Of a stretch of DNA of 64,000 bases, positions 1 to 64,000 are shown one piece after another. The position numbers and the translations under genes were made by a program. Source of the stretch: a virus; IMG/VR virus record IMGVR_UViG_3300031227_000015. The stretch is one strand, 5' to 3'. How positions within the stretch are numbered: position 1 is the first letter of the stretch; each line of letters opens with the position of its first letter. The notes under the pieces are model-generated. The model did not search any database. It saw only the letters and a program-made list of their open reading frames with translations, and had not been told where the DNA came from.

Positions 1-84
1 ACGGTGTATACGGTGTACTGTATACAGTATACAATCATGTAATTTCAGGCGCTTACAATGAATGTGATTCAGTCATTTTTTCTC

Positions 85-201
85 TTGACATTGTTGGTGA
101 CCTGTGTTATACTAAGAGTATCAAATGGTTAAGGATTTTCAAGTGTCTGAAATCATTTGGGAAAAAATTTAATTTACAAGATGTGATGTGTGTGGTACAA
201 T
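85..201 (+). promoter_or_regulatory. Two tandem sigma70-type promoters
   Basis: TTGACA(85-90)-17nt-TATACT(108-113) and TTTACA(173-178)-17nt-TACAAT(196-201). Confidence 0.65.
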
Positions 202-458
202 GTTTTTAACTCGTTGAGAGAGTAACTAACAAACATAACCCTTTGAATTTATATGACTTCTGGGTGTTCCAGAAGGGACTGGTGAAAAAGCGAGTGCACC
301 GCTGGAGTAGCTGTCTAATCGTCTGAATTTATTAATCTTATCCAAGTCTTTCCGGAAAGCGAAATTAGAAATTGACAAAGGAGGAGATGATATGATATAT
401 GTAAGTTTTTGAGTGTAAGATGTTTTCAGATCTCGTCTGCCATGTGTAGAAGGAGTTG

Positions 459-484
459 GGCTGATATTAGGTATCAGCCTTTTT
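459..484 (+). terminator. Intrinsic terminator
   Basis: GGCTGATA/TATCAGCC hairpin followed by a T-run. Confidence 0.6.
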
Positions 485-489
485 AAAAA

Positions 490-518
490 TTGACAAAGGA
501 AATTGAATGATGTGAAAT
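490..518 (+). promoter_or_regulatory. Repeated sigma70 promoter for tRNA-His
   Basis: TTGACA-AAGGAAATTGAATGATG-TGAAAT; same spacer at 704-732, related copies at 372 and 1216. Confidence 0.6.
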
Positions 519-524
519 GGTTAT

Positions 525-600
525 GTCACCTGTAGCTTAATGGTTAGAGCCTGCGGCTGTGACCCGCAAGATGAGAGTTCGATCCTCTCTGGGTGACCCA
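525..600 (+). tRNA. trnH: tRNA-His(GTG) with G-1:C73 and encoded CCA
   Basis: Full cloverleaf; anticodon arm TGCGG-CTGTGAC-CCGCA; T arm GAGAG-TTCGATC-CTCTC; His-specific G-1 pairs with C73. Confidence 0.95.
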
Positions 601-612
601 AAAAATGAATAT

Positions 613-683
613 AGAGGTGTAGTGTTAAGTGGCTAACACGCAACACGCTTGAATTGCCGGTTCGAATCCGGTCGTCTCTGCCA
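613..683 (+). ncRNA. tRNA-like RNA with truncated anticodon arm
   Basis: Acceptor AGAGGTG/CGTCTCT+G+CCA, D arm GTGTT/AACAC, T arm GCCGG-TTCGAAT-CCGGT; only 16 nt between the D and T arms. Confidence 0.7.
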
Positions 684-703
684 GTAAATTTAAGAATTAG
701 AAA

Positions 704-732
704 TTGACAAAGGAAATTGAATGATGTAAGAT
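704..732 (+). promoter_or_regulatory. sigma70 promoter (extended -10)
   Basis: TTGACA-17nt-TAAGAT. Confidence 0.7.
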
Positions 733-922
733 GTTTTTAAGGTTTAACTCTCGGCCATCAATTCCCAAGCAGTCGGTAGGGTCTGTTTCTTGGAGTAAAA
801 GTTGCTCTGGCCGGGTTTTTGTAGAGAGGTTCGTTTCTTGGTGTACAATAATATCTATCGTTTTCGGTGCGTCCCTAAACGGGTTCCCTTAGTCGCCAAG
901 CTCTCCACACAAAAATTGTCTC

Positions 923-1091
923 TCAATCCTTTATTTGAGGTATGATACTGTAAACTATCACTGTATTATACATCACAGGATGAAAAAACAACACGGAGGT
1001 CCTATACTAGTCACGGACTAACGGGTGAAACCTGGTACTGTCACTGATAAATATGGTCCCTGAGAGTATCATACTTCAAATAAGAGATTGA
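923..1091 (+). ncRNA. Candidate structured ncRNA closed by a long terminal stem
   Basis: 931-949 pairs with 1065-1083 (19 bp, one G-U); TCAATC/GATTGA extends the stem. Confidence 0.45.
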
Positions 1092-1097
1092 CGAATA

Positions 1098-1206
1098 CGG
1101 CGGCTCTTTAGGAAAGGAGAATTGTTTATGAAATATTATTGGAAGTGGCCATTACTAATAATAGGAAATATCCATACTGGAGGTTCGAATCCTCCTCCGC
1201 TGTCCA
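1098..1206 (+). ncRNA. tRNA-like RNA with an internal short ORF
   Basis: CGGCGG/CCGCTG acceptor-like stem, GGAGG-TTCGAAT-CCTCC T arm, 3' CCA; non-canonical middle. Confidence 0.55.
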
Positions 1207-1215
1207 AATAAGAGA

Positions 1216-1244
1216 TTGACAAAGGGGATTTTTTGATGTAGTAT
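1216..1244 (+). promoter_or_regulatory. sigma70 promoter
   Basis: TTGACA-17nt-TAGTAT; predicted start near 1251. Confidence 0.65.
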
Positions 1245-1250
1245 GTTTAT

Positions 1251-1361
1251 AGATGATGTGATGTAGGGGGATAATAATGCATCTACTTGGCCTACGGGCC
1301 GGCGATAAAGCATTCTACGTAGAATGCTGATACCCTGTCGGGGCAGAACCGACCATCATCT
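1251..1361 (+). ncRNA. tRNA-like structured RNA
   Basis: AGATGATG/CATCATCT closing stem; T-like arm GTCGG-GGCAGAA-CCGAC; hairpins GGCC-TACG-GGCC and AGCATTCT-ACGT-AGAATGCT. Confidence 0.5.
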
Positions 1362-1405
1362 TTACAATATTAACCTTTTTGAAATGTTTATAAGAGGAGA
1401 TTTAG

Positions 1406-1672
1406 ATGGCATATAATAAAGGTCTTGACAAAGTACTGTATGAGGCGAATATCCACAGTGAGGATGGGACCATTTTGAAGGTTTCTGTTTACTCCTACAA
1501 TGGTGGAGACAATAAGTTACAGATTGGACCTAGAACCTACACCAAGAAAAACGGTGAAGAAGGGTTCAGGAAGGCTGGAAGAATTAGTGAAGGGGAAGTT
1601 GAGAAGCTGGTTGACATCCTACCCGCTATAAGTTCTTACCTGAGTGGGGGCCAATTGACAGTTAGAGGTTAA
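1406..1672 (+). CDS. Small protein, possibly PC4/YdbC-like ssDNA-binding
   Basis: Strong RBS (GAGGAG); beta-rich basic pattern LKVSVYSYNGG..KLQI.PR...K.G. Confidence 0.4.
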   Translation: MAYNKGLDKVLYEANIHSEDGTILKVSVYSYNGGDNKLQIGPRTYTKKNGEEGFRKAGRISEGEVEKLVDILPAISSYLSGGQLTVRG

Positions 1673-1955
1673 TTTTTGTGTAAAATCTTGGAGTAAAGTG
1701 GCGTATCGGTCTGTATGGTAATTAGTATTGAAGAAGGTACCTCTGATGAGTGCGACCATACACTCCAAGATATTATTAAACAGGCACATAAGAGTAATCA
1801 ATAGATATTTGTGATACCAGAGTGGCGATCCGTCTGGTTGAAAGAGCAATCGGAAAAGAGTCATAACCTTATCATTACACATCAGAACTATAATAACTAT
1901 TGATTATGTACAGCTTTTATGTGTCTATTTAATAATTTGAAAAAGAGAGGCCTAA

Positions 1956-2171
1956 ATGTACTTAGAAATTGAAAAAGAACTCAAGAAGCGATATCCTGGA
2001 AACAAAGGTAAAATAAACCAATGTGAAGAATGCAACAGATATGTCAATATTACTGTTGTTATTGGGGAAGCCTCTACTCGGGGGTCAATTTTACGAGAAG
2101 ATAGTGCAACAACAGAAGTATGTAAGACTTGTTTGCAAAAGGCATTACAACTAATTGAAAAGGAGGAATAG
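1956..2171 (+). CDS. Hypothetical protein with two CxxC motifs
   Basis: CEEC and CKTC; RBS present. Confidence 0.5.
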   Translation: MYLEIEKELKKRYPGNKGKINQCEECNRYVNITVVIGEASTRGSILREDSATTEVCKTCLQKALQLIEKEE

Positions 2172-2172
2172 G

Positions 2173-2514
2173 ATGGGTGGTCAAGATTTTAGTAAATTTT
2201 ATATTGGTAAATTATCCCCTGAAGATGCTTTTAGAGAGTTAAAGGAATCTGCTGCTTATGAAGATGGTCATGGTGGATATACTGGTACCATTGCAGAAAA
2301 AGATGGTTTTATCATGAAAGAATACCCACCAAGAAAAAACCCTTCTGACTATGCAGGTGAAATCATTGGAGATAACGATAAGTGGGGATCCGCCTATTGT
2401 ATTGAAATTAAAAGGTCCTATTTAGCAGAGGTGAAAAAGAATCCTCATAATTCATGGTGTAAAGGGAAAAGGGGGATAAGAGCATACATCTTTTTTGGCA
2501 TTGCGTCAAGTTAA
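2173..2514 (+). CDS. Hypothetical phage protein
   Basis: AGGAGG RBS before MGGQDF. Confidence 0.55.
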   Translation: MGGQDFSKFYIGKLSPEDAFRELKESAAYEDGHGGYTGTIAEKDGFIMKEYPPRKNPSDYAGEIIGDNDKWGSAYCIEIKRSYLAEVKKNPHNSWCKGKRGIRAYIFFGIASS

Positions 2515-2851
2515 AAGGAGAGTTGTATTATGACTTGGACTGAAAAAGAATTAGAAATTTTAGAGTTGACAGATTTAGAACAAAAAGCGTATAATGAATA
2601 TATGACTGAGAAATTGAAGAAGCGGTTGAAAAAGAAAGCCAAAAATAAAAAGTCTAAAAAGTCACGGAGGAAAAATAGAAAATGATGACAATGAATGATG
2701 TGATATTGTTCACTACATGGTTGGACGGTGTGACCTATACTGATACCTGGAGTTTCATTTTTTTCATCATAGCGTTTACATCTGCATTGATATTTGATAC
2801 TTTAAGGTTATTTGATACTTTAAGGTTAACAGTTTCACCAAGGAGAAATGT

Positions 2852-3265
2852 GTGATGTACATACCAACCGATGAATTAATAGACCTTGTAGAGCAAGAAA
2901 AGTTAAAAGAAAGGACCTATATGGATTTATTGAGAGACATCAAAGTAATCTTTTTAGGCGATAACAGTTATAATGAATTGCTGGATACTATTAAAAATGC
3001 TGGTTGTCATGTGCCTGATTTGAAAAGTAATTTAGCGTTTGCTATTGATAGTACTGTTCCTATGATAGTGTTTAAAGAGGTCGTTAAGGACCTTTCAGAG
3101 GATGAGCAAAGGGCTATCATAGCACATGAGGTTGCTCACCTTGTTGGTATCAAGGACGAAGAGGATGCAGATAGATGGGCTGTTTCTGCGTTGACAACTG
3201 AATCTGAAAAGGATGTACTTAGGAATCAATGGGAATACAGGCATGGTTGTGAATATGAGGAGTAG
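2852..3265 (+). CDS. HExxH metallopeptidase-like protein
   Basis: AIIAHEVAH...E..AD..A. Confidence 0.55.
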   Translation: MMYIPTDELIDLVEQEKLKERTYMDLLRDIKVIFLGDNSYNELLDTIKNAGCHVPDLKSNLAFAIDSTVPMIVFKEVVKDLSEDEQRAIIAHEVAHLVGIKDEEDADRWAVSALTTESEKDVLRNQWEYRHGCEYEE

Positions 3266-3270
3266 AAATT

Positions 3271-3519
3271 ATGGATAAAAAAGTGTATTGTAAAGAATGT
3301 AGATATGATAATATATGGAATGATGGTTGTTCACATTCTTCTGTTATAAAATATGAGCATACACCTTATCAAAAAACGGCTATATATGGTGATATCAAGG
3401 TACTCAATAAGGATAATCATTGTGAGTTGTATGAAAAATATGAAGCACCAAAGGTTGATAGAAAAATGAGGTTTTGGGCACGCTGGTATAATTCTATGGG
3501 TATAAAGCCCTGTGTTTAA
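3271..3519 (+). CDS. Small Cys-rich protein (paralog of 11700-11903)
   Basis: VYCKEC...TPYQK...N..N.C pattern shared with the 11700 ORF. Confidence 0.55.
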   Translation: MDKKVYCKECRYDNIWNDGCSHSSVIKYEHTPYQKTAIYGDIKVLNKDNHCELYEKYEAPKVDRKMRFWARWYNSMGIKPCV

Positions 3520-3826
3520 ATAGAGGTGATTATTATGAAGGTAAACAAAAAACAAATAAATAAATTCTTTAAGGATATGAAGGTGGTGCCCGCAAAAGAA
3601 TGGCGGATAACCACTTCCAGAGTAATCCATAGAGACAAAAAGAAACAAGCTAACAAATATGCTTGTCGAAAGGGAGTAATATGATATGGTTAGAGCTTGG
3701 AGTTATTGCCTTGATAGTTATTTGTGTGGCTATGAAATTTTACAATATAGGCTATAATGAATGCATAGATGACTACAATGAGGTGTATGATTTTAAAGAC
3801 GAAGAAGTGGAAAGGGAGGGAGAGTA

Positions 3827-4021
3827 ATGGAAATAGAATCTACAGTATTAGTTAGGGAATGGTACCGAAATAATAAACTTCATAGAGAAGACGGTCCTGC
3901 TATAGAATGCGCAAATGGTGATAAGTATTGGTATTTGAATGGTGTAGAATTAACCTATATGGAATTCCTTAACCGTACCAAGCCTAAAGAATGTTTAAAG
4001 GAGAGTAATGGAAACAACTAA
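3827..4021 (+). CDS. LHREDGPA-repeat protein
   Basis: WY.N.KLHREDGPAIE.ANG.K.WYLNG. Confidence 0.65.
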   Translation: MEIESTVLVREWYRNNKLHREDGPAIECANGDKYWYLNGVELTYMEFLNRTKPKECLKESNGNN

Positions 4022-4217
4022 ATTTGAAGTGAATCAGTATCATTATGATGGTTTTGAGGATTACACCGATATCAAAAATGCTATAATGACCAAATGGCAA
4101 AACGGTGAGGGTCTTGATGTATATATAGCAAGGAGAAATCTACCCGATGTCAATGTGTCCTTAACTTGGGATAATATTTCACTTTTCAGGAAAATATTTT
4201 CGGATTTTGAAAATTAA
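4008..4217 (+). CDS. Hypothetical protein
   Basis: ORF with AAGGAG RBS. Confidence 0.5.
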   Translation: METTKFEVNQYHYDGFEDYTDIKNAIMTKWQNGEGLDVYIARRNLPDVNVSLTWDNISLFRKIFSDFEN

Positions 4218-4229
4218 AAAATTAAAAGA

Positions 4230-4258
4230 TTGACATAATGATTCCAATGGTTTAGAAT
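4230..4258 (+). promoter_or_regulatory. sigma70 promoter
   Basis: TTGACA-17nt-TAGAAT. Confidence 0.65.
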
Positions 4259-4516
4259 GGTAGTTAAGTGAGGTTGGAAAAAATGAATTGTAACAAATGT
4301 GGTAAAGAATTGGATTCTATGAGGCAAATGTTAGCACAGTTAGATCCCGAAGTAGGAACCGTTTGTATAGAGTGTTACAACCTTTCCTTAATAGAAAAAT
4401 CGAATAAACTAAAGGAAGAAATTGATAAATTAATTAAAAATAAGTTGACGAATTCACAATAATGTGATACCTTGGTTTTACTGAGGAAGATTAAATTAAA
4501 AGAGGAGGATGTGTAC

Positions 4517-4789
4517 ATGAATAAAGCAGATTTGACTAATTTTGTGGCAGAGGACACAGGGATGACCAAGAAAGATGCCCGGATTGCAGTAAATAGTGTA
4601 GTTTCAGGTATCAGAAATGGTCTCGTTGAAGACGACAAGGTTACGCTCGTAGGTTTCGGAACCTTTTCCAAGGCTGACAGGGCCGCTCGTAAAGGCCGTA
4701 ACCCTAAAACCGGGGAAGCTATTGATATCCCCGCCAAGACAGTACCGAAGTTCAAGGCTTCTAAGGCTCTTAAAGAAGCCGTAGCGTAA
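4517..4789 (+). CDS. hup: Histone-like DNA-binding protein HU
   Basis: MNKADL...VTLVGFGTF...RAARKGRNPKTGEAIDIPAK.VPKFKASKALKEAV; GAGGAGG RBS supports start 4517. Confidence 0.97.
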   Translation: MNKADLTNFVAEDTGMTKKDARIAVNSVVSGIRNGLVEDDKVTLVGFGTFSKADRAARKGRNPKTGEAIDIPAKTVPKFKASKALKEAVA

Positions 4790-4809
4790 AAGCAGTAAGC
4801 CTAAAGATG

Positions 4810-4849
4810 ATGCCGGAATTAATATACACTTTTAGTTCCGGCATTTTTT
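4810..4849 (+). terminator. Intrinsic terminator after HU
   Basis: ATGCCGGAAT/GTTCCGGCAT stem plus T-run. Confidence 0.75.
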
Positions 4850-4860
4850 GCTAAAAGATG

Positions 4861-4889
4861 TTTACAACCTCATGAAATTGTTGTATAAT
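4861..4889 (+). promoter_or_regulatory. sigma70 promoter
   Basis: TTTACA-17nt-TATAAT. Confidence 0.7.
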
Positions 4890-4921
4890 GTATAAAATAA
4901 TGCAAATGTGGGGGTATTAAA

Positions 4922-5155
4922 ATGATGGATATTTCTTTGAGTGATATTAAAAAATGTGTTGTAAATGCTATCATAAAAAAGGCTGATATTGAACCTGAGT
5001 TCTTACAAGTATACGTTAATGGTTATGATGTCAATTTTGATATCGACCTGGATGACATGTTGAGAGATTTCAAGACTGATATTGATACCTTTATTGATGA
5101 TAATGTATATGGTATAGAGGATTATCAGAGTGACTTAAAAGAGGAAGAAGGATGA
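4922..5155 (+). CDS. Acidic hypothetical protein
   Basis: ORF directly after the promoter. Confidence 0.5.
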   Translation: MMDISLSDIKKCVVNAIIKKADIEPEFLQVYVNGYDVNFDIDLDDMLRDFKTDIDTFIDDNVYGIEDYQSDLKEEEG

Positions 5156-5556
5156 TAGAATATATAGTAAAGGTATATAATGATAAAACTGAGCATTGGT
5201 TCCTAAATGGTAAACTTCATAGGGAAGATGATCTACCTGCTATGAAATGTGCTAATGGTGATAAGGAATGGTGGTTGAATGGTGTACTTTATAGGGAAGA
5301 CGGTCTACCTGCTGTAGAATGTGCTAATGGTGATAAGGAATGGTGGTTGAATGGTGTACTTTATAGGGAAGACGGTCTACCTGCTGTAGAATGTGCTAAT
5401 GGTAGGAAATATTGGTTCTTTGAAGGTGAAATATTAACCGAAGAGGGGTTCCTTAACAGAACAACTAAGCCCAAACCTAAGAATTCTAAATTGGTGAAAT
5501 GCTTAAAGGAATTGTTAGCATGTTTAGATGATCCAGAAATACGAATAAGTATCTAA
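5152..5556 (+). CDS. LHREDGPA-repeat protein with tandem 69-nt repeats
   Basis: Near-identical 23-aa units ..CANGDKEWWLNGVLYREDGLPAVE.. Confidence 0.7.
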   Translation: MIEYIVKVYNDKTEHWFLNGKLHREDDLPAMKCANGDKEWWLNGVLYREDGLPAVECANGDKEWWLNGVLYREDGLPAVECANGRKYWFFEGEILTEEGFLNRTTKPKPKNSKLVKCLKELLACLDDPEIRISI

Positions 5557-5595
5557 ATCATAAAAGGCTAATCAATTGGAAGAAAGGGAGTATAC

Positions 5596-5793
5596 ATGAT
5601 GGGTGGATTTGATATAGGTGAACAATTTTTTCATATAGTGGAATTTGAGGTAGGTAAAAAAATTGATGCTTATTTCGAAACACCCGAAGGTAAAGAAGAT
5701 ATTGAGGGATTGGTAGAGTATCTTCAAGACATAGAAGGTAACCTATATAAGCATCTGAAGAAATTGATAAAAAATGTTGAGGAGATGGAATAA
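5596..5793 (+). CDS. Hypothetical protein, tandem paralog 1
   Basis: MGGFDIGEQF, similar to the next ORF. Confidence 0.55.
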   Translation: MMGGFDIGEQFFHIVEFEVGKKIDAYFETPEGKEDIEGLVEYLQDIEGNLYKHLKKLIKNVEEME

Positions 5794-6008
5794 TGGGTGG
5801 GTTTAATATAAGTGAACAATTTTTAAATTATGTAGAAGGGTCTGGTATAGGAGAAGGTTTAGATATCTATTGGAAAGATAAAAAAGGTAGAAAAGAGATA
5901 GATAAACACCTTGATGAAATGGATAAAATAGAAAGTAGAATGAAGAAACTTGTGGGTATTCTCACGAAGAAAATAAATGATTTTATGGAGGTTAAAGATA
6001 ATGAGTAA
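5793..6008 (+). CDS. Hypothetical protein, tandem paralog 2
   Basis: MGGFNISEQF; TAATG coupling. Confidence 0.55.
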   Translation: MGGFNISEQFLNYVEGSGIGEGLDIYWKDKKGRKEIDKHLDEMDKIESRMKKLVGILTKKINDFMEVKDNE

Positions 6009-6900
6009 AAGTGATATATGGACCTTCATACATGAACCTAAAGAATTTAAGGACCTAATTCTCAATAAGGACATAAAACCTAAGTTAAAAAAGGCACTTA
6101 AAGAGGTCCCTAATCTTCTATTATATGGTAAACCTGGTGTTGGTAAGGGAACGTTTACCCATATGCTATTGAGGAAAACGGCTTATGATTATTTATGGGT
6201 TAATGCTTCTGATGATACGGGCATTGATACTATGAGGGATAAAATCAAATCGTTTGCTACTTCAATGGGCATAACACCCCTAAAGGTTGTTGTATTAAAT
6301 GAAGCGGATTCACTTTCATCAGGTCAGCAAGGTGCTCAAAAAATGCTGAGGCAATTGATGGAGGACGTTCAAAAGATTACCCGTTTTATACTACTTGCCA
6401 ATTATGAACACCTATTCATACCTGAAATTAAATCCCGTTGTCAAGTTATAGAAATGTCAAATCCCCCTGGTGGAGAGATTTATAAACTTTGTGAAAAAAT
6501 ATTGAAATCCGAAAGAGTTAAATACGATAAGAAAACGTTGATAAATATAGTTAAAAAATGCTATCCTGATATAAGGAGCACAATTTGGGGCATACAAGGA
6601 AACACCATTAATAACGTGCTCAAAAGTGATATCATATCAAGGTCAGAAGAAGTATTCAAAGAAATTTTAGAGATGATAAAGAATGGTGATCTTGATAGTT
6701 TAAGAAAATCGTTAAGAAGTAATGTGATTGATTATATTGGTTTGTATGGGTTCTTATTTGATAATGCTGGGGAATTTAAGTCTCCAGGTGACGCTATTAT
6801 AGAGATAGGGGAACATCTTTATAGGAATGATAGTATGGCAATAAAGGAAATCAACCTGATCCACATGGCAGTCAAAATGATGAAAGGAGGGGTAATATGA
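6001..6900 (+). CDS. gp44: Clamp loader AAA+ subunit (RFC small/T4 gp44-like)
   Basis: LLLYGKPGVGK, NASDDTGID, LNEADSLS..AQ, SRC motif. Confidence 0.92.
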   Translation: MSKSDIWTFIHEPKEFKDLILNKDIKPKLKKALKEVPNLLLYGKPGVGKGTFTHMLLRKTAYDYLWVNASDDTGIDTMRDKIKSFATSMGITPLKVVVLNEADSLSSGQQGAQKMLRQLMEDVQKITRFILLANYEHLFIPEIKSRCQVIEMSNPPGGEIYKLCEKILKSERVKYDKKTLINIVKKCYPDIRSTIWGIQGNTINNVLKSDIISRSEEVFKEILEMIKNGDLDSLRKSLRSNVIDYIGLYGFLFDNAGEFKSPGDAIIEIGEHLYRNDSMAIKEINLIHMAVKMMKGGVI

Positions 6901-7118
6901 GAGGAGAAAATGTAATATTAGGCATAGGGGGATCATTATGGATGATACTTAGTTGTGTTGGTGCTGCTCAGTTCCCTACTTTAATTTTTTTAGTGTTGAA
7001 ATTAACAAGTACAATAGCTTGGTCATGGTTGTGGGTACTTTCTCCATTATGGATTGCTGGTGGTTTGGGTATACTTCTATCAATAATAATGCTGTTCTTT
7101 TTTTTAAAGAATATGTAG
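6897..7118 (+). CDS. Small membrane protein
   Basis: LKLT..I.WSW.WVLSPLWI hydrophobic pattern. Confidence 0.6.
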   Translation: MRGENVILGIGGSLWMILSCVGAAQFPTLIFLVLKLTSTIAWSWLWVLSPLWIAGGLGILLSIIMLFFFLKNM

Positions 7119-7135
7119 AAAGGTAGTATGATATA

Positions 7136-7348
7136 ATGCCCTTAAAAGAATACAAAGAAACAGAATATGAAGCAAAAGTAAGGGAATATGTGGAGCAGGA
7201 ATTTATCTTTACTGTAAATGAGCTTGAAGCCTTTTATGGGTATGATAAAAAGGATGGATGGCCTGAGCATGAGAGGTTAAGGCATGCTTTATCAGATAAG
7301 AGAATAATGTTCAGGAATCAATGGGAAGATAAGTATGACATTCGTTAA
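7136..7348 (+). CDS. Hypothetical protein
   Basis: ORF in operon. Confidence 0.45.
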   Translation: MPLKEYKETEYEAKVREYVEQEFIFTVNELEAFYGYDKKDGWPEHERLRHALSDKRIMFRNQWEDKYDIR

Positions 7349-7751
7349 ATATCATATAGAAGATTGTGAAACTTATTTAGGTGGACCTTTTACGGAGGTT
7401 CATTTATGGCTGGATGAATATGCTCAAATATTTAATGTGGGTTATTTTCTTGACTATCATAGAACCTTCAGGCATAACACTTATGGATTGCGTTGTATTT
7501 ATGGTATGTGGGGGCCGAAAGCTGAAAAAGCTGGAAGGTTACATCTTATAAGGGACTATTTAGAGTGTCCTATTAAAAATGATATGGTACTCTATAATTA
7601 TATTGGGGGTAACGGTTTCAATAAAATGATGATGAAATTTGATAATCCAGCAGATATCAAACATACCTTTCATCCTAATGTTATTGATGGTTGGATAAAA
7701 GAGGGGTTTGGGTTGGTATGCTTAGCAACGAGAAAATTGGTGGAGATATGA
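7335..7751 (+). CDS. Hypothetical protein
   Basis: ORF in operon. Confidence 0.5.
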   Translation: MTFVKYHIEDCETYLGGPFTEVHLWLDEYAQIFNVGYFLDYHRTFRHNTYGLRCIYGMWGPKAEKAGRLHLIRDYLECPIKNDMVLYNYIGGNGFNKMMMKFDNPADIKHTFHPNVIDGWIKEGFGLVCLATRKLVEI

Positions 7752-7754
7752 AAG

Positions 7755-8111
7755 ATGGCTACTAAAAAGGTTACTCTATTCGATTACTTCAATCAAATAT
7801 TCTATAAGACCTCTAAGTATGACTATGATAAGAAAATCGCTTCTGCTTATATCATAACTTTAGGTCTCTCACATGATCCTAAGTTGATTGATATAGTTAA
7901 TAAAATGAATAGTTTACAATTTACATTGAAAGATGATATAATATATAAGTATTACGTGAGTAAAGTTCCAAAAGGGAAAAGATTTATCAAATGGACAAAG
8001 AAAACTCCTAAAGATAAACTGTTTGATAAGAATGTGGAAAAGGAAATGCTTAATAGAAAAATCTCAAAAAGAGAAGCAATGATGGTTGTGAAGTTTAAGG
8101 AGGGTTTATGA
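7755..8111 (+). CDS. gp62: Clamp loader small subunit (T4 gp62-like)
   Basis: LFDYFN...Y.Y...VPKGKRFIKWTKK; lies between gp44-like and clamp genes. Confidence 0.75.
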   Translation: MATKKVTLFDYFNQIFYKTSKYDYDKKIASAYIITLGLSHDPKLIDIVNKMNSLQFTLKDDIIYKYYVSKVPKGKRFIKWTKKTPKDKLFDKNVEKEMLNRKISKREAMMVVKFKEGL

Positions 8112-8659
8112 TTAGACCTAAATGTAAGACACTAAACCCTTGTAAATATAGGGTTCCATTATATGGTGAGTGTGGGTATCAAGGTTTTTGTCAATATAAG
8201 ACGAATGGGAGAAAAAATATGAAAGAATATACAGTAAGGGTTTATGATAGTAAAACTGAATGGTATTTAAACAACAAACTCCATAGAGAAGGTGGGCTAC
8301 CTGCTATAGAATGGGCTAATGGTGATAAATCATGGTATATGAATGATAAACTCCATAGAGTAGATGGTCCTGCTATAGAATGTGCTAATGGTAATAAGCA
8401 TTGGTGGTTGAATAATAAACGTCATAGAACAGATGGTCCTGCTGTAGAATGGGCTAATGGTGAGAAGCAATGGTTTTTGGATGGTAAAGAAGTAACCGAA
8501 AAGGAATTCCTTAATAAGACTGTACGTGATAATGCTATATATTGGTCCTTAAATGGTGAAATAACCGAAAAGGAACCCCTTAGTAGAACCAAGCCTAAGA
8601 ATACTGAGTTGGTGAAATGCTTGAAACAACTATTAGAGTTCCTGAAGAAGGGAGAGTAA
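8108..8659 (+). CDS. LHREDGPA-repeat protein (start may be 8219)
   Basis: Three HR.DGPA.E.ANG.K.W repeats; C-terminal tail shared with the 5152 ORF. Confidence 0.65.
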   Translation: MIRPKCKTLNPCKYRVPLYGECGYQGFCQYKTNGRKNMKEYTVRVYDSKTEWYLNNKLHREGGLPAIEWANGDKSWYMNDKLHRVDGPAIECANGNKHWWLNNKRHRTDGPAVEWANGEKQWFLDGKEVTEKEFLNKTVRDNAIYWSLNGEITEKEPLSRTKPKNTELVKCLKQLLEFLKKGE

Positions 8660-8908
8660 ATGCAAAAAGAAGGGTATTTCGTTATAACACATGGAATAGA
8701 TGGTTTAGAGATTTATTTTCTTGAAAAATCACTTGAAAGTGAACAATTATTTAAGGATTTAAATTCTACTGATGCTTTTGATTATGAAGCCATTATGGAG
8801 TTATGGTATGATTATAATGATGTTTACAAGTATGAAACATGGGGTGGGGACAAATGGAAATTTAATGATTATAACATATTAGATGTCTGTGTTGTTTATG
8901 AATTTTAA
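8660..8908 (+). CDS. Hypothetical protein
   Basis: ORF with RBS. Confidence 0.5.
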   Translation: MQKEGYFVITHGIDGLEIYFLEKSLESEQLFKDLNSTDAFDYEAIMELWYDYNDVYKYETWGGDKWKFNDYNILDVCVVYEF

Positions 8909-8924
8909 AAAGGAGATAAAATGT

Positions 8925-9683
8925 ATGAAATTTAATGTGGAGGAGTTTAAAGAAGTATTGAGGAAAGCAACACTGAATTTTTCTATCGAATCTGTTAGGT
9001 TAGAGCTCACTAAAGATAAAATTAAGTCTGATATGATTTCGGAGAGAAGGAATGCCGTGGCTGTTTTAGATATACCTAACAATATGATGGCTCTAAAAAA
9101 ATCAGCTGAATATGAATTCAATTTTAGTCAGCCTAATCAACAGCTTATACCTTTTCTTAAACTTATTGATGAGGAAGAAGCAAATATTTCGGTTAAAGAT
9201 AACAAGATAATACTATCTAGTGGAAGACAAAGATCAAATATTCATTTCTGTTCACCTGATATTGTAAGTGTGTTTGAAGGTGATGTTAGAAAAAAGGTAG
9301 AATATTTTTTAACCATTGATATTGATGACATTATGAACGAAGCGTTTGCCAAGATCAAAAAAATTGGAACAAGATTTGGTGATGTGTACTTTAATGTAGA
9401 TAATGGTATATTCAATATTGAAACTTCTGATAGGACAAACAGATTTTCAAATGGTTTAAAATTTGACCTTGTAGATGATTTGAAAGATGTAGATGATCTT
9501 TCTCTAAGGTTTGATTTGAAGAATTTTTTAAACCTTATGGCCGTTGTAAATGGAAGTGCAGAAGATTTTCAATTGAATTTTTCCTATATTAAAGAAGAGG
9601 GTATGGGGATGTTATTGGCTGAAAGAGAAGGGGAAACAGAGAAGTACTATTTAATGTCCCACCAAATGGAAGACGAAATTTAA
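8925..9683 (+). CDS. gp45: Sliding clamp (gp45/PCNA-like)
   Basis: About 250 aa two-domain beta/alpha pattern ending KYYLM; next to clamp loader; AAGGAG RBS. Confidence 0.7.
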   Translation: MKFNVEEFKEVLRKATLNFSIESVRLELTKDKIKSDMISERRNAVAVLDIPNNMMALKKSAEYEFNFSQPNQQLIPFLKLIDEEEANISVKDNKIILSSGRQRSNIHFCSPDIVSVFEGDVRKKVEYFLTIDIDDIMNEAFAKIKKIGTRFGDVYFNVDNGIFNIETSDRTNRFSNGLKFDLVDDLKDVDDLSLRFDLKNFLNLMAVVNGSAEDFQLNFSYIKEEGMGMLLAEREGETEKYYLMSHQMEDEI

Positions 9684-9694
9684 TAAAAAAGATG

Positions 9695-9723
9695 TTTACA
9701 TTTACTATTTAATGATTTATAAT
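9695..9723 (+). promoter_or_regulatory. sigma70 promoter of the Ubl operon
   Basis: TTTACA-17nt-TATAAT. Confidence 0.7.
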
Positions 9724-9757
9724 GTAGTTAAATCTAAGAAAAAGGAGGAAATTTGTT

Positions 9758-10033
9758 ATGAGTAATGATTATTGGGATAACTCTCCAGAGGAAGAAGTTT
9801 TCGAAGACGATGGTGTTAGTAGTGCTAATCCATTTGTTTTCGTGAATGGTGCCAAGGTAGATGTAGAAACGGGTTCCAGTTTTGTATCATCCGTCGGTGA
9901 TGTTGCAAAAAATGCTGGTCTGGGAAAGTTTCGTGTTTTCTTAAATGGTAATGAAATTCTACCATCTGAATCTCCAGAGTTTGTTGGAGGGGACGATCGC
10001 ATCGAATTACGCAAGTATGACGTTGCGGGTTAA
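9758..10033 (+). CDS. Ubiquitin-like (beta-grasp) protein
   Basis: FVNG..V......F...V...A...GLGKFRVFLNG.EI......D.IELRKYDVAG; ends in Gly; upstream of E1 and JAB. Confidence 0.75.
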   Translation: MSNDYWDNSPEEEVFEDDGVSSANPFVFVNGAKVDVETGSSFVSSVGDVAKNAGLGKFRVFLNGNEILPSESPEFVGGDDRIELRKYDVAG

Positions 10034-10251
10034 TTAGTTTACTGTATATGATGTACATGGGATGATTACTTAAAATCTTTGATAGGATTATATAAAATAG
10101 AACTAATGGATTAAGATAAAAGTAGAAGAGTAGTATTGTTTAGAAGTAGTATTTATTGATAGTAGTACCCTTTCTATCAGGATTTAGGGAACTTTGGATG
10201 CGGGAAACCAAAGATACAGTAAATTATAAACATGAAAGGATGATAAGGACG

Positions 10252-11112
10252 ATGAGCAAAACTATTGAAACTAAGATAAAAGAAACCATGGATAATGTTA
10301 TGAATGATATCAATGATTTTAGTATTGATGATCTAAAATCTAATGGTTTTACTATAAGAAGTGGAAATAAAATTCTGAAAATGACCGTGCAAGAGGACTG
10401 TGATAACACCTCTATTGAAGATGAAATACTAAATGAGTTAAGGGATAAATTATCTGAAAGACTTTTAAATATTGGTGCAAAGATAAAAGGTAAATTGGAT
10501 GAAATGTCCACTTTTGTTTCTACTGTTAAGAATGAATACGAATCAAAGAAAAGAGACCTGGACAAGAAAATAAATTCTTCTAATATTATGCCTGATATCA
10601 CTTATGAGCATACACAAAAAGGATTGTCTCTTACTAAAGGTTATGATGGCACACTTTTATGGCTGGTTCAATCTGTTTACTGGCCTAAGTATATAGATGA
10701 TAGAGTAATTGACCCTAAGTATTCTAAAAGGTTAGTAAATCATGTAATCCTTACTATTGAAACTAGTGGTAATAAGGTGATGAATGTGGGTGTTAGAAAA
10801 CCTATAGGTCTTGGTACATTTAATCATTATCATAGGGAGTGCTGGGGGCAATGGTCCCCTCCAAGAGAATGGAAAACACCTGATGATATACTTGATATTG
10901 CACACCAAGCAGAAGTTGTATTAGAAACTATTAATACAGGTTCATTAGCTGATCATTCTCCAAGAGGTTTAATGAGAGTATCAACATTAAGAAAACATAG
11001 TACACTTAGAGATGATGGTGGTAATACCCTGGATTTTGAATCTAATAAAAGGTCAGACCAAATGGGTATAAATGATAACTTTGTTAGGGATGACATATGG
11101 AGTGTGAGATAA
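10252..11112 (+). CDS. Coiled-coil plus E2/UBC-like protein
   Basis: C-terminal FNHYHRECWG (HPH..C-like) followed by a helix and LETINTGS; operon context. Confidence 0.55.
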   Translation: MSKTIETKIKETMDNVMNDINDFSIDDLKSNGFTIRSGNKILKMTVQEDCDNTSIEDEILNELRDKLSERLLNIGAKIKGKLDEMSTFVSTVKNEYESKKRDLDKKINSSNIMPDITYEHTQKGLSLTKGYDGTLLWLVQSVYWPKYIDDRVIDPKYSKRLVNHVILTIETSGNKVMNVGVRKPIGLGTFNHYHRECWGQWSPPREWKTPDDILDIAHQAEVVLETINTGSLADHSPRGLMRVSTLRKHSTLRDDGGNTLDFESNKRSDQMGINDNFVRDDIWSVR

Positions 11113-11693
11113 TGAGTATCTACGAGAGACAGCTTACATTAGATTTGAACACTGATATATCCATAAGTGTGGTTGGTTCAGGGGGAATTGGCTTTTGGGT
11201 TTGTAAATTTGCCGCTATGTCGGGTATCAAAGATATATATGTTTTTGATCCTGATGTCATTGAAGAATCCAACCTAAACCGTTTGGATATTCCTGAAAGA
11301 TTTATAGGAAAAAACAAGGCTGACATGGTTAAGATAGTTGTAGAAATGCTAAGACCTATGTGTAGTGTATCTGCAAGACCATTTAAATATCAGGATTTCA
11401 ATGCCGTAAAAACTGACTGGGTGGTGGATTGTACTGATAATTATGAATCACAGATTAATAACCAAAAGATAGCGAAATCAATGGGTTCCGTTTACTGCAA
11501 GGCTGGATACGATGGAGAATCATTCAGTATTAATGATACGGTGGCTGAATGGGGTGAAGCAGAAGATGGTTATACAATAACACCTTCATGGGTAGTACCC
11601 GCATCCATAGTTGCCGCTTTAACAGTTGCTAAAATTATGAAGTATTCTGATAGTGAAGTGTATAATAACATAGGTATATTGATGAAAGGATAA
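11112..11693 (+). CDS. ThiF/E1-like adenylating enzyme
   Basis: YERQ, VVGSGGIG, FDPDVIEESNLNRL, GKNKA, VDCTD. Confidence 0.92.
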   Translation: MSIYERQLTLDLNTDISISVVGSGGIGFWVCKFAAMSGIKDIYVFDPDVIEESNLNRLDIPERFIGKNKADMVKIVVEMLRPMCSVSARPFKYQDFNAVKTDWVVDCTDNYESQINNQKIAKSMGSVYCKAGYDGESFSINDTVAEWGEAEDGYTITPSWVVPASIVAALTVAKIMKYSDSEVYNNIGILMKG

Positions 11694-11699
11694 GACATA

Positions 11700-11903
11700 A
11701 TGTTTAAAAAATTTTGGGGACTGATGGGTTTTGAACCTAAAAAAGGTGATGTGTTTTGTGAAACTTGTGATTTTTTAGATGGTGATTCTTATTGTACAAA
11801 TGAACATTTAAAATATAAAACACCCTACCAAAAATGTCTGTCTTATATATATAATGTGAATGAATATAATGATTGCAAGTATTTTAAACAAAAAGAACTC
11901 TGA
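11700..11903 (+). CDS. Small Cys-rich protein inserted in the Ubl operon
   Basis: Paralog of the 3271 ORF; bracketed by 19-nt direct repeats. Confidence 0.55.
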   Translation: MFKKFWGLMGFEPKKGDVFCETCDFLDGDSYCTNEHLKYKTPYQKCLSYIYNVNEYNDCKYFKQKEL

Positions 11904-11926
11904 ACTATAGGAAAGGATAAGACATA

Positions 11927-12694
11927 ATGGGTTACATACTAAGGAAGAATGATAAAAAAAAGGTAGTTGAAGCTAAAGAAACTTGTTGGGAGGTTGAGAT
12001 TGATACTGTTTCTGAATGTGGTAAAGCACCTGATGTTGTTAATGTTTTTATCAGTCCTTTAGCTAAAGATAAGATTGAGCGTTTGATGGAAAAGTTCACT
12101 AACATTGAATGGTTGGCTTACCTTATAGGTGAGGGTTATAATATTAATGATATTTATATACCAAAGCAAAGTGTATCTGCTGGTAGTGTTACAGGTATTG
12201 ATTCTTCTGTATGTAATAGACTTCCTGTTATAGGTGTTATTCATTCGCATCATGGTATGGGTAATGGTTTTTCAGGCACAGATGATGAATGGATAAACCA
12301 AAATAACGATATCTCACTTTGTATATCTAAGAGTGGTATAAACGGTCAGGTAAGATGGGAAACTCCATGTGGATCTTTGAACATCGTTAAGGCTGTAGTA
12401 AAATTGAAGATAGATGTAGATTATGATGTTGAGGAATTCGAAGAAATAATTAAAAAAAATATCAAAAGGGAAACAACCATCTACAAAGAAACCTATTTTA
12501 AAAAAAATTCTTATAATGGTCAATATAACGGTCAATATGGTATACGGGGGTTTGATGATGATGACGGTGTAGAAGCATATATAGAATCTCTCAAAGATAA
12601 GGATGATGAAAGAACCTTAGAGGAAGAGTTAAGATATATGGAAGATTCTGGAATGTTTGATTCTGATGATGAAAAAAATGTGTTTACAAGTTAG
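11927..12694 (+). CDS. JAB/JAMM metalloprotease (deubiquitinase-like)
   Basis: IEW...VIGVIHSHHGMGNGFSGTD = E-x(n)-HxH-x7-S-x2-D. Confidence 0.9.
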   Translation: MGYILRKNDKKKVVEAKETCWEVEIDTVSECGKAPDVVNVFISPLAKDKIERLMEKFTNIEWLAYLIGEGYNINDIYIPKQSVSAGSVTGIDSSVCNRLPVIGVIHSHHGMGNGFSGTDDEWINQNNDISLCISKSGINGQVRWETPCGSLNIVKAVVKLKIDVDYDVEEFEEIIKKNIKRETTIYKETYFKKNSYNGQYNGQYGIRGFDDDDGVEAYIESLKDKDDERTLEEELRYMEDSGMFDSDDEKNVFTS

Positions 12695-12711
12695 TTTGAT
12701 TGTGTTAGAAT
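12683..12711 (+). promoter_or_regulatory. sigma70 promoter for the Y-like RNA/Ro60 unit
   Basis: TTTACA-17nt-TAGAAT. Confidence 0.65.
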
Positions 12712-12724
12712 TATAGATAGTTGT

Positions 12725-12817
12725 TAGGGAGAATACTGTAGAATTGACATACATCACTTGAAATGAACCTCCCGTCAAAAGGAGGAAAATCTGTCTACTC
12801 GTTTATCGTTTCTTCTA
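12725..12817 (+). ncRNA. Y RNA-like ncRNA 1
   Basis: 5'/3' end pairing, internal CCTCC/GGAGG hairpin, motifs shared with RNA 2, upstream of the Ro60 gene. Confidence 0.55.
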
Positions 12818-12828
12818 AAAATTTACAC

Positions 12829-12991
12829 AGGGGGATGCTGTAATCAAGAGATACTTCATATAAATTGCTAAAAGAAAAACCTTAACCGTCTACCTGGGAC
12901 GTTAGCCAGTAGTAAATTAAGCAGTAAGGTCGATTGGCCGACCTTCCTTAAATGCCTATTAATCACTCCTCTTGGTGATTATTGCTCCCCT
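12829..12991 (+). ncRNA. Y RNA-like ncRNA 2
   Basis: AGGGG..GTAATC-AAGAG pairs with CTCTT..GATTAT..CCCCT with bulges; hairpin AAGGTCG/CGACCTT. Confidence 0.6.
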
Positions 12992-13033
12992 TAATTTTTA
13001 ATCCTTTAGCTTTTCTAAGGAGGGACTTGTAAA

Positions 13034-14644
13034 ATGGCAAGATTTAATGTTCAATCTTCAAAAAAATATACTGAAAAAAACTATGAAGGGGATGTTTCCT
13101 ATAAACTTACTCCTGAAATGGAATTGTATTCCTTAGTTTGTACTAGTGCTTTACAACCTACCTTTTATGTTTCCGATACAAATGATCAGTTAAATAAGAT
13201 TAAAACTGCTTTACGCAAGGTTGATCCTCTGTTTGCTGCTAAGCTGGCTGTGTATGCCCGTGAAAAAATGTATTTGAGAACCATTCCTCTAGTTCTTACA
13301 GTTGAATTGACAAAGATCTATAAAGGTAAGGATGATCTTATCAGAAAGCTAACAAGAAGAGTAGTTCAAAGAGCTGATGAAATAACTGAACTATTAGCTT
13401 ACTATGTCAAGGCTAATAAAAGGGAACCTAAAGTAGCTGAAACTAAAGGTGATCATACTACCTATAAGACCATCTATGGTTTATCTAATCAGTTAAAGAA
13501 GGGTGTTAAGGATGTATTTGAGTCTGGTGTTTTTTCAGAATATAATTATGCAAAATACAATAGAAAGACCGAAATTAAACTTCGTGATGCTTTGTTTCTT
13601 TCACATCCTAAACCACATAGTCAGGAACAAAAGAATCTATGGAACAAGATTGCTAATAATTCTTTAGATACCCCTTACACCTGGGAAGTAGAATTATCCA
13701 AAACAGGTAAAGAGGATGGTAAGGATAAAAGAGAGGTATGGGAAGAACTTATTGATTCTGGAAAATTAGGATATATGGCACTAATTCGTAATTTGAGGAA
13801 CTTTGTGAAGGAAGGGGTATCATTTGCTCATATGGTAAAGGTTGCTGATAGATTATCTGATTATGATCAAGTAAAAAGGTCCAAACAATTACCTTTTAGG
13901 TTCTTATCTGCTTACAGAGCATTAGGGCAAACTCCTACTATTAGACATTGGGGATACGGATATGAAGAAGAATCGAGAAGTGAAGAGGAAACTGTCACTA
14001 CTCCTCCTATGATATTGGATGCTTTAGAGAAGGCTGTTAAAATCTCTATTGAAAATATTCATATGTTTGGTAGTGATGACTCTGTATTGATAGCAACAGA
14101 TGTATCAGGTTCAATGCAACATACCTTTTCTCCTAAGTCACAAATACAGTTATATGATATTGGTGCAATGCTAGCAATGTTGTTACAAACTCGTTGTGCT
14201 AATGCTACTGTTGGTATGTTTGGTGATAGCTGGAAGGTGTTGGATGATTTACCATCTTATAATGTTTTGAAGTCTACCAATGAAATCCATTCAAGGGAAG
14301 GTGAAGTAGGTTATTCAACTAATGGATGGAAAGTATTACAGTGGTGTATTGATAATAACAAGGCATATGATCGTATTATGATGTTTACAGACGGTCAAAT
14401 GTGGAATTCAAATGGTAGAAGTAGAAGTAATCATATCAATACTCTATGGGGCCATTATAAAAATGCCGTTCCACAAGCTAAGTTGTATTTATTTAATCTG
14501 GCTTCTTATGGGGATTCTCCTTTAGACCTTAGAAAGAATGATGTTTATTTGATTTCCGGATGGAGCGAAAAAATCTTTAATGTGTTATATAATATAGAAC
14601 AAGGAGGCAATAGCTTGGATGAAATTAAGGAGATATTATTGTGA
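13034..14644 (+). CDS. Ro60/TROVE domain RNA-binding protein with vWA domain
   Basis: LAVYARE.MYLR, RADE, KY, TWE, YMALIRNLRN, LPFRFLSAY, DVSGSM, FTDGQ, GWSE. Confidence 0.95.
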   Translation: MARFNVQSSKKYTEKNYEGDVSYKLTPEMELYSLVCTSALQPTFYVSDTNDQLNKIKTALRKVDPLFAAKLAVYAREKMYLRTIPLVLTVELTKIYKGKDDLIRKLTRRVVQRADEITELLAYYVKANKREPKVAETKGDHTTYKTIYGLSNQLKKGVKDVFESGVFSEYNYAKYNRKTEIKLRDALFLSHPKPHSQEQKNLWNKIANNSLDTPYTWEVELSKTGKEDGKDKREVWEELIDSGKLGYMALIRNLRNFVKEGVSFAHMVKVADRLSDYDQVKRSKQLPFRFLSAYRALGQTPTIRHWGYGYEEESRSEEETVTTPPMILDALEKAVKISIENIHMFGSDDSVLIATDVSGSMQHTFSPKSQIQLYDIGAMLAMLLQTRCANATVGMFGDSWKVLDDLPSYNVLKSTNEIHSREGEVGYSTNGWKVLQWCIDNNKAYDRIMMFTDGQMWNSNGRSRSNHINTLWGHYKNAVPQAKLYLFNLASYGDSPLDLRKNDVYLISGWSEKIFNVLYNIEQGGNSLDEIKEILL

Positions 14645-14682
14645 TGTGATTCTTCCTCTTCTTTAGACTTCATCCAAATAGT

Positions 14683-14718
14683 AATCCCTATACTAGAAAA
14701 TTTAGTATAGGGATTTTT
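14683..14718 (+). terminator. Intrinsic terminator after Ro60
   Basis: AATCCCTATACTA/TAGTATAGGGATT plus T-run. Confidence 0.8.
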
Positions 14719-14741
14719 ATGCTCTTTTCATTCTCAAATAA

Positions 14742-14769
14742 TATAAATAATATAAATATAGTATAAATA
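14742..14769 (+). promoter_or_regulatory. Three T4-type late promoter motifs
   Basis: TATAAATA at 14742, 14751 and 14762, upstream of the lysis and leader-gene cluster. Confidence 0.6.
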
Positions 14770-14903
14770 AATAATAGATAAATAATAGATATACTAAATA
14801 TCAATACTCTAAGTAACACAATATATATCTATATCTCTCGGGGTTCAAACGATAAATCTATTATAACAGATTTTTTAGAAATGTAAACCTAAAAAGATCA
14901 ATT

Positions 14904-15302
14904 ATGGCAAATTTTAGTAAAAAATCATTAAATAAACTTAGTACATGTAGGCAAGAGTTACAGGATATTTTTAGAGAAGTTATAAAAATATATGATTGTT
15001 CTATACTGGAAGGCCATAGGGGACAAGAATTACAAGATAAATATTTTAATGAAGGTAAATCAAAGATAAAATGGCCCAATGGTAAACATAATTCTATACC
15101 AAGTGAAGCTGTTGATGTTGCTCCTTACCCTATTGATTGGAATGACAGTAATAGATTTTTCTTTCTCGGAGGATTAGTAATAGGTATAGCAAGCCAAATG
15201 GGTCATAAAATAAGATGGGGGAGAAATTGGGATGGTGATAATGATTTTGAAGATCAAAAATTTAATGATTCTCCACATTTTGAAATTATAATAGGAGGTT
15301 AG
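14904..15302 (+). CDS. Endolysin, peptidase M15 (L-Ala-D-Glu peptidase-like)
   Basis: EGHR..E.Q, KH....AVD, IRWG..W, D.PHFE. Confidence 0.9.
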   Translation: MANFSKKSLNKLSTCRQELQDIFREVIKIYDCSILEGHRGQELQDKYFNEGKSKIKWPNGKHNSIPSEAVDVAPYPIDWNDSNRFFFLGGLVIGIASQMGHKIRWGRNWDGDNDFEDQKFNDSPHFEIIIGG

Positions 15303-15306
15303 TATT

Positions 15307-15717
15307 ATGAGTTGGATAGGAAATTTATTAGGTGATTCAGCAGGTGGATTGGTTGAAGGTGTAGCAGGAGCAATTGACAGATTTGTCGAAACTTCAGAAG
15401 AAGAGAAAGCTGCAAACTTATTAGTAGAGAAAATGAGACAGGAACCTCATAAATGGCAGGCTGAAATCAATAAAGTTGAAGCCGGTCATAGGTCAATATT
15501 CGTTGCGGGATGGAGACCCTTTATTGGATGGATATGTGGTTTAGGTTTATGTTGGACATTTCTATTAGAACCAATCACAGGTACAATTGTTGCTATTACA
15601 GGTGCTAAAGTTATACTACCTATAATAAAAACAGGTGAACTTATTCCGTTAGTGTTTGCTTTATTAGGTCTCGGTGGTATGCGTACATGGGAGAAAAAAA
15701 AGGGTCTTACAGGATAA
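15307..15717 (+). CDS. Holin (3TM/GTA-holin-like)
   Basis: FVAGWRPFIGWICG...LLGLGGMRTWEK; next to the endolysin. Confidence 0.85.
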   Translation: MSWIGNLLGDSAGGLVEGVAGAIDRFVETSEEEKAANLLVEKMRQEPHKWQAEINKVEAGHRSIFVAGWRPFIGWICGLGLCWTFLLEPITGTIVAITGAKVILPIIKTGELIPLVFALLGLGGMRTWEKKKGLTG

Positions 15718-15723
15718 AATAAT

Positions 15724-17238
15724 ATGAGACTAAAGAAATATATATCAATACACGACCTGCCTTTACTTATGGAGAAGGTATCTAAAAAGGATATAAAGTC
15801 CATCCTTAGTAGTGATGATGTTATTATAGGAGCAGAATTCGAATTTGTTAGTACTTATTTAGAGGAAATGGAGAGTAATAGTAAAGAAGCAGAAGAAGCA
15901 AGTAGTAGAGCTTATGATGCTTGGGAAAACTATGAAAGTGAACGAGATGACTGGGAAAGTGAAAAATCTAATGTGGACAATGCAATAAATGATGTTGAAG
16001 ACGAAATAGAAGATATACAATCAGAGGATGATTATAATTTTAAAGACATTGAAAGATTAGAAAAGAAATTAAAAGAATATAATGATAGTTTAGAGGATTT
16101 ATTTGATGAGCTACCAGAAATACCAGAAGATTTAATTGATTACGATGAGGAATATTGTGCCTTTAGAGAAAATTATTCCGGAAGTAGTCCTGGTGATGAA
16201 TTAGATGAACCTGGCCCACCTGATATGACTTATGATCTTGAAGAGCCATATATATGGGCAGAGACCGTTGAGAATTATTTAGAAACTATTGATGTACCGT
16301 TTAGTGATTATGGAGTTGGTGAAGCTTATGGTGATGTAGAACAGTCATTAGGTAGTAAAAAATGGGCCATAGAACCTGATAGCAGTGTGGGGGAAGAAGG
16401 CACAGGTATAGAAATCAAATCTCCACCCATGTCAGTAAAAGAATTTATAAAGATATGCCCCAAAATGTTTAAATGGATAAGTAAGCATGGTTATACTGAT
16501 AATAGTTGTGGTTTTCATATACATATGTCTTTAAAGAATAATACTAATCTCACAAAATCATTAGACCTTGTTAAGCTTACCATGTTTACCGATGAGAATT
16601 ATATTTTTAAGTTTTTCCCTGATAGAATAAATAATGAATATGCCAAGTCTATGAAGAAGGAAATGAATAAAGAGGGTGTCACAGAAGATGATTGGAAAGA
16701 TTTTATAGAGGTAAAGAAACTTAGAAATAAAGTGGCTTCAGAGCATTATACTTCAATCAACTGGGAAGGGTTAGAAGATGATAACCAACATATAGAGTTT
16801 CGTTATATGGGAGGGAGTCAATATCATAAGAAATGGGATAAAATAAAAACCATTATTGCACAGTATGGTTACAATTTAGATTTAGCTTGTAATGATGGTT
16901 CTCATAGGAAGGAATATGCCCTAAAGATACAAAGGATGTTGAATAAAGTTGAAATGGTTGAGATTAAAAGGAAATATGAATGGCTTGTTAATCTCGATCA
17001 GGCTGAAAAAGAAATGCCTAAAGAATGGAAGGATATTCATAGATATATAACTAAGGAGTTTAAAAAATATAGGAAACAATATGTAGATTTAGTTAGTATT
17101 TATGGTGCTAAGTCTGGTAAGGAGATTGGTAGTTACGGTATAAATAATTGGACAGAAGAAACCATGCATGAATTGTATAAGAGATTACCAAAGGATGTAA
17201 AGATGTCTTTTAGGGATTTTATGATGGAGTATATATAA
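15724..17238 (+). CDS. Putative amidoligase (COOH-NH2 ligase) with N-terminal leader
   Basis: IGAEFEF, EPDSS, GIEIKSPP, SCGFHIHMS, HY.SIN, IEFR. Confidence 0.8.
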   Translation: MRLKKYISIHDLPLLMEKVSKKDIKSILSSDDVIIGAEFEFVSTYLEEMESNSKEAEEASSRAYDAWENYESERDDWESEKSNVDNAINDVEDEIEDIQSEDDYNFKDIERLEKKLKEYNDSLEDLFDELPEIPEDLIDYDEEYCAFRENYSGSSPGDELDEPGPPDMTYDLEEPYIWAETVENYLETIDVPFSDYGVGEAYGDVEQSLGSKKWAIEPDSSVGEEGTGIEIKSPPMSVKEFIKICPKMFKWISKHGYTDNSCGFHIHMSLKNNTNLTKSLDLVKLTMFTDENYIFKFFPDRINNEYAKSMKKEMNKEGVTEDDWKDFIEVKKLRNKVASEHYTSINWEGLEDDNQHIEFRYMGGSQYHKKWDKIKTIIAQYGYNLDLACNDGSHRKEYALKIQRMLNKVEMVEIKRKYEWLVNLDQAEKEMPKEWKDIHRYITKEFKKYRKQYVDLVSIYGAKSGKEIGSYGINNWTEETMHELYKRLPKDVKMSFRDFMMEYI

Positions 17239-17252
17239 GGGAGAGAAGAGAT

Positions 17253-17645
17253 ATGAGACTAAAACGATTTTTGAATGAAGAGGATATGGTAAAGAAGGGT
17301 TTAAATGTGGGGGAACCTGAAGTTGGTGAGGAGTATGATGAAGAAGAGGTTGTGGCTAAAAAAGAAGTCCTTCAAATTGCTATAGGTAAACAAACAGAAA
17401 TATTGAGTAAATTGAGAAAAGGTGGAAATGAAGACCAATTGGAAGCTGCTCGTGCTATAATGTCTGACCTCAAGGATAAAGCAGAGAAGTGGGAAGACTG
17501 GAAAAAAGAAGTAAAATCTCAAGGTCCTAATCCCGAACCTGCTGCTGGAGAAGAGCCACCTCCTGAACCCGAAGAAGAAGAGGAAGAAGAGGAAGAAGAG
17601 GAAGAAGAGGAAGAAGAGGAAGAAGAAGAAGAAGAAGAAAAATGA
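17253..17645 (+). CDS. Acidic leader-bearing protein with a poly-Glu tail
   Basis: MRLKRFLNEE; long C-terminal E run encoded by GAA/GAG repeats. Confidence 0.65.
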   Translation: MRLKRFLNEEDMVKKGLNVGEPEVGEEYDEEEVVAKKEVLQIAIGKQTEILSKLRKGGNEDQLEAARAIMSDLKDKAEKWEDWKKEVKSQGPNPEPAAGEEPPPEPEEEEEEEEEEEEEEEEEEEEEEEK

Positions 17646-17659
17646 GACTAATGAAAAAT

Positions 17660-17745
17660 AGGAGGACAGAGGGTAGCTCCCTTTGGTTGAATGCCACTAC
17701 ATCTAACCTAACTCCTTTTAAATAAACCTTAGTGGGGGTAATATT
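17660..17745 (+). promoter_or_regulatory. Three-way-junction cis RNA with RBS pseudoknot (copy A)
   Basis: AGGAG-GA-CAG..hairpin..GGTTGAATG-CCACTA-CATCTAACC-TAA-CTCCT; loop pairs with TAGTGG at the RBS. Confidence 0.7.
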
Positions 17746-18627
17746 ATGAAAAAACTTAATTATAATTATGTAAAGGAACAAATAGAGAAAGAAGGATATC
17801 AATTACTTAGCAAAGAATATGTTAATAATAGAACCAAATTAAAAATACAATGTAGTAAAGGGCATAAATTTGAAATGCGATATTGTCATTTACAACAAGG
17901 ACAAAAATGTCCAAATTGTAATAATGATAACATCAGACTTAGTTATGATTATGTAAAGGAACAAATAGAAAGTGTTGAAGGTTATAAATTATTGTCACCA
18001 ACTTATAAAAATAGTAGGTCAAAAATAAAGGTACAATGTAGTAAAGGGCATATTTATAATGTTACTTATGGTAATTTTTATATGGGATATAGGTGTCCAT
18101 ATTGTGCGGGTATAAAATGCCATATATATGATTATGTAAAGGAACAAATAGAAAGTGTTGAAGGTTATAAATTATTGTCACCAACTTATAAAAATAGTAA
18201 AACCAAATTAAAAATACGGTGTGGTAAAGGACATGAATATGAGGTTGTATATGGCAGTTTTCATAGTGGTAGAAGATGCCCATATTGTAATAAATTTAAA
18301 GGAACATCAAAAGCAGAAAAAGAAATTGATGAAATGGTTAAGGAATTTCTACCTAATGAAAATATAATAGAGAATGACCGTACTCAAATAATTAATCCAC
18401 GAACAGGACACAATCTTGAACTTGATGTATGGATACCTTCATTGAAGAAGGCAATTGAATATAATGGCATATATTGGCATTCAGGTAATTTAACAAAAGA
18501 AAAAGATAAGGAAAAAATAAAACAATGCAAAGAAAAGGGTATAGAATTGTTAATTATAGAGGAAGAAGATTGGTATAGTAATAAAAATAATTGCATTGAA
18601 TTATTAAAGGATTTTATAAATGACTAG
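17746..18627 (+). CDS. Zinc-ribbon-repeat PD-(D/E)XK endonuclease (homing-endonuclease-like)
   Basis: Three C..GH....CP.C repeats; ELDVWIPSLKKAIEYNGIYWH. Confidence 0.8.
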   Translation: MKKLNYNYVKEQIEKEGYQLLSKEYVNNRTKLKIQCSKGHKFEMRYCHLQQGQKCPNCNNDNIRLSYDYVKEQIESVEGYKLLSPTYKNSRSKIKVQCSKGHIYNVTYGNFYMGYRCPYCAGIKCHIYDYVKEQIESVEGYKLLSPTYKNSKTKLKIRCGKGHEYEVVYGSFHSGRRCPYCNKFKGTSKAEKEIDEMVKEFLPNENIIENDRTQIINPRTGHNLELDVWIPSLKKAIEYNGIYWHSGNLTKEKDKEKIKQCKEKGIELLIIEEEDWYSNKNNCIELLKDFIND

Positions 18628-19354
18628 ACTGAAACATTATATAGATGAAGAACTTATAAATGAAAGTATTAATGATAAAGGTATCTTACATGCCTGTTTT
18701 TTATCTGGAATGAGTGGAAGCGGCAAATCGTATACAATCCAAAAAATTAAAGATGGTTCTATTGAGCCAAGAATTGTTAACACCGATAAAATGACAGAGC
18801 ATTTAAAAGCTTATGATATTGATAAATGGATTGATGTTGAAGATATTGTAAAAAGAACTACAAAGAACCAGTTAGTTCTTTATCTTAATAGCTTATTACC
18901 ATTATGGATTGATGGTACGTCTGCAAAACCCGCTTCTGTAATGAGAAGAAGTGGTATATTAAAATCAATAGGATATGATGTAAGTATGGTCTGGGTTACA
19001 GTATCTCTTGAGACTGCCTTAATTAGAACTAAAGAAAGATCTAAAACTGGTCGTGAAGTACCAGAAAAAATAGTTATTAAAATGTATAATCAATTACGAG
19101 GACTTAAAAAATATTATTCTACTGAATTTAATCATTTTACAGAAATTAAAAATGATGAAGGGGAACTTACTAATAAAGTTATATTACAAGCATATAAAAG
19201 GGAGACGACATTTTTCAATTCTCCCGTTAAAAATCCTATAGGTATACATCAAATAAATAATATGAAGAAAAATGGTCATAAATATCTTATTGATACAAAA
19301 GAATATGATAAGAAATATTTGGATAAATTAGTATCCAGTTGGTATAGGAAATAA
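18620..19354 (+). CDS. P-loop kinase (zeta toxin/AAA_33-like) with leader
   Basis: GMSGSGKS, VNTD, IDGT, R...R...GR.VP. Confidence 0.75.
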   Translation: MTRLKHYIDEELINESINDKGILHACFLSGMSGSGKSYTIQKIKDGSIEPRIVNTDKMTEHLKAYDIDKWIDVEDIVKRTTKNQLVLYLNSLLPLWIDGTSAKPASVMRRSGILKSIGYDVSMVWVTVSLETALIRTKERSKTGREVPEKIVIKMYNQLRGLKKYYSTEFNHFTEIKNDEGELTNKVILQAYKRETTFFNSPVKNPIGIHQINNMKKNGHKYLIDTKEYDKKYLDKLVSSWYRK

Positions 19355-19358
19355 ACTA

Positions 19359-19973
19359 ATGACGAGACTACAACAATACCTTATAAATGAAGAGTTTCAA
19401 GATATCAATAAATTAGTTGCAATGCTTAAAGCTGATTGTAAGCCCTATCTATCATTACTCAAAAGAACTGATAAAATGTTATGTAGAGGTATTGACTCTC
19501 CTCCTAAAACTAATATTTATGAAAATGAAGTATATTATTTTAAAAGTAAACCTCGTAAAGATCGTAGACCATTAAGCACAGGACCGTTAGTACATAAGCA
19601 ATTAGATGATCTGTTCAAAAAGAAGTTCGGATGGAAAGCAAGGAGTGAAGGAGTGTTTGTAAGCTCTGATTATGGAACAGCATCAGGATATGGACATACT
19701 TATTTCTTTTTCCCTATAGGACAATTTAAGTATGTATGGTCTCCCAAGGTAGGGGACATATGGATATATCTTAAATCACATATAAGCAGTAGAAAAGGAA
19801 AGAGTGAACAACCAGATTTATCAGCAACAGTAGATTCATATATAGATAAAAGTTTAGTGAAGGCTATAGAATTGGAGCATGAAGTGGCAATTAAATGTAA
19901 AGAGTACTATATGGTTGATGTGGAACTTGATGGAGAAACCTTTTCAAGAGTATTTAAGGATGCATTGCTATGA
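19359..19973 (+). CDS. Leader-bearing protein, paralog of 43836-44564 (possible ART-like fold)
   Basis: MTRLQQYLINEE; CKP, RG, R.DR.P, FGW..RS.GVF, YG, P.G..KYVW. Confidence 0.6.
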   Translation: MTRLQQYLINEEFQDINKLVAMLKADCKPYLSLLKRTDKMLCRGIDSPPKTNIYENEVYYFKSKPRKDRRPLSTGPLVHKQLDDLFKKKFGWKARSEGVFVSSDYGTASGYGHTYFFFPIGQFKYVWSPKVGDIWIYLKSHISSRKGKSEQPDLSATVDSYIDKSLVKAIELEHEVAIKCKEYYMVDVELDGETFSRVFKDALL

Positions 19974-20401
19974 GTAGATTCCAGAAATACCTTTTAAGAG
20001 AGTGGAAGGTAAATAAATCCTACTCAGGTAGAAGCATGATAAAACCTAATAGTACTATTTTATGGCAATATATACCTTCTAAAGGTCTTGTTTACACACT
20101 TTCTGATGGCACTACATATGTCAATAACAAAAAGATAGGTAAGATGATACGCTCGGATTCTCCACAAGCTACTCATAAGAAGCAATTAGCATCCTTTTAT
20201 AGTGAATTGGGGTTTAAGGATAAGGACAAGAGGCAATACATAGAAGATATATATGAAACTTTTGTTAGAGGAAGGATAGTAGACAAGAACATTTATGTGT
20301 ATTCTTCTGATTATGTTGGTATAGAGGCAAAAAAGTACAACAGAACTATGGATAAGGCAATTGATATGATTTATAAATATGTTGATGAGGATTATAATTA
20401 A
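19970..20401 (+). CDS. Leader-bearing hypothetical protein
   Basis: MSRFQKYLLRE; GRI...IYV...DKAI..IYKY shared with the 22700 and 43435 ORFs. Confidence 0.6.
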   Translation: MSRFQKYLLREWKVNKSYSGRSMIKPNSTILWQYIPSKGLVYTLSDGTTYVNNKKIGKMIRSDSPQATHKKQLASFYSELGFKDKDKRQYIEDIYETFVRGRIVDKNIYVYSSDYVGIEAKKYNRTMDKAIDMIYKYVDEDYN

Positions 20402-20402
20402 T

Positions 20403-21827
20403 ATGAGACTCCAGAGATATATAAATGAAGCAAAGGAACAACTAAAGCAATGGAAGGACTATGTGAGGTCTAACAAAATGCTCAAAGCAGCTGTTAAAAT
20501 ATTAGAAAAAATTAATAAGAAAGGATACAAAGCATATATAGTTGGTGGAACTGTCCGTGATATAATCCTTGGAGAAAAACCTCATGATGTTGATATTGCT
20601 ACTAATATGCCTATACCCGAAATAGAAAAATTATATAAGACCTATGATATTGGTAAATCTAAGACATTTGGTATTGTTGTTGTTAAAGAAGGAGGTTATG
20701 ATTTTGAGCTGGCTTTATTCAGGAATGACGGGAAATATTCTGATGGGAGGAGACCCGAATCTGTTATTGTTACTGGTTCGTTTGAGCAAGATGCTTCTCG
20801 TAGAGATTTTACTATCAACGCTATGGGAATCAATGCGAAAGGTGAAATTTTGGATTACTTCGATGGTAAGAAGGATATTAAGAACAAGGTTTTAAGAACA
20901 GTTGGTAATCCACATGAACGATTTGGAGAAGATTACCTTAGGATGATGAGAGCACCGAGATTTGCTTCTAAACTTGGATTTGATATAGAGAAGGGTACTA
21001 AGAAAGCAATCAAGAAACTATCTAAAAATATTATTAAGTTATCCCCTGAACGCATAAAGGATGAGATAATGAAATCAGCTGCTCAATCAGGAGACAAGTT
21101 CGCTAAGTATATCATACAGTTGGATAAGTTAGGTATACTCAAACATATACTACCAGAGATAAAACAGTTACAATATAGTCCTGAAGATCTAACACACCAT
21201 CCTGAAACTATCGGTAAGGGCGGAAGTCCATTTGCTCATACTATGGAAGCACTTAAAGTTTCTAATACAAGAGAACCTTTGAAGAACCTTGCTATACTTT
21301 TACATGATGTTGGAAAGGGTGTTACGTTTTCTGATACAACACCAGGTAAGATTTATACATATTATGGACATGATGCTGAAGGTGTAAAACTTATAGAGGA
21401 AATTGCTAAGAGATTGAAGATGTCTAATAAGGAAAGAGATACTTTATTATTTACAGCGGCTAACCATATGAAATTCCACCGTATGAAGGAGATGAAACCC
21501 TCTAAAATATTCAAATTAGTTAATGATGATAATTGGGATGCATTAATTTCTGTAGCTATGGCTGATGAATTTTCAAGAGGAGAGAAGTTCATGAGTAAGA
21601 AGGATTTTGATGCCTCTTTAAAGGCTGCTATAAAGATAAAAGAGAAATGGGGTAAGAAGGAAGTTAAAAAGAGGATGAAACTTGTGGATGGTAATCATGT
21701 GATGGAATTGTTGGGTATAGGTCCAGGTAAAAAGGTTGGAGAAGTGATAAGGAAAACAACTGAATGGATATTAGATATGGATATTTCAAAACAAGAAGAA
21801 ATAGATAAGTATATAAGGGGTATATAA
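20403..21827 (+). CDS. cca: CCA-adding tRNA nucleotidyltransferase with HD domain and leader
   Basis: VGGTVRD, DVDIAT, RRDFTINA, EDYLRMMRA.RF, ERI, HT..LLHDVGK; MRLQRYINE leader. Confidence 0.9.
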   Translation: MRLQRYINEAKEQLKQWKDYVRSNKMLKAAVKILEKINKKGYKAYIVGGTVRDIILGEKPHDVDIATNMPIPEIEKLYKTYDIGKSKTFGIVVVKEGGYDFELALFRNDGKYSDGRRPESVIVTGSFEQDASRRDFTINAMGINAKGEILDYFDGKKDIKNKVLRTVGNPHERFGEDYLRMMRAPRFASKLGFDIEKGTKKAIKKLSKNIIKLSPERIKDEIMKSAAQSGDKFAKYIIQLDKLGILKHILPEIKQLQYSPEDLTHHPETIGKGGSPFAHTMEALKVSNTREPLKNLAILLHDVGKGVTFSDTTPGKIYTYYGHDAEGVKLIEEIAKRLKMSNKERDTLLFTAANHMKFHRMKEMKPSKIFKLVNDDNWDALISVAMADEFSRGEKFMSKKDFDASLKAAIKIKEKWGKKEVKKRMKLVDGNHVMELLGIGPGKKVGEVIRKTTEWILDMDISKQEEIDKYIRGI

Positions 21828-21873
21828 GGAAGGGGTATATTATGAGATTATAACAATATATAAGGAGGTTATT

Positions 21874-22209
21874 ATGAGTATACAAGAAAAAATAGAAAAA
21901 TATTTGGTTAATGAAGGTAAAGATGAGTATAAATATGATACTATGTTAGCTGATAATATTGCTGATATTATTGAAACACATTTAAAAGGAAAAAACGCAT
22001 ATATTAAAGGTGAAAAACTTATCAAAAAGGAAATAAAAGAAGCTAAAAAAAGAACAGGATATAAAGGAAAAAATTGGAAAGAACTTTTACAAGATGCTGT
22101 AGATAATCTTGAAATTATGTATGATTATGAAATACATGATGCACCTGTTAGTAGTAATAAAGGTAATAAAATATCTAATTTTATAGATATACTTGAGAAG
22201 ATAAAATGA
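21874..22209 (+). CDS. Leader-bearing hypothetical protein
   Basis: IEKYLVNE; AAGGAGG RBS. Confidence 0.6.
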   Translation: MSIQEKIEKYLVNEGKDEYKYDTMLADNIADIIETHLKGKNAYIKGEKLIKKEIKEAKKRTGYKGKNWKELLQDAVDNLEIMYDYEIHDAPVSSNKGNKISNFIDILEKIK

Positions 22210-22703
22210 GATTAGAACAGTATATAAATGAAGGTTCAGAAGAATTTTATGACATCTTAGCCTCCAACCACAAGAAATTTCATGAACACATGACCAGTAT
22301 GGATGAAATGTTTGATAAGGATGTGAAGTTGGATAAACCAATGTGGGATGGTAAATATTTTACTGTAAAGTTCACTGTAGAAAATACCATATATACATTC
22401 AAAGCCATGGAGAATGATAAAAATGAATATTCCATACTTTTTTACTCCTTCGACAAAAATTTATTTGACATAAAAGGTGATAAAAGATATGTAGGTGATG
22501 TGTTTTCAGGAGTTGTTAAATCATTACAAGCACTTATTAAAACAAGAAATGTGGAAATGTTTTGGTTTAACACTAATGAGCCTAAATTGATAAAACTATA
22601 TGACAAGGTACTAAAGAAATTAGAAAGGAAGTTTAAAGGATATGAGTTTGATAAATCCTTAGTAGTTGATGATTACAAATTCTGGAGATTTGAGAAAAAA
22701 TGA
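22206..22703 (+). CDS. Leader-bearing protein, paralog of 23780
   Basis: MRLEQYINE; S..EMFDKDV, GDVFSGV. Confidence 0.6.
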   Translation: MRLEQYINEGSEEFYDILASNHKKFHEHMTSMDEMFDKDVKLDKPMWDGKYFTVKFTVENTIYTFKAMENDKNEYSILFYSFDKNLFDIKGDKRYVGDVFSGVVKSLQALIKTRNVEMFWFNTNEPKLIKLYDKVLKKLERKFKGYEFDKSLVVDDYKFWRFEKK

Positions 22704-23119
22704 GACTACAACAATACCTATTAAGAGAAGCAAGAGTAAGGAAGACAAATGCTGATGTCTTCTTAAATGATTACGCTCCTATTTTCATGTGGAGCCCTAA
22801 AGATGGATTCTTATGGGCTGTATGGGATGAAGATGAGAGATGGATGCTATTTCATGGGTCAAAAAAATTGGAAAAAAGATTTGAATATACACATACTTCT
22901 TATACACATCCCCAATTGTTAAATGCTTACAAGGGTAATGATAGGAACCTTGAAAAATTCATAACAGGAAGAATAAGCCCCGATGGAAGAACAATTTATG
23001 TGCATGATTTCGGTAGTAGACCTTACCTTGCTGATACTATAACAACTATTCGTTATGATAAATATGTTGATAAAGCAATAGATAATGTTTATAGGTATAT
23101 GAAGGGTTACATTAAATAA
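22700..23119 (+). CDS. Leader-bearing protein, paralog of 43435-43839
   Basis: MRLQQYLLREARVRKTNA. Confidence 0.6.
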   Translation: MRLQQYLLREARVRKTNADVFLNDYAPIFMWSPKDGFLWAVWDEDERWMLFHGSKKLEKRFEYTHTSYTHPQLLNAYKGNDRNLEKFITGRISPDGRTIYVHDFGSRPYLADTITTIRYDKYVDKAIDNVYRYMKGYIK

Positions 23120-23132
23120 GGAGATAATTAAT

Positions 23133-23447
23133 ATGAAACTAAAACAATATTTGCTGAATGAAGAAAGACTGAGTGGTGGCGACAAGAAGACCCTAAAGGG
23201 GTATATCAAAAATCCTAAAAAAGCTTCCTTCTTGTTAAGTTCATTTTCCAAGAATTATGATGAATCGGAAAGAGAAGTAGATGTTGAGAAATTGAAAGAT
23301 GGGGTAGAATTTACTTATAATATGGATCACTATGAACTGACAAATGCTTTAGTCAATATGGTTGATAGTATGGATGAATATCAATTTAGTACCAGTGGTG
23401 AAAAACAAACCAATACCATGTACTTCAAGGTATCGAAGGAAAAATAA
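23133..23447 (+). CDS. Leader-bearing hypothetical protein
   Basis: MKLKQYLLNEE. Confidence 0.6.
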   Translation: MKLKQYLLNEERLSGGDKKTLKGYIKNPKKASFLLSSFSKNYDESEREVDVEKLKDGVEFTYNMDHYELTNALVNMVDSMDEYQFSTSGEKQTNTMYFKVSKEK

Positions 23448-23783
23448 ATGAGTATAACCTATACACCAAAGGGCACTCCAGCGATGAAAATTGGAAATTA
23501 TCAATTAACCTTAACTTCTACCAGTGGGGATAAGGAAAAATGGAAATGGTTAACTGTTTCTACTGGCAGTAATAGAGACATAGTACCATTTACTCTTCTT
23601 GGTCTAAAACAAAAGGTGGTACCTCTAAAGCTCAGGAATAGAATGAAGAAAGTATTTAAGAAGTATGTTGCTAAGGATGGGTTCATATACAAGAAAGATG
23701 TAGAGAAGTTATGCAATGATCTTAGTATAATGGATGAGAGTGTTACTAACCGTATGGATGATTTACTGGATTTATTACTATGA
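23448..23783 (+). CDS. Hypothetical protein
   Basis: ORF in operon. Confidence 0.55.
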   Translation: MSITYTPKGTPAMKIGNYQLTLTSTSGDKEKWKWLTVSTGSNRDIVPFTLLGLKQKVVPLKLRNRMKKVFKKYVAKDGFIYKKDVEKLCNDLSIMDESVTNRMDDLLDLLL

Positions 23784-24310
23784 AATTTCAACGATATATG
23801 GATGAAGATGGACATATTGAAATTTTAACAAGTTGGGAATATCAAAATCAACTTCATGGATTTAAATCATTAGAAGAAATGTTTGATAAAGATGTTGAAT
23901 TTGGTAAAGTAACAAATACTAAAGAGTTATTGATGGTAAACTTCAGCACAAGTAACGATAAATGGGCATTCAAAGCTAGTAGGGTATTAGGAGAAGATGA
24001 TATATATGGTATTTTATTTAATAAAGTAGGAGATAAACCTGAAAATATGTTTAATCCAAAGGGTGGTAGTGATTATACTGGTGATGTGTTTAGTGGTGTG
24101 TTCAGATGTATTGAAAAATTGATAAAGGATAGAAATAGAAATGTAAATGGTATAGCCTTTAAAACTGTTGATAGGAAGTTGTTATCATTATATAAGAGAA
24201 TGTCAAAATGGGTAGAAAAGAGATTCCCGAATTTTGTGTTTCAAAAGGAATTACATAAAAAAAACTCTACTGAATTCGTATTTATGAGAAAGGGGATTGA
24301 GATTAGATGA
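23780..24310 (+). CDS. Leader-bearing protein, paralog of 22206
   Basis: MKFQRYMDE; GDVFSGV. Confidence 0.6.
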   Translation: MKFQRYMDEDGHIEILTSWEYQNQLHGFKSLEEMFDKDVEFGKVTNTKELLMVNFSTSNDKWAFKASRVLGEDDIYGILFNKVGDKPENMFNPKGGSDYTGDVFSGVFRCIEKLIKDRNRNVNGIAFKTVDRKLLSLYKRMSKWVEKRFPNFVFQKELHKKNSTEFVFMRKGIEIR

Positions 24311-25038
24311 GACTAAAACAATACTTGAATGAGAAAAGGATTCGTAGATTTAGGTTTAAAAAGCAGAAGAAACGTATTGATCCTATAGTGCGCATAAAGA
24401 AGGCTGAATCTATAGTAAAGAAAGGGTTAGTTAAACTTACTAAAGAATTAAGTAGTGTAGGATGGAGTATTGAGTTCTTTGATCTTCTAAAAATCATGAG
24501 TTCAGTATGGAAAAGGGATCGTATAAAGTTTATTCCTGATGAAGGATTGGTTCGTATGAAAGAATTAAAAAACGCCAAGTATATGGATTCTGGTGATACT
24601 GATATAGATGGTGATATAGAATTACAAATTACTACAAGAATTATGGATTATATTTCTAAAGAGCAAAACAAGGAAAGTTTATCCAGTATAAAGAATGAGT
24701 TTGCACAAGAATTTGTTAGAGTGTTGTCTCATGAATTAGTACATAGAGCACAATGGCAATCTTATGGTGAGATAGTACATAAAAGCATTCTTAAAAATAG
24801 AAAGGTCAAGGATAGTTATGTACAGTATAAAGAGTACCTGAAATCTCCTCACGAAATGATGGCATACGCACAAGATGCAGCATATGAAATTTTTCAAAAC
24901 AGAGAGCCTGGTATATACTATTTATATCAATATTGGTTTGATGATGAGCCAGAAGTCTTTAAAAGCTTTGTAAAAATAATGAAGAAATCCTATAAGAAAA
25001 TCAGTGATGGGGAAGAGTTGATAATCGAGGTTAGATAA
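24307..25038 (+). CDS. Leader-bearing HExxH zinc-metallopeptidase-like protein
   Basis: MRLKQYLNE; LSHELVHRAQ...YL.SPHEMMAYA. Confidence 0.65.
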   Translation: MRLKQYLNEKRIRRFRFKKQKKRIDPIVRIKKAESIVKKGLVKLTKELSSVGWSIEFFDLLKIMSSVWKRDRIKFIPDEGLVRMKELKNAKYMDSGDTDIDGDIELQITTRIMDYISKEQNKESLSSIKNEFAQEFVRVLSHELVHRAQWQSYGEIVHKSILKNRKVKDSYVQYKEYLKSPHEMMAYAQDAAYEIFQNREPGIYYLYQYWFDDEPEVFKSFVKIMKKSYKKISDGEELIIEVR

Positions 25039-25040
25039 TT

Positions 25041-25355
25041 ATGAGATTTTTACAATACTTAAATGAAGAATTGTTTACAACAGGACAAACAGATACATGG
25101 GATAGTAAAAAATTTAAACCTCTTGAAGTTTTTATAAATCCTTCTAGAAGTGAATTAAGAGGAATATCAAAGCATGTTAGATATGTAATTGATAATAAAA
25201 CTAAAACACTTTATGCATGGAATGGTACATGGGCATTACATTCTGATGTATGGAAAAATATTCTAAAGAAGAAACTTAAAGATAGTAGAAATTTTGATGA
25301 TGTTACATTAAGGCGTAGTAGTTATGCTACTGGTGATCGTTATCCTAATAGATAA
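25041..25355 (+). CDS. Leader-bearing protein, paralog of 55095-55514
   Basis: MRFLQYLNEE; F.NP...E..VR...DNKTK.LY.W. Confidence 0.55.
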   Translation: MRFLQYLNEELFTTGQTDTWDSKKFKPLEVFINPSRSELRGISKHVRYVIDNKTKTLYAWNGTWALHSDVWKNILKKKLKDSRNFDDVTLRRSSYATGDRYPNR

Positions 25356-25368
25356 TAATCTGACACAA

Positions 25369-26799
25369 TCATAATTCTATTCTGTTACCCTCCTCTAACA
25401 ATATTTCCTCAGTTTCAAATCCTTCAGAACCGTAATAACGAAACCTTACATTACCATGCTTGTTCAAGTATTTGGTGTGATCATGAATATCGAATATAAT
25501 AGCACCTTCCTTCTTGTTAGCATGCTTCCTCAAAGCCCTACCTATACTTTGTAACACCCTTATCTTACTCATAAAAGGGCTCCCAAACACTATATACTTC
25601 AAATTAGGAATATTTATACCTTGTGCAAAAATGCCGTAGGTGGCAATCAGTATGATATCCTTACGTTTCATACACCTTTTACGCCATTTCTCCCTTTCTT
25701 CCACATTATCCTTACCAGATAGGAACACAATTTCCTTTTTAGTTACCCCTTTAAGCCAATCCTTTAAGTAGTCTCCTTCCTTTTCTACTTTACCCACAAG
25801 TATAAGGACATTATGATCTAAAGAATTAACAATACTCTTAATCACATTCAACCTATAGTCATTAGTAAAAACAAAATCCTTAACTTCATTGTAATCTCCC
25901 TCAAATTGGTTCTGATATTCAATATTGATAACCTTTACCGTGCATTTAGCTATGTAACCCTCTTCAGCAAGGAAGCCTGAGCTATAATCAGCAATTACAG
26001 GTCCTAAGTAGCTTAATGTATTGAGTAAATCTAATTTACCTTGATGAAGTGTGCCTGTAAAACCTAAACGATAATTGGCTAAACTATTAACTAAGATCTT
26101 TTTTAAGGAATGGGATTTCACTGAATGTGCCTCATCACATATAACACAATCATATAATTTTAGTTTATTGGGATTTTTAATTAATGTCTGCCACGTCGAT
26201 ATTACTATGTTCTTATCCCATTCTTTAGCCTTTGCATACACCTTTCCTATAGAATACCTTTCACTCATTCCGTATTCTTCCATATCATTATAGAATTGCT
26301 CTACTAAAGATTTATTAGGGACTATAATGATGGACTGTTTTGCCTTTTTGTTTTCTAAAAGGGTTTTGAGGACATAAGCAATCACTAAACTTTTACCAGA
26401 CGCAGTTGCCGATCTAATTATACCCTTAGTATACTTGAGGGATTTTTGGATGCAGTCCAATTGGAATGGGTAGGGTTTCAAGGAAAGGTCTTGTTTGATT
26501 TTGAGAGAAGGACCTTTGAATATAGATTTGACATCATCATCCATTACTAATGTTATACGGGGAAATGTTGTTTTGTTTACCCTCATAATTTCTGTAAGAA
26601 GCCCATAAGGTAAAGAATTATCAGCTCTTATTAAACAGGTCTTACCATCCCAACCTCCAGATTTGAAAGCAGGCATCCAGTTATACCCATCAACGAGATA
26701 GGTAAACTCTTTTTTGAGTAATTTTAAATAATCTTCATCTTCTGATTGAATCTGAATGTTAAGAAGGTCCCTACGGACTATATGAACTATGTTATCCAC
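25369..26799 (-). CDS. uvsW: UvsW-like SF2 DNA helicase
   Basis: WDGK, ATASGKS, DEAH, GFTGT, QGINIPNL, QSIGRALR. Confidence 0.92.
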   Translation of the reverse strand: MDNIVHIVRRDLLNIQIQSEDEDYLKLLKKEFTYLVDGYNWMPAFKSGGWDGKTCLIRADNSLPYGLLTEIMRVNKTTFPRITLVMDDDVKSIFKGPSLKIKQDLSLKPYPFQLDCIQKSLKYTKGIIRSATASGKSLVIAYVLKTLLENKKAKQSIIIVPNKSLVEQFYNDMEEYGMSERYSIGKVYAKAKEWDKNIVISTWQTLIKNPNKLKLYDCVICDEAHSVKSHSLKKILVNSLANYRLGFTGTLHQGKLDLLNTLSYLGPVIADYSSGFLAEEGYIAKCTVKVINIEYQNQFEGDYNEVKDFVFTNDYRLNVIKSIVNSLDHNVLILVGKVEKEGDYLKDWLKGVTKKEIVFLSGKDNVEEREKWRKRCMKRKDIILIATYGIFAQGINIPNLKYIVFGSPFMSKIRVLQSIGRALRKHANKKEGAIIFDIHDHTKYLNKHGNVRFRYYGSEGFETEEILLEEGNRIEL

Positions 26800-26834
26800 T
26801 TACAATCCCTTTCTTTCATTCTGTCCAAATTCTT

Positions 26835-27425
26835 TCATGTTACTATATGTTTCCAATTTTTACCATATTTTATACTACCTATTGTTGTTTTGGCTACATT
26901 ATAAATCTTAGAAATTTCCATATTTCCTTCACCTTTTTGTAATCTTTTCTTAATTTCTATAACTTCCTTTTCTGTAAGTTTAACAAGAGGATGTTTCTCT
27001 CCTACTCTACCATAACAAGGATTGTATATACCCTTTACATTAGCATGATTTTCTTTCATTTTTTTTATTGTTTTTTCGGAATGTTTTTTACCATACATAG
27101 GATTGTTTTTTCCTATATTATCATTTCCTCCCCAGGTAAGATTATATCCATTTTCAGTTTTAAAACTATGATATTGCTTTATATAATGGAATTCCATTTC
27201 ATCTAATTCTTCCTTAGATGAACATTCTTCAAGTATTTCCCATTCAAAATTTTCTTTCCCATACTTATTAAGAGCATTATGAAAATATATATTGTTATAT
27301 TTAAGTGATTCTCTTAAATGTTCTAATTTCCTTTTATGTAAACCCTGAATAGTCTGACCTATATAGCATTTACGATTAATTTTATTAGTTGATTTATAAA
27401 TTATTCCTAAAGGTTTTTCTTTCAT
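26835..27425 (-). CDS. GIY-YIG homing endonuclease with NUMOD3 repeats
   Basis: GIIYK.TNKIN.KCYIGQT, GYN...GG, NPMYGKKHSE; RBS AAGGAG supports start 27425. Confidence 0.88.
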   Translation of the reverse strand: MKEKPLGIIYKSTNKINRKCYIGQTIQGLHKRKLEHLRESLKYNNIYFHNALNKYGKENFEWEILEECSSKEELDEMEFHYIKQYHSFKTENGYNLTWGGNDNIGKNNPMYGKKHSEKTIKKMKENHANVKGIYNPCYGRVGEKHPLVKLTEKEVIEIKKRLQKGEGNMEISKIYNVAKTTIGSIKYGKNWKHIVT

Positions 27426-27456
27426 TTTGATATAGCTCCTTATATAAATAGAATTG

Positions 27457-27530
27457 TATGGAGGGACAATTTGGTAGATAGCTCCACCAAACCGGATAAG
27501 TGGTACCAAGCACCTATCCTTACCTTCATA
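27457..27530 (+). ncRNA. Inverted copy of the three-way-junction motif, antisense to the GIY-YIG leader
   Basis: TATGGAGG-GA-CA..TTTGGT/ACCAAA..GGATAAGTG/CACCTATCC-TTA-CCTTCATA; flanked by opposing TATAAATA motifs. Confidence 0.5.
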
Positions 27531-27560
27531 TATCTATTTATATTTTTAAGCTAAAATTAT

Positions 27561-27977
27561 TCATATTCCTCTCCTTTCATTTTCGGAAAATACTTTAATA
27601 TTCCAACCCATTTGTTTCAATCCAGACATACACATTTGAAAAAATTCCACTTTTACCTTCTGTTTCCTTAATATACCTTTCATTTGCTTTACTTTCTTAT
27701 CTTTTGGGAGATAATACTTTTCAATTTCTGTCTTTGTTAAACCTCTATCTTCATCAAATCTATAGTGATCATAACACTCTCCAGCAAGCACTTCCATTAA
27801 CTCTTCCAGTTTTTCATATGCCATTTTCTCTCTGTTGTATAAATCTTGGTATTTTATTACCTGGAAAGCATTTTCTTTTAGCTTCTCCTGAAGGTCTAAT
27901 TCATTAAAAGACACCATCTCCAATATGGGATGTTCTTTCATCAATTCTCTTAATATTACTTCTCTCTCATCTTCCAT
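27561..27977 (-). CDS. uvsY: UvsY-like recombination mediator
   Basis: Helical, about 140 aa, with YDHY, Y...D and GWNIK; adjacent to uvsW as in T4. Confidence 0.7.
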   Translation of the reverse strand: MEDEREVILRELMKEHPILEMVSFNELDLQEKLKENAFQVIKYQDLYNREKMAYEKLEELMEVLAGECYDHYRFDEDRGLTKTEIEKYYLPKDKKVKQMKGILRKQKVKVEFFQMCMSGLKQMGWNIKVFSENERRGI

Positions 27978-28017
27978 TTACATAATATAACACATTCGTA
28001 CAGTATTGTAAACTTGA

Positions 28018-28046
28018 TTTACAACTTCAGAATTTTAGTGTATAAT
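28018..28046 (+). promoter_or_regulatory. sigma70 promoter, with a divergent partner near 27984-28012
   Basis: TTTACA-17nt-TATAAT. Confidence 0.65.
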
Positions 28047-28062
28047 AATTGTATGAATATTT

Positions 28063-28452
28063 ATGAAAGGAGTGTTGATAGTGATGATGGAATTGGAATT
28101 GGAATGTTACGCTGTAATTAGGAAAGGTAATAAATGGTCATTAGGGAAGATTGAAGGCTTAGAATTCATATCTCATAAGAAGATAAAAAAATTAGGTGAT
28201 GTAAAAGATGTGTCCTCATATGTTTCCCTCAAAAAATATTTGGCTGACAATGAAATGGATGCTTCATTAGAGGGATTTATATTAAAAGAGATGGAATGTG
28301 ATAGTATGTATATTCTAACAAGTGAAAAATCATATGAATGGGATAAGAATTGGTGGAAGGAGTACAATGCTGAATGTATGAAATGTTCTAAGGACTGCAA
28401 ACAAAGTTATTTAGCCGATATATGGAGTTGTAAAGATTATGACGGAGAGTAA
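28063..28452 (+). CDS. Hypothetical protein with Cys-rich C-terminus
   Basis: CMKC..DCKQS...C..Y. Confidence 0.55.
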   Translation: MKGVLIVMMELELECYAVIRKGNKWSLGKIEGLEFISHKKIKKLGDVKDVSSYVSLKKYLADNEMDASLEGFILKEMECDSMYILTSEKSYEWDKNWWKEYNAECMKCSKDCKQSYLADIWSCKDYDGE

Positions 28453-28768
28453 AATTACAGAATATCCAAATGGTGATAAAAAATGGTACTTAAATGGTAA
28501 ACTTCATAGAACAGATGGTCCTGCTATAGAATGTATTAATGGTGATAAGGAATGGTACTTGAATGGTGAACATCATAGAGGAGACGGACTTCCCGCTATA
28601 GAATATATAGATAGTACTAAAATATGGTGCCTGAATAATGAACTTCATAGGGAAGATGGCCCTGCTATAGAATATGCTAATGGTGATAAAAGATGGTTCC
28701 TAAATGGTAAACCAGTAACGCAAAACGAAGTAGAATGGAATGCTATAAAGGACTTATTTGTGCTATGA
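28439..28768 (+). CDS. LHREDGPA-repeat protein
   Basis: Three repeats. Confidence 0.65.
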   Translation: MTESKITEYPNGDKKWYLNGKLHRTDGPAIECINGDKEWYLNGEHHRGDGLPAIEYIDSTKIWCLNNELHREDGPAIEYANGDKRWFLNGKPVTQNEVEWNAIKDLFVL

Positions 28769-30165
28769 TAGAAAAGAATTTAGATAGTGATTTCCTTGAG
28801 AAACTTATGATCAAGGCTATGTTAGTGGACAAAAGGTTCCTTGCCATATGTTCTTCTGTGTTTGAACCTGAATACTTTGATAATTCCTCCGCTTCTGCAA
28901 TATTCAAATACACTTCCGACTACTTAGAAGAATATAATGGTATACCAGAAATGCTATCCATAATAAATTCCACTAAAGATGGTGATAGACAAGAGATAAA
29001 GGATTTTCTATCTGATGTGAATTCTGTTGATTTTAATATATCTAAGAATTATGATTTTCTATTCACCCAAACTAATGGATACCTTAAAGTCCAATCATTA
29101 AAAAAAGCAATCATGGATTCTGTTAATATTATTGATGAGGGTTCTGATGTAGAAGCTATAAGAGAAAAAATTGAAAATGCTCTATCTAAAGACCTTAAAA
29201 TAGATTTGGGTTTGAAATATTTTGAGGATTTAGGGGAGCGTTTAAGAAGAATATTTACAGCAAGTAACATAAGGGTGCCCACATTTTTTCCTGTTTTTGA
29301 TGAATTTATTTCAGGGGGGTTTCCACCATTCACATTATCAGTTTTGGTTGCTCGTATACATGGATTTAAGTCAAACCTACTAGCCAATTTTGCTACCCGC
29401 CAAGTATTACATGGTAAGAATGTAGTACTCATGACCCTTGAAATGGCACAAGATGCTTTCGCTCAAAGGTTTGACTCAATTTATTCCTTATCTGATATCA
29501 ATAGAATGTATGTATCTGATGCGTATAAGATAAAATTAACCAAGGCTCTAAAGGAAGTAAAGGCAACGGAAGGAAGAGGTGAATTATTCATTAAGCAATT
29601 CCCTACTGGTGATGCTTCCGTGAGAGATTTTAAAACATACCTAAGAGAGTTACTGATAAGGGATATAAAGCCTGATATTTTGATGTGTGATTATATAAAT
29701 CTTATGAAACCCGCAATGAAAGGTAATGAGGGTATATATTCTTCTGTTAAAAGGATAGCGGAAGAACTTCGTGCTCTAAGTTTTGAATTTGAAGTTCCCG
29801 TTTTATCAGTAAGTCAATTAAACAGAGAGGGAGGGTTTGTAGGATTTGAAGAATTGAGTTTTAATTATATAGCAGAATCATTAGGATTACCGGCAACAGC
29901 GGATTTTATGGCTATAATGGGTGTTGATGAGGATAGTTTAGTATATGAATCTGAACTGCATGGAAAGATAGTAAAGAATAGACTTGGAGGTAGAGTGGGG
30001 GAAAGGTTTACTATGTATTACGATTCTAGAACTCTAAAGATGTGGGATGAGTCGGAACTTAATGATTGGATTTTAGCAGGGGGAAAATCTGGAGATGAAA
30101 GAAATTTATTTGAGCCAGGAGAAAGAGGAAGGCAAACAAACGGAAGGAGAAGAAATGCCAATTAA
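28765..30165 (+). CDS. gp41: Replicative DnaB-like helicase (T4 gp41-like)
   Basis: TLEM, R.DS, IKQFPTG, CDYINLM, AEELRA, SQLNR, AESLGL.ATADF, KNR.G. Confidence 0.92.
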   Translation: MIEKNLDSDFLEKLMIKAMLVDKRFLAICSSVFEPEYFDNSSASAIFKYTSDYLEEYNGIPEMLSIINSTKDGDRQEIKDFLSDVNSVDFNISKNYDFLFTQTNGYLKVQSLKKAIMDSVNIIDEGSDVEAIREKIENALSKDLKIDLGLKYFEDLGERLRRIFTASNIRVPTFFPVFDEFISGGFPPFTLSVLVARIHGFKSNLLANFATRQVLHGKNVVLMTLEMAQDAFAQRFDSIYSLSDINRMYVSDAYKIKLTKALKEVKATEGRGELFIKQFPTGDASVRDFKTYLRELLIRDIKPDILMCDYINLMKPAMKGNEGIYSSVKRIAEELRALSFEFEVPVLSVSQLNREGGFVGFEELSFNYIAESLGLPATADFMAIMGVDEDSLVYESELHGKIVKNRLGGRVGERFTMYYDSRTLKMWDESELNDWILAGGKSGDERNLFEPGERGRQTNGRRRNAN

Positions 30166-30315
30166 AAAGGTAATAGGTGCTCTTTTATTAATGATGACCT
30201 TGGTAATAGCTAATTCATGGTTGTTTATTGTATTGGGTTTTGGTGCTCTTGTTCATCTTTATAGTATATTATTGGTGATTTTCATGGGAGTAGTTGGAAT
30301 ATATTGGTTATTCTC

Positions 30316-30978
30316 ATGAAAGAAACTAATCAAACATATGTAGATGTTTCCAGAGTCAATGTGTTTCCTATAACTTGTAAGGATGCTAAACCTATAATAG
30401 TTAATAATCATTACTCTCATAAATGGACTTCTTGTAGGTATGCTTATGGTGTTTATTATGATGAAATATTGATAGGTTGTGTTGTGTATGGCCCACCTGT
30501 AGGAAGACAAGTAGTTGATTCCATTACCAAAACAATACCTTTAGAAAGAAAAGGAGTTATGGAGCTTACTCGTCTTTGGGTAGCTGATGGTTATGGTACT
30601 AATATTGAGTCTTATAGCATAGGTCAGACCTTCAAATATCTAAGAAAGGGAGGTATAAAGGTAATAATATCATATGCTGACCCTAATGTAGGGCATCTTG
30701 GTAAAATATATCAAGCAACAAATTTTATATATCAAGGTAATCAAATAATGTTGGTAACGGCATACAAGTTTACAGTTAAAGGAGAAGTTCTACATCCAAG
30801 AACAGTGGTTGCTCGTTATGGAAGTATAAAGGATGTGGTATTGAGAGAAGTCGATCCCAATTACACAAAGAAAGAGGATTTAAGGAAGCATCGTTACATT
30901 TATATATTGGCAGGTAAGAAGGAAAGAAAGGCTATAATAGATGATCTTAAACATGAAAAGAAGGAGTATGTAAAATGA
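30316..30978 (+). CDS. Mom-like DNA-modifying GNAT acyltransferase
   Basis: NHYSH, GCVVYG, ELTRLW, N.ES, ISYAD...GH.G.IYQATNF.Y.G. Confidence 0.8.
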   Translation: MKETNQTYVDVSRVNVFPITCKDAKPIIVNNHYSHKWTSCRYAYGVYYDEILIGCVVYGPPVGRQVVDSITKTIPLERKGVMELTRLWVADGYGTNIESYSIGQTFKYLRKGGIKVIISYADPNVGHLGKIYQATNFIYQGNQIMLVTAYKFTVKGEVLHPRTVVARYGSIKDVVLREVDPNYTKKEDLRKHRYIYILAGKKERKAIIDDLKHEKKEYVK

Positions 30979-31125
30979 AGTTTAAATATTTAGTGTTAGG
31001 GAATCATCCTATATCGAAATATGTTAATAAGAGATGTTTAACGGGAGAAGAAGCAAATAATGTAAAGAATGAATTAGTAGCTATAGGATATGAAGTCATA
31101 ATAGAAACTATAAAGGAGGAGAACA

Positions 31126-31485
31126 ATGAAAGATAAAGAATTGAGAAAGGCTATATCACTTGATGGTAATGAATTTGATTCATCCTATAATATACCTCGT
31201 AGAAACATGACTGATATAAAGAGGATGCAAGATGAGATATATTTACTAAGAAAACATGTGACATTACTAACAGATAAGATAGGATATGAGTTTAGGTATC
31301 AAAATAGTTATCCTGACGTTGAGTTAATTGAGGTTCCAAAAAATTATCCAGAAAAATATCCCGATAAAGATGTAGAGGAAGCATGCCCTCACTTTATATA
31401 CCCCCACTTTGTATGCCCTTATGAAGGATCTCTAAAAGAAGAGGTAGTCGTAACACCAAATCCATCAAGAAAGGAACATCCATAA
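31126..31485 (+). CDS. Hypothetical protein
   Basis: AGGAGG RBS. Confidence 0.5.
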   Translation: MKDKELRKAISLDGNEFDSSYNIPRRNMTDIKRMQDEIYLLRKHVTLLTDKIGYEFRYQNSYPDVELIEVPKNYPEKYPDKDVEEACPHFIYPHFVCPYEGSLKEEVVVTPNPSRKEHP

Positions 31486-31502
31486 AAGAGGGGGTTTGCA
31501 AT

Positions 31503-32153
31503 ATGTTGATAAAAAATAAAGGAACACAACTGAAAATAGACTCTGATAAAGACAATCCTGACTTCACTATAAAAACTAATTTATTTGTAAAGAGTATATG
31601 GTATAGGATTACCTTAGCATATTCAACCCTTTTCAATAATGTGGAAATAACTTCTGTATGCAATTTCAATAATAATAAAGAAGTTGAACAAACCATAGAT
31701 GTATTGAAAAGTATGATTGATATACCGACCTTCAATGTTATGAGATCTTTACCTGAAGCAATTTTACCTACTAAGGCCCATGCAAGTGATGTGGGGTATG
31801 ATCTTTATTCCCCTATAGAATTTAGATTGAACCCGGGTGAAACAAGACGTATAGACTTTGGTATCATTATAGATATAGACCCGGGATATGAAATACAGGT
31901 TAGAAATAGGTCAGGAATTGTATGGAAATATAATACTATGATGGCTATAGGTACAGGTACTATAGATGAATCTTACAGAGGTCATATAATGGCCCCATTC
32001 TATAATTTCGGTAGAGAACAAATGCAATTCAGTCGTGGGGACCGTTTAGCACAATTGGTAATAAAGAAAACAGAAGGGGTGATATTGAAAGAAGGAAAGG
32101 TAAATTTAGATACAGAAAGGAAGGATAATGGCTTTGGTTCTTCTGGAAAATGA
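31503..32153 (+). CDS. dut: dUTPase with N-terminal extension
   Basis: GYDL, RSG, GTIDESYRG, GDRLAQLV, R...GFGSSG. Confidence 0.92.
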   Translation: MLIKNKGTQLKIDSDKDNPDFTIKTNLFVKSIWYRITLAYSTLFNNVEITSVCNFNNNKEVEQTIDVLKSMIDIPTFNVMRSLPEAILPTKAHASDVGYDLYSPIEFRLNPGETRRIDFGIIIDIDPGYEIQVRNRSGIVWKYNTMMAIGTGTIDESYRGHIMAPFYNFGREQMQFSRGDRLAQLVIKKTEGVILKEGKVNLDTERKDNGFGSSGK

Positions 32154-32728
32154 ATCGTAAACAACAATTAATGCTTAAATTATTGAATAAGAGAATACAG
32201 ATGTGTGAAAGATGCGGGCTTCATAGTGGTGGTAGATGTTCTCCATACTTTACAAATGAATCCAAATTTACAATCATAGGCGAAGCACCCGGTAAAAATG
32301 AAGTGAACGACAATACTCCATTTTGTGGTACCGCTGGTAAGTATTTATGGGACATTATGAATTTATACGGGTTTCGTAGAGAGGAATTCCTTATTATCAA
32401 TAGTGTAAATTGTAGACCTGTAAAGGATAATAAGAACGGTAAACCAACATACAAGGAAATGGAAGCATGTAAAGGATGGCTCTACAAATACCTTAGAGTA
32501 TTGTTACCAGAAGCCGTATTAATATTAGGTAATTATGCCATGTATTCAATGATAAATGAGAGTCAAGGAATTATGGGTTACAATGGTGATGTTATAGATC
32601 TTCATAAGTACCATACCAAAGGAGTGCTAAGTGTCCATCCAAGTTTATGTATCTATCGTGGTTCAGAAGGTAAACAAATGTTAAATGATAGTGTAAAAAA
32701 GTTTAAGGAGGTTGTGGATAATGACTGA
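32150..32728 (+). CDS. Uracil-DNA glycosylase family 4
   Basis: C..C.L, IGEAPG..E, PF.G.AG, N.V.CRP, HPS. Confidence 0.9.
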   Translation: MNRKQQLMLKLLNKRIQMCERCGLHSGGRCSPYFTNESKFTIIGEAPGKNEVNDNTPFCGTAGKYLWDIMNLYGFRREEFLIINSVNCRPVKDNKNGKPTYKEMEACKGWLYKYLRVLLPEAVLILGNYAMYSMINESQGIMGYNGDVIDLHKYHTKGVLSVHPSLCIYRGSEGKQMLNDSVKKFKEVVDND

Positions 32729-32909
32729 TAATGGTTCTTTTATTGTATTTGGAGTATTTATAGGTGCCTTTCTAATGTTTATTCTGTTGGCTGCTTTAGG
32801 AGATACTTATAAGAATGGTCAAATAGATGCTTTGAGTGATACAGTTAAATATGAGTTGGTTAAACAAGACAATGATAGTGTTCAATGGCAAAGAATAGGG
32901 GATAAGTAA
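32721..32909 (+). CDS. Small membrane protein
   Basis: N-terminal TM segment; YKNGQIDAL. Confidence 0.5.
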   Translation: MTDNGSFIVFGVFIGAFLMFILLAALGDTYKNGQIDALSDTVKYELVKQDNDSVQWQRIGDK

Positions 32910-32921
32910 AGGGGGTTTATT

Positions 32922-33137
32922 ATGTATTATATTAAATCTTTAGATAGTAATTTTGATACAAATGAATTACTAAAAGCATCTAAGGCAGTATATATAGCTA
33001 TTGATAAGGAAATAGCAGATCACTTATCTAATCTATTAGCCACATCTGCAAGTGAGATTGATTTATTAAGAAAAGATTTGAAAGTGATGGTTAATATGTT
33101 AGAAGGTAATCAGATGAATTGTGATAAATACATATAA
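32922..33137 (+). CDS. Hypothetical protein
   Basis: ORF with RBS. Confidence 0.45.
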   Translation: MYYIKSLDSNFDTNELLKASKAVYIAIDKEIADHLSNLLATSASEIDLLRKDLKVMVNMLEGNQMNCDKYI

Positions 33138-33636
33138 AACTTTTGAGGAAAGAGTAGAAATGAAGGAATGGGGGATAAGTAAAATGGTAAATGAGGAATC
33201 AAAACAGGTAAAGTTCTATGGGTATAAACATCCGTTAAGTAATTTTTATGAATCAGATTTTCGTATAGGTAGTTTCATATATCCCACCATGGAACACTAT
33301 TTCCAATCCCAGAAGAGTTCTAATCATTGGGAACGAATAGATATATTGATGGCTGATGGTCCTAAAGAAGCAAAACAAATGGGGAGAGAAGTAGAAGAAT
33401 TGAGAGATAATTGGGAAACTAAGAGACTGATATATATGTGGAAAGGACTAAATGCCAAGTTTGATCAGTCTAAGTACCTCAAAAAATATTTATTAGATAC
33501 TGGTAATGCAGAACTGGTAGAGAATAGCCCATATGATTCATTTTGGGGTCGCGGTAAAGACTGGGAAGGTGAAAACAAATTGGGAAAAATGCTGATGAAG
33601 CTCAGAGAGGATTTGAAGGATGAAACTCAGACTTAA
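33121..33636 (+). CDS. NADAR/YbiA family hydrolase
   Basis: LSNFY, T.EHYFQ..K, AK..GR, KF.Q, LVE.SPYD.FWG, G.N.LG..LM..R. Confidence 0.9.
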   Translation: MINTYKTFEERVEMKEWGISKMVNEESKQVKFYGYKHPLSNFYESDFRIGSFIYPTMEHYFQSQKSSNHWERIDILMADGPKEAKQMGREVEELRDNWETKRLIYMWKGLNAKFDQSKYLKKYLLDTGNAELVENSPYDSFWGRGKDWEGENKLGKMLMKLREDLKDETQT

Positions 33637-33913
33637 AACTTTAAATGATCTAAAAAAGGAATTTGGAGTAGCCAATATAGGTTCCACACTAAAGCTTAAT
33701 GGTTGTGAGGAAACAATTACTTCTGGTATGGAGAAATATTTTGATGGTGAAGAATTGGAGGTAACTGAGTTGAAAGAGGAAGGAGAAGGTGTATTCATAG
33801 AATTTAATGTTGATGGTGGGTATTGGTGGATTAATAGAAAGTGGATTGATAGAGGCTATAGAATTGATTATGATGATATAGACTATTTATTTGAGAAGGA
33901 GGTTGGTGGGTAA
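33620..33913 (+). CDS. Hypothetical protein, paralog of 34263
   Basis: GG.W....WID....I.YDDI..LF. Confidence 0.55.
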   Translation: MKLRLKTLNDLKKEFGVANIGSTLKLNGCEETITSGMEKYFDGEELEVTELKEEGEGVFIEFNVDGGYWWINRKWIDRGYRIDYDDIDYLFEKEVGG

Positions 33914-34266
33914 TGAAACATTTCGTATATGAAACCACAAATTTAATTAATGGAAGAAAGTATATAGGTAAGCACTCTACTAACAATATGGAGGATGGGT
34001 ATTTAGGGTCAGGTACAGGAATATCTTTAGATATTCAAAAATATGGTAAAAAGCATTTTAAGATAAAAATACTCAAGAAATTCAAAACTGAAGACGAGGC
34101 TTACCATTATGAAAGTAAGAAGTTAAAGAAAATAATGGAGAGTAAAAGAGAATACTACAATAGGATTTCAGGAGGAACGGGTAAAAAGGTAAAGGTCACA
34201 AAAGAAAAGAAGGAAAAACCTAAAAATATACTGAAATCTTTACAAGGGATATTTAAAAAATCATGA
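33913..34266 (+). CDS. Short Seg-like GIY-YIG endonuclease
   Basis: VYETTNLINGRKYIGKHST..DGYLGSG, YYN...GG. Confidence 0.8.
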   Translation: MKHFVYETTNLINGRKYIGKHSTNNMEDGYLGSGTGISLDIQKYGKKHFKIKILKKFKTEDEAYHYESKKLKKIMESKREYYNRISGGTGKKVKVTKEKKEKPKNILKSLQGIFKKS

Positions 34267-34514
34267 ATATACGATTTAAAAGATTGAAAGACATAGATAA
34301 CAGATTTGATTTAACTGGTTCTATAGAAGAGTATTTTACGGGTAAATCATATGAGATAATAAACAAATCGGAACCTTATAGAGCAGAGGGGTTTGAATGG
34401 GTTACGATAGATTTTCCTCACGGAGGTTCGTGGCGGTTCCAAACAGACTGGATTGACAATGGACCTATAATATGTTACGATGATATATTGAATTTATTTA
34501 AGGAGGAACTGTAA
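34263..34514 (+). CDS. Hypothetical protein, paralog of 33620
   Basis: Shared C-terminal motif. Confidence 0.55.
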   Translation: MNIRFKRLKDIDNRFDLTGSIEEYFTGKSYEIINKSEPYRAEGFEWVTIDFPHGGSWRFQTDWIDNGPIICYDDILNLFKEEL

Positions 34515-34515
34515 A

Positions 34516-37059
34516 ATTTTTATTAATAGCTTTTATGAATCTAAGAACTCAACCATGCATATATGGGAACAAGTAGACGGTGAGAATAATTATTTTTCTG
34601 AATACTGGGTACCATATATCTTCATTCAAACCCCTGTAGGTAAACTCAAAACTATTGATGGTCTACCAGCATCTAAAAGAGAGTTTGAAACCTATCAAGA
34701 TTATTACTCCTTCAATAAGAATTATCATGACAATATATTAGAGAATAATGTACGACCTGAAATACAATACCTTGCTGAAAAGTATCATGATATACCTGAT
34801 AATGACATACCTACACCCAAACTCACCATATATTATATAGATATTGAATGTTATGCTCCGAAAGGTTTTACTCATGCTCATTTAGCTGAACATCCTGTTA
34901 CAGCAATATCGGTAAGGAACAGTATTACAGGGAAAACGGTAACCTTTGGGGAAAAAGAATATTCCGGTAATGATAAAAATATTATATACATCCATTGTCC
35001 GAAAGAGAAAGAGTTACTTAGAAAGTTCTTTGCCTATATGAATAAGTACCCACCTTCAATTGTTTCGGGGTGGAATATATGGGGGTTCGATATCCCTTAC
35101 CTCATAAATCGAGACAAGAAGATCAATAGAGGTAAGTATTATAGTGGCTTATCTCCTATTAATATTGTCAGGACATGGAGAAGTAAAAAGAGTGGTGAAC
35201 TGAATATTGATATAGCAGGTATTACTATACTTGATTATATGGATATCTATAAATGGTACTCTCCTAATAAGTTAGAGCGTTATAGCTTAGAATATGTCTC
35301 TCAGTTTGAATTGGGTAAAGGTAAGTTAGATTATTCTGATGATGCTGAAGACCTTAGAGAGTTGTATAATAAGGATTGGAACAAATATATTGATTATAAT
35401 GTAATGGACTGTGAACGAGTAAACGACTTAGGTAAAAAGCTTGGTTACATAAGACTAATACAATCACTGTCATTACTTACAAGAGTTCCGATGCGTTATT
35501 ACAATACCATGACTAATTTAATTGAGGGTGCTCTACTTGTTCATTATAGGAGAGAAGGACTATGCGCTCCTCAAATGTTTGGCGGTTCACAAGAATATTT
35601 TACAGCGGCATATGTGAAAGAACCCCAAAAGGGTATGCATGATTGGTTATTTAGCATTGATATTCAGAGTTCATATCCGTCGCACATCATAGCCCTTAAT
35701 ATGAGTACGGAAACATACTTTGGGAGAATTTTAGGATTAAACGAGGATACTATTATTGAATGTATGAAGAATAAGGAATTTCCTCCCTTTAAGATGTCAA
35801 AACCTAATGTTAAGCCTGTTGATTTTAGTAATAAGAGATTGGAAGGATTTAATAAAGCTCTGAAAAGGAAATTGTTTTCTATTGCTCCTTGTGGTACTGT
35901 CTTTATCAACGGTAAACCAGGTGTTATAGCCACTATTGAAAGAAATATATTCGAAAAGCGTTTAGAAGTTAAAAAATTAATGAGAGAATCTAAAGGAGAA
36001 GAAAGGGAAAGATATAGAGCAGTTCAATTATGTTTAAAGATTTTACTTAATAGTATGTTTGGTTGTACAGCAGTACCTTACTCCAGATATTTCAATACTA
36101 ATATATCAGAAGCTATAACTTCGTGTGGTAGATATACAGTTAAATCAGGTGAAAGATATGCTAATAAATATATGAATGAAAAAGTGGGAACAGATGAGGA
36201 TTTTATTGTGGCTATTGATACGGATTCGTTGTATATTCGTATGAATGATTTCTGTGAACATCATATAGGAAAGGGGATATGGGCATCTAAGACAGACAGG
36301 GAGAAGGTTGATATAATTGATGATATTAGTAACTATATTAATGATTATATAAACCAACATATATATAGTAATGTTCAATTAAATATTTATAATTCTATCG
36401 TAGAAGATTTTCCTATAAGGTTTGCTAAGGAGAAAATAGCTAAGTCCGGATTGTTTGTGGCTAAAAAGATGTATTCCGTTAGATGTTTGTGGATTGAAGG
36501 TTCGTATCTTGATAAAATTTCTACAACAGGATTAACAATAGTTCGTGGTGACAGTTCTGAAGCTGTTCGTAGTCGTTTGAAAAATATAATGGAAATGATT
36601 ATGAAAGATGAACCCGAAGAAGATATCATTGATAAGATTGGTAAGTATAAGAAAGAATTGAGGAGTGTGAGCTTAGAAGAATTGGCCGCTAATATAGGTG
36701 TATCAAACATAACAAAATGGGTAAAAGATGAAAAAGCTATTAAAGGTACACCTTGGCATGTTAAGGGTGCCATAAATTACAGGAAGCTATTGAAGTTATT
36801 AGAATTGAAAGATAAATATGAAGATATAAGTGAAGGTATGAAGGTCAAGGTGGTATATGTAAAACCTAACCAATGGAATATAGAAACCATATCCTTCTAT
36901 AAGTGGCCTAAAGAGTTTGAAAAGGTAATTCAAATTGATAAGGAAAAAATGATAGAAAAATTCTTCCTCAAGAAGGTGGGTATTCTATTGAAGCCTATGA
37001 ATAAATTATATATGCTATCAATGGATTCAGGAAAGTCACTGGGACTATTCTTTAAATGA
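34516..37059 (+). CDS. gp43: Family B DNA polymerase (T4 gp43-like); probable ATT start, first ATG at 34555
   Basis: DIE, GWN..GFDIPY, YN..D, DIQSSYPS, K...NSMFG, DTDS, KKMY; C-terminal SLGLFF clamp-binding-like motif. Confidence 0.95.
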   Translation: MFINSFYESKNSTMHIWEQVDGENNYFSEYWVPYIFIQTPVGKLKTIDGLPASKREFETYQDYYSFNKNYHDNILENNVRPEIQYLAEKYHDIPDNDIPTPKLTIYYIDIECYAPKGFTHAHLAEHPVTAISVRNSITGKTVTFGEKEYSGNDKNIIYIHCPKEKELLRKFFAYMNKYPPSIVSGWNIWGFDIPYLINRDKKINRGKYYSGLSPINIVRTWRSKKSGELNIDIAGITILDYMDIYKWYSPNKLERYSLEYVSQFELGKGKLDYSDDAEDLRELYNKDWNKYIDYNVMDCERVNDLGKKLGYIRLIQSLSLLTRVPMRYYNTMTNLIEGALLVHYRREGLCAPQMFGGSQEYFTAAYVKEPQKGMHDWLFSIDIQSSYPSHIIALNMSTETYFGRILGLNEDTIIECMKNKEFPPFKMSKPNVKPVDFSNKRLEGFNKALKRKLFSIAPCGTVFINGKPGVIATIERNIFEKRLEVKKLMRESKGEERERYRAVQLCLKILLNSMFGCTAVPYSRYFNTNISEAITSCGRYTVKSGERYANKYMNEKVGTDEDFIVAIDTDSLYIRMNDFCEHHIGKGIWASKTDREKVDIIDDISNYINDYINQHIYSNVQLNIYNSIVEDFPIRFAKEKIAKSGLFVAKKMYSVRCLWIEGSYLDKISTTGLTIVRGDSSEAVRSRLKNIMEMIMKDEPEEDIIDKIGKYKKELRSVSLEELAANIGVSNITKWVKDEKAIKGTPWHVKGAINYRKLLKLLELKDKYEDISEGMKVKVVYVKPNQWNIETISFYKWPKEFEKVIQIDKEKMIEKFFLKKVGILLKPMNKLYMLSMDSGKSLGLFFK

Positions 37060-37064
37060 AAATA

Positions 37065-37093
37065 TTTACATATAGGTTTGAATATGATAAGAT
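37065..37093 (+). promoter_or_regulatory. sigma70 promoter
   Basis: TTTACA-17nt-TAAGAT. Confidence 0.55.
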
Positions 37094-37115
37094 AGACTAA
37101 TGAAAGGAGATTAAA

Positions 37116-37469
37116 ATGGAAATTAAAAGATCGTCGTGGCATTATAAATTGAATCATATGAGTAGGTCTGAAAATAGTAATGATAATCTGTGTTTATATT
37201 TTTGGAGTTTAGTAGGGAAATTAGCATTCATCTCATTTACTATTTCTATACTGGGTATTTTTGTCTTCGCCTTTTGTACAAGCCCATTTATAATTTCTAA
37301 CACAATTTTGGTTTTGTTTATACTTTCTTTAGCAATCATTCCTCCATTAACAATTCATTATATCAGGAAAATGTTGGGAAAACCTCTTGAAATGCCTGGT
37401 GAGAATATTGTAATAGAATATATGAAAGCAAAGAAAGGAAAATTTTGTCCGTTTATAAAATATGTATAA
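37116..37469 (+). CDS. Two-TM membrane protein
   Basis: SWHY, LC.YFW, two hydrophobic helices, K.K.CP. Confidence 0.6.
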   Translation: MEIKRSSWHYKLNHMSRSENSNDNLCLYFWSLVGKLAFISFTISILGIFVFAFCTSPFIISNTILVLFILSLAIIPPLTIHYIRKMLGKPLEMPGENIVIEYMKAKKGKFCPFIKYV

Positions 37470-37517
37470 AAAGGCATTAAGAGAAAGGAGGATTGAATAA
37501 AAGATGGGAGATAAATT

Positions 37518-37763
37518 ATGAAACTTAATCGTTGTCCAAGGTGTAACTCAGAGATGAAAATAAGTGATATAGATGGTGATATAAAAAATTCTCCTAAAGT
37601 AACATTTTATTGTTCTAATCAAAAATGTTTATGGAATATGACCTGTTTTTGGGATGACCTTTCAACAAAACCTGAACATAGCAGAAAATTTCTATTGAAG
37701 AAGATGAAAAAACAATGGAATGAGGGAACTAGAAAATTTAGGAAGAAGGTTAAACTATGGTAA
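37518..37763 (+). CDS. Zinc-ribbon protein (Lar-like pattern)
   Basis: L..CPRC...C....C...WN. Confidence 0.5.
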   Translation: MKLNRCPRCNSEMKISDIDGDIKNSPKVTFYCSNQKCLWNMTCFWDDLSTKPEHSRKFLLKKMKKQWNEGTRKFRKKVKLW

Positions 37764-38008
37764 TATTGATTAATCAGGATTGGTGAAAAGAGGAGTAAAA
37801 TATGGAATGGTTAACTACAAGGACATGGGAATACAAAGTTGAATATAAAAAGTGCTGGCATACGTGGTTTGCATGGCATCCTATTGTTATCAAAAGGTAT
37901 CCTGATGGGTCCTTAAAAAATTATGGTTAACAAGGGTATTAAGGAAGGGTGAAATTTGGACTTGTTGGGATGATCAAGGTTTTAATTATGAATACAAGAA
38001 AATTGTAA

Positions 38009-38350
38009 ATGAAAAATCTATCTGAACGAAAAGCAAAGACAATGGAGGAATTTGAACATCTCTTCTGGTTGGCTGCAAGAGATATAGTATTCTTTTCAAC
38101 ATTTAATGAAGATTTGGATGATTGGGATGATGGATGGCATGCAGTAGTAGTTTGTAATGATATGTTTATTTATGCTTCAGCAGATGCAACCTCAATAGCT
38201 GAAGGCAGAGAACATGAAGTTAGAGAAATATTTGAAAAGTATGGTTGGGGTGGAGTAACTGCTTGGTGTTCTATTGAAAGAGGATTAGAACCTATTAAAG
38301 AGATTCAAGATGAACAGTACCATAAGGCATTAGAGGAACTAAAAATATGA
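38009..38350 (+). CDS. Hypothetical protein
   Basis: CND.F..A.AD, G..AW motif. Confidence 0.5.
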   Translation: MKNLSERKAKTMEEFEHLFWLAARDIVFFSTFNEDLDDWDDGWHAVVVCNDMFIYASADATSIAEGREHEVREIFEKYGWGGVTAWCSIERGLEPIKEIQDEQYHKALEELKI

Positions 38351-38365
38351 AAGGGGAATAATACC

Positions 38366-38968
38366 ATGAAAAACAAAGATGATTTTTTGAATATGTCAGA
38401 TAAGGATAAGGATAAGGACAAGGATAAAAGTATTAGTAGTATTTTATCTAATGATGAAAAGGATAGATTTATTTATTTGAGTGGTAGTGTAGATGAAGAT
38501 AAAGCAAAAGATGTAATTGAAAAACTTTTAGAACTTCAAACGGCAGACCCTATGGAAGAAATTACGATGGTTATTAATAGTGGCGGTGGGGATATCTATT
38601 CTATGTTTGCTATCACAGATATGATGGATAATATTTATACACCTATTAGAACTATTTGTTTAGGTACAGCCCAGTCAGCAGCAGCATTTATTTTTACTTG
38701 TGGTACTAAAGGTAGACGATTCATGACTAAACACAGCAGTTTAATGATTCATCAAGTAAGTGGGGGTGCAGGTGGAACAACAAAGGATATAGATGTACAA
38801 GTTAGAGAAATAAAATTCCTTCAAAATGAAATGAATGAAGAGATTACTAAAAGAAGTGATTTAAGTAAAAACGAAATTGAAAAACTTATAGATAGGGATT
38901 TTTATATAAGACCCCAGCAAGCAATTGAATATGGTTTATGTGATGATATTATAAAAAGGATAAGTTAA
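38366..38968 (+). CDS. clpP: ClpP-family serine protease
   Basis: R.I.L.G.V, INS.GG, G.A.SAAA, MIHQ..GG..G, DRD......A.EYGL.D. Confidence 0.92.
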   Translation: MKNKDDFLNMSDKDKDKDKDKSISSILSNDEKDRFIYLSGSVDEDKAKDVIEKLLELQTADPMEEITMVINSGGGDIYSMFAITDMMDNIYTPIRTICLGTAQSAAAFIFTCGTKGRRFMTKHSSLMIHQVSGGAGGTTKDIDVQVREIKFLQNEMNEEITKRSDLSKNEIEKLIDRDFYIRPQQAIEYGLCDDIIKRIS

Positions 38969-38973
38969 AAAAG

Positions 38974-39180
38974 ATGCTAGTAATCAAACCTTCTGTAAAT
39001 TATTGTGCTATTGATGAAGAGATATGGATTCATAACATTAGGATGTGTAGTAATGGTATCTTTGAATACCGTATTAAGAAGCCTGAAGGATATGACCATC
39101 ATAAAATATATCATAAAAGAAATGATGGATGGAAAGTATTGACAGAAAAGGTGTTGAGGATACTGAATAAAAATGGATGA
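38974..39180 (+). CDS. Hypothetical protein
   Basis: H.R.DGW..L..K.L. Confidence 0.45.
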   Translation: MLVIKPSVNYCAIDEEIWIHNIRMCSNGIFEYRIKKPEGYDHHKIYHKRNDGWKVLTEKVLRILNKNG

Positions 39181-39604
39181 TAAATGGGTAAATGAAGTAT
39201 TATTGCTGATTAAAGCTTCTTCCGATAAAGATGCTAAAAAATATCTCAAAGAAGCTTTAGAAGAATCCTTTTGTGATGGTCATGATGAATCCTTTGAAGA
39301 GGGTGTAGACCAAGGTTATAGAGATTGCTTGGATGAAGAAAGAGAAGAATGCTCGGATGAAGATGAATTACAAGAAAGATATGATGTTGGTTTTGAAAAT
39401 GGTCATGAAGAAGGGTATAATGAGGGGTATGATGGAGGACGTGAAACCGGACGTGATGAAGGACATGAAGAGGGTCACAATGAGGGGTATGATGGAGGAT
39501 ATGAAACTGGACGTATTGAAGGACATGAAGAGGGCTACAATGAAGGGTATGATAACGGTCATGAAGAAGGATACAATGAAGGAATTAGTGAAGGTAGTAT
39601 ATGA
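39173..39604 (+). CDS. G-(Y/H)-(E/N/D)-E tetrapeptide-repeat protein
   Basis: Repeated GHEEGYNEGYD. Confidence 0.6.
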   Translation: MDDKWVNEVLLLIKASSDKDAKKYLKEALEESFCDGHDESFEEGVDQGYRDCLDEEREECSDEDELQERYDVGFENGHEEGYNEGYDGGRETGRDEGHEEGHNEGYDGGYETGRIEGHEEGYNEGYDNGHEEGYNEGISEGSI

Positions 39605-40203
39605 AAATTAATAAAGCAACCATTAAAGATTGTATATTACTATTAATAGTTTCAATGTTTTTGGGGCACCTTCTATATATTATGGGTAAACAACCTATAG
39701 TAGAACAAACAAACATTGTGCCTGATTTAACGTTTGTAATGGATGCTGAAGAAAATGATTCACAAATACCCAATACTTCTGATATGATAAGGTATTTGAA
39801 TCCAAAGGTTGATATTCAGATAGCTGACCTCATTGCTAAAAGTGTTGATACCCATAGAGGTTACTTTCCAAAAGAATTAATAGTGAGTTTAATTTTTAGG
39901 GAGAGTAGCTTTAGACCATTGCTCATAAGTAACGCTGATTGCCTCGGTTTGATGCAAATAAACCCCAAAGCTCATAAGGAAAAGGTTAAGGATTTTAAGA
40001 GGTATGAATTATTTTACATAGACACTAACATAAAGATGGGATGTAAAATATTAAAGGAGTATTATGAAAAGAATAACTCTATAAAGGATGCCTTGATAAG
40101 ATATTTAGGAGCTAACAACAAGAAATATATGGAAGATATCATGTTCAATTTTGCTAACCTCATGATGATTAATACATATGAAGTTAAAGGTGAAGAAAAA
40201 TGA
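39601..40203 (+). CDS. Membrane-anchored lytic transglycosylase (SLT)
   Basis: N-terminal TM; RESSF, GLMQI, NI..G..IL, AL.RY. Confidence 0.85.
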   Translation: MKINKATIKDCILLLIVSMFLGHLLYIMGKQPIVEQTNIVPDLTFVMDAEENDSQIPNTSDMIRYLNPKVDIQIADLIAKSVDTHRGYFPKELIVSLIFRESSFRPLLISNADCLGLMQINPKAHKEKVKDFKRYELFYIDTNIKMGCKILKEYYEKNNSIKDALIRYLGANNKKYMEDIMFNFANLMMINTYEVKGEEK

Positions 40204-40514
40204 GAGTATTTGTAATTGTGGCAGTAACGTTTATTTTAGCGGCATGGCTTGGCTGGGTGATTGGGTTACCATTTCCTCGAACTGATATTGAACAAACGGT
40301 CGAGATTGGTGATGTTTGTTTGGATACATATAAGGTGTCAACGCAATTGTGGATATACCGTTATGGTAGTTTAATTTTAGATACTTGGTATAGTAATGGT
40401 AAAATAAAATGCTCCGATGTGCAACTAATCAAAATAGCTCAAATGAAGGCGGTAAAGGAAAGGTGTGAAGTCGTTGAAAAGTGCCTGAAAGATTTTAAAT
40501 ATTGTGATGATTAA
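40200..40514 (+). CDS. Membrane-anchored hypothetical protein
   Basis: N-terminal TM. Confidence 0.5.
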   Translation: MRVFVIVAVTFILAAWLGWVIGLPFPRTDIEQTVEIGDVCLDTYKVSTQLWIYRYGSLILDTWYSNGKIKCSDVQLIKIAQMKAVKERCEVVEKCLKDFKYCDD

Positions 40515-40804
40515 TAATATTTCTCAATAATTGCATCTATTAGTGATTCAATATTATAACTCATATCATTTTCACCAATCCCATTCATCCAAATAGTAAT
40601 TTCATATTTAAAATTCTCCATTTCATTTTCTGTTACTGATTTAGACAAACTAATAGCTTTTTTACCTATTTCATCGTAAAGGGAGGCACGGAGTTTTTTT
40701 CTTTTATCAATATAGGATTTTATGGATTTTTTTATGATGGAGATATCAGAATTTATATTTCTATCTTTTTCATCCAGTATATAGTGTTCCAATTTATGCT
40801 TCAT
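40511..40804 (-). CDS. Leader-bearing hypothetical protein
   Basis: MKHKLEHYILDE. Confidence 0.5.
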   Translation of the reverse strand: MKHKLEHYILDEKDRNINSDISIIKKSIKSYIDKRKKLRASLYDEIGKKAISLSKSVTENEMENFKYEITIWMNGIGENDMSYNIESLIDAIIEKYY

Positions 40805-41225
40805 TTTCCTTCTCCTTTTCATTATCCATATCTTTATCTACTACATCTCTTACATCTTCCTCATTATCTTCTGGTTTTTCCGTTGGTACCATTCCTTTTG
40901 CATGGGCACGCGTCTGCGGTATGATACCAGCCTTCTTCCCGATTGTGCTTACTACTTGTCTTAAAGCTATTATATGTTCCGATTGCTCTTTTTCCATATT
41001 GGCAAGCATAAGTCCTATAGAATACTGAAACGAGGGCTGGTCTTCAACTTTTTCAATCTCTGATTCAATCTCCTCAATGAACTTATCCATATGGTCTTCT
41101 AGCTTTCGGAGCCCATTCATTAATGTTTTCTTGGATTTCTTACGAGTAGAATCAGCCTTGGCCATTTTCCGTTTCTCATCATCCGTCATGCCTTCTTCAT
41201 TCAACCAGTCTTGTAATCTTCCCAT
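40794..41225 (-). CDS. Leader-bearing hypothetical protein
   Basis: MGRLQDWLNEE. Confidence 0.6.
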   Translation of the reverse strand: MGRLQDWLNEEGMTDDEKRKMAKADSTRKKSKKTLMNGLRKLEDHMDKFIEEIESEIEKVEDQPSFQYSIGLMLANMEKEQSEHIIALRQVVSTIGKKAGIIPQTRAHAKGMVPTEKPEDNEEDVRDVVDKDMDNEKEKENEA

Positions 41226-41743
41226 TATTTTTTACTCCTTTCCAACCTAATTTCTATACCGTTTATCTCAATATCAATATCATCAGGTAATTCGTAAGGT
41301 AACGACTTCTTTCTTTCTGCATATGCGTATCCTTTGAACACATCCGTATGTTTTTTGAGTATATATTTTGATATTTTTCTGAACATATCAATTTTACGCT
41401 TTTCTGCAAATATATAATACTCTATAGCCTTAGGTCTAATAGTTTCTATAAGTTCCTTCATAACTACAGCTACACCATCCATCACACTAAATGGCGTATG
41501 TTTATTGGTTATATTAGCCAATATGCTACCTGTTGGGTCATTGTATGTAAATGATAAATGATAAACCTTATTACCTTTATGGAAAACATTAACAGTATAA
41601 TAATCCTTACCAACCCAAAAATACCATTCATTCTTACCTTTCCATTTTACTACAGTCGTTAGATCAATAGCTTCATTAATACCATTGATATAATTATTCT
41701 CATCCACCGTTGACCAAAATTTATAATATTCCTGCAACCTCAC
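41225..41743 (-). CDS. Leader-bearing hypothetical protein
   Basis: MRLQEY...INEA. Confidence 0.55.
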   Translation of the reverse strand: MRLQEYYKFWSTVDENNYINGINEAIDLTTVVKWKGKNEWYFWVGKDYYTVNVFHKGNKVYHLSFTYNDPTGSILANITNKHTPFSVMDGVAVVMKELIETIRPKAIEYYIFAEKRKIDMFRKISKYILKKHTDVFKGYAYAERKKSLPYELPDDIDIEINGIEIRLERSKK

Positions 41744-41755
41744 TCTGTTTCTTTT

Positions 41756-42007
41756 TTACTCCTTATCCAGCATTTCCATAACACTTTCATATGTTTTCTT
41801 TTTTTTCTTTTTCTTACCAACCTTCATATTATATTTATCATTACCTATAGATGTTATGACTATTTTATCATTTTTTATATCAAATTGTAAACTCTTGCCT
41901 GAACTTGTGATATTTTTAGCATCCCATTCAGCAAAAATATGAGGATTACTTGACTTCAACATATTCATTATTGTTTGTGCTACAGATTCAGGTAATTTTT
42001 GTCTCAT
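41756..42007 (-). CDS. Basic hypothetical protein
   Basis: ORF in operon. Confidence 0.5.
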   Translation of the reverse strand: MRQKLPESVAQTIMNMLKSSNPHIFAEWDAKNITSSGKSLQFDIKNDKIVITSIGNDKYNMKVGKKKKKKKTYESVMEMLDKE

Positions 42008-43438
42008 TTAGTCCTCCAATTCCTTATCCTTCATGACCTTTACGATTTCAGTTTGTATTTTCCTCATAAAATCAGTAAAACCTTTACCATAAAAGTTTAG
42101 ACCACTAACGTTCGTGATATCTTTATGGCCTCCTGACTGGCTCATTACTAAATCCCATAAACTTATACTTACCTTCTTCAATATACTCTTTTGTTCCTTT
42201 GATAATTGTGTATATGGTTTATTAGTAATGTCCTTTATCATACCTTCCCATCTATCATTTCCTTTCAAACCTTTGATATCCTTTTCAAATAGAGCCATCA
42301 TATCCTTGAAAGTGAAACCCATTGATTCTGCATTAAATGATTTATCCTTCTCAAAGGTGTATTTTATGTAATCCAGAGTTACCTTTATAGACTGCATTTT
42401 ACTCTTGAATTTAGGCAATACTTTTTTCATTACTATATCACCAAGATGGTATGGATTCTTACCACCCTTGAATGGGTTTTTACTCAATTGTACCAAACCC
42501 ATCGGCCACACAATAGTATAGAAATCTGCTGTAGGGTGGTTTTTAAATGGTGTATAACGGTCATAAAGATTTCCCTTACCCATAAAACCACCACCATATT
42601 GTACTATAGTGGTACCTATTAATATGGAAGCACCGCTTTTTAAACTCTTCACGTCACTTAATTTACCATTAATCTTAATTTTACCTTTAACTTGCTTAAT
42701 ATATTTTTCTTGATCTGTTTCTAATTGTTCAGGTGGTCTATAACCAGCTTCTTTAGCTATTTTAATTGTTGTATTATATATAGAAATGAGTGAAGGTTTT
42801 GCTTGCATTACCAAGTCTGTAAGGAAATCCTTTTTGTTTTTATGGGCTAATATTAATTTGTTTGTAGCGAAACCCATCATTTGGTGATTTACCTTACCAC
42901 CTTTCCTTTTATCAACCTTGAATACCGCTCTCATAATATCATCGGGCGTAAGATCCTGTGAGCCAAAATCTGCCGAATCAACTGTGGATATTATCTTAAC
43001 ATCTTTCGGTGGAAATAGGTCATTAGGAGATAATACTTGTGATATATAGGCTGCATTAGAAGGGGTCTTAACAAAAGAAGTGGAGGTTCCCTTTTCTACA
43101 CCTATCTGGCCTTCATGGTGGTCGGTGTGTATATTCATTACAGGTTTACCATGTGCGAAATCAACCATACAAACCAATGTCTTATTTTTTGGTTTAGGCA
43201 CTGCATACTCTTCTCCTCCGTACTGAATAGGATGTGCATCAATAGTTTTGATCCTATATTTTTGTAAATAAGCCTTCAATCCTATAGCTGAAGTAACACC
43301 GTCAAGTCAAAGATCCTTATGGAAGTAGATTTCTGCAGTCTTGTATTCTTTCGCAAGATCAGTAATATTGCGCAAACCCGATTCCATAAGGACCGATAAT
43401 ACCTCCTCTACGTCATTAAGTCTTTCCAAAATATTCAT
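42008..43438 (-). CDS. DHH/DHHA1 phosphoesterase interrupted by an in-frame TGA (candidate recoding)
   Basis: ATG at 43438 overlaps the upstream stop; IYFHKDL*LDGVTSA, VDF, TDHH, VDSADF, GGH. Confidence 0.85.
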
Positions 43439-43839
43439 GCTATGTAACCTCCCATATATTTATATACTGCATTTATGGCTTTATTCATTCGTTTTTCAAA
43501 TTTTTTAGCAAGAAGTATGGGATTTTCTTTATAATTAAAACCGTTAACAAATATTGTACGACCTTCAGGATGTATTCTTCCACTTATAGTATTACTTTCA
43601 TAAAATTCTTTATTAACAATTTCCATTAATTCCCAATGTGCAAACCAAGGTTTATTAGAGGAAACCTTTTTTATTTCTTTATTATTCTTATAAATTATCC
43701 ATTTTGAATCTTTATAGATAGACCATAATAAACCTGTAGAGTCTGACCATACAAAAGTGGGTACATATTCTTTTAAAAATATTTCAGCATTTGTTTGTTT
43801 TACTCTCGCTTCCCCTAATAAATATTGTTGAAATCTCAT
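43435..43839 (-). CDS. Leader-bearing protein, paralog of 22700
   Basis: MRFQQYLLGEARVKQTNA. Confidence 0.6.
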   Translation of the reverse strand: MRFQQYLLGEARVKQTNAEIFLKEYVPTFVWSDSTGLLWSIYKDSKWIIYKNNKEIKKVSSNKPWFAHWELMEIVNKEFYESNTISGRIHPEGRTIFVNGFNYKENPILLAKKFEKRMNKAINAVYKYMGGYIA

Positions 43840-44564
43840 ATTATTAGTTCCTTTATAATTAACTGTAATTCATATGAATGGTCTACTGCCATTACTATAT
43901 ATTCCTTACATTTAAATATTGCTTCAAAATTATATTTGTCAGAATTGGGTACTAATCCAGATGTTTTGTAATCCTTGGAATAAATATCTTCAATCTCTAA
44001 TTTAAAATCATTAAGAAATGTCAATGCATCATCAATATCTTTTTTACTTTTATCAATAGCAGACTTTTCAACATCTTTAAAATAATCAATCCAGTCATCT
44101 TTATTAGATTCATTAAATTTTTTAATATCTTTCAAGTGTTCAGCATGATAATTATAACGGTCATAAAGATCATATATATCATCCGTATTCTTTATCCATA
44201 CATATTTATAATTACCAGAAGGTATAAAGATAGTTTTTTGTCCATAAGTTTTAGCCTTCATATGATTACCAGTAAATACACCATCACTTCTTATATTCCA
44301 TCCGAACAACTTCTTACCCATTTTATTCATAAAAGCATGAAGATCCTTGTTTATAAACCTCGGTAATCTATCTGTTCTTGGTTTCAATACTCTGAAAGTT
44401 TTTACATTTTGACCTTTTAGACCACGATATATGAAATTGTTCCTTATATAGTCTTTTCCAAACTCTTTAAGGAAAGGCTTGCAGTTATTAGCAATATAAT
44501 CACTGAGTTGTCCTCTTGTTCTATTACTCAAAGTGTTTTCATTTATATACTGTTGTAGTCTCAT
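43836..44564 (-). CDS. Leader-bearing protein, paralog of 19359
   Basis: MRLQQYINE; CKP, YRG, R.DR.P, FGW..RS.GVF. Confidence 0.6.
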   Translation of the reverse strand: MRLQQYINENTLSNRTRGQLSDYIANNCKPFLKEFGKDYIRNNFIYRGLKGQNVKTFRVLKPRTDRLPRFINKDLHAFMNKMGKKLFGWNIRSDGVFTGNHMKAKTYGQKTIFIPSGNYKYVWIKNTDDIYDLYDRYNYHAEHLKDIKKFNESNKDDWIDYFKDVEKSAIDKSKKDIDDALTFLNDFKLEIEDIYSKDYKTSGLVPNSDKYNFEAIFKCKEYIVMAVDHSYELQLIIKELII

Positions 44565-45085
44565 ATGTTTTTCACTATTTTTAATTTTTTAGTGTTAAAC
44601 CATACAGTTGATTCAACATCCCATGAATACAATGATGATGACAATGATGATAAATTTTTATTTTTTCGTACACCATTTGAGGTAACATATAAAGCATCAT
44701 AAACCTTTGAAAACTTTACAAAGTCTATATAGGTGTTATCCATTCTCAATTCGCTTTCCATAAATTTATAAGGGAATTTTTCTAATAATTTTTCAAAATG
44801 GGAACTATTGTCTATAATATACATACTTACACCCGGTTGGATTTCTAAAACTGTACCACTTGAAATATCACCATAACCCTCTCCTTCAGACCATTCAGCC
44901 CACTCAGACCATTTATCACCTTTAAGGGTGCTTGTCCAGAATCCATTATCAGGTTTATTTAAAAAAGCTTGTTTATTAGTGGTGTTCTTTTTAACGGGTT
45001 TTAAACTTTTTATAGCAGGCATAGCTAATTGATATCTATAACCTTTTGCTACCGCCTCATTTATATATTTCTGTAGTCTGCTCAT
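44561..45085 (-). CDS. Leader-bearing hypothetical protein
   Basis: MSRLQKYINEA; KP.NGFWTS, YDA, WDVES. Confidence 0.6.
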   Translation of the reverse strand: MSRLQKYINEAVAKGYRYQLAMPAIKSLKPVKKNTTNKQAFLNKPDNGFWTSTLKGDKWSEWAEWSEGEGYGDISSGTVLEIQPGVSMYIIDNSSHFEKLLEKFPYKFMESELRMDNTYIDFVKFSKVYDALYVTSNGVRKNKNLSSLSSSLYSWDVESTVWFNTKKLKIVKNI

Positions 45086-45087
45086 CA

Positions 45088-45525
45088 CTAACTCCCTAAC
45101 ATCTTACCGAAGCGTGTCTTAGGTTTCTTAACTTCTACCACTTTCTTTTTTTCCACTACTTTCTTTTCCACCACCTTCTTTACATCAATATTCAGCTTTT
45201 TAATCTCTTTGATATCTTTGACCTTGGCTTCTACTACTACAGGAGATTCAATTTTTATAGTATCTTCCCATGGCACTATATAGGTATCATCAGCTATAAT
45301 TTCCAGTTTAGCTTCTATATTCTCATCTATAAGTTTACCTTTAATCAAATCACCCAATGCAGGTATCGTTACATATATAGAACTATCTGATACTTGAATA
45401 GGGAACCCATATTCTATATCTTCTAATACAATACGCATAGCACCTTTCAAATTTTCGACTTCTACACCTTGTACAGAAATATCAAACTCTATGGATTTAG
45501 ACTCATTAGTGTTTAGTGTTATCAT
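45088..45525 (-). CDS. Hypothetical protein, probably virion-associated
   Basis: Beta-rich N-terminus, K/V-rich tail. Confidence 0.5.
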   Translation of the reverse strand: MITLNTNESKSIEFDISVQGVEVENLKGAMRIVLEDIEYGFPIQVSDSSIYVTIPALGDLIKGKLIDENIEAKLEIIADDTYIVPWEDTIKIESPVVVEAKVKDIKEIKKLNIDVKKVVEKKVVEKKKVVEVKKPKTRFGKMLGS

Positions 45526-45712
45526 AATCTTTAATCTCCTTTACTACTATATATTTCTCTTTACTCTTTTCATCAATTTTGACCCTATTAATTCTGACAA
45601 TAGGTTTTCTTTTTTGTATAGGCCCTCCGCCCCCACCGCCTGAACGTGTAAATATTGCGTTCCTTGTAGGAGGACTGGCGAATTTACCCATGGTTGCAAT
45701 TGAAATACTCAT
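45506..45712 (-). CDS. Hypothetical protein
   Basis: SIAT.G, Gly run; late motif TATAAATA upstream on the minus strand. Confidence 0.5.
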   Translation of the reverse strand: MSISIATMGKFASPPTRNAIFTRSGGGGGGPIQKRKPIVRINRVKIDEKSKEKYIVVKEIKDYDNTKH

Positions 45713-45734
45713 ATCGTATCCTTATTTATATATT

Positions 45735-47255
45735 TTAGTCGGCCACAACAATTCTTATACTAACCGAATCTACAGGCATCCAAATTCTTAAAAGTGAAGA
45801 GCTCACAGCACTTACTTGATATGGTAAAATAGATTCATTGTCATCATTGTCCCAGCATTGATAGTGAACGAATTGTGTTCCTATTGTAGAAGTATCGATA
45901 TCACTGTAATATAGTGTGTCACCTGAAGGTGTCCATGAATTTACAACTGTTGAAAGACCCACAAATGATGTACCAGATGATCCACTTGTGCCTGAGCTAC
46001 CAGAGGAGCCTGAGGAGCCTGAGGAGCCACTCGTTCCTGAACTGCCTGAACTACCATTCGTGCCTGAAGTTCCGCTTGAGCCTGAACTGCCACTACTACC
46101 ACTCGTTCCTGAACTTCCGCTTGTGCCTGAACTACCACTCGTTCCTGAACTTCCGCTTGTGCCTGAACTTCCGCTTGTGCCTGAACTACCACTCGTTCCT
46201 GAACTGCCACTACTACCACTCGTTCCTGAACTTCCGCTTGTACCAGAAGAGCCACTCGTTCCTGAGCTTCCGCTTGAGCCTGATGTCCCTGAACTACCAC
46301 TCGTTCCAGAAGAGCCTGAACTACCATTCGTGCCTGAAGTTCCGCTTGAGCCTGAACTGCCACTACTACCACTCGTTCCAGAAGAGCCTGAACTACCATT
46401 CGTGCCTGAAGTTCCGCTTGAACCAGAAGTTCCGCTTGTGCCGCTCGTGCCTGAAGAGCCTGAGCTTCCTAATAAACCATCCTCACCCTTATCACCGGTT
46501 CTAGCAAATGTAATTACTACATTATCACCATCTCCAAAAGGATTGGTTTCAGATGAATCAATCATAGATATCGTTATATCAAAGTATCCGGTTTCTTCAT
46601 CTAATGAACTTATTGTACCTAATAGAAACTTACTTGTATCAAACCTTCTTGTAAATTTTACATGCCCCTTTATAGTACTTGTAGAATCATCTATGGTTCT
46701 CATGTATAATTGTATATCTGAACCATTTATATCGGTATCACTTATGTATATTCCTGTAGATGAATTTTGAGTAACATTGTCTAATCTAACTGACCCACTT
46801 CCTGGATCAGATTTTGTAGTTGTTGTACTAAAATCATATTCAAATGCTGCTCCACCAAAATTACCATCCTGTCCTGAAGTTCCACTCGAACCTGAACTGC
46901 CTGAACTGCCTGAACTACCAGAGGAACCTGAACTTCCAGAGGAGCCACTACTTCCAGAACTTCCACTCGTACCAGAGGAGCCTGATGTACCAGAACTTCC
47001 AGAAGTGCCTGAACTTCCTGATGTACCACTACTTCCACTTGTGCCTGAACTTCCACAAGTACCACTCGTACCGCAGCTACCACTTGTGCCTGAACTACCA
47101 CTAGTGCCTGATGTACCACTGCTTCCACTTGTACCAGCAACAATAGAAGGAGTATTGGTAATAAGATGCCCACCCCAATCAACATCACTATCTATAACTA
47201 TTTCAGAAATTCTATCTACTACTCTGAAAGTTGTCATATCTCCACCTGCTTCCAT
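45735..47255 (-). CDS. Gly-Ser-Ser/Gly-Thr-Ser triplet-repeat protein (collagen-like fibre)
   Basis: Two long G-(S/T)-S tracts flanking a globular domain ending RTGDKG. Confidence 0.75.
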   Translation of the reverse strand: MEAGGDMTTFRVVDRISEIVIDSDVDWGGHLITNTPSIVAGTSGSSGTSGTSGSSGTSGSCGTSGTCGSSGTSGSSGTSGSSGTSGSSGTSGSSGTSGSSGSSGSSGSSGSSGSSGSSGSSGSSGTSGQDGNFGGAAFEYDFSTTTTKSDPGSGSVRLDNVTQNSSTGIYISDTDINGSDIQLYMRTIDDSTSTIKGHVKFTRRFDTSKFLLGTISSLDEETGYFDITISMIDSSETNPFGDGDNVVITFARTGDKGEDGLLGSSGSSGTSGTSGTSGSSGTSGTNGSSGSSGTSGSSGSSGSSGTSGTNGSSGSSGTSGSSGTSGSSGSSGTSGSSGTSGSSGTSGSSGSSGTSGSSGTSGSSGTSGSSGTSGSSGTSGSSGTSGSSGSSGSSGTSGTNGSSGSSGTSGSSGSSGSSGSSGTSGSSGTSFVGLSTVVNSWTPSGDTLYYSDIDTSTIGTQFVHYQCWDNDDNESILPYQVSAVSSSLLRIWMPVDSVSIRIVVAD

Positions 47256-48244
47256 GATGAGAATTTACCTGAACCATCACCTACTGCACTTACTTGATAT
47301 GTAGAAAGTACATTATTCGATGTACCCACACTTTCAGCAGACGTGTATATTCTTACTCTCAAAGATTCTAAATTGTCACTACTATCATAGGAAGGATTGT
47401 CCATATAGATATTAGAATGCACTAATCCTAATATCTTTTCTACATCTATGTTGATATCATTGACGAACTTGAATACATTACCATTAAAATCCTCACTTGA
47501 CCAAGCTCTGCTATCATCCCCTGTATCCCACAATATGGAACCTTGCCAATCATCATCAAATGTGATATTAGCGGCATAGCATCCACCACTTGTGCCTACT
47601 GAATATACACCAGATTCAGTTCTAGCTCTATACTCACCACCGTCAGCATTATAAAGTGTATAACCAACTGTTGACAAATTGGATTTTGAATTACCGAAGT
47701 TAACAGTTCTTACTAATGCACCAGATGTAGGTGTTGATGTTACATCCCCTGCTACCGATGAACTATATATACTGGATAATAACCACCCTGTAGATAATGG
47801 TATATCATGATCCGAACCTATTTCATCCCATACATCACCTGCTAGACTACTTACATCAGCTTTGTATTGGTCAGGATCGTCAAGGTCTGCTTGTATTGCA
47901 TCTATTTTATCTTCCTGTGCAGTTGTCAATCCACTACCTGAAGAAGCATCAGTAAGAACACATATATCTTCAACCATGGTGGAAGCAAATTCATCAGCAT
48001 CACTTATAGACCATTTGAGTATATAATTACCAATAGTTTGGTCAGTCCAGTCAATAGATACATCAAGAAGATCATAATAGCAATAATGAGTGCTATTCCA
48101 TGCAGCTGTCTGAGCAGATACAGCAATAGTTGTTAGGTCGTTTTCATATATAGAATAGGTAACTGTGGCTTCGTCTTCATATGTGTTATCGCTTTTGATT
48201 AATTGTAGTGTAAAACCAGAGTTTTTCCCCTTGATTATTTGCAT
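47234..48244 (-). CDS. Probable virion structural protein
   Basis: Acidic, S/T-rich, Ig-like beta pattern; A.DVWDE. Confidence 0.5.
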   Translation of the reverse strand: MQIIKGKNSGFTLQLIKSDNTYEDEATVTYSIYENDLTTIAVSAQTAAWNSTHYCYYDLLDVSIDWTDQTIGNYILKWSISDADEFASTMVEDICVLTDASSGSGLTTAQEDKIDAIQADLDDPDQYKADVSSLAGDVWDEIGSDHDIPLSTGWLLSSIYSSSVAGDVTSTPTSGALVRTVNFGNSKSNLSTVGYTLYNADGGEYRARTESGVYSVGTSGGCYAANITFDDDWQGSILWDTGDDSRAWSSEDFNGNVFKFVNDINIDVEKILGLVHSNIYMDNPSYDSSDNLESLRVRIYTSAESVGTSNNVLSTYQVSAVGDGSGKFSSWKQVEI

Positions 48245-48257
48245 TATCCATCCTTAA

Positions 48258-49358
48258 TTATCTTTTCTCTTCTTTGCTTCCAACACCTACTCTCAAAACG
48301 AGCAATCCTGATAGATCATCATTTACCGTTAAGGACATTTCATCCTCATCTTCATATTTCAAGATCATTGGTTCTGTGAATTGCATGTTTACGCTTACCC
48401 ATGTATTTGTTCCATCTGAACCACTACCTGATATTGTTGCATTACTAAAGGACATAATATCCAAAAATTGCTGGATTGAGAAAGAGGATGTTGTTTCCCC
48501 ATTTAATACCCTTTTATATGTCATTCCTGTTGATAATTTTGAAACTCCTAATAATGAATCATAAGGAATACTTGGGAATGTTCCATCTGATACAGTACCC
48601 GCATAGGCATCTGCTAATAATATCTGGAAGCTATTGACATGCAACCATGTTCCTTTTAGTGGTTTGAGAGAAAATTTGATAGGTTCAATTCCAACATCTA
48701 ATTCAAATTGTATAGTATCAAGAAAGTATTTAGGGGCTTTTCCTTCAGCTACGGTTTGTCTTACACGCAAAGCATCAAGGGTAGTATAATTAGCCAAATC
48801 ACCCATGTCTGTTAAAGGTACAGTTATTTTGTGCCATACCTTATACTCACTATATGTAAAGTAATTGGATAAATCTATAACATTTCCTACCTGTAAACCT
48901 GTACCTGTATCCCATCCATATACATCGATGACATCACCAGCTTTCCAATCCTTATCAACATAAATCCACAGTGTCAATGAAATATATAATGAACAATTCA
49001 GGTCACTAGCCTTTAAAAATTGAAATGTATCAGCAACAGGAGAATTATCAACTTTTACACTATGGGTTCCTTCATATGCTTGGTCCGTGCTATTGAAAGT
49101 AGTTTTACCACCACCAATAATATCGGTAGCTGTCCATAATACAGTATCAATTCCATTATGTACAGGTTCAGGGGAACCACTGGGTATAGCATCCTGATTC
49201 ATATCTATACCATAATCATCATTAGTGAAGAATCTGAGAACATTAGTATAGGTTTTTAGAGGACGAGTAGCTACTACTAATGCATTTTTTTCATCCCCAT
49301 CAACAACATTAGCTTTTAAACTTGTCCCCGGATCACTTATGTTTAATTTTACAGTCAT
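48258..49358 (-). CDS. Probable virion protein with carbohydrate-binding-like domain
   Basis: W..I.VPL.D, Y.D.IQF, VNDDLSGL. Confidence 0.5.
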   Translation of the reverse strand: MTVKLNISDPGTSLKANVVDGDEKNALVVATRPLKTYTNVLRFFTNDDYGIDMNQDAIPSGSPEPVHNGIDTVLWTATDIIGGGKTTFNSTDQAYEGTHSVKVDNSPVADTFQFLKASDLNCSLYISLTLWIYVDKDWKAGDVIDVYGWDTGTGLQVGNVIDLSNYFTYSEYKVWHKITVPLTDMGDLANYTTLDALRVRQTVAEGKAPKYFLDTIQFELDVGIEPIKFSLKPLKGTWLHVNSFQILLADAYAGTVSDGTFPSIPYDSLLGVSKLSTGMTYKRVLNGETTSSFSIQQFLDIMSFSNATISGSGSDGTNTWVSVNMQFTEPMILKYEDEDEMSLTVNDDLSGLLVLRVGVGSKEEKR

Positions 49359-49363
49359 AATAA

Positions 49364-49912
49364 TTAATCGTGGTATCCAAATCCAATATAACCTTCAACT
49401 ACAACTCCAGCTGTATCAACATATGCTGCAAAAGTTGAATTCTTTGGTAGTATAATATTAGAATCGGGTTTAAATTCTGTTGACCCTGCTGCCGCTATGA
49501 TCTTCAATACTTCAATATTAGTTCCTCCACTCAATCCCGTTATATCTACACCATGTTGAAATGTTCCTGTTGCTATATTACCACTTCCAGCATTCATATT
49601 AGCAGGAACAACATCTGAACCTCCAACAGGAGTACCAGTAACACCCAATTTCAATGTAATTTCACAGGCTCCACTTACAGCCACCATGGCACCATTAATA
49701 ATTAGATCCTTATCATCAGAGTTCTTAATATATACGATACAATCATCATTACCATCAGGATCTTTATCAAACAACATACGAAAAACCTCTCCATGAGCAT
49801 GATTGATATGGAAAAAGAGTACTTCTTCTACACATAAACATTCCAATTTATTTTCACTATTCACCTTTGCTTCATATGATTTACCCGTACCATCTACTAT
49901 TGATATTCCCAT
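49364..49912 (-). CDS. Probable virion protein
   Basis: I.DG.G..Y.A.V...N.L, P.N.N.GS; paralog of 49928. Confidence 0.5.
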   Translation of the reverse strand: MGISIVDGTGKSYEAKVNSENKLECLCVEEVLFFHINHAHGEVFRMLFDKDPDGNDDCIVYIKNSDDKDLIINGAMVAVSGACEITLKLGVTGTPVGGSDVVPANMNAGSGNIATGTFQHGVDITGLSGGTNIEVLKIIAAAGSTEFKPDSNIILPKNSTFAAYVDTAGVVVEGYIGFGYHD

Positions 49913-49927
49913 ATTTTATACCCCTCT

Positions 49928-50494
49928 TTATTCTATTGATTCGTGGAACATGACATTTATCCTTGTTTTAGTTCCTGTAGTCGCTGCATTACTTCTAAAA
50001 CCTATGACATTATTAGGACCCAATATAATAGCATCATAGAAATCAAGAACTATGGTTTGTACTCCATCCGTTCTTACAGTGTATAAAGAATTTCCACCTG
50101 TTATATTCAAAAGTGTTCCATCAGCATCTTCTTTACAAGTAGTCTCGGAAGTCAGAGTAGAACCAAAATTAAGATTTACAGGTATTTTAGCAGCCCCTCC
50201 TGATACTGTGGGTGATTCCCATACACCAAATTTTCCCATTCCCGCATCTTCAGAAGAAATTGTTACCTGCTTTACATTTAATCTGTTTGAACCCGTATAT
50301 TCAATATAACCACATCCAGCAACTACACCACCTACTGCTTGTGTGTGATGAAATTGTACTACAAAAGCTTTTTTATCATCTCTGGACGCATAATATATTC
50401 TTTCATTTACCCTTGCAGAAACCTCTAATCTATTTGAAGATGATACTCCAGCTAAATATGCACCTCCAGTTCCATCCTTTATCTGATCAGCCAT
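49928..50494 (-). CDS. Probable virion protein
   Basis: IKDGTG..Y.A.V...NRL, PVNLN.GS. Confidence 0.5.
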   Translation of the reverse strand: MADQIKDGTGGAYLAGVSSSNRLEVSARVNERIYYASRDDKKAFVVQFHHTQAVGGVVAGCGYIEYTGSNRLNVKQVTISSEDAGMGKFGVWESPTVSGGAAKIPVNLNFGSTLTSETTCKEDADGTLLNITGGNSLYTVRTDGVQTIVLDFYDAIILGPNNVIGFRSNAATTGTKTRINVMFHESIE

Positions 50495-50495
50495 T

Positions 50496-50672
50496 TTATA
50501 CTTCCACCTCCGTATTTTCTATAACCATATCTGTCAATATCATGTTATGTAAATTCATTTTCTTCAATTCCTTCAGCATATTGGTAAGCAATTGTTGAGC
50601 ATCCCAATCAGATACTATTGCTTTATCTTGACCACCATCAACTTTTGTCGGTACATTGCTATAAATTATCAT
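50496..50672 (-). CDS. Small hypothetical protein (58 aa, absent from the ORF track)
   Basis: ATG overlaps the Hsp20 stop; ..QLLTNMLKELKKMNLH.. Confidence 0.5.
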   Translation of the reverse strand: MIIYSNVPTKVDGGQDKAIVSDWDAQQLLTNMLKELKKMNLHNMILTDMVIENTEVEV

Positions 50673-51241
50673 TTTGCTATTTTAACCTCTAATATACCAT
50701 TCTTATATGTCCATTCCATATTATCACCTACACCATCAGACAATAATATCTCTTTCTGATACTTCTTAGCATTCAAATTCAATACATCACCCTTTAATTC
50801 TAACTCTATATCAGATTCTTCAACGCCAGGCATCTCAATTATCACTATTGTTTGATCTTCCTCAGTGAATATATCAATTATAGGTTCCTTTACTTCTTCC
50901 ACTGATGGACCTTTGTTACTACCACCTTTAGTAAATTTGGGTTTGAATGAAGCACTGTTTCCTTTACTTCCTCCACCCATAGGTCTTGTTCTACTACCAC
51001 TATTTATACTGAATGATCCAGCTAATTTACCAAGGTTAAACACATTTTCACCTCTCTCACCTAATACTTTCTTAGCTTCTTCTAATCTCTCAATCTGTTC
51101 CTCTGAAAGGTTACCTGACGCTTTACCTAATTTAGTTGCTGCATCCACTAACTTATCCAAGCCCAATTTACCCAATATATCTTCACCAAACATATCCTTT
51201 ATATTTATACCAATATCACCAATATCATCCTTTTTAGACAT
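50669..51241 (-). CDS. Hsp20/alpha-crystallin small heat-shock protein
   Basis: EPIIDIF.EED...VIIEMPGVE..DI, YKNGILEV. Confidence 0.88.
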   Translation of the reverse strand: MSKKDDIGDIGINIKDMFGEDILGKLGLDKLVDAATKLGKASGNLSEEQIERLEEAKKVLGERGENVFNLGKLAGSFSINSGSRTRPMGGGSKGNSASFKPKFTKGGSNKGPSVEEVKEPIIDIFTEEDQTIVIIEMPGVEESDIELELKGDVLNLNAKKYQKEILLSDGVGDNMEWTYKNGILEVKIAK

Positions 51242-51253
51242 TTTTTACCTCCT

Positions 51254-51481
51254 TTACATTTGCAGTTGTTTTAATTCTTTACTCAACCTTTCTATATGTT
51301 TATTGATTTTTTTAAGCGCCTTTTGATGGGCTTCATTATGAGGATAATTCTCTATAAGATTTTCAGCTTTATATTTTAAATCAAACCAATCTAATACATC
51401 ATCATGAATTTCTTTAGTCTTTACCCATAAATCAAGAGCAGGCGTTGATATCTTGTAATCTTCAATCATCTTTCTTATCAA
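51254..51481 (-). CDS. Hypothetical protein
   Basis: ORF in operon. Confidence 0.45.
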   Translation of the reverse strand: MIRKMIEDYKISTPALDLWVKTKEIHDDVLDWFDLKYKAENLIENYPHNEAHQKALKKINKHIERLSKELKQLQM

Positions 51482-52239
51482 CCTTACACTCTAAAGATTT
51501 TGAAGCCTTTAGCCTATTCCATAATTCTATAGACTTTTCATCGGCCCTTTCGTAGAATACTTCATCAGGATTCTTCAAGTTTATGTAATGACTAAGCTCA
51601 TGATACATAATAGGTCTGAATACTTCCCAATGCCCATATAGTTTCTTTGGTACAAACAATATTACCACATTCTTACCATTAGCCTTACCCATTGCCCATT
51701 GCCCCATCCAAACTATCCCTGTCCTCAGAGCGTCTACTTGCTATTACTCTAAGTTCAACATCCGGTATTTCTGGAAAGGCTTTTAGACATTCCAGAAATA
51801 TAGACTCCAATTCAGGCACATCTTCGTAATTAGTTTTCTCCATTAATAACGTCATGATACTGTTCTTCACCTCCACATTTGAAATTCCATATTTATAAGC
51901 TTCTGGTAATTTTGCAGTTGCTATATATTTTCTTTCAGCATCAGGTTTGGTAGTAATAAGGATCTCATTATCTGCTACCTGTATTACAAAACTGAGTGCA
52001 TTAGAAATACCAGGAAAATCACCTATCACTTCTAACTTCTCTGTACTGTCAAATAGGTCCAATTGTACTTCTTCAACAGCACGAACACCATTAAACGGCA
52101 TTATTTTCCTATTTGTTGGTTTCTTATATTGAAGTTTCCTATAAGGTGCTACTTTCTCTCTTTTAGATGAAGAAGTAGTTGGTCGTGTACTTCTCATAGC
52201 TGTATTTGGAGGAATACTTCTCAACATTTTTCTCCGCAT
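51462..52239 (-). pseudogene. Hsp20-like plus HExxH fusion gene frameshifted by a 7-nt duplication
   Basis: GCAATGG x2 at 51689-51702; removing one copy joins ..LDGAMG to KANGKNVV..YHELSH. Confidence 0.6.
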
Positions 52240-52524
52240 GATTCACAACAATCCTTATCAGAGCAATCACCATCACACTCTCCTATTATCTCTTCTTCTG
52301 ATACCACAACATCTACTTCTTCTATATCATCTAACAAATCATTGATATTCATGAACATTACTCCTCACCAAATTTTAAAGAACCTGTTAATTTACTTTTC
52401 TTCTTCTTTTTCTTCTTCTTTGGTTTACCTATAAGATCAATTTCACCTTCTCCCCTATTCACAGCAACATCACCTGTTACGGTGGTTTCATCCAATACCA
52501 TATCTATTTTGTTCAATAAATTTC

Positions 52525-53076
52525 TCATTTTAATACACCCCTCATTGCCTTCTCAAAAGTATCTAATGCCTTAATTTCCTTTTCGGTCCCACCCATCCTA
52601 TCTAAAACCTTCCTTACATACCTCAATTCCTTTTTAATGTATTCAATATCTTCATACCAGTAGTTTATGGTAGCAATTTCTATTCCAAATACTGATTGTA
52701 TGATATGCCTTATATGTGCTGTTAATCCTATAGATACTTTATCGAGTTGCATCAACATTCCCATAACATCCTTTTTATTTATAGACTTAAACACATTCTT
52801 AGCATCCTTGACTAATTCCTTCCTTGATTCATTATCCCTTACATCCGTCATCATGAATAGAGTTGCATATCTCAATAAATCCTCAGTACCCTTTTCAGCA
52901 CCTCTGAAGTAATCTACAAGGCTTTTAGATTTCTTAACTCTGAAACCCATCTTCTTACCGGCAGATTTCAGCTTTTCAAAAGTATCATTACCCATTTCAT
53001 CTAATCGTAATAATTCACCAAGTCCTATATATTCACTTAGTATATTATCTTCATTTATGTAAGCCTGTAATCTCAT
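52525..53076 (-). CDS. Leader-bearing hypothetical protein
   Basis: MRLQAYINED. Confidence 0.6.
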   Translation of the reverse strand: MRLQAYINEDNILSEYIGLGELLRLDEMGNDTFEKLKSAGKKMGFRVKKSKSLVDYFRGAEKGTEDLLRYATLFMMTDVRDNESRKELVKDAKNVFKSINKKDVMGMLMQLDKVSIGLTAHIRHIIQSVFGIEIATINYWYEDIEYIKKELRYVRKVLDRMGGTEKEIKALDTFEKAMRGVLK

Positions 53077-53570
53077 TAATCTACCTTTATATCCCTTAAT
53101 AAAAATTCCAATTTGTCTGATAGTTTCTTATCTATTATTTGTTCTTGTTTTGCTATATCCATTTGATTATTTATAGTATCAGTAATAGAATCTCTCACAA
53201 ACATATATGATATTGCCATAAGTGCAAAAGCGACACATACAACAGTTATCATAGTTGTAACCCTTTTAGTTAAGGTTGATATCTTTTTACTTATACCACT
53301 CAATTCATCCTTACTATCCTCTATATCTCTTATAGGATCTGATGTATTTTGTCTATGATCATCTAAACAGTCCTGTAATTCATTTATTAATCTAACTATA
53401 TCACTATGAGAGGGAGAAGAGGAGGAATTAAACAACTCTCTAATAGTTGATGATAATCCTTCTATTTGTTTATCTGATTTGTCTGAAGAATCTTTAACTT
53501 GATCGAATAATCTTAAAATTATTTCAATATTTTCATTTTCCATATTTATTACTTCCTTATCTGCAATCAA
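53076..53570 (-). CDS. Coiled-coil single-TM protein
   Basis: Hydrophobic helix MITVVCVAFALMAISYMFV. Confidence 0.55.
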   Translation of the reverse strand: MIADKEVINMENENIEIILRLFDQVKDSSDKSDKQIEGLSSTIRELFNSSSSPSHSDIVRLINELQDCLDDHRQNTSDPIRDIEDSKDELSGISKKISTLTKRVTTMITVVCVAFALMAISYMFVRDSITDTINNQMDIAKQEQIIDKKLSDKLEFLLRDIKVD

Positions 53571-53967
53571 CTATAGAATTCAACGTAATCAGTAATAAAT
53601 TGAGGTCTATGGGTTTAGTGTGTAGAGCAACCACACCTAAAAGCGTCATTTCTTCTTTAATTTCAGGGGACATATAACCACTTACAACCACAGTTTTACA
53701 AGGTTCTAAATATTTCTCTATAAAATCAAAAGTATTAAAATTTACTATTTCCTTTTCTTCAGCATTCAAAGGAACCTTTAGGTCGCATAAAAAACAATTC
53801 CAATAATCAATACCATTATCTTTAATTGCATTTACGGCTTCCTCTATATTATGGTATATGTTTACTTGGCATATATTAGTAGTCTTAAAAAAATTTATAT
53901 AGATGTTACATATATCTATATCATCTTCTAATATGAAAATCTTTTTATTCATCATATAAGGTCCCAT
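53557..53967 (-). CDS. Stand-alone response-regulator receiver domain
   Basis: IFILEDD, CDLKVP (phospho-acceptor Asp), VSG, TKP. Confidence 0.8.
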   Translation of the reverse strand: MGPYMMNKKIFILEDDIDICNIYINFFKTTNICQVNIYHNIEEAVNAIKDNGIDYWNCFLCDLKVPLNAEEKEIVNFNTFDFIEKYLEPCKTVVVSGYMSPEIKEEMTLLGVVALHTKPIDLNLLLITLNSIVDCR

Positions 53968-54421
53968 TATCTGTAAGGTTTAGCATTGCATACATTTCTT
54001 GATTATTTTCTCTTAGTCTGTTGAATCTTTCTTCTTTTTCCTCCTTCCATTTGATTATTTTTCCATCTAATATTTTCGATAGTTTAATTTCATTATTTTT
54101 ATTTTCTGTGATATCGTTAGCTATTACCAATGTACAATCATAACAATCATAACCATCCTGATACACTGGTAAAATGGAAAATTCTAACCATACACTATTA
54201 TCATTAAATTTTAATTCTACTATTCCATTTTTTTCACTATCATTAGTCTCAACAGGACATTCAATACTATCATTAGCACTAAATTTTTTAAATAATTCAA
54301 AAGCTGTTTTATTAGCAAAGATAAGATTATCATCCTTATCCTTTACCCATATTATATAATGAATATTGTCCATCACTCCTGAGATATACTCGCACCTTTC
54401 AATACCTTTTAGTAATGCCAT
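53945..54421 (-). CDS. PAS-domain protein
   Basis: IWVKD.D..LIFANK...W.E....P...DITE. Confidence 0.75.
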   Translation of the reverse strand: MALLKGIERCEYISGVMDNIHYIIWVKDKDDNLIFANKTAFELFKKFSANDSIECPVETNDSEKNGIVELKFNDNSVWLEFSILPVYQDGYDCYDCTLVIANDITENKNNEIKLSKILDGKIIKWKEEKEERFNRLRENNQEMYAMLNLTDNGTLYDE

Positions 54422-55090
54422 TTATTTAATCTCCTTGAGTTTTCCTGAAGGTAGAACAAGCAATCCATAGAAGGATATTACAGGGAATGTTTCACCGTCA
54501 GGAATATGATGTTTTTCTCTAACTCTATTTATGATGTCTTGGGGTAAGGTTTGCTCTATTGATAGGAATTTTTTGATGTTAGTCATATCGTCGTCTAAGA
54601 GTCTACAACGTCTGTATTCACCTGATTCTAAATATTTCATTATAGTTTTTTTCTTTTGGCCTGATATACTTGTTGTACCTTCAGGTGAAAATTCTACATC
54701 AATTTTATCTATCGGCAAACCAACCTTTTTGAATGCAGCTTTGAATTTCTTCATATCTTTAAATCTTGATCGAGCCGTTAGTAGTACTACCTTTGATTCT
54801 CTGTAGTCTATATTCTTGAACATGCGTTTTACTCTATTTATAGTAGGTAGGATTGGTTTAGATGTATCATAAAATATAGAAGCATCTCTAAACTCAGAAT
54901 AATCATAACTCTCTCCAGGTTTGAGTTCATAGGTGTTGAATTCTTGATTAGAAAGTTTTTTGATTACTTTACCATCCTTTAGTACATAAATTTTAGCGAA
55001 TGTGTTGAAGAGCGTGCAATCTATATCGATAAAAGTGATACCGGCACCATATATTGAGCTTAATTCATTTAGGTGTTTCCGTAGTCTCAT
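54422..55090 (-). CDS. HAD-superfamily phosphatase with leader
   Basis: MRLRKHLNE; FIDIDCTLF, LLTAR, K, LLDDD..N. Confidence 0.8.
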   Translation of the reverse strand: MRLRKHLNELSSIYGAGITFIDIDCTLFNTFAKIYVLKDGKVIKKLSNQEFNTYELKPGESYDYSEFRDASIFYDTSKPILPTINRVKRMFKNIDYRESKVVLLTARSRFKDMKKFKAAFKKVGLPIDKIDVEFSPEGTTSISGQKKKTIMKYLESGEYRRCRLLDDDMTNIKKFLSIEQTLPQDIINRVREKHHIPDGETFPVISFYGLLVLPSGKLKEIK

Positions 55091-55094
55091 TTGT

Positions 55095-55514
55095 TTATTC
55101 TCTCCATTGTTTTAAGGGGGTGTCTATTTCTATATATTTATTGACCCATTTAAATTTTTCTCTGAATTCATCCAAAGCGTTATAATCCATATCAAAATAA
55201 GCACTCATTTGGTCTGAATTAACCATTACATATTTTCCACCTTTCTTTATAGCAACACCTTCAAAAACAATACCTTTTTGTGATAATTTAATCTCATCAT
55301 CTTTACCTGATATTTCTTTCCAAGCATCTTTATGTATACAATTAGCAGCACCCCATACATATAATTTCTTTGTTTTATTATCAGCTATAAATCTAACACC
55401 AAAATCATTAGCATCCCCCATTTCTTTAAAAGTGGGGTTTACAAAAATATCATATCTTAAATCATGAAATTTACCTCTCATTAAATATTTTTCTATCAAA
55501 TAATCCAAATGCAT
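55095..55514 (-). CDS. Hypothetical protein, paralog of 25041
   Basis: IFVNPT..E...VRFIADNKTKKLYVW. Confidence 0.55.
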   Translation of the reverse strand: MHLDYLIEKYLMRGKFHDLRYDIFVNPTFKEMGDANDFGVRFIADNKTKKLYVWGAANCIHKDAWKEISGKDDEIKLSQKGIVFEGVAIKKGGKYVMVNSDQMSAYFDMDYNALDEFREKFKWVNKYIEIDTPLKQWRE

Positions 55515-55541
55515 ATAAAATTCCCCTAATCAATACTTTAT

Positions 55542-55582
55542 TATTTATATTTATACTTTAAATATAAATAGATATATAAATA
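55542..55582. promoter_or_regulatory. Divergent T4-type late promoters
   Basis: TATAAATA on minus (55542, 55548) and plus (55563, 55575) between divergent gene blocks. Confidence 0.6.
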
Positions 55583-55602
55583 TAAAAGTAGGAGGGATTA
55601 TA

Positions 55603-56157
55603 ATGAGGTTCCAAGAATATTTAACAAGTGAAGGATTGCTTGTAGAGAATATCTTTCAAAAATATATGAAAAAACTGTCCAATAAGTCATCTAAGGTAGT
55701 AGAAAAATTGATGAAGGATAGTTGGATTAAGTTAGCAATCATATTAAAATCAAATCAATTAGAAAAAGATGCCCTTGATATAATTAACAAGCATTTCAAA
55801 ACCAATTATAGGAATTTAGATCAGGTAAGTAAAGCCAAAATAGCAAAAATGCCTACTAAGGGTGTGTATGAAGAGGAAATGCTAGTAGAGGATTTTAAGA
55901 ATTATTGGAAATTTTTAAAGGATCAGTTATTTCCAACACTTGCATTTTGGCCAGCATTAAAAATTTGGCTTGAAATTGATAAACTTGTTGCTGGATCAGG
56001 TGGAGCTGATTTCCAAACTATAGGAATTTATGCAATATTTTGGGTATTTCTTGTAAGTGGTAAATTTGTAGGTTCTTGGAATGAATGGAAAAAGGAAAAT
56101 TCAAAAGAATATGAAAAGGAAGGTAGTAGGAAAAATCCTTTTGCTGTAAAGAAATAG
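55603..56157 (+). CDS. Leader-bearing protein with hydrophobic C-terminal segments
   Basis: MRFQEYLTSE. Confidence 0.6.
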   Translation: MRFQEYLTSEGLLVENIFQKYMKKLSNKSSKVVEKLMKDSWIKLAIILKSNQLEKDALDIINKHFKTNYRNLDQVSKAKIAKMPTKGVYEEEMLVEDFKNYWKFLKDQLFPTLAFWPALKIWLEIDKLVAGSGGADFQTIGIYAIFWVFLVSGKFVGSWNEWKKENSKEYEKEGSRKNPFAVKK

Positions 56158-56242
56158 GAGGACAGGGTTTGATCACCTTGGTTAGATACCACTTTATCTA
56201 ACCTAACTCCTTAAAGTATAAATCTAAGTGGAGGTTAATATT
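56156..56242 (+). promoter_or_regulatory. Three-way-junction cis RNA with RBS pseudoknot (copy B)
   Basis: AGGAG-GA-CAG..GGTTAGATA-CCACTT-TATCTAACC-TAA-CTCCT; loop pairs with AAGTGG at the RBS. Confidence 0.7.
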
Positions 56243-57040
56243 ATGAAGATATGTTGGGATAATTTAGAAGAACTAAGGTATAATAAGAAAACGGGTAAAT
56301 GGTATAAAGGAAAGGGACCTACAACTTACATTTATAAAGAATCTTGTAAAAATTGTGGAGAACCATTTTTAGCACAACCACATACAAAAGGAAAATATTG
56401 TAGTAATAGATGTCATTGTTTAGATGATAGTTCATCAAAAGAATGTTCAAAAGAATGTTCAAAAATATTAAGTATTATAGCATTAGAAAGGTATAAAAAT
56501 CCTGAAAACCACCCTAGTTGGAAAGGAGGATATGCTTCTAACAATATACCGATGTATGATACCTATGCTCCTCAGATAGAATGGTGTGAGGAAGTAAGGA
56601 GGAATAAAGAAGACCTAAATATATTAGAAGTGAGATGTACTTATTGTGGTAAATGGTATATATCCACACCTCAAAATATATGTGATAGAGTAAGATGTAT
56701 TAATGGTTATAATAAAGGACAATGGGAAGGGAGACTTTATTGTTCTAATCAATGTAAACAAGAATGTCCAATACATGGGCAAGTAAAGTATACTAAAGGA
56801 TTTAAAATTAATACATCCAGGGAAGTTCAACCAGAATTAAGGCAATTAGTATTAGAGAGAGATGGATATAAATGTGTTAAATGTGGTTCTACTAAATCAT
56901 TACATTGCCATCATATAACTGGAGTAGAAATAAATCCTATTGAAAGTGCTGATATTGACAATTGCATTACTTTTTGCAAGGAATGCCATAATAAAATACA
57001 TAAACAAAAAGAATGTAATATGAGAAGGAAGAAATGCTAA
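56243..57040 (+). CDS. HNH endonuclease with zinc fingers
   Basis: VLERDGYKCVKCG....LHCHHI......N..T.CKECHNKIH; NHPSWKGG. Confidence 0.88.
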   Translation: MKICWDNLEELRYNKKTGKWYKGKGPTTYIYKESCKNCGEPFLAQPHTKGKYCSNRCHCLDDSSSKECSKECSKILSIIALERYKNPENHPSWKGGYASNNIPMYDTYAPQIEWCEEVRRNKEDLNILEVRCTYCGKWYISTPQNICDRVRCINGYNKGQWEGRLYCSNQCKQECPIHGQVKYTKGFKINTSREVQPELRQLVLERDGYKCVKCGSTKSLHCHHITGVEINPIESADIDNCITFCKECHNKIHKQKECNMRRKKC

Positions 57041-57056
57041 AAAGGAAAAATAAATA

Positions 57057-57257
57057 ATGTTGATAGAAGAAATAGATAAATACTTAGTACAGGTTGACAG
57101 AATAGATACTGTAAACTCAATAGGTATAATGGATATAGAAGAGATTGTAGAGTTTATTACCGATTCTACAGATGAATATAAGAATAAAATATTAGGGATG
57201 CTTGATATAAATAAAAGAAAGGAAGTAGAAAAGTTAATAGAAGGAGGAGTACTATAA
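57057..57257 (+). CDS. Hypothetical protein
   Basis: IDKYL leader-like start. Confidence 0.5.
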   Translation: MLIEEIDKYLVQVDRIDTVNSIGIMDIEEIVEFITDSTDEYKNKILGMLDINKRKEVEKLIEGGVL

Positions 57258-57694
57258 TGGCAAATGATAGAGTGTTAGACCAACTTGATACGTTATTGGG
57301 TGGTAGAAATGATAATGGGATGTTCGGAAATAAACCCGTGTTCGAACAAGAAATGTTTGATAAGATGTATGATTTTATCGTTTCTCTTGAACCTGACCAG
57401 CTTACAGAAGAACAGGCCAATGATGTAATGGGTATAATTGAAGAAATTGAAATTGAGTATGAAGGGGTTGATGAAGACGAAGATGATTTAGATGAAGCTC
57501 CTAAAAGAGTAAAAAGAAATCGTTCAGCTGCTAGAAAAAGGGCAAAAGCCTATAGACGCAATAAAAGTACAAGAAAAAGGGCAGCTAAGAAGTATAGAAA
57601 GAGCTCAAGAGGAAAACAGATGGCTAAGAAATCAAAGAGAATGTCTAAAAGAGGTAAAACAGCCACGGGTAAGCGGATTCGTCAATATAGATAA
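57257..57694 (+). CDS. Acidic/basic bipartite protein (prohead-core-like)
   Basis: Acidic N-half, LDEA, then a very K/R-rich tail. Confidence 0.5.
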   Translation: MANDRVLDQLDTLLGGRNDNGMFGNKPVFEQEMFDKMYDFIVSLEPDQLTEEQANDVMGIIEEIEIEYEGVDEDEDDLDEAPKRVKRNRSAARKRAKAYRRNKSTRKRAAKKYRKSSRGKQMAKKSKRMSKRGKTATGKRIRQYR

Positions 57695-58155
57695 TGAAGG
57701 ATCTTAAAGATGTCAGGAAACATGGGCAGTTCATACCCCATGATCCTAAAAAATATGTGGGTAGATATCCAATAATAGCAAGATCTTCCTGGGAACGAGT
57801 ATTCTTCCAATGGTGCGATGCCAATTCTTCTATAGTTGAATGGTCCTCTGAGTCTGTTATTATACCTTACTTTGACCCGATTAAACAAAAAAGAAGAAGG
57901 TATTTTCCCGATGTCTATATGCTTGTGAAAGGTAAGGATAATAAGTTACAACAGTTCATAATCGAAATTAAACCATTCAAGGAGTGTAGACCGCCTACTA
58001 ATAGAGGAAGAAAGACTAAAAAGACACTACTCTATGAGAATAGTACATGGGCTACAAATAATGCTAAATGGATAGCAGCAACAAAATGGTGTAAAAAGAT
58101 GGGAATGGTGTTTAAGATTGTAACTGAAAAGGAATTATTCGGTAAAAGGAGTTAA
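57694..58155 (+). CDS. gp4: Head completion nuclease (T4 gp4-like)
   Basis: P.KY.G, RSSWE, WSSE...IPY, RYFPD, IEIKP, N.AKW.AA, TE..L. Confidence 0.9.
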   Translation: MKDLKDVRKHGQFIPHDPKKYVGRYPIIARSSWERVFFQWCDANSSIVEWSSESVIIPYFDPIKQKRRRYFPDVYMLVKGKDNKLQQFIIEIKPFKECRPPTNRGRKTKKTLLYENSTWATNNAKWIAATKWCKKMGMVFKIVTEKELFGKRS

Positions 58156-58306
58156 ATATGAATAGATCAATGGAAAAAGCGATGGAAAAGGTCACAGGTA
58201 TAAAATACAAAAAAATTATATCTTCCAATGATTTATTTTCCGATGATCAGTTGGATGAAATTTTAAAAGATCTTGAAAATGATGAGGAAAGGGTAGATAA
58301 TGATCA

Positions 58307-58786
58307 ATGAATTTTGAAAAATGGTTAGAAGGCCTTAGTGATAAAGAACTTGAAGAGGCCATGAATGTTAAATATGATTACATTGACAATACTAAAGGTC
58401 TTATAGGTAGATGGAGTTTCATATCAAAGAGTGGTAGACGATACGATGTAACAGGTTCTAAATTATCGAAAGATATTTTCCATGCAATGTTTGAATATGT
58501 TGATAAAGAAGGCAATACGATGTCATCCCTTACAAACTTTAAGGATAATCCAACTGCCATAATGAATTCAGTGTACAATATTGTAGAAACTGAACTTATT
58601 AAAAAATATCATCCTAAAGAATTGAGATTTGAAGCTGAAGGTGATAAGAGACAAAAAATGTATGATGTAGTAATAAGGAGATATATACTTCCAAAAATGA
58701 AAAAATACGGATATGACCTATATACAGAAAAGAAGGAAGAATTACCAATGAAAATATATAGATTTATAAAGGAGTTAAAAGTATGA
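58307..58786 (+). CDS. Leader-bearing hypothetical protein
   Basis: MNFEKWLE..LEEA. Confidence 0.55.
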   Translation: MNFEKWLEGLSDKELEEAMNVKYDYIDNTKGLIGRWSFISKSGRRYDVTGSKLSKDIFHAMFEYVDKEGNTMSSLTNFKDNPTAIMNSVYNIVETELIKKYHPKELRFEAEGDKRQKMYDVVIRRYILPKMKKYGYDLYTEKKEELPMKIYRFIKELKV

Positions 58787-58983
58787 AATTCAATGAATGG
58801 TTAATCAAAGAGATGCAGGGAAAGGGAACTGGTCCAGAAGGTTCAGGCGGAGCAGATACATGTATATGCCCTGAATGTGGCAACGAAGCATCACATGAAA
58901 GAGGAACACCTTGCAATCAATCTAAATGTTCAAAATGTGGTGCATCAATGACTGGTAAAGGAGCACCTGGAGAGAAGAAATAA
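58783..58983 (+). CDS. Small Cys-rich zinc-binding protein with leader
   Basis: MKFNEWLIKE; GG...CICPECG....HERG.PC....C..CG..M. Confidence 0.6.
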   Translation: MKFNEWLIKEMQGKGTGPEGSGGADTCICPECGNEASHERGTPCNQSKCSKCGASMTGKGAPGEKK

Positions 58984-59532
58984 GTGAGATTGAAGGCTGT
59001 TATAGATAATTTTCACAACCATTTAGTAGAGATAGCCAATAATTGGAAACCTAATGACCCTGCTGTACGAAAGGTTGGTAGGGGTAAATGGGTTTTTACC
59101 GTAGATGTTGATGATTATATATTTAAAGTATCACCTCTATGGATGAAAGATGGTAGAAAGGGGTTTACTATAGAATGGGGACCTGTTGATGAGAATGGTA
59201 ACATAATAACAACAGAAATAATAGGTAGCAAGAAGAACAAAAGAGACGTATTTAGACTTGTGTTGACTTGTTTATCTAAGTTTATAAATTCTGAAAGACC
59301 GGAAGTGTTCTCCATGTATGTAAATAATAGGATTGTTCACATATACGATGCTATGTGGGCGGGACACTATAAGGAAAAACCGTTTAACCAATATTACAAA
59401 GATTCTGAAGAGCATAAAACATTGAATGGTGAAAAAGTTTATGTTCATTATTTCAATAAGAAGAAGGTAGATGGTGAGGATGTTTCAGAAGATATGAGGA
59501 TATTACTAAAAAGAGAAATGTTGCTGTTATGA
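58984..59532 (+). CDS. Leader-bearing hypothetical protein
   Basis: MRLK...LVE. Confidence 0.55.
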   Translation: MRLKAVIDNFHNHLVEIANNWKPNDPAVRKVGRGKWVFTVDVDDYIFKVSPLWMKDGRKGFTIEWGPVDENGNIITTEIIGSKKNKRDVFRLVLTCLSKFINSERPEVFSMYVNNRIVHIYDAMWAGHYKEKPFNQYYKDSEEHKTLNGEKVYVHYFNKKKVDGEDVSEDMRILLKREMLLL

Positions 59533-59540
59533 ATTATTTG

Positions 59541-59634
59541 AAGGAGGACAGCACCGACGGGTGTTGGTTGGATGCCTATTACATTTAACCTTACTCCTTA
59601 TTAATAAAGAAACTTTAATAGGAGGTTAAATATT
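59541..59634 (+). promoter_or_regulatory. Three-way-junction cis RNA with RBS pseudoknot (copy C)
   Basis: AAGGAG-GA-CAG..GGTTGGATG-CCTATTA-CATTTAACC-TTA-CTCCTT; loop pairs with TAATAGG at the RBS. Confidence 0.7.
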
Positions 59635-60894
59635 ATGAAAGAAGTTTGTAAGATATGTAATAAATTATTAACATCAAAATCTTGGTGTGGATTTACTAAC
59701 CATTTGAGGTTACATGGTTTATCTTCTCAAGAATATTATGATAAATATATAGGTGAAAATAAATCAGGTAAGTGTTTAAAGTGTGGTGAACCGACAAAAT
59801 TTATAAACATTTCTAAAGGATATAAAAAATATTGTTCAGTAATATGTAAAAACAATCTTGATGATAATATATTTTCAGTTAAGTGTGCTATTTGTAATGA
59901 AAATTATTATCAAATTCAAAATCTTACAAGTCATCTTAATAAAAATGATATAAATATTATTGAATATTATAAAAAATATATAGGTGAAGAAGGAAAATGT
60001 TGTGTATGTAATAAAACAACAAATTTTATAAGTTTAGCGAGAGGTTATAATAAACATTGTTCTACTAAATGTGGTCTCTTGGGTGAAAAAAATTATAAAT
60101 TATATAGAAAAAGGTCCAAACGAATAATAAATGTAGTTAATGGTACACTATTAGACTTAAACTCACAAGATAGAGTGATAGTGAAATGTTCGGAATGTAA
60201 TATAGAATTTGAGACTACATTCTATATGATAAAAAATAGGGATATTGATTATTGTAAGTCATGTATTGGTAAATTGAATTATAACCATAAGTTATGGAAT
60301 AAAATAAGAAATTCAGAATATTATCATAAAAATGTATCCGACGGTATGAAAAATTATTATAAAGTTAAAGATATAGAAGAATATGAATTAAAAAGGAAAA
60401 GATCTAAACGAGTATTAAAAAGGCTAGATGGAAAAGACTTAAAAGAGTTTTTACCTGCTAATATACGTTTGGGAGTATTTGTTAAATGTAAAAATTGTGG
60501 AAAAATATATAAGTCCAATGCTTTTGCTGTATTAAGTAGAAATGAAGATATATGTGTTAGTTGTTCTATATATAAAGGATGGCAAAAAATTAGGAAAAAG
60601 GATTTTGAGAGTAAATGGAAATTATATAGTAAAATTGTTAGATTGATGACGGAAAGAAATTATAAAAAATATAAATTTATACTCAATCCTCTAAATTTAA
60701 AAAGAAGTATGCAAGATTATAATCTAGATCATAAATTTAGTATATTCGATGGTTACAAATATAATATATTACCTTATGTAATATCACATCCATTTAATTT
60801 ACAAATAATAACGAAGAATGAAAATGCTAAGAAATATTTTCATTCTTCCTTAACAGTGGATGAACTATTTGAAGGGGTAGAAAATGGTATTTAA
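59635..60894 (+). CDS. Zinc-finger-rich HNH-like endonuclease
   Basis: Multiple CxxC motifs; LDHKFSI..G.......NLQII...EN..K. Confidence 0.75.
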   Translation: MKEVCKICNKLLTSKSWCGFTNHLRLHGLSSQEYYDKYIGENKSGKCLKCGEPTKFINISKGYKKYCSVICKNNLDDNIFSVKCAICNENYYQIQNLTSHLNKNDINIIEYYKKYIGEEGKCCVCNKTTNFISLARGYNKHCSTKCGLLGEKNYKLYRKRSKRIINVVNGTLLDLNSQDRVIVKCSECNIEFETTFYMIKNRDIDYCKSCIGKLNYNHKLWNKIRNSEYYHKNVSDGMKNYYKVKDIEEYELKRKRSKRVLKRLDGKDLKEFLPANIRLGVFVKCKNCGKIYKSNAFAVLSRNEDICVSCSIYKGWQKIRKKDFESKWKLYSKIVRLMTERNYKKYKFILNPLNLKRSMQDYNLDHKFSIFDGYKYNILPYVISHPFNLQIITKNENAKKYFHSSLTVDELFEGVENGI

Positions 60895-60905
60895 AGGGTA
60901 TAAAT

Positions 60906-61433
60906 ATGGCACTTAGGATTCAATATAGGAAGAAAATACACGGAGTTATAATGAAAAGCGGATATATTTATTCATTTAAATATATTCCCTGGCAGCATGA
61001 CCCGAATCCAATCATAATATTTATGAATTCATTTAGCGGAACTCATCCTAATACAGGAAGACAGTGGAGATTCATACAGGCATTGAATTTTACATACGTC
61101 CCCAGAAGCTCAAGAAAACATTTTGCCAATGAGTGGAAAACAGTATTTGAAAGAACTAATGGTAATGTGAGATTTACTTGGAATATTGTAAAACGTCGGT
61201 ATCCCTATCTACAACACAGTATTAGAAGATATTTCTATTCTCCCGGATACTACATATCACAATTACAAGAGATACCGTTTGATAATATGGAAGCTGCGAT
61301 AGTATCAACGTGGTCGAAGGATTTTAGCAAAAAAGTAAAATTGTCTATGTTGCAGAAATTCAGATCAGCAATGAGTGGCAGAAAAGAAATAAAAAAGAAA
61401 GCAAGAGACAATTTAAATAAATATAGAGTATAA
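60906..61433 (+). CDS. gp2: DNA end protector (T4 gp2-like)
   Basis: G..Y.F.Y...DP.P.I......LNF.Y.P...R, I.RY. Confidence 0.6.
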   Translation: MALRIQYRKKIHGVIMKSGYIYSFKYIPWQHDPNPIIIFMNSFSGTHPNTGRQWRFIQALNFTYVPRSSRKHFANEWKTVFERTNGNVRFTWNIVKRRYPYLQHSIRRYFYSPGYYISQLQEIPFDNMEAAIVSTWSKDFSKKVKLSMLQKFRSAMSGRKEIKKKARDNLNKYRV

Positions 61434-61465
61434 ATAATAAATAGAAGAAGAAAGGAGTATAAAAT

Positions 61466-61918
61466 ATGCCAACATATACAAACTCGTCATTAGCCACAAT
61501 ACAGTTAAAGGATGTAACTTTCGGTTCACAAGAAGTCAAACCGTTATACAATTATCTTGACCTCACAGACGAAACAACGGGATACATCAGCCTTACGAGC
61601 GATGCACCCTATGTAAACCCTGCTAACTGGACTCATACTGTAACTTCAGCAGATGCGACCATTACTTTAGTAAGCTGGGATGAAACTGAAGGTATAGAGA
61701 TATACAACACAAGTGGTAATCTCATAACTGTATTCCTTACTGAGGCTGCAAATACACCTGGTATAGTAGTTCCGGCTAATTCAGTACGTTATATATTTGG
61801 ATTTAGAGGTGGAGTAAAGACCTTAGCTCTAACTTATAGTGGTGCAGTTGCTTCAGGTGAGTGTTACATCACAGAATTGAAGAATAAGTACGATGTTGAA
61901 TTGAGAATGGTAGCATAA
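61466..61918 (+). CDS. Probable virion protein
   Basis: T-rich beta pattern; TATAAATA late motif at 61429. Confidence 0.5.
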   Translation: MPTYTNSSLATIQLKDVTFGSQEVKPLYNYLDLTDETTGYISLTSDAPYVNPANWTHTVTSADATITLVSWDETEGIEIYNTSGNLITVFLTEAANTPGIVVPANSVRYIFGFRGGVKTLALTYSGAVASGECYITELKNKYDVELRMVA

Positions 61919-61919
61919 A

Positions 61920-62228
61920 GTGGATAATACTTCACAATCTTTATATCAAGATGAATCGAGGGCTGTAATCATTACTATATTAGATCAGAATCATACAGCT
62001 TTTGTTCCTACTAGTGCATCTACATATAAGGTTACAGATGATGGTGGTGTTGAAGTAATATCAGAAATAAATGCTACCAATTCCAGTAACACATTAACGG
62101 CTGTTATAGGAACTGCTGTAACTGCTACGGTTGGTAACTATTACATAATATGGTCCATTGTAGACAGTAATGGATATATTTACAAACATAAGACCTTTAT
62201 TCAAGTGATAGATTTAGAGGCGGTTTAA
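61920..62228 (+). CDS. Probable virion Ig-like protein
   Basis: G.Y.I.W beta-sandwich pattern. Confidence 0.45.
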   Translation: MDNTSQSLYQDESRAVIITILDQNHTAFVPTSASTYKVTDDGGVEVISEINATNSSNTLTAVIGTAVTATVGNYYIIWSIVDSNGYIYKHKTFIQVIDLEAV

Positions 62229-62356
62229 GGTGATTGAGTTAAGAATAGAAATAACTTCAGCTACAGTGGAAATTGAGTCTTATATTAGTAGTGAGGAGTT
62301 GAGGATAGAGATAAGTTCGACAAAAAGTATAGAATTATATACAGGAGATTAGAGAT

Positions 62357-64000
62357 ATGAAAAGTTATGGTATAGAGATGGAAGGTGAAATAATTATTCA
62401 GAAGGTTACTACATTACCAGTGTGGGGTGCAACTGATGAAGCTAGAATTGTATATGCCGAGGATGTTAACAAATATTATATTGGTAATGATAGTGAATGG
62501 TTAGAAATATTGACACCGACTTTAAGTGTTGCTAAAGGAGGTACAGGTGCAGCGACCCTTGCCGATGGAGGATTAGTAATAGGAAACGATACGGGTGCTG
62601 TAGAAGTAGTTATTGCTGGTGCTGCTACGGAAGTATTGGTTGGTGGAGGTGCATCGACTAAGCCTGCTTGGGGAACAAATATACCTACTGCTGTAACTAT
62701 TGGAAATAAGTATGTATATAGAGCAGATGGTACTGATGTTCCAGTTGCGGATGGTGGAACAGGGTCAAGTAATGCTGCTGATGGATTTACTGCCTTGAAA
62801 CAAGATGCCACATCGTCTGCTACAGGTGTTATAGAATTAGCTACAAATGCTGAAGTGGCTGCTTTTGCAGATGAAAGTCGAGCTGTAACTCCTGAAGGAT
62901 TAGGTTATGCAATGGCAGGAGTTTTAGCTTACGGCGTTCAATGGGATGAAGACGAATCCAGTCCCACACTAACAAGAACAGGAGCTTTAGCAGGTATAGC
63001 GGCTGCATCAAGTCCTGGAAATACATGTTTACCTATTCAATCAGCTATGAGACGTTGTATATTAAATGATGATGGAACTGTAAATTATTATCTTAGTGCA
63101 ACAGATTCTACTAAAAAAGAGGATGGCACAACTGCTTCTGTTTTAGACGGAACTGATGGCCAAGTAATGGTTGAGATTCCACGTTTCGCCTATAAATATA
63201 GTTATGTGGCTGCAACTAATGTTCATAGTTGGAGTATATCAAGCGTTCTGTTGCCTGGTTATGAGTGGCATCCGGCGTTTTACAAGGACGGTGCATGGGT
63301 AGATCATAGGTACATCGGAGCTTATGAAGGAATTGGATACGACAATGGCACGACTGCTTATGTTGACTGTGGTACTGGAGCGGCTGATAATTGGGCAGGG
63401 GGTGCGATTGATTTGGCTAACGACAAGCTTGGTTCAGTCAGTGGTTTTGCCCCTATGATGGACGAAACGAGAGCTGAGTTTAGGGCAATTGCTTTGAATG
63501 TAGGGGCGGGTTGGAGACAGCAAGACTTTTATTTAACGAGTGCTGTCCAGCTTCTTTATCTGGTTGAGTATGCTTCATTTTATAGTCAGTCAGTTATTGG
63601 CATGGGTAGAAATGAATTGACTGCTGGTACATGGGTTAAGGACTCGTATATTGGTGTATCAGGGAAATCCAATGCTGATGGTAATGCAACTGCCAATACT
63701 GGTGGGGACACTAACGATGCATATATGTCGTATCGTGGTATCGAAAACTTCTACGGTAATATTTACCAGTGGATTGATGGGTTCAATATCAACGATGGTA
63801 TTCCTTATGTCAGCAATACCGAAACAGACTTTGCAGACGGCACGGATTCCAATTACACAAGATTAACCGATACCGGTGGGAGTGGAATCACATTGCCTCA
63901 AGGATCAAATGATTATCAAAAGACATTGGAGCAAACGAAAGGAGGGTTTTTACCATCAGCAGTAGGTGGTGGTGCAACAAGCTCTACCTATATTACCGAT
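62357..64000 (+). CDS. Tail fibre protein (runs off the window end)
   Basis: Open frame from MKSYGIEM; V..GGTG repeats, G.IELAT.AE, RAVTP, YGV.W, DGQVMVEIP, YRGIENFYGN..QW.DG. Confidence 0.85.
   Translation, partial: MKSYGIEMEGEIIIQKVTTLPVWGATDEARIVYAEDVNKYYIGNDSEWLEILTPTLSVAKGGTGAATLADGGLVIGNDTGAVEVVIAGAATEVLVGGGASTKPAWGTNIPTAVTIGNKYVYRADGTDVPVADGGTGSSNAADGFTALKQDATSSATGVIELATNAEVAAFADESRAVTPEGLGYAMAGVLAYGVQWDEDESSPTLTRTGALAGIAAASSPGNTCLPIQSAMRRCILNDDGTVNYYLSATDSTKKEDGTTASVLDGTDGQVMVEIPRFAYKYSYVAATNVHSWSISSVLLPGYEWHPAFYKDGAWVDHRYIGAYEGIGYDNGTTAYVDCGTGAADNWAGGAIDLANDKLGSVSGFAPMMDETRAEFRAIALNVGAGWRQQDFYLTSAVQLLYLVEYASFYSQSVIGMGRNELTAGTWVKDSYIGVSGKSNADGNATANTGGDTNDAYMSYRGIENFYGNIYQWIDGFNINDGIPYVSNTETDFADGTDSNYTRLTDTGGSGITLPQGSNDYQKTLEQTKGGFLPSAVGGGATSSTYITD

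Follow-up and report, generated by a model that had tools for sequence, protein, structure and literature searches.

The capsid-targeting sequence (CTS) of phage T4 is MKTYQEFIAE (PMC8442874), in which residues 4 and 7 serve targeting and residues 8 and 10 serve processing (PMC9026906). In the phiKZ-like giant phages SPN3US, phiKZ, and 201phi2-1, ejection or inner-body propeptides are cut at (A/S/G)-x-E (PMC5694885, PMC10052503), and packaging of effectors in the head through fusion to MuF or portal domains has been described, along with polyvalent proteins (Iyer, Burroughs, Anantharaman and Aravind 2022, PMC9503650). For the cultured Agrobacterium phage Atu_ph07, a virion proteome of 131 proteins was obtained by ESI-MS/MS (Attai et al. 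2018, PMC6102473); the paper makes no mention of a leader, and the term "N-terminal" has zero occurrences in it. Our literature search found no description of a leader system of the kind reported here.

The stretch of virus DNA analyzed (the window) comes from an uncultured T4-related phage and is 64 kb long. Translation of 25 listed open reading frame (ORF) starts reveals a shared tag, M-(R/K)-(L/F)-x-x-(Y/W)-(L/I)-x-E, which is clear on 19 of them and degenerate or displaced on about six (15724, 21874, 41743, 58984, 58307, and 55603), so that the "about 25" leaders of the preliminary description slightly overstates the figure. A clean (L/I)-x-E ending is missing from four to six window leaders. 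These 19 to 25 genes represent about one-fifth of the genes in the window. The motif scan proposed earlier, run in six frames on the window, gave 22 matches, whereas 50 shuffles averaged 0.42 (maximum 3). Twenty of these matches coincide with listed ORF starts; of the remaining pair, one is at an internal Met (54586) and one belongs to a short dead frame (58748). Within the called ORFs, the strict core [RK][LF]xx[YW][LI]xE occurs nine times in the first 12 residues and not once internally in 19,707 residues. The six-frame scan returned no match in the replication and early blocks (1-14,700 and 25,400-40,400), in agreement with the earlier claim that early and replication genes lack the leader. 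The T4 CTS follows a pattern of hydrophobic residues at i, i+3, and i+4 and Glu at i+6, and the window leader has the same spacing with L3, Y6, L/I7, and E9; the MSRL, MTRL, and MGRL variants restore the exact T4 register. When applied to the T4 genome, a generic CTS pattern retrieves IPII, IPIII, gp24, and Alt.

Table 1. Leader genes and late-promoter-like motifs in the window
Feature	Position	Strand	Evidence
Three overlapping-spaced TATAAATA, intergenic, ahead of + cluster 14904-25355	14742..14769	+	consensus match
Amidoligase_2, 504 aa, degenerate leader MRLKKYIS (no Glu at usual place)	15724..17238	+	PF12224 E 8.8e-10
Acidic 130-aa protein, pI 4.2, poly-Glu tail, leader MRLKRFLNE	17253..17645	+	no match in family searches
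P-loop kinase (AAA_33/Zeta-toxin-like), leader MTRLKHYIDE	18620..19354	+	PF13671 2.6e-9, PF06414 2.7e-8
Family A protein, possible ADP-ribosyltransferase-like fold, leader MTRLQQYLINE	19359..19973	+	phrog_11975 3e-30
Family B protein, leader MSRFQKYLLRE	19970..20401	+	
TATAAATA 24 nt ahead of CCA-enzyme ATG	20372..20379	+	
CCA-adding tRNA nucleotidyltransferase with HD domain, leader MRLQRYINE + linker	20403..21827	+	PF01743 3.8e-33, PF12627, PF01966
111-aa protein, uncertain leader displaced by 6 residues (MSIQEKIEKYLVNE)	21874..22209	+	
Family C protein, leader MRLEQYINE	22206..22703	+	
Family B protein, leader MRLQQYLLRE	22700..23119	+	
104-aa protein, leader MKLKQYLLNE	23133..23447	+	
Family C protein, leader MKFQRYMDE	23780..24310	+	
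Basic 243-aa protein, leader MRLKQYLNE	24307..25038	+	
Basic 104-aa protein, leader MRFLQYLNE	25041..25355	+	
97-aa protein, leader MKHKLEHYILDE (frame's second Met)	40511..40804	-	
Acidic 143-aa protein, leader MGRLQDWLNE	40794..41225	-	
Family D protein, degenerate leader RLQEYYKFW (GTG start, no Glu)	41225..41743	-	
Family B protein, leader MRFQQYLLGE	43435..43839	-	
Family A protein, possibly ART-like, helical-hairpin insert, leader MRLQQYINE	43836..44564	-	phrog_11975/15932
174-aa protein, leader MSRLQKYINE	44561..45085	-	phrog_8582
Intergenic TATAAATA ahead of minus-strand cluster 45712 to 40511	45723..45730	-	
Basic 183-aa protein, leader MRLQAYINE	52525..53076	-	
HAD-type phosphatase, polynucleotide kinase-phosphatase-like, leader MRLRKHLNE	54422..55090	-	PF18143, phrog_415
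Divergent pair of doubled TATAAATA: 55542, 55548 (-); 55563, 55575 (+)	55542..55582	both	
Basic 184-aa protein, leader MRFQEYLTSE (T-S-E ending)	55603..56157	+	
Family D protein, degenerate leader MNFEKWLEGL (no Glu)	58307..58786	+	
Cys-rich 66-aa protein (zinc-ribbon-like), leader MKFNEWLIKE	58783..58983	+	
Family C protein, degenerate leader RLKAVIDNF (GTG start, no Glu)	58984..59532	+	

Comparing the proteins behind the leader by all-against-all BLASTP, we found that some fall into four small groups of paralogues (2, 3, 3, and 2 proteins), while another 15 are singletons without detectable similarity past residue about 10, and hence there are about 19 families; the carriers had earlier been called unrelated, which holds across these families and is slightly overstated within the four groups. 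The catalytic Pfam domains begin only at residue 44 of the CCA enzyme and residues 25-27 of the kinase, and the GG motif of the CCA enzyme lies at residues 48-49 in the window compared with 23-24 in the leaderless Atu_ph07 enzyme. In the AF2 models, the leader forms a low-confidence N-terminal appendage outside the fold, as seen in the two family A proteins at 19359 (pLDDT 82, leader residues 4-11 below 50) and 43836 (pLDDT 85, residues 1-8 below 50). Family A is possibly ADP-ribosyltransferase (ART)-like, the fold matches of the model at 19359 being weak but coherent (Z 3.4-4.8). The phosphatase matches phrog_415 polynucleotide kinase at 2.9e-6 and HAD_SAK_2 (PF18143) at 2.5e-4, below cut-off, and a DxDxT motif is visible in its translation. 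Among CCA-enzyme orthologues, the leader regex matched 99 of 120, and most of the others carry variants. The CCA gene is split in three relatives (L006, L007, and L010), where both halves bear a leader, the second half having gained MRLMNFINE together with a linker. The form of the leader follows the genome and not the attached protein (MRLxxY(L/I)xE in the window, M(R/K)F(D/E)E(Y/F)Y in the relatives G001 and L005, and MRW(E/H)QLxE in Atu_ph07), which points to coevolution with a genome-specific partner. The leader is a portable tag heading unrelated families. The four paralogue groups, together with the paralogue array gp54-63 of Atu_ph07, could suggest a functionless start shared through descent of one paralogous gene family, but this is exceedingly improbable in view of the distinct Pfam families, the dissimilar singletons, and the second leader gained after the CCA gene split.

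Codon usage was compared in the window leaders and 50 non-redundant leaders of relatives. In both sets, Leu is encoded by CTA, TTA, CTG, CTC, or TTG, Tyr by TAT or TAC, and Gln by CAA or CAG, and amino acid substitutions are conservative (L/F, L/I, and Y/W). A signal in the nucleic acid itself, for example an element for translation initiation or regulation common to late mRNAs, with the peptide as by-product, would fit the preference for CTA at Leu3 (9/15 window leaders and 13/29 in relatives, against 11% genome-wide) and the almost invariable AGA codon for the leader Arg. Nevertheless, we regard it as very unlikely, because synonymous and conservative changes occur at each conserved position, the sequences of the lineages differ while their chemistry is kept, and in variants longer by one residue the peptide is kept even though the nucleotide register moves. 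In Atu_ph07, the leader Arg and Lys codons are CGT, AAA, AGA, and AAG. The codon comparison thus indicates that selection is on the leader peptide, not on the RNA.

The late-promoter-like motif TATAAATA is not strongly over-represented overall: chance would give about 11 and 9 sites, and 14 and 19 are present. All intergenic copies (14742/51/62, 45723(-), 55542/48(-), 55563/75, and 60899), however, lie ahead of a leader-gene or structural cluster, which bears out the earlier statement that the leader blocks are downstream of this motif, and the divergent pair at 55542..55582 separates two leader-gene clusters. No plus-strand copy was found in the plus-strand blocks 1-14,700 or 28,000-40,500. 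Because the motif is weakly enriched in AT-rich DNA, the "late" timing of the leader genes is something that we infer.

In the complete relative G001 (264 kb), genes for the portal, a Peptidase_S77 (gp21-like) protease, the scaffold, and the major capsid protein follow the T4 order. The N-terminal region of this capsid protein contains an L-G-E|A site, and the head module is directly followed by leader genes. Similarly, Atu_ph07 has a T4-type head module, with gp204 as the gp21 homologue and 25 (L/I)-x-E sites in gp214, a gp22 match that the published paper lists solely as unresolved. With a leader regex fixed before the proteome was looked at, 19 of the 20 matching annotated Atu_ph07 proteins are on the virion list, compared with 131/714 overall (Fisher p = 5.6e-14), the published table giving protein-level virion association with head, tail, and whisker locations pooled. 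Including gp196, the amidoligase homologue added by homology (start MRWQDISS), 20 of 21 leader proteins are listed, a number to be read knowing that the virions were PEG-purified and that the list includes likely contaminants (a RecA-like protein, an ssDNA-binding protein, and ribonucleotide reductase), so that abundant late proteins could copurify. Five of the listed leader genes (gp381, gp482, gp548, gp561, and gp672) are isolated among genes off the list. The family A protein at 43836 has homologues in gp54-63 and gp408, and the kinase-homologous domain sits within virion protein gp53. The 131 proteins do not include gp18, the CCA enzyme that lacks a leader.

Since the Atu_ph07 data give virion association only, and whisker-like structures are present on Atu_ph07-like phages (PMC6102473), the leader might instead be a docking peptide, kept uncleaved, that holds cargo on an external, tail, neck, or whisker structure. 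This is an unlikely though credible reading, given that the cargo comprises cytoplasm-acting enzymes (CCA-adding enzyme, kinase, HAD phosphatase, and amidoligase), that the leader has T4 CTS spacing and ends in a head-protease motif, and that leader genes adjoin the head module in G001. Alternatively, the tag could address another phage system, such as a modifying enzyme, ubiquitin-like cassette, Clp-like chaperone/protease, or compartment, with virion presence being secondary; a Ubl/E2/E1/JAB cassette lies just upstream (9695-12694), and Atu_ph07 encodes seven Clp-family proteins. However, G001 and Atu_ph07 use leaders with neither a Ubl cassette nor Ro60 found by tblastn (E 1e-3), none of the leader's invariant positions is a Lys, Cys, Ser, or Thr that could be modified, and the 20/21 association is hard to explain as secondary, making such a role quite unlikely.

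We therefore consider it likely that the leader is a T4-type CTS. The preliminary description had proposed this reading, and it gained support from the T4 CTS spacing, the (L/I)-x-E end, and amino acid conservation across a large phage clade, as well as from the T4-type head modules with gp21-like protease of complete relatives, the virion-listed Atu_ph07 leader proteins, and the late-promoter-like motifs ahead of leader clusters. The leader genes would be transcribed late, and the nine or ten N-terminal residues would attach to the scaffolding core while the prohead assembles, and any protein joined to them would thereby be incorporated into the head. A gp21-type prohead protease would then most likely cleave behind the Glu that closes the leader's (L/I)-x-E, and the mature protein, released into the packaged DNA, would enter the host together with the genome. 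For the window phage, we infer packaging, core binding, head-internal location, cleavage after Glu, injection, and cargo function. Because nearly all equivalently tagged Atu_ph07 proteins are in purified virus particles, the tag probably marks a large enzyme kit delivered into the host with the DNA. The cargo includes the CCA-adding/HD enzyme, P-loop kinase, HAD phosphatase, amidoligase, a possibly ART-like family, and many small basic proteins, and looks like a ready-made kit for host takeover and RNA repair. With enzymes of 474 and 504 residues and over 20 further protein species on board, the head would have to be very crowded.

The relationship of Atu_ph07 to the window phage is distant (about 27-32% identity; family A about 29% and DNA polymerase about 27%). 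Window family A, the kinase, and the amidoligase have leader-bearing homologues among the virion-listed proteins of Atu_ph07. Its leader MRW(E/H)QLxE, however, is one residue shorter and lacks the aromatic residue, and its CCA enzyme is untagged and unlisted.

From its sequence likeness, we read the leader system as a greatly expanded form of T4 capsid targeting. Like T4, the window phage belongs to the T4 superfamily, with a gp43-type polymerase and gp44-type clamp loader, has relatives with gp20, gp21, gp22, and gp23 in T4 order, and carries a tag of about 10 residues at the N terminus of otherwise unrelated proteins, ending in the (L/I)-x-E of the T4 head-protease motif. Likewise, late-promoter-like motifs are present, the cargo is mostly basic (pI at least 9 in 16/25 leader proteins, as with the basic T4 internal proteins), and one cargo family may be ART-like, as is Alt. 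Unlike T4 with its handful, the window has 19-25 leader genes in 64 kb, and its tag MRLxxYLxE is one residue shorter than MKTYQEFIAE. Moreover, the cargo includes large RNA-metabolism enzymes, which are not known to be packaged by T4, whose kinase and ligases are made after infection.

The phiKZ-like phages also package and eject many proteins, enzymes included; a gp21-related protease trims these behind Glu, and their propeptides are thought to be prohead-targeting (PMC5694885, PMC10052503). In contrast to the window tag, these propeptides are mostly 80-130 residues long without a short common consensus, P3 of the cleavage motif is a small residue and not L/I, and the lineage is different. 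The MuF/portal-fused effectors share with the window the idea of ARTs and RNA- or nucleotide-acting enzymes being loaded in myovirus heads and injected (PMC9503650). Their delivery relies on fusion to a structural domain, whereas that of the window phage would rely on a short detachable tag.

The leader, an N-terminal tag of the M(R/K)(L/F)xxY(L/I)xE type, is a real feature of the window. A six-frame search with a regular expression returned 22 matches, compared with a mean of 0.42 (maximum of 3) in 50 shuffled sequences, and 20 of the 22 are translated ORF starts among the 25 leaders listed in the preliminary description. While 19 of these 25 leaders are clear, the remaining six (15724, 21874, 41743, 55603, 58307, and 58984) are degenerate or displaced. 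Among the called ORFs (19,707 residues), the strict core [RK][LF]xx[YW][LI]xE occurs nine times within the first 12 residues and never internally, which places a tag of ~10 residues at the extreme N terminus. The carriers had been described as unrelated. All-against-all BLASTP of the 25 proteins sorted them into four small paralogue groups (families A-D) and 15 singletons; the leader is thus portable across ~19 families of otherwise unrelated proteins, but some carriers are related to one another. A pI of at least 9 is predicted for 16 of the 25 leader proteins. In agreement with the earlier description, no motif matches occur in the replication blocks, which encode a gp43-type DNA polymerase, two helicases, and a gp44-type clamp loader.

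Two HNH homing-endonuclease genes inside the leader-gene clusters, at 17746-18627 (+) and 56228-57040 (+), carry no leader. The N terminus MNILERLND at 42008-43438 (-) was considered as a leader and set aside as unconvincing, being at best very degenerate. Upstream of the 423-aa ORF at 42008-43279 (-), its frame continues past an in-frame TGA at 43307-43309, which lies within the motif HKDL*LDG; a family search with this ORF gave no matches. The gene for a collagen-repeat tail-fibre-like protein at 45735-47255 (-) lies in a local GC peak (42% versus ~32%); within 45000-52000, DNA similarity to a 735-kb uncultured phage and to a Microcystis phage is confined to this gene. Against cultured phages, distant blastn of 45000-52000 matched collagen-like repeats alone, and megablast of the leader cluster gave no matches.

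The late-promoter-like motif TATAAATA is mildly enriched overall in the AT-rich DNA of the window. As had been proposed, motif matching places intergenic copies before every leader cluster, whose genes may thus be expressed late together with the head genes. No intergenic copies lie ahead of the replication blocks, and the + strand blocks at 1-14,700 and 28,000-40,500 contain no + strand copies.

At every conserved position of the leader, codons vary synonymously or are exchanged for those of chemically similar residues, as assessed in the window, in 50 non-redundant leaders of related contigs, and in Atu_ph07, a cultured Agrobacterium jumbo phage (NC_042013). This variation argues that the leader is selected as a peptide, and it contradicts the alternative in which the segment acts at the RNA level as an mRNA signal, which we therefore reject. 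The leucine at leader position 3 favours the otherwise rare codon CTA (9/15 in the window and 13/29 in relatives, versus 11% genome-wide), a preference that shared ancestry of the leader segment or a constraint on the initiation region may explain.

The same leader is found well beyond the window. Ten IMG/VR loci were found via the CCA-adding tRNA nucleotidyltransferase (CCA enzyme), and all ten are dense with it. At ≥60% identity, this enzyme has at least 120 orthologues in the protein database; the leader expression matched in 99 of 120, and most of the others have close leader variants or gene calls that begin at a later Met. In three loci (L006, L007, and L010), the nucleotidyltransferase and HD-domain parts of the CCA gene are separate ORFs that meet in a stop/restart overlap (L007:3185-4764, for example), and the second ORF begins with its own leader, MRLMNFINE, followed by a linker of ~48 residues. 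Two leaders on a split gene are expected if every polypeptide requires its own address. Pure paralogy, in which the shared N terminus would simply reflect shared descent of the carriers, is contradicted by these doubly tagged split genes and by the unrelated families seen in BLASTP. In G001, a complete relative that contains locus L009, the CCA gene is apparently interrupted by a GIY-YIG homing-endonuclease-like ORF (L009:9166-9931), and its C-terminal part restarts at 9917.

Leader variants sort by genome and not by the attached protein, which points to a genome-specific partner that co-evolves with the leader. A tie to the adjacent ubiquitin-like (Ubl) cassette is unlikely, and a link to either this cassette or the neighbouring Ro60 gene was rejected, since tblastn at E 1e-3 found neither in G001 or Atu_ph07, two genomes that also use leaders.

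Coordinates of late-promoter-like motifs, predicted cargo genes, and leader variants
Feature	Location	Remarks
Intergenic TATAAATA copies	Triple, 14742-14769; single, 45723 (-); divergent doubled pair, 55542-55582	All ahead of leader/structural clusters
Single TATAAATA copy	24 nt upstream of the CCA-enzyme start
Amidoligase	15724 (+)	Pfam
AAA_33/Zeta-like P-loop kinase	18620 (+)	Pfam
CCA-adding enzyme with HD domain	20403-21827 (+)	PF01743, 3.8e-33; PF12627, 7.9e-14; PF01966, 2.9e-5
HAD phosphatase, RNA-repair type	54422	Weak Pfam match; PHROGs: related to polynucleotide kinase
Family A	19359-19973 and 43836-44564	Virus-only family, no Pfam model
Interrupted CCA gene	L009:8422-11102	G001, ~260.0-262.7 kb
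Leader variant MRLxxY(L/I)xE	Window and close relatives
Leader variant M(R/K)F(D/E)E(Y/F)Y	G001 and L005	Includes the L005 CCA orthologue
Leader variant MRW(E/H)QLxE	Atu_ph07

The virion proteome of Atu_ph07 allowed the leader to be compared with virion membership. Supplementary Table S5 of Attai et al. 2018 (PMC6102473) assigns 131 of the 714 phage proteins to the virion; as the virions were PEG-purified, some contamination is possible, and the list includes some contaminants. An expression for the Atu_ph07 leader variant, fixed before the proteome was inspected and run over the whole 490-kb genome, found 21 ORF starts, 20 of which are annotated genes. Nineteen of these 20 proteins are on the virion list (Fisher p = 5.6e-14), and the sole exception, gp597, matches the expression poorly. 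Once gp196 is added through homology, 20 of 21 leader proteins are on the list, compared with 131/714 overall. The products of the isolated leader genes gp381, gp482, gp548, gp561, and gp672 are listed, and those of their flanking genes are not. The text of the proteome study does not mention a shared N terminus (PMC6102473).

Several cargo types of the window recur in this phage. The homologues of family A form a paralogue array, all starting with MRW(E/H)QLxE. The leader-bearing virion protein gp53, detected with 31 unique peptides, has a domain homologous to the window kinase. Besides its leader, the 778-residue gp53 (NC_042013: 39484-41820) contains both a P-loop kinase domain and a YRGM domain resembling family A, whereas in the window the two domains are encoded by separate leader-bearing genes at 18620 and 19359. 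Similarly, the amidoligase homologue gp196 is present in the virion, with a degenerate leader, MRWQDISS, versus MRLKKYIS in the window. The CCA enzyme of Atu_ph07, gp18, has no leader, starts ~24 residues nearer the catalytic GG motif, and is off the virion list. It is possible that the leader is an external docking tag, placing its carriers on the outside of the particle, but this is a poor fit to cytoplasmic enzymes.

Targeting to the capsid interior would call on head machinery of the T4 type, and the relatives encode it. The complete 264-kb genome G001, which has terminal repeats, carries genes for a portal, a Peptidase_S77 protease (PF03420, 3.6e-26) resembling the T4 prohead protease gp21, a scaffold, and a major capsid protein in T4 order, and four leader genes come after this head module. 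The N-terminal region of its capsid protein contains an L-G-E|A site similar to L-T-E|A, the site at which T4 gp23 is matured. Atu_ph07 encodes a gp21 homologue, gp204, and small proteins beside the portal and protease have leader-like starts. Its gp22-type scaffold match, gp214, labelled "unresolved" by Attai et al. 2018 (PMC6102473), contains 25 (L/I)-x-E sites.

Among the predicted cargo, the CCA enzyme has both the PolyA_pol head domain and the RNA-binding neck domain in Pfam searches. For most of the small leader proteins, Pfam and PHROG searches found no family assignment. A gene for a Ro60/TROVE-vWA protein without a leader (13034-14644 (+)) lies directly upstream of the cluster encoding the RNA-end enzymes. 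The leader protein at 17253-17645 (+) is extremely acidic (pI 4.2) and has a long C-terminal poly-Glu run, whereas most of the cargo is basic; it may act as a DNA mimic or as a core- or scaffold-like component.

AlphaFold models (AF2) of family A are confident (pLDDT 82-85) except in the leader itself. With the shorter paralogue (19359-19973; pLDDT 82), nine of the top 10 PDB neighbours in VIA-align have the ADP-ribosyltransferase (ART) fold at low Z scores of 3.4-4.8, among them Arr, exotoxin A, cholix, diphtheria toxin, and DarT. The search with the 242-aa model was dominated by its helical hairpin, and the shorter paralogue alone gave these weak ART-fold matches. Arr was also a weak Atlas match (TM 0.38-0.43). 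Foldseek against the PDB gave no matches at E ≤ 0.001, and a profile search of PDB sequences likewise gave none. The invariant residues of family A include R43 and E175; the catalytic positions of ARTs are Arg/His, Ser/Tyr, and Glu. The modelled fold makes possible membership of family A in the ART superfamily a lead and not a finding.

To our knowledge, proteins injected by phages are hard to establish and are known in only a few model phages. A nine-residue leader appears to flag them from sequence, and it predicts virion membership almost perfectly in Atu_ph07, the sole cultured relative with proteomics. It is tempting to extend this to a peptide code, readable from sequence, by which dozens of enzymes per genome would be sent to the capsid in a very large clade of T4-superfamily phages, most of them uncultured. 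The cargo would include ART-like proteins and what looks like a complete kit for tRNA/RNA end repair, with a CCA-adding/HD enzyme, a kinase, a phosphatase, and an amidoligase; we regard this full proposal as tentative, its chances falling slightly short of even. If it is true, the injected-protein sets of such phages would be predictable from genomes alone, and RNA repair would arrive pre-made with the DNA, blunting tRNA-cleaving host defences before phage gene expression. The predicted cargo is unusual: with enzymes for RNA-end repair and probable ADP-ribosyltransferases, it suggests that counter-defence and takeover of the host start at once, ahead of transcription. The leader would also assign a function to many of the ~100 "hypothetical" virion proteins of Atu_ph07-like jumbo phages. 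The T4 capsid targeting sequence (CTS) is already in use for loading foreign proteins into phage heads, and the leader could likewise serve as a compact tool where the heads to be loaded with such proteins are large.

The T4 CTS is MKTYQEFIAE (PMC8442874), and two copies are encoded in the T4 genome. Genetics assigned its residues 4 and 7 to targeting and residues 8 and 10 to processing (PMC9026906). The window consensus, with L3, Y6, L/I7, and E9, has exactly the T4 CTS spacing, and the MSRL, MTRL, and MGRL leader variants restore the T4 register. All 22 aligned window leaders have L/F at position i and Y/W at i+3, and all 50 related leaders have L/F at i and Y/F/H at i+3. A strict (L/I)-x-E ending, the gp21 processing motif, is present in ~18 of the 22, and Glu occupies the expected position in 42 of the 50. 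As in T4, the leader would be removed behind this Glu when the head matures. Run on the T4 genome, a generic pattern of this spacing finds IPII, IPIII, gp24 (MAKINELLRE), and Alt (MELITELFDE), all known gp21 substrates (PMC5694885). Two other T4 proteins have similar starts: gp61.1, a 54-aa hypothetical protein (NC_000866: 18966-19130 (-)), begins with the near-CTS sequence MKTFKEFIKE, and the DNA-end protector gp2 (NC_000866: 76061-76885 (-)) begins with MAIFQIINE, which has the same spacing. In the literature, leader strings matched the T4 CTS alone, and no description of this leader system was found in work on capsid targeting in jumbo phages. The predicted functions of the cargo are suggestive of RNA repair and modification of the host by injected proteins. 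The best-supported reading is the one in the preliminary description, in which the leader would be an address tag on a large set of packaged, injected enzymes; the system would then be a variant of T4 capsid targeting, far larger in scale and divergent in sequence.

Follow-up and report, generated by a model that had tools for sequence, protein, structure and literature searches.

The DNA analysed here is a stretch of 64,000 nt (hereafter the window; IMG/VR record IMGVR_UViG_3300031227_000015) from an uncultured T4-like phage. At three places on its + strand, a structured RNA leader lies ahead of a nuclease gene. Each leader comprises a three-way junction (helices P1, P2, and P3), a linker, and a hairpin (P4) involving the Shine-Dalgarno sequence (SD), followed by the start codon; the loops of P3 and P4 are referred to as L3 and L4. 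The parts of the three loci, with the evidence by which they were placed, are as follows:

17660..17716, + strand: copy 1, three-way junction (pattern match; covariance model CM R1, 66.1 bits; MFE fold)
17660-17664 with 17712-17716, + strand: copy 1, P1
17668-17684, + strand: copy 1, P2, loop UAGCU
17685-17708, + strand: copy 1, P3, with L3 CCACUA at 17694-17699
17717..17748, + strand: copy 1, A-rich linker, SD hairpin P4, and start (duplex and constrained folds)
17726-17729 (ACCU) with 17736-17739 (GGGU), + strand: copy 1, P4, with L4 UAGUGG at 17730-17735, complementary to L3
17746..18627, + strand: nuclease gene 1, 293 aa, AUG at 17746 (Pfam, PHROGs)
56156..56211, + strand: copy 2, three-way junction (pattern match, CM R1, MFE fold)
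56156-56160 with 56207-56211, + strand: copy 2, P1
56164-56179, + strand: copy 2, P2, palindrome UGAUCA within the loop
56180-56203, + strand: copy 2, P3, with L3 CCACUU at 56189-56194
56212..56245, + strand: copy 2, linker (with TATAAATC), P4, and start (duplex and constrained folds)
56221-56225 (AAUCU) with 56232-56236 (AGGUU), + strand: copy 2, P4, with L4 AAGUGG at 56226-56231
56243..57040, + strand: nuclease gene 2, 265 aa, AUG at 56243 (Pfam)
59542..59598, + strand: copy 3, three-way junction (pattern match, CM R1, MFE fold)
59542-59546 with 59594-59598, + strand: copy 3, P1
59550-59565, + strand: copy 3, P2, stem CACC/GGUG fully compensated, loop GACG
59566-59590, + strand: copy 3, P3, with L3 CCUAUUA at 59575-59581
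59599..59637, + strand: copy 3, linker, P4, and start (duplex and constrained folds)
59611-59615 (AACUU) with 59623-59627 (AGGUU), + strand: copy 3, P4, with L4 UAAUAGG at 59616-59622
59635..60894, + strand: nuclease gene 3, 419 aa, AUG at 59635 (Pfam, PHROGs, motif by eye)

The product of nuclease gene 1 has CapR and DUF4379 matches and a weak match to REase_MTES_1575 (PD-(D/E)XK-type) in Pfam and PHROGs, and that of gene 2 is an HNH endonuclease of the 'MKICWDN' type (Pfam). The gene 3 product contains repeated CxxC zinc-finger-like modules, its C-terminus matches PHROG 5104, and an HNH-like motif (..LDHK..NLQII..N..K) was read there by eye; no Pfam family matched this protein. The three proteins have no significant similarity to one another, in agreement with a preliminary description of this DNA that called the genes unrelated. 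At copy 2, the stop codon of the upstream gene (TAG, 56155-56157) overlaps P1.

A search of the window for AGGAGGACAG-[hairpin]-GGTTRRAT-[loop]-ATYTAACC returned exactly three matches (at 17660, 56156, and 59542, all on the + strand), and 100 dinucleotide shuffles returned none, so that the common pattern first reported for the three copies is real. The complements between the loop and the sequence before the SD (CCACTA/TAGTGG, CCACTT/AAGTGG, and CCTATTA/TAATAGG) are present as originally quoted, as is the ending AATATT-ATGAA in all three. The MFE fold of each copy on the sense strand is the three-way junction, and the folding energy of copies 1 and 2 is by itself unremarkable (z = -0.34 and -1.45).

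A covariance-model search of phage contigs, suggested in the preliminary description, was carried out with CM R1 and recovered 29 distinct copies from viral contigs and about 60 further ones from metagenome contigs. The family thus numbers at least 90 different leaders, found on contigs of uncultured phages. A distant subfamily (L031 type, 38-44 bits) without a clear kiss between L3 and L4 was left out of the family statistics. Looser DNA patterns over viral contigs gave mostly chance matches apart from this subfamily, nearly all matches in a scan of genome contigs were due to chance (only one, on a 4-kb contig from a Bacteroidetes bin, passed the model), and deposited phages yielded nothing by megablast with 8 kb or by blastn with the leader. 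The genes behind the leaders encode HNH, GIY-YIG plus NUMOD3, CapR/MTES_1575 (PD-(D/E)XK-like), N-terminal HNH, and other homing endonucleases. The early proposal of a portable element before unrelated nuclease genes thus extends to 90 distinct leaders, and several genes in one genome may stand behind the same core, e.g., three in the window and six in record G001.

By folding, all 90 leaders adopt the same three-way junction, with P1 formed by AGGAG/CUCCU, a variable P2, and P3. In the junction, 97.3% of cells are paired (35-58% in slid controls) and nine pairs have changes on both sides; P3 is 99% paired, with six covarying pairs. Hardly any variation is seen in P1 (GGAG/CUCC) or in the junction bases, whereas P2, P3, P4, and the kiss covary. 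The loops of P2 are mostly palindromic (UGAUCA, UGGCCA, UAGCUA, GUGCAC, CUGCAG, and others); no partner in cis was found for them upstream or downstream, the leader's own sequence performing no better than permuted ones. A pairing of the linker sequence AAACC with the 5' arm of P3 was rejected, because variants in the basal pairs of P3 are not accompanied by compensating changes.

P4 lies about 6-13 A-rich, G-poor bases downstream of the junction, beyond a linker that is A/U-rich with 2-4% G. Its stem directly flanks L4, with 297 of 332 cells (89%) paired over four positions, and pairing is kept by variants such as AACCU/AGGUU, AAUCU/AGAUU, and CAAUU/AAUUG. L4 consists of the first one or two SD bases together with the five bases before them, and the 3' arm of P4 holds the rest of the SD (AGG, often with U) paired to an anti-SD-like (A)AYCU. 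L3, usually CCNNNNN, pairs over its whole 6-7 nt (rarely 8) with the entire loop of P4. At least six contiguous L3:L4 pairs are found in 83 of the 90 leaders, and in these every kissing cell is paired and the SD of the homing-endonuclease gene lies partly in L4, the loop kissed by L3, and partly in the 3' arm of P4. This holds across 62 distinct L3 sequences among the 90 leaders, all four Watson-Crick types occurring at kiss positions 3-6. The mean kiss energy is -7.87 kcal/mol with a leader's own partner versus -4.58 kcal/mol with the partners of other leaders, a difference that places the observed value beyond all 10,000 permutations. The kiss and P4 were counted by a duplex-anchored script; a MAFFT alignment of full leaders set L4 out of register. 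U-G pairs account for 46 of the 332 P4 stem cells, and a G10-U26 pair is nearly invariant, which bears out the early remark that G-U pairs favour the sense strand.

As the two loops are complementary over their whole length and both stems are supported, the L3:L4 contact is predicted to be an intramolecular kissing-loop complex. The preliminary description spoke of a pseudoknot; its pairing between a loop and the region of the ribosome-binding site holds, and the simple pseudoknot does not, because the 3' partner of L3 is itself the loop of the 4-5 bp hairpin P4. Because L3 and L4 are fully complementary and kiss, the whole SD would be buried. On its own, P4 is a weak hairpin (about -0.1 to -6.5 kcal/mol); the kiss adds about -7 to -10 kcal/mol, so repression would depend on the junction being present on the same RNA.

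The position of the leader relative to the mobile unit was assessed from occupied and empty sites. The whole cassette of nuclease gene 2 (approximately 56155-57040) is missing between the same flanking genes in two other records, L066 and L091, and conversely the site of the L066 leader is empty in the window. At both sites (copy 2 and L066) the insertion starts within 5 nt of the first base of the junction. By these two comparisons, and as had been suspected at the outset, the leader is the 5' end of a mobile endonuclease cassette.

The leader family is absent from Rfam 15. This comparison, likewise called for in the preliminary description, matched no family: a gathering scan of the window returned only tRNA, and E-value scans of each window copy returned only noise, ribozymes and riboswitches included. 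Two families, int-alpA (RF02996) and cow-rumen-4 (RF02948), resemble the leaders in being phage- or mobile-element-associated structured RNAs whose function is only putative, and the cow-rumen-4 consensus also finishes with a hairpin whose loop contains AAGGAGG; however, neither model matches any copy. For int-alpA (gathering threshold 35.8 bits) there was no match at E ≤10 in the three window copies or in five records with 15 copies; for cow-rumen-4 (cut-off 48.5 bits) matches were noise (best 15.7 bits), and none of the places listed coincides with a CM R1 leader match. A literature search that took in the main text of the 2023 viral RNA catalogue (PMC10690425) found no description of the motif.

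The closest known counterparts are the RNA structures that sequester the ribosome-binding site and repress homing endonucleases of T-even phages, i.e., the hairpins of I-TevI, I-TevII, I-TevIII, and segB, and that of mobE in phage Aeh1 (PMC2988022). In both cases, a leader structure of a phage homing-endonuclease gene buries, in cis, a consensus SD located about 8 nt upstream of the AUG, the phages are T4-like with TATAAATA late promoters, and many cassettes, lacking their own promoter, are carried on transcripts from upstream. The T-even structures, in contrast, are single gene-specific hairpins that form no shared sequence family and are bypassed by an embedded late promoter, whereas the present leader is one conserved scaffold (junction plus kissing SD hairpin) that is found before nuclease genes of at least four families, moves together with the cassette, and sits entirely downstream of a late-promoter box in half of the instances. 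Kissing complexes with full complementarity between the loops are known from ColE1 RNA I/RNA II and HIV-1 TAR/TAR*, which are two-molecule or engineered systems. There, too, each of the two hairpins has a loop of 6-7 nt whose bases all pair with the opposite loop, but the kiss described here joins two parts of a single mRNA, and the loop it targets is the ribosome-binding site. In the guanidine-II (mini-ykkC) riboswitch, a kiss of two hairpin loops beside the SD controls translation; its loops are ligand pockets with the conserved sequence ACGR, and translation is switched on by the kiss, whereas the hypervariable loops of the present leader form Watson-Crick pairs throughout and take in the SD itself.

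Taken together, these observations are best explained by a portable translational brake carried as the 5' edge of the cassette, a reading based on sequence analysis to which we assign a probability of about 0.62. The junction of the leader would present L3, L3 would kiss L4, the SD would be buried, and translation of the nuclease would be kept low. The sequences show the structure, the covariation, the gene association, and the cassette-edge position; repression is inferred. Geometry alone does not imply it, because in plasmid ColIb-P9 a pseudoknot between a loop and a sequence close to the ribosome-binding site activates translation. Being self-contained, such a brake could act wherever the cassette lands, including highly transcribed late operons. 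The translational switch proposed at first survives in part: the SD is buried by covarying pairs, as a brake requires, but the two-state aspect is not supported, no conserved alternative pairing having been found.

How such a brake would be released bears on the first alternative, a T4-style temporal switch, in which the lock would form only on read-through RNA and a late promoter in the linker would yield transcripts lacking the junction and L3, leaving the SD free late in infection. This arrangement is proven for I-TevI and has been proposed for I-TevII, I-TevIII, segB, and Aeh1 mobE (PMC2988022). The box TATAAATA, which precedes many genes, is enriched in the window (33 observed versus 17 expected), and all three window linkers contain a one-mismatch version (TTTAAATA, TATAAATC, and TATTAATA) with none within 45 nt upstream. 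Over the family, however, only 11 of 78 leaders (14%) have a linker box, a modest enrichment (4.6 expected; reached by 5 of 1000 shuffles), its presence is independent of the absence of an upstream box (6/40 versus 5/38), and one-mismatch boxes are putative promoters only. Moreover, a box lies upstream of the whole leader, 4-12 nt before P1, in 44 of 85 leaders, the late transcripts of which would carry the full lock. Judged from these counts, T4-style release through an internal late promoter does not appear to be shared by the whole family, and the temporal switch is considered unlikely. The same upstream boxes pose a question for the translational brake: where the presumed late transcript of a gene holds the whole lock, a pure 'off' device would silence the gene entirely, and some release or leak must therefore exist. 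Sequence analysis found no such route; candidates would be simple leakiness, transcript starts within the linker, or a cut in its A-rich sequence.

The near-invariance of P1 and the junction, set against the freely covarying P2, P3, P4, and kiss, may reflect a sequence-specific partner or some further function, neither of which a passive scaffold would need. One form of this idea is that the invariant elements (GGAGGACAG / UUGG / AACCUWACUCC) bind a protein of the phage or the host, the 30S subunit, or a small ligand in trans, so that the kiss is opened or tightened and all endonuclease genes are controlled together. The 5' arm of P1 is a perfect SD (AGGAGG), making the 30S subunit a candidate, and the recurrence of one core before several genes per genome would suit joint control. 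Nevertheless, the junction has only about six unpaired bases, its conserved bases could simply set helix geometry, no candidate factor was identified, and no conserved alternative pairing was found. Such trans control is rated slightly less probable than a temporal switch. A broader and speculative proposal, held to be about as doubtful as the temporal switch, combines a receptor for the ribosome or a phage factor (invariant junction, SD-like P1) with dimers formed through the P2 loops and a private L3/L4 'key' per gene, which together would constitute an addressable RNA layer co-ordinating all the selfish nucleases. Dimerisation through a palindromic loop, as in the HIV-1 DIS, provides the model for its P2-loop dimers.

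A role in mRNA stability or processing appears improbable. Here, a junction at or close to the 5' end would shield the mRNA from 5'-end-dependent RNases, or the stacked P3-kiss-P4 helix (about 20 bp) or the A-rich linker would be a target of RNase III or RNase E through which the amount of mRNA is set. With a TATAAATA box 5-7 nt before P1, as in many copies, the RNA would begin right at P1, the linker composition is suitable, and RNase E processing has been reported for segB, segG, and Aeh1 mobE transcripts (PMC2988022); yet the window leaders are internal to polycistronic RNA, and the base-for-base match of L3 to the SD context is left unexplained. Least probable of all are a self-cleaving ribozyme of a new type and a signal in the DNA itself (single-strand or cruciform) for homing or recombination of the cassette. 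The core is conserved, associated with mobile elements, and located precisely at the edge of the cassette, but Rfam gives no match at E ≤10 to a ribozyme or any other family, the many U-G pairs would turn into A-C mismatches on the opposite strand, and neither model assigns a role to the kiss with the SD.

Among the selfish elements of large phages, homing endonucleases are the main ones, and those of T4 need tight translational control. Their control had looked improvised gene by gene; the leader family would instead represent a standard, transferable RNA part, with an unusually clean covariation record (62 loop sequences in 90 leaders, every kiss position paired in 83). It may serve as a sequence marker for free-standing endonuclease cassettes in metagenomes, and it may offer synthetic biology a natural, tunable, intramolecular kissing-loop lock on the ribosome-binding site. 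For the phages and their mobile elements, it opens to testing how such elements insulate their own expression from the site of insertion.

The three leaders of the preliminary description (copies 1 to 3) are the only matches to their shared-letter pattern in the window, all on the + strand, against none in 100 dinucleotide shuffles, and they can be aligned from AGGAGGACAG through to the start codon. When folded on the sense strand, each copy forms the three-way junction that had been proposed, with helices P1, P2 and P3. The nuclease genes directly 3' of the copies (genes 1 to 3) encode proteins with no mutual sequence relationship, as had been claimed.

Leader copies, downstream genes and junction helices in the window
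17660 (+): copy 1, before gene 1 (CapR/DUF4379 and a weak PD-(D/E)XK-type REase_MTES_1575 match); P2 loop palindrome AGCU at 17675-17678
56156 (+): copy 2, before gene 2 (HNH); P2 loop palindrome UGAUCA at 56169-56175
59542 (+): copy 3, before gene 3 (many zinc-finger-like modules and an HNH-like C-terminal motif; no Pfam hit)
P1, sense strand: AGGAG/CUCCU
P2, sense strand: variable hairpin
P3, sense strand: GGUURRAU...AUYUAACC

Folding-energy z-scores are -0.34, -1.45 and -3.01 for copies 1, 2 and 3, respectively; as the first two are unremarkable, the evidence rests on comparison across copies. Further copies were first found by DNA-pattern scans of viral contigs, after which a covariance model of the junction (R1) was built. 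R1 matched 29 distinct copies (viral loci and parent records) and about 60 additional ones in metagenome contigs, and this search, which had been suggested as a check, extended the family to 90 distinct leaders after duplicate removal, with the same junction fold in 90/90. In a model-based alignment of the first 29 leaders, 97.3% of junction cells hold standard pairs and nine pairs show two-sided changes, while sliding the partners by 1-3 columns as a control leaves only 35-58% of cells paired. P3 covaries at 6 of its 8 pairs, the base included (GGUU/AACC to GAUC/GAUC, GGUA/UACC or GAUU/AAUC), P2 of copy 3 is fully compensated (CACC/GGUG), and the first pair of P1 may be A-U, U-A, G-C or G-U; almost no variation is seen in the four inner pairs of P1 (GGAG/CUCC) or in the junction bases GAC, UU and UWA. 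The leaders form a genuine RNA family with strong covariation. A distant subfamily with a longer P2 (L031:2436-2499 and L034:646-709; 38-44 bits to R1; identical copies in contigs L036, L037, L041, L044, L047 and L049) has exact TATAAATA boxes 6 nt upstream of P1 and within the linker, the A-rich stretch that follows P1, and no clear complementarity between the two loops described next.

For each leader, the P3 loop (L3) was taken from the fold and its best duplex was sought within 60 bases after P1. In 28 of the first 29 leaders, the whole of L3 (6-7 nt) has a perfect complement whose end falls within the Shine-Dalgarno sequence (SD), 5-14 nt before AUG. Across the family, which has 62 different L3 sequences among 90 leaders, at least 6 contiguous L3 pairs are found in 83; in these, 567/567 cells are paired with only 3 wobbles, and positions 3-6 include all four Watson-Crick types. 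The mean duplex energy is -7.87 kcal/mol with a leader's own partner versus -4.58 with those of other leaders, and the own-partner mean was reached in 0/10,000 permutations. Matched double changes distinguish close relatives among the leaders, such as copy 1 from copy 2 (CCACUA/UAGUGG versus CCACUU/AAGUGG) and contig L063 from L064 (CCUUAGA/UCUAAGG versus CCUUAGU/ACUAAGG). Among the 7 leaders with shorter pairing, L124 keeps 5 pairs, L126 is read here as a mis-parsed loop with its complement still visible in the sequence, and the others resemble copies that have decayed or been truncated.

The target of L3 is itself structured. The linker contains an anti-SD-like (A)AYCU that base-pairs with the SD's 3' portion plus one or two further bases (AGGU, AGGUU), forming a hairpin (P4) in constrained folds of 27/29 leaders; 297/332 cells are paired in the four pairs counted outward from the loop, and pairing is preserved in the variants AAUCU/AGAUU, CAAUU/AAUUG, UAACUU/AAGUUA and GAUUC/GGAUU. 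Since the two flanks of the L3 target are thus paired, the target is exactly the P4 loop (L4), which makes the contact an intramolecular kissing-loop complex of two loops (6-7 nt) that are complementary throughout. The covariation of the loop with the sequence overlapping the ribosome-binding site, as noted in the preliminary description, is thereby borne out, and its pseudoknot is revised to a kissing loop. The SD is doubly covered, its first bases by the kiss and the remainder by the stem of P4; in some copies, the SD core is covered by L3, which is itself CUCC. On its own, P4 is weak (-0.1 to -6.5 kcal/mol), and thus the kiss provides most of the SD burial. The linker (6-13 nt, almost G-free) has the composition expected of flexible single-stranded RNA. 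On the opposite strand, A-C mismatches would replace the many U-G pairs of P4 and the G-U pair, near-invariant, at the P2 base, and the folded molecule is therefore the sense RNA, in line with the strand bias noted earlier.

The genetic context places this RNA at the border of a mobile element, as had been suspected. Related contigs keep the gene order seen around copy 2, and in contigs L066 and L091 the genes flanking this site are adjacent to each other. There, 7 codons follow ...NPFAIKK at the end of the upstream gene; its window counterpart stops at ...NPFAVKK, and the A and G of its TAG stop codon are the first two bases of P1. On the 3' side, similarity resumes at the ribosome-binding site of the next gene, directly after the nuclease stop codon. 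Conversely, L066 carries a leader and an HNH gene as an insertion, which begins 5 nt before P1, between two genes whose window counterparts overlap (TAATG). Both occupied-versus-empty comparisons thus make the leader the 5' edge of the inserted cassette. At the copy 3 site, contig L133 has a GIY-YIG gene with its own leader, so different nucleases, each with a leader, occupy the same neighbourhood.

Elsewhere, the leader precedes GIY-YIG+NUMOD3, HNH+NUMOD3, HNH_3, N-terminal HNH and CapR-type proteins, several proteins without a Pfam match and, in one divergent copy, a RecA-like gene. This divergent junction occurs in two contigs (L094:4068-4130 and L157:26-88), before the RecA-like gene in one of them and before a GIY-YIG gene in the other, so nucleases are not strictly the only genes served by the leader. 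Two further GIY-YIG-like genes in the window are without the family leader:

27424-27545 (-): leader of a GIY-YIG gene starting near 27424, with a TATAAATA box (27535-27542), a different three-way junction about 8 nt further on (P2 loop palindrome GGUACC; anti-SD-like P1 3' arm CCUCC) and an AUAUA/UAUAU hairpin with the SD AGGAGC in its loop; no match to R1 or Rfam
33913-34266 (+): short GIY-YIG-like ORF (117 aa) immediately 5' of the DNA polymerase gene, with no structured leader; it may be a remnant endonuclease

The window derives from an uncultured phage. That polymerase is of the T4 type (~30% identity with its cyanophage and pelagiphage myovirus counterparts), and tail, head-closure and endolysin genes are also encoded; no close deposited phage was found for 8 kb of the window (megablast) or for the leader sequence (blastn). 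The T4 late-promoter consensus, TATAAATA, occurs 33 times in the window versus 17 expected, often just 5' of genes. Other features of the window are as follows:

14742-14769 (+): two or three exact TATAAATA boxes, intergenic, before the endolysin gene
55542-55582 (both strands): two or three exact TATAAATA boxes, intergenic, between divergent late operons
17253-17645 (+): gene preceding copy 1, with a long terminal GAAGAA/GAGGAA repeat (17570-17645) encoding a poly-glutamate tail
613-680 (+): second tRNA by Rfam (34.6 bits), adjoining tRNA-His (526-600) and absent from ARAGORN output

The best-supported reading of the observed structure, covariation and genetic context is a portable translational brake. 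Any RNA with both the junction and P4 would hide the SD, and removal of the junction would be expected to release translation, because P4 alone is weak; candidate release routes are transcription that initiates within the linker or linker cleavage. In T4, a late promoter within the structure bypasses it (PMC2988022). This may apply to the three window copies, which lie -2, 9 or 14 nt after the preceding stop codon, have no TATAAATA box within 45 nt upstream and each carry a linker box with one mismatch. The family as a whole does not follow this scheme as a rule: boxes in the linker show only modest enrichment (11/78 versus 4.6 expected) and are no commoner in leaders without an upstream box, and 44 of the 85 leaders with enough upstream sequence have a box with one mismatch or none in the 45 nt upstream (17 exact), whose end usually lies 4-12 nt before P1, most often 5-7 nt. 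If T4 is a guide, such a box would start transcripts at about the first base of P1, and the presumed late mRNA of these cassettes would therefore contain the full lock.

The brake explains neither the near-invariance of the junction bases and of P1, whose 5' arm (AGGAGG) matches an SD perfectly and whose 3' arm is anti-SD-like, nor the P2 loops. These loops, for which no cis partner was found, are self-complementary in 19/28 distinct forms, 11 with palindromes of at least 6 nt (UGAUCA, UGGCCA, UAGCUA, GUGCAC, CUGCAG, CUGUACAG, AGCU and GGCC are among the self-complementary forms), and for the first 12 forms the observed total was reached by 2/5000 shuffles; copy 3 (GACG) and some others lack this property. 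Such loops suggest kissing dimers of leaders, and together with the invariance of P1 and the junction they leave room for a trans factor, ribosome docking or leader dimerisation.

No Rfam 15 family, searched as had been advised, matched any copy (stretches of 120-200 nt) even at E = 10, and the int-alpA (RF02996) model had no match in five records containing 15 copies; a faint initial match to cow-rumen-4 was dismissed, as its model gives only noise. Literature searches returned the T-even precedent and no paper describing a leader with a shared junction or kissing loop. Hiding the ribosome-binding site of a homing endonuclease, the presumed job of the leader, is thus a known kind of regulation, with a precedent in T-even phages; new are the leader's architecture, portability and place at the cassette edge. 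Because any RNA with the junction and P4 would hide the SD, a cassette landing in a heavily transcribed operon would not flood the cell with nuclease.

What the first reader, a model, noticed from the sequence alone, without database searches (positions are those of the whole stretch)
43301..43438. Candidate programmed stop-hop (CTT-TGA-CTT) inside the catalytic motif of a DHH phosphoesterase
Seen (minus strand): ATG at 43438, coupled to the upstream stop, then 43 codons ending TTC CAT AAG GAT CTT, then TGA (43309-07), then CTT GAC GGT in the same frame for over 430 codons. Established: DHH motif I is HxDxDG. Hopping from the first CTT to the matching CTT gives exactly H-K-D-L-D-G. Readthrough would add two residues, and the prfB-like +1 shift at CTT-TGA-C hits TAG after a few codons. 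A 12-bp stem (GTCCTTATGGAA 43393-82 with TTCCATAAGGAT 43324-13, enclosing a second hairpin) ends immediately before the take-off codon, as a stimulatory structure might. TGA is a normal stop elsewhere in this window. Inference: translational bypassing, possibly sensing RF2 or tRNA-Leu status.
Basis: partly seen in the sequence, partly recalled or inferred. Interest (0 to 1): 0.9.

Follow-up and report, generated by a model that had tools for sequence, protein, structure and literature searches.

The report
Natural ribosome stop-hop in phage gene
A phage phosphoesterase gene is cut inside its catalytic motif by six extra bases holding a stop codon, and because dozens of related phages carry 6-, 8-, 11- or 16-base versions of the same cut behind the same RNA stem, ribosomes most likely hop from one leucine codon to the next, a decoding trick so far shown mainly with artificial constructs and phage T4 gene 60.

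Summary
On the minus strand, 43 codons end in CAT AAG GAT CTT. They are followed by TGA (43309-43307), then CTT GAC GGT and 430 more open codons.

The insert is real DNA. It is identical in at least 11 fetched contigs and is held by 24 salt-lake runs. It is confined to one clonal lineage: the nearest relative (92% nt) and most homologues read H-x-D-L-D-G without interruption.

The decisive result is that about 6% of this phage gene family is interrupted at exactly this codon.
- All interrupted copies have CTT-TGA-C, then a gap of 3, 5, 8 or 13 nt, then a CTN leucine codon and GAY GG.
- The gaps put the downstream ORF in any of the three frames. Only a hop from CTT to CTN restores H-x-D-L-D-G in every case.
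- The downstream ORFs are under purifying selection (dN/dS 0.08-0.29).
- Every interrupted copy has a strong stem closing on the take-off codon (mean -35 kcal/mol, z about -7). No uninterrupted copy has it (mean -10).
- This association holds in 8 of 8 independent contrasts, and the stem shows compensatory changes.

No protein or RNA evidence exists. This scan had already noted the same family on other DNA.

The parts
43310..43438 (-). ORF1: 43 codons, the N-terminal segment of the DHH/DHHA1 phosphoesterase. It ends in H40-K-D42-L43. Gene callers list it as a separate 43-aa protein (P0128).
   Evidence: It aligns with residues 1-43 of uninterrupted homologues.
43382..43394 (-). 5' arm of the closing stem (GGTCCTTATGGAA), lying in codons for V-L-M-E.
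   Evidence: Equivalent arms are present in all interrupted relatives.
43327..43379 (-). Interior of the stem-loop: a 6-bp helix (43379-43374 with 43332-43327) plus smaller hairpins.
   Evidence: MFE and centroid structure.
43312..43324 (-). 3' arm of the closing stem (TTCCATAAGGATC). It ends on the first base of the take-off codon and contains the AAGGA purine run.
   Evidence: In the uninterrupted sister L008, two mismatches break this stem.
43310..43312 (-). Take-off codon CTT (Leu43).
   Evidence: CTT is invariant in all about 60 interrupted relatives, while uninterrupted ones mostly use TTA or TTG.
43307..43309 (-). Coding gap: the in-frame stop TGA. With the next base it forms TGA-C, completing the CTT-TGA-C heptamer.
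   Evidence: Relatives extend the gap to TGACG, TGACG+NNN or TGACGAACCGAAA.
43304..43306 (-). Landing codon CTT, to which the peptidyl-tRNA-Leu is inferred to re-pair. It is not decoded a second time.
   Evidence: Relatives have CTT, CTG or CTA here, always followed directly by GAY GG.
42008..43303 (-). ORF2 from the resume codon GAC (D of the D-G pair) to TAA. It holds motif II (VDFAH), motif III (DHH), motif IV (VDSAD) and the C-terminal SGGH. Gene callers start it at TTG 43279 (P0002, 423 aa).
   Evidence: The fold of the 90% identical uninterrupted homologue matches DHH/DHHA1 enzymes.

Best explanation
The gene encodes one DHH/DHHA1-type phosphoesterase and is read by programmed short-range translational bypassing, a natural 'stop-hop'.

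Proposed steps:
1. The ribosome translates 43 codons and arrives with peptidyl-tRNA-Leu on CUU in the P site and UGA-C in the A site. UGA-C is a slow termination context, and the heptamer is the one that is shift-prone in prfB.
2. The 5' arm of a long stem has already left the ribosome. Re-pairing with the 3' arm, which ends on the take-off codon, pulls mRNA out through the exit side. This helps the weak CUU:anticodon pairing to dissociate.
3. The mRNA slides 6 nt (8, 11 or 16 nt in relatives). The retained peptidyl-tRNA re-pairs with the next CUN codon.
4. Decoding resumes at GAC GGU, so nine nucleotides specify one leucine and the catalytic motif H-K-D-L-D-G is rebuilt.
5. Ribosomes that terminate release only a 43-aa peptide.

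Shown here: the sequence anatomy, its recurrence with frame-independent gaps, selection on both halves, and the strict co-occurrence, conservation and covariation of the stem.

Inferred: the hop itself, the role of the stem as driver, the efficiency, and any regulatory purpose.
For: 1. The insert is real. It has the identical sequence in 11 fetched contigs from ENA and JGI assemblies. Twenty-four salt-lake runs hold the stretch; Logan contigs of two of the four runs laid span the site with no differences.
2. The same codon is interrupted in 33 IMG/VR contigs, 27 metagenome contigs and 3 assembly contigs of the family. All have CTT-TGA-C, a gap of 3, 5, 8 or 13 nt, a landing codon CTT, CTG or CTA, and then GAY GG. 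The downstream ORF of more than 400 codons is always in the frame of the landing codon, so all three relative frames occur. Only a CTT-to-CTN hop gives H-x-D-L-D-G in every variant.
3. Pairs of interrupted genes show dN/dS of 0.08-0.29 downstream of the stop at dS 1-2. The 35-44 upstream codons are also conserved. On the window's own branch since the split from L008 there are 21 synonymous and 5 non-synonymous codon changes.
4. In 22 distinct interrupted copies, the 85 nt ending at the take-off codon fold at a mean of -34.9 kcal/mol (z -7.2), with a stem closing on the C of CTT. In 74 uninterrupted copies the mean is -9.9 (z -0.3), and none has the closing stem. The 27 further metagenomic cases average -35.2.
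5. Interruption and stem go together in 8 of 8 phylogenetically independent contrasts, p = 0.008.
6. The stem has 4 pairs and 15 cells with compensatory changes. 88.9% of cells are paired against 34-50% in slid controls, and 0 of 500 shuffles reach the observed score.
7. The window and its uninterrupted sister L008 differ in this 85-nt stretch by 6 bases (4 places plus a synonymous CTT/TTA Leu codon) and the insert. Two of the four changes (ATA>ATG, AAA>AAG) are the ones that complete the stem: -28.9 against -13.2 kcal/mol.
8. A lineage whose outer stem is broken (L033 type) also carries an extra in-frame TAA, as expected if loss of the stem means loss of function.
9. Synthetic stop-hops between matched codons flanking a stop are established in E. 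coli (Weiss et al. 1987, as reviewed in PMC5009743). Pairing of mRNA that has left the ribosome has been proposed as the forward driver in T4 gene 60 (bioRxiv 10.1101/2024.12.09.627546).
Against: - There is no protein, ribosome-profiling or RNA evidence. Only assembled contigs could be laid, so minor DNA variants and RNA-level removal of the gap cannot be excluded.
- The window's lineage is clonal, with 0 SNPs in the gene, so selection after the insertion cannot be measured within it. Its closest relatives lack the insert.
- The window's stem is the weakest of the class but two (-28.9 kcal/mol).
- CTT-TGA-C is the classical +1 frameshift site. A competing, unproductive +1 shift is therefore expected, and the hop may be inefficient.
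- Stem and gap lie within 100 nt of each other. In some lineages they move together by recombination, so part of their association could be linkage rather than function.
- The host, its tRNA-Leu set and its RF2 are unknown.
Confidence: 0.78

Rival explanations
1. The gene is a fresh pseudogene. A recent 6-nt insertion (formally a TTGAC duplication plus one T) put a stop into the catalytic motif of a dispensable gene in one clonal phage lineage. No full-length protein is made, or only traces from unprogrammed hopping.
For: The insert is confined to one clonal lineage, and the 90% identical relative P0125/L008 lacks it. About 94% of family members are uninterrupted. At least one interrupted lineage (L033 type) does look as if it is decaying.
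Against: The window's copy has every feature of the conserved cassette: CTT-TGA-C, a CTN landing codon directly before GAY GG, and the closing stem. This cassette is kept under selection in dozens of diverged phages. Two lineage-specific substitutions complete the stem. The 432 codons downstream are intact, and changes on the window branch are 21 synonymous to 5 non-synonymous.
Confidence: 0.08
2. The stop is passed by readthrough or frameshifting rather than hopping. TGA would be read as an amino acid (near-cognate or suppressor tRNA, or a recoded TGA) in the 6-nt forms, and a +2/-1 shift would act in the 8-, 11- and 16-nt forms. The resulting proteins would have 2-5 extra residues inside motif I.
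For: UGA-C is the leakiest stop context in E. coli (my own knowledge). One database copy of this very gene was translated with W at the stop by a gene caller (P0122).
Against: This needs at least two different mechanisms for what is clearly one conserved element. The inserted residues would vary in number (for example X-L, T-L, T-G-L) between the two metal-binding Asp residues, whose spacing is fixed in every uninterrupted homologue examined (about 95). TGA is a normal stop in this window, including the gene 130 nt upstream. The only tRNA in the window is tRNA-His. The prfB-type +1 frame closes after 8 codons.
Confidence: 0.05
3. The gap is removed before translation, either by an unknown RNA-level excision or transcriptional realignment guided by the stem, or by a DNA subpopulation that lacks the insert.
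For: Nothing direct. The stem could in principle bring the ends together. Only contigs, which hide minor variants, could be examined.
Against: No known bacterial or phage system excises 6-16 nt from mRNA (my own knowledge). The invariant CTT-TGA-C and the matched CTN landing codon are what tRNA re-pairing needs, not what splicing needs. Contigs of two of the four runs laid span the site with 0 differences.
Confidence: 0.05
4. The enzyme is split into two pieces: a 43-aa peptide and a separately initiated C-terminal protein assemble into an active enzyme.
For: Gene callers predict two ORFs. Some 8-nt forms offer a TTG just before the landing codon.
Against: There is no start codon near the landing site in the window; the first is TTG, 9 codons downstream and past the D-G pair. 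No promoter-like or terminator-like site was found. A split gives no reason to conserve CTT-TGA-C, the CTN codon abutting GAY GG, or the stem. The cut also falls between the two Asp residues of one metal site.
Confidence: 0.03

Closest known systems
Synthetic 'stop-hops' in E. coli (Weiss, Dunn, Atkins, Gesteland 1987; reviewed in PMC5009743)
   Same: Matched or near-matched Leu codons flank a stop, so that 9 nt specify one amino acid. Peptidyl-tRNA dissociates and re-pairs downstream. A slow A-site stop favours the event.
   Different: Those are artificial constructs of low efficiency with no dedicated stimulator, and the review states that no natural in-frame stop-hop was known. Here the element is natural and conserved in dozens of phages. 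It has a large 5' stem and tolerates gaps of 3-13 nt.
Phage T4 gene 60 50-nt translational bypass and its homologues (bioRxiv 10.1101/2022.08.31.505936; 10.1101/2024.12.09.627546)
   Same: [quoted passage not shown] It lies in a phage enzyme gene, is patchily distributed and shows signs of transfer by recombination.
   Different: The gap is 3-13 nt rather than 50 (20 in one clade). The codons are CUU/CUN, not GGA. There is no take-off hairpin inside the gap and no evident special nascent peptide, since the upstream peptide is the same in uninterrupted homologues. No homing endonuclease was found beside the element. There is no sequence homology.
Streptomyces phage phiHau3 terminase, bypass of 10-nt (7-nt) inserts at rare UUA codons (PMC10732093)
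   Same: It is a short-distance natural bypass in a phage gene, the inserts shift the frame, and a 5' stem-loop has been proposed as stimulator.
   Different: There the trigger is a hungry sense codon (UUA) tied to bldA tRNA availability. Here it is a UGA stop in the prfB-type heptamer. The gene family and hosts differ, and only 3 of 100 terminase genes were affected.
prfB (RF2) autoregulatory +1 frameshift, AGGGGG-N3-CUU UGA C
   Same: The heptamer CUU-UGA-C is identical. tRNA-Leu slips at a poorly terminated UGA, so the yield should depend on RF2 activity.
   Different: There is no Shine-Dalgarno element at 3-nt spacing. Productive decoding needs a 6-nt (in relatives 8-16-nt) displacement to a non-overlapping codon.
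Mitochondrial 'byp' elements of Magnusiomyces capitatus (as reviewed in PMC5009743)
   Same: [quoted passage not shown] The elements are mobile.
   Different: Their gaps are 27-55 nt (my own knowledge), they occur genome-wide in one mitochondrion, and they depend on special mitochondrial decoding. Here there is one site in one gene family and a bacterial ribosome.

Membership tests
Programmed translational bypassing (hopping) | Take-off and landing codons that the same peptidyl-tRNA can pair with | tested here: met
   The pair is CTT/CTT in the window, and CTT with CTT, CTG or CTA in about 60 relatives.
Programmed translational bypassing (hopping) | A stop or slow codon in the A site immediately 3' of the take-off codon | tested here: met
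   TGA followed by C is invariant in all interrupted members found. The search pattern itself fixed CTTTGAC, but all 5 interrupted loci in the unbiased sample of 80 also have it.
Programmed translational bypassing (hopping) | An untranslated gap whose length evolves without regard to reading frame, while the flanking protein sequence stays collinear with uninterrupted homologues | tested here: met
   Gaps of 3, 5, 8 and 13 nt occur. The downstream ORF is always in the frame of the landing codon, and the joined product is always H-x-D-L-D-G.
Programmed translational bypassing (hopping) | A cis-acting mRNA structure that stimulates the event | tested here: inconclusive
   A conserved, covarying stem is strictly associated with the interruption. 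Its stimulatory effect has not been measured.
Programmed translational bypassing (hopping) | A single polypeptide that lacks gap-encoded residues, shown experimentally | not testable with these tools
   No proteomic or expression data are available, and no RNA run is listed.
T4 gene 60 / MobA mobile bypass cassette | Physical linkage to a homing endonuclease gene, plus a nascent-peptide signal | tested here: not met
   Pfam and PHROGs scans found no nuclease domain in ORFs flanking the window's gene and five other interrupted copies. An HNH gene occurs only in the uninterrupted L008. The upstream peptide is the same in uninterrupted homologues.
prfB-type +1 programmed frameshift | CUU-UGA-C with an open +1 frame encoding the rest of the protein, and an SD element 3 nt upstream | tested here: not met
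   The heptamer is present, but the +1 frame closes after 8 codons. The purine run AAGGA lies 1 nt upstream and is not conserved across cassettes.
Stop-codon reassignment (code 4 or 25) | TGA used in frame throughout genes and not used as a terminator | tested here: not met
   TGA ends 41 of 116 stop-to-stop frames of at least 100 codons, and the adjacent upstream gene ends in ATGA. This is the only in-frame CTT-TGA with long ORFs on both sides in the window.
DHH/DHHA1 phosphoesterases (RecJ, NrnA, GdpP, PggH) | Motifs I (DxD), II (D), III (DHH) and IV (D), plus the C-terminal GGGH-type motif, on the two-domain DHH/DHHA1 fold | tested here: met
   HKD-L-DG, VDFAH, TDHH, VDSAD and SGGH are invariant or nearly so. 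Pfam PF01368 matches 18 of 18 members, but below its gathering score (best E 8.5e-6). The AlphaFold model of P0125 (pLDDT 82) has as its listed Foldseek matches only DHH-superfamily structures (PggH, TM1595, RecJ, GdpP, family II pyrophosphatase, one uncharacterised), most at probability 0.9-1.0 and TM 0.3-0.5. The substrate is unknown.

The most novel reading that the evidence does not exclude
The element would be a compact, portable bypass module: about 85 nt of stem-loop, then CUU-UGA-C, a gap of a few nucleotides and a CUN codon. It would drive efficient ribosome sliding by exit-side mRNA re-pairing alone, with no nascent-peptide signal and no hairpin inside the gap. Phages would gain, lose and exchange it at a recombination hot spot inside a catalytic motif. 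Its role could be to gate an enzyme by RF2 activity, or to protect the site against a nuclease that cuts the uninterrupted sequence.
Probability: 0.3. Interest if true: 0.93.

Novelty: new variant of a known kind. Interest (0 to 1): 0.88.

Why it matters
Translational bypassing has rested for decades on essentially one well-studied natural case (T4 gene 60), on yeast mitochondrial byps and on a candidate in Streptomyces phages. In-frame stop-hops were known only from artificial constructs, and the 2016 review says no natural occurrence was known.

This gene family offers dozens of natural variants of one minimal element. The gaps are 3, 5, 8 and 13 nt, the take-off heptamer is invariant, and the 5' stem covaries. 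There are also near-isogenic pairs with and without the element: the window and L008 differ by the insert, a synonymous Leu codon and four other bases in the cassette, two of which complete the stem.

That makes the proposal that re-pairing of mRNA leaving the ribosome drives forward sliding directly testable. It also warns annotators that such genes are being called as a 43-aa ORF plus a truncated enzyme.

Tried and rejected
**Searches that gave nothing useful**
- Megablast of the gene against GenBank phages found no match.
- PHROGs found no family for the protein.
- A profile search of PDB sequences gave nothing meaningful; the fold search was needed instead.
- No whole genome is held for this window, so the rest of the phage could not be scanned for further hop sites.
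- Sequencing runs: no RNA holder is listed. All 24 holders are kept as Logan contigs, not raw reads, so minor alleles, transcript ends and expression could not be examined. Contig breaks near the site in two low-depth runs (X18, X24) were left uninterpreted.
- The genome-contig scan gave 93 pattern matches. All but one are chance matches, and the one with a landing-like motif (L302, Collinsella) has a broken upstream frame, so I rejected it.

**Ideas considered and rejected**
- Homing endonuclease beside the cassette: none found in the ORFs scanned.
- Internal promoter or terminator at the site: none found.
- A simple 6-nt tandem duplication as the origin: rejected, because no 6-nt unit repeats exactly. 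Formally the insert is TTGAC x2 plus one T.
- Quasi-palindrome template switching as the source of the stem changes: rejected, because one change lies in each arm.
- Global TGA recoding: rejected.
- prfB-like +1 shift: rejected.
- A Shine-Dalgarno-like AGGA upstream of CTT as a universal stimulator: rejected, because L022/L023 (CAAGAC) and L050 (ATTGAC) lack it.
Full report
**1. The observation**

- ATG at 43438 overlaps the TGA of the upstream 134-aa gene.
- 43 codons end in TTC CAT AAG GAT CTT (CTT = 43312-43310).
- TGA follows at 43309-43307, then CTT (43306-43304), then GAC GGT.
- The frame stays open for 432 codons after the TGA, to TAA at 42010-42008.
- The +1 frame after CTT-T closes at TAG after 8 codons.
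- TGA is a normal terminator in this window: 41 of 116 stop-to-stop frames of at least 100 codons end in it (both strands, so non-genes are included), and so does the gene immediately upstream.
- The only tRNA in the window is tRNA-His.
- This is the only CTT-TGA in the window with long open frames on both sides.

**2. Is the insert real, and how widespread is it among close relatives?**

Gene callers split the gene into a 43-aa ORF (P0128, seen on 26 contigs) and a 423-aa ORF (P0002/P0123, seen on 14 and 18 contigs).

Eleven contigs fetched from ENA and JGI assemblies all carry the exact site and show no difference anywhere in the 1,431-nt gene. Their only variation lies in a repeat-rich gene at 46050-46250 and in three bases at 41796-41802.

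Twenty-four salt-lake metagenome runs hold the stretch. Logan contigs of two of the four runs laid span the site without differences. So the insert is real DNA, but in one essentially clonal lineage.

The nearest relative lacks the six bases and reads CAT AAA GAT TTA GAC GGT. This is P0125 (loci L008 and L009), 90% identical in protein and about 92% in DNA. The next 17 homologues aligned also lack them.

**3. The same codon is interrupted in many other lineages**

Three homologues at 55-58% identity had gene calls starting 'MTLDG' or 'LTLDG'. Their DNA reads ...CAC CAA/ATG GAC CTT TGA CG CTA GAT GG... This is an 8-nt insert at the very same codon, with the downstream ORF in another frame.

A pattern scan for Y-F-H-x-D + CTTTGAC gave these results:
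- 35 IMG/VR hits, of which 33 are this family;
- 27 family cases among 119 metagenome hits;
- only chance matches in 596 Gb of cellular genomes.

The variants, written as take-off codon | gap | landing codon, are:
- CTT|TGA|CTT and CTT|TGA|CTG;
- CTT|TGACG|CTA or CTG;
- CTT|TGACG+NNN|CTT or CTA, with six different NNN triplets;
- CTT|TGACGAACCGAAA|CTT.

Each is followed directly by GAY GG and, wherever the contig allows, by an intact ORF of more than 400 codons in the frame of the landing codon. Gaps of 3, 5, 8 and 13 nt place the downstream part in all three relative frames.

Readthrough cannot serve the non-triplet gaps. A +1 shift serves none of the gaps of 3, 5 or 8 nt. A hop from CTT to the next CTN gives H-x-D-L-D-G in every case.

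In a sample not biased by the pattern (80 IMG/VR loci found by protein similarity, out of at least 534 relatives), 5 are interrupted and 75 are not. Uninterrupted genes mostly use TTA or TTG for this leucine. Interrupted genes always use CTT at take-off.

**4. The interrupted genes are functional**

Between diverged interrupted genes, the part downstream of the stop has dN/dS of 0.08-0.29 at dS of about 1-2.

The 35-44 upstream codons are also conserved. They show far lower dS (0.05-0.28 in close pairs). This fits an RNA-level constraint, recent exchange of the cassette, or both.

On the window's own branch since its split from L008 (polarised with L016), there are 21 synonymous and 5 non-synonymous codon changes.

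One lineage (L033 type) has lost the outer part of the stem and also has an extra in-frame TAA 83 codons after the landing site. It looks like a decaying copy.

**5. The stem**

In the window, 13 bp (43394-43382 with 43324-43312, the last pair using the C of the take-off codon) close a structure of -30.4 kcal/mol. Its z-score is -3.16, and it is the top-ranked inverted repeat in the 64 kb.

Across the family the contrast is stark. I folded the 85 nt ending at the Leu codon in each copy.

| Set | Copies | Mean MFE (kcal/mol) | Mean z |
|---|---|---|---|
| Interrupted, distinct sequences | 22 | -34.9 | -7.2 |
| Interrupted, further metagenomic cases | 27 | -35.2 | not computed |
| Uninterrupted | 74 | -9.9 | -0.3 |

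- All interrupted copies have an 18-bp-class stem closing at the take-off codon.
- No uninterrupted copy has the closing stem. The most stable uninterrupted copy (L113, -23.6) folds into a different, internal hairpin.
- On a tree of the C-terminal 400 residues, interruption and strong stem coincide in 25 of 25 rows and in 8 of 8 independent contrasts, p = 0.008.
- The stem covaries. The 'x' codon of H-x-D pairs with a codon in V-L-x-E upstream: CAG/CTG, AAG/CTT, ATG/..., ATT/... Four pairs and 15 cells carry double changes. 88.9% of cells are paired against 34-50% with slid partners, and 0 of 500 shuffles reach the observed score.
- The window and L008 differ in this stretch at four places, plus the Leu codon and the insert. 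Two of the four (ATA>ATG and AAA>AAG) are exactly the ones that complete the stem: -28.9 against -13.2 kcal/mol.

**6. Distribution and exchange**

The interrupted state needs at least 12 changes on the tree, at least 8 of them forced by well-supported branches. Near-identical gene bodies differ in state: L051/L081, L029/L130, L026/L076 and window/L008.

- L051 shares 90-100% nucleotide identity with uninterrupted L081 from about +20 onward, but nothing upstream of about -100.
- L051 shares the cassette and upstream region with L029.
- So a recombination junction sits at the take-off site.
- In the window lineage, by contrast, the cassette is L008-like. It therefore arose, or was lost in L008, in situ.
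- No homing endonuclease was found next to the cassette in the window or in five other loci. An HNH gene lies 1.9 kb downstream only in the uninterrupted L008.

**7. The protein**

Pfam DHH (PF01368) matches all 18 aligned homologues, but below the gathering score. The motifs HKD-L-DG, VDFAH, TDHH, VDSAD and SGGH are conserved.

An AlphaFold model of the uninterrupted P0125 (pLDDT 82, pTM 0.80) has as its listed Foldseek matches only DHH-superfamily structures: PggH, TM1595, DhhP, RecJ, GdpP, NrnA, family II pyrophosphatase and one uncharacterised protein. Most have probability 0.9-1.0; TM-scores are modest, at 0.3-0.5.

The protein is therefore a DHH/DHHA1 phosphoesterase of unknown substrate. 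Its neighbours include a lytic transglycosylase. In some relatives the enzyme is fused to peptidoglycan-binding and glycoside-hydrolase domains.

**8. Mechanism proposed**

Shown here: the anatomy, its frame-independent recurrence, selection on both halves, and the conserved, covarying and strictly associated stem.

Inferred:
1. With CUU in the P site and UGA-C in the A site, termination is slow.
2. The 5' arm of the stem is already outside the ribosome. Zipping with the emerging 3' arm pulls mRNA through the exit side and dislodges the weak CUU pairing.
3. The peptidyl-tRNA-Leu re-pairs at the first CUN, 6-16 nt downstream.
4. Decoding resumes at GAY.

This is the synthetic stop-hop of Weiss et al. 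(reviewed in PMC5009743) combined with the exit-side pairing driver proposed for gene 60. An unproductive +1 shift at CUU-U, as in prfB, is a likely side reaction. Efficiency and purpose are unknown; the purpose could be RF2-dependent dosing of a nuclease-like enzyme, protection of the site, or nothing.

**9. Rivals**

- A fresh pseudogene is the main alternative for this particular copy (0.08).
- Readthrough or frameshifting that leaves extra residues in the motif (0.05).
- Removal of the gap from RNA or DNA before translation (0.05).
- A split two-piece enzyme (0.03).
- Assembly error is excluded by the many independent contigs.

**10. Novelty**

The 2016 review states that in-frame stop-hopping had been shown only with synthetic constructs and that no natural occurrence was known.

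Later literature in the held library covers gene 60 homologues, sliding kinetics and the phiHau3 10-nt bypass. No paper links bypassing with DHH enzymes.

This scan had already noted the same family on other genomes (e1-5728951). I re-derived the evidence independently here, and it agrees.

I class the element as a new variant of a known kind. It is translational bypassing, but with a minimal gap, a prfB-type take-off heptamer and a dominant 5' stem.

Noticed in passing
window 45735-47255 (-), especially 46050-46250: A 506-aa protein has two long runs of G-S/T-S triplets (collagen-like). The repeat DNA (periods 9-108) differs in length and sequence between otherwise identical contigs of the same phage, so this is a hypervariable, probably fibre-like gene.
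   Followed up: partly
L033, L041, L047, L057, L058 (IMG/VR); L033:1259-1343(-) and about 250 nt downstream: One interrupted lineage has lost complementarity in the outer 9 bp of the stem. It also carries an in-frame TAA at a conserved Ser codon 83 codons after the landing site, with the frame open beyond it. This is probably a decaying copy. It serves as a natural control linking stem loss to gene loss.
   Followed up: partly
L051:4596-7006, L034, L038:9212-10207: In some relatives the DHH enzyme is fused at its C-terminus to PG_binding_1 and Glyco_hydro_19 domains, or lies next to them or to a phage lysozyme. In the window an SLT lytic transglycosylase lies about 2 kb away. This suggests a link between the enzyme and cell-wall attack or lysis.
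   Followed up: no
L008:3247-4101: The uninterrupted sister phage has two extra genes that the window lineage lacks: a 127-aa gene of unknown function and a 93-aa HNH endonuclease (PHROG E 3e-12). They lie 1.9 kb downstream of the DHH gene. It was not tested whether this nuclease targets the motif-I sequence.
   Followed up: no
L051 vs L081 and L029 vs L130, around the take-off codon: Gene bodies that are 90-100% identical at the DNA level are joined to unrelated upstream regions, with the junction at the motif-I site. The site therefore acts as a recombination breakpoint between phage genomes.
   Followed up: partly
window 41796-41802: Three clustered SNPs (A>C, G>T, A>T) in the 83-aa gene just downstream are, apart from the repeat gene, the only differences among contigs of this phage.
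   Followed up: no
window 526-600 (+): A single tRNA-His (GTG) gene is the only tRNA in the 64 kb. The window's low GC (0.30-0.37) and strand-switching GC skew fit a large phage genome; contigs of this phage reach 194 kb.
   Followed up: no
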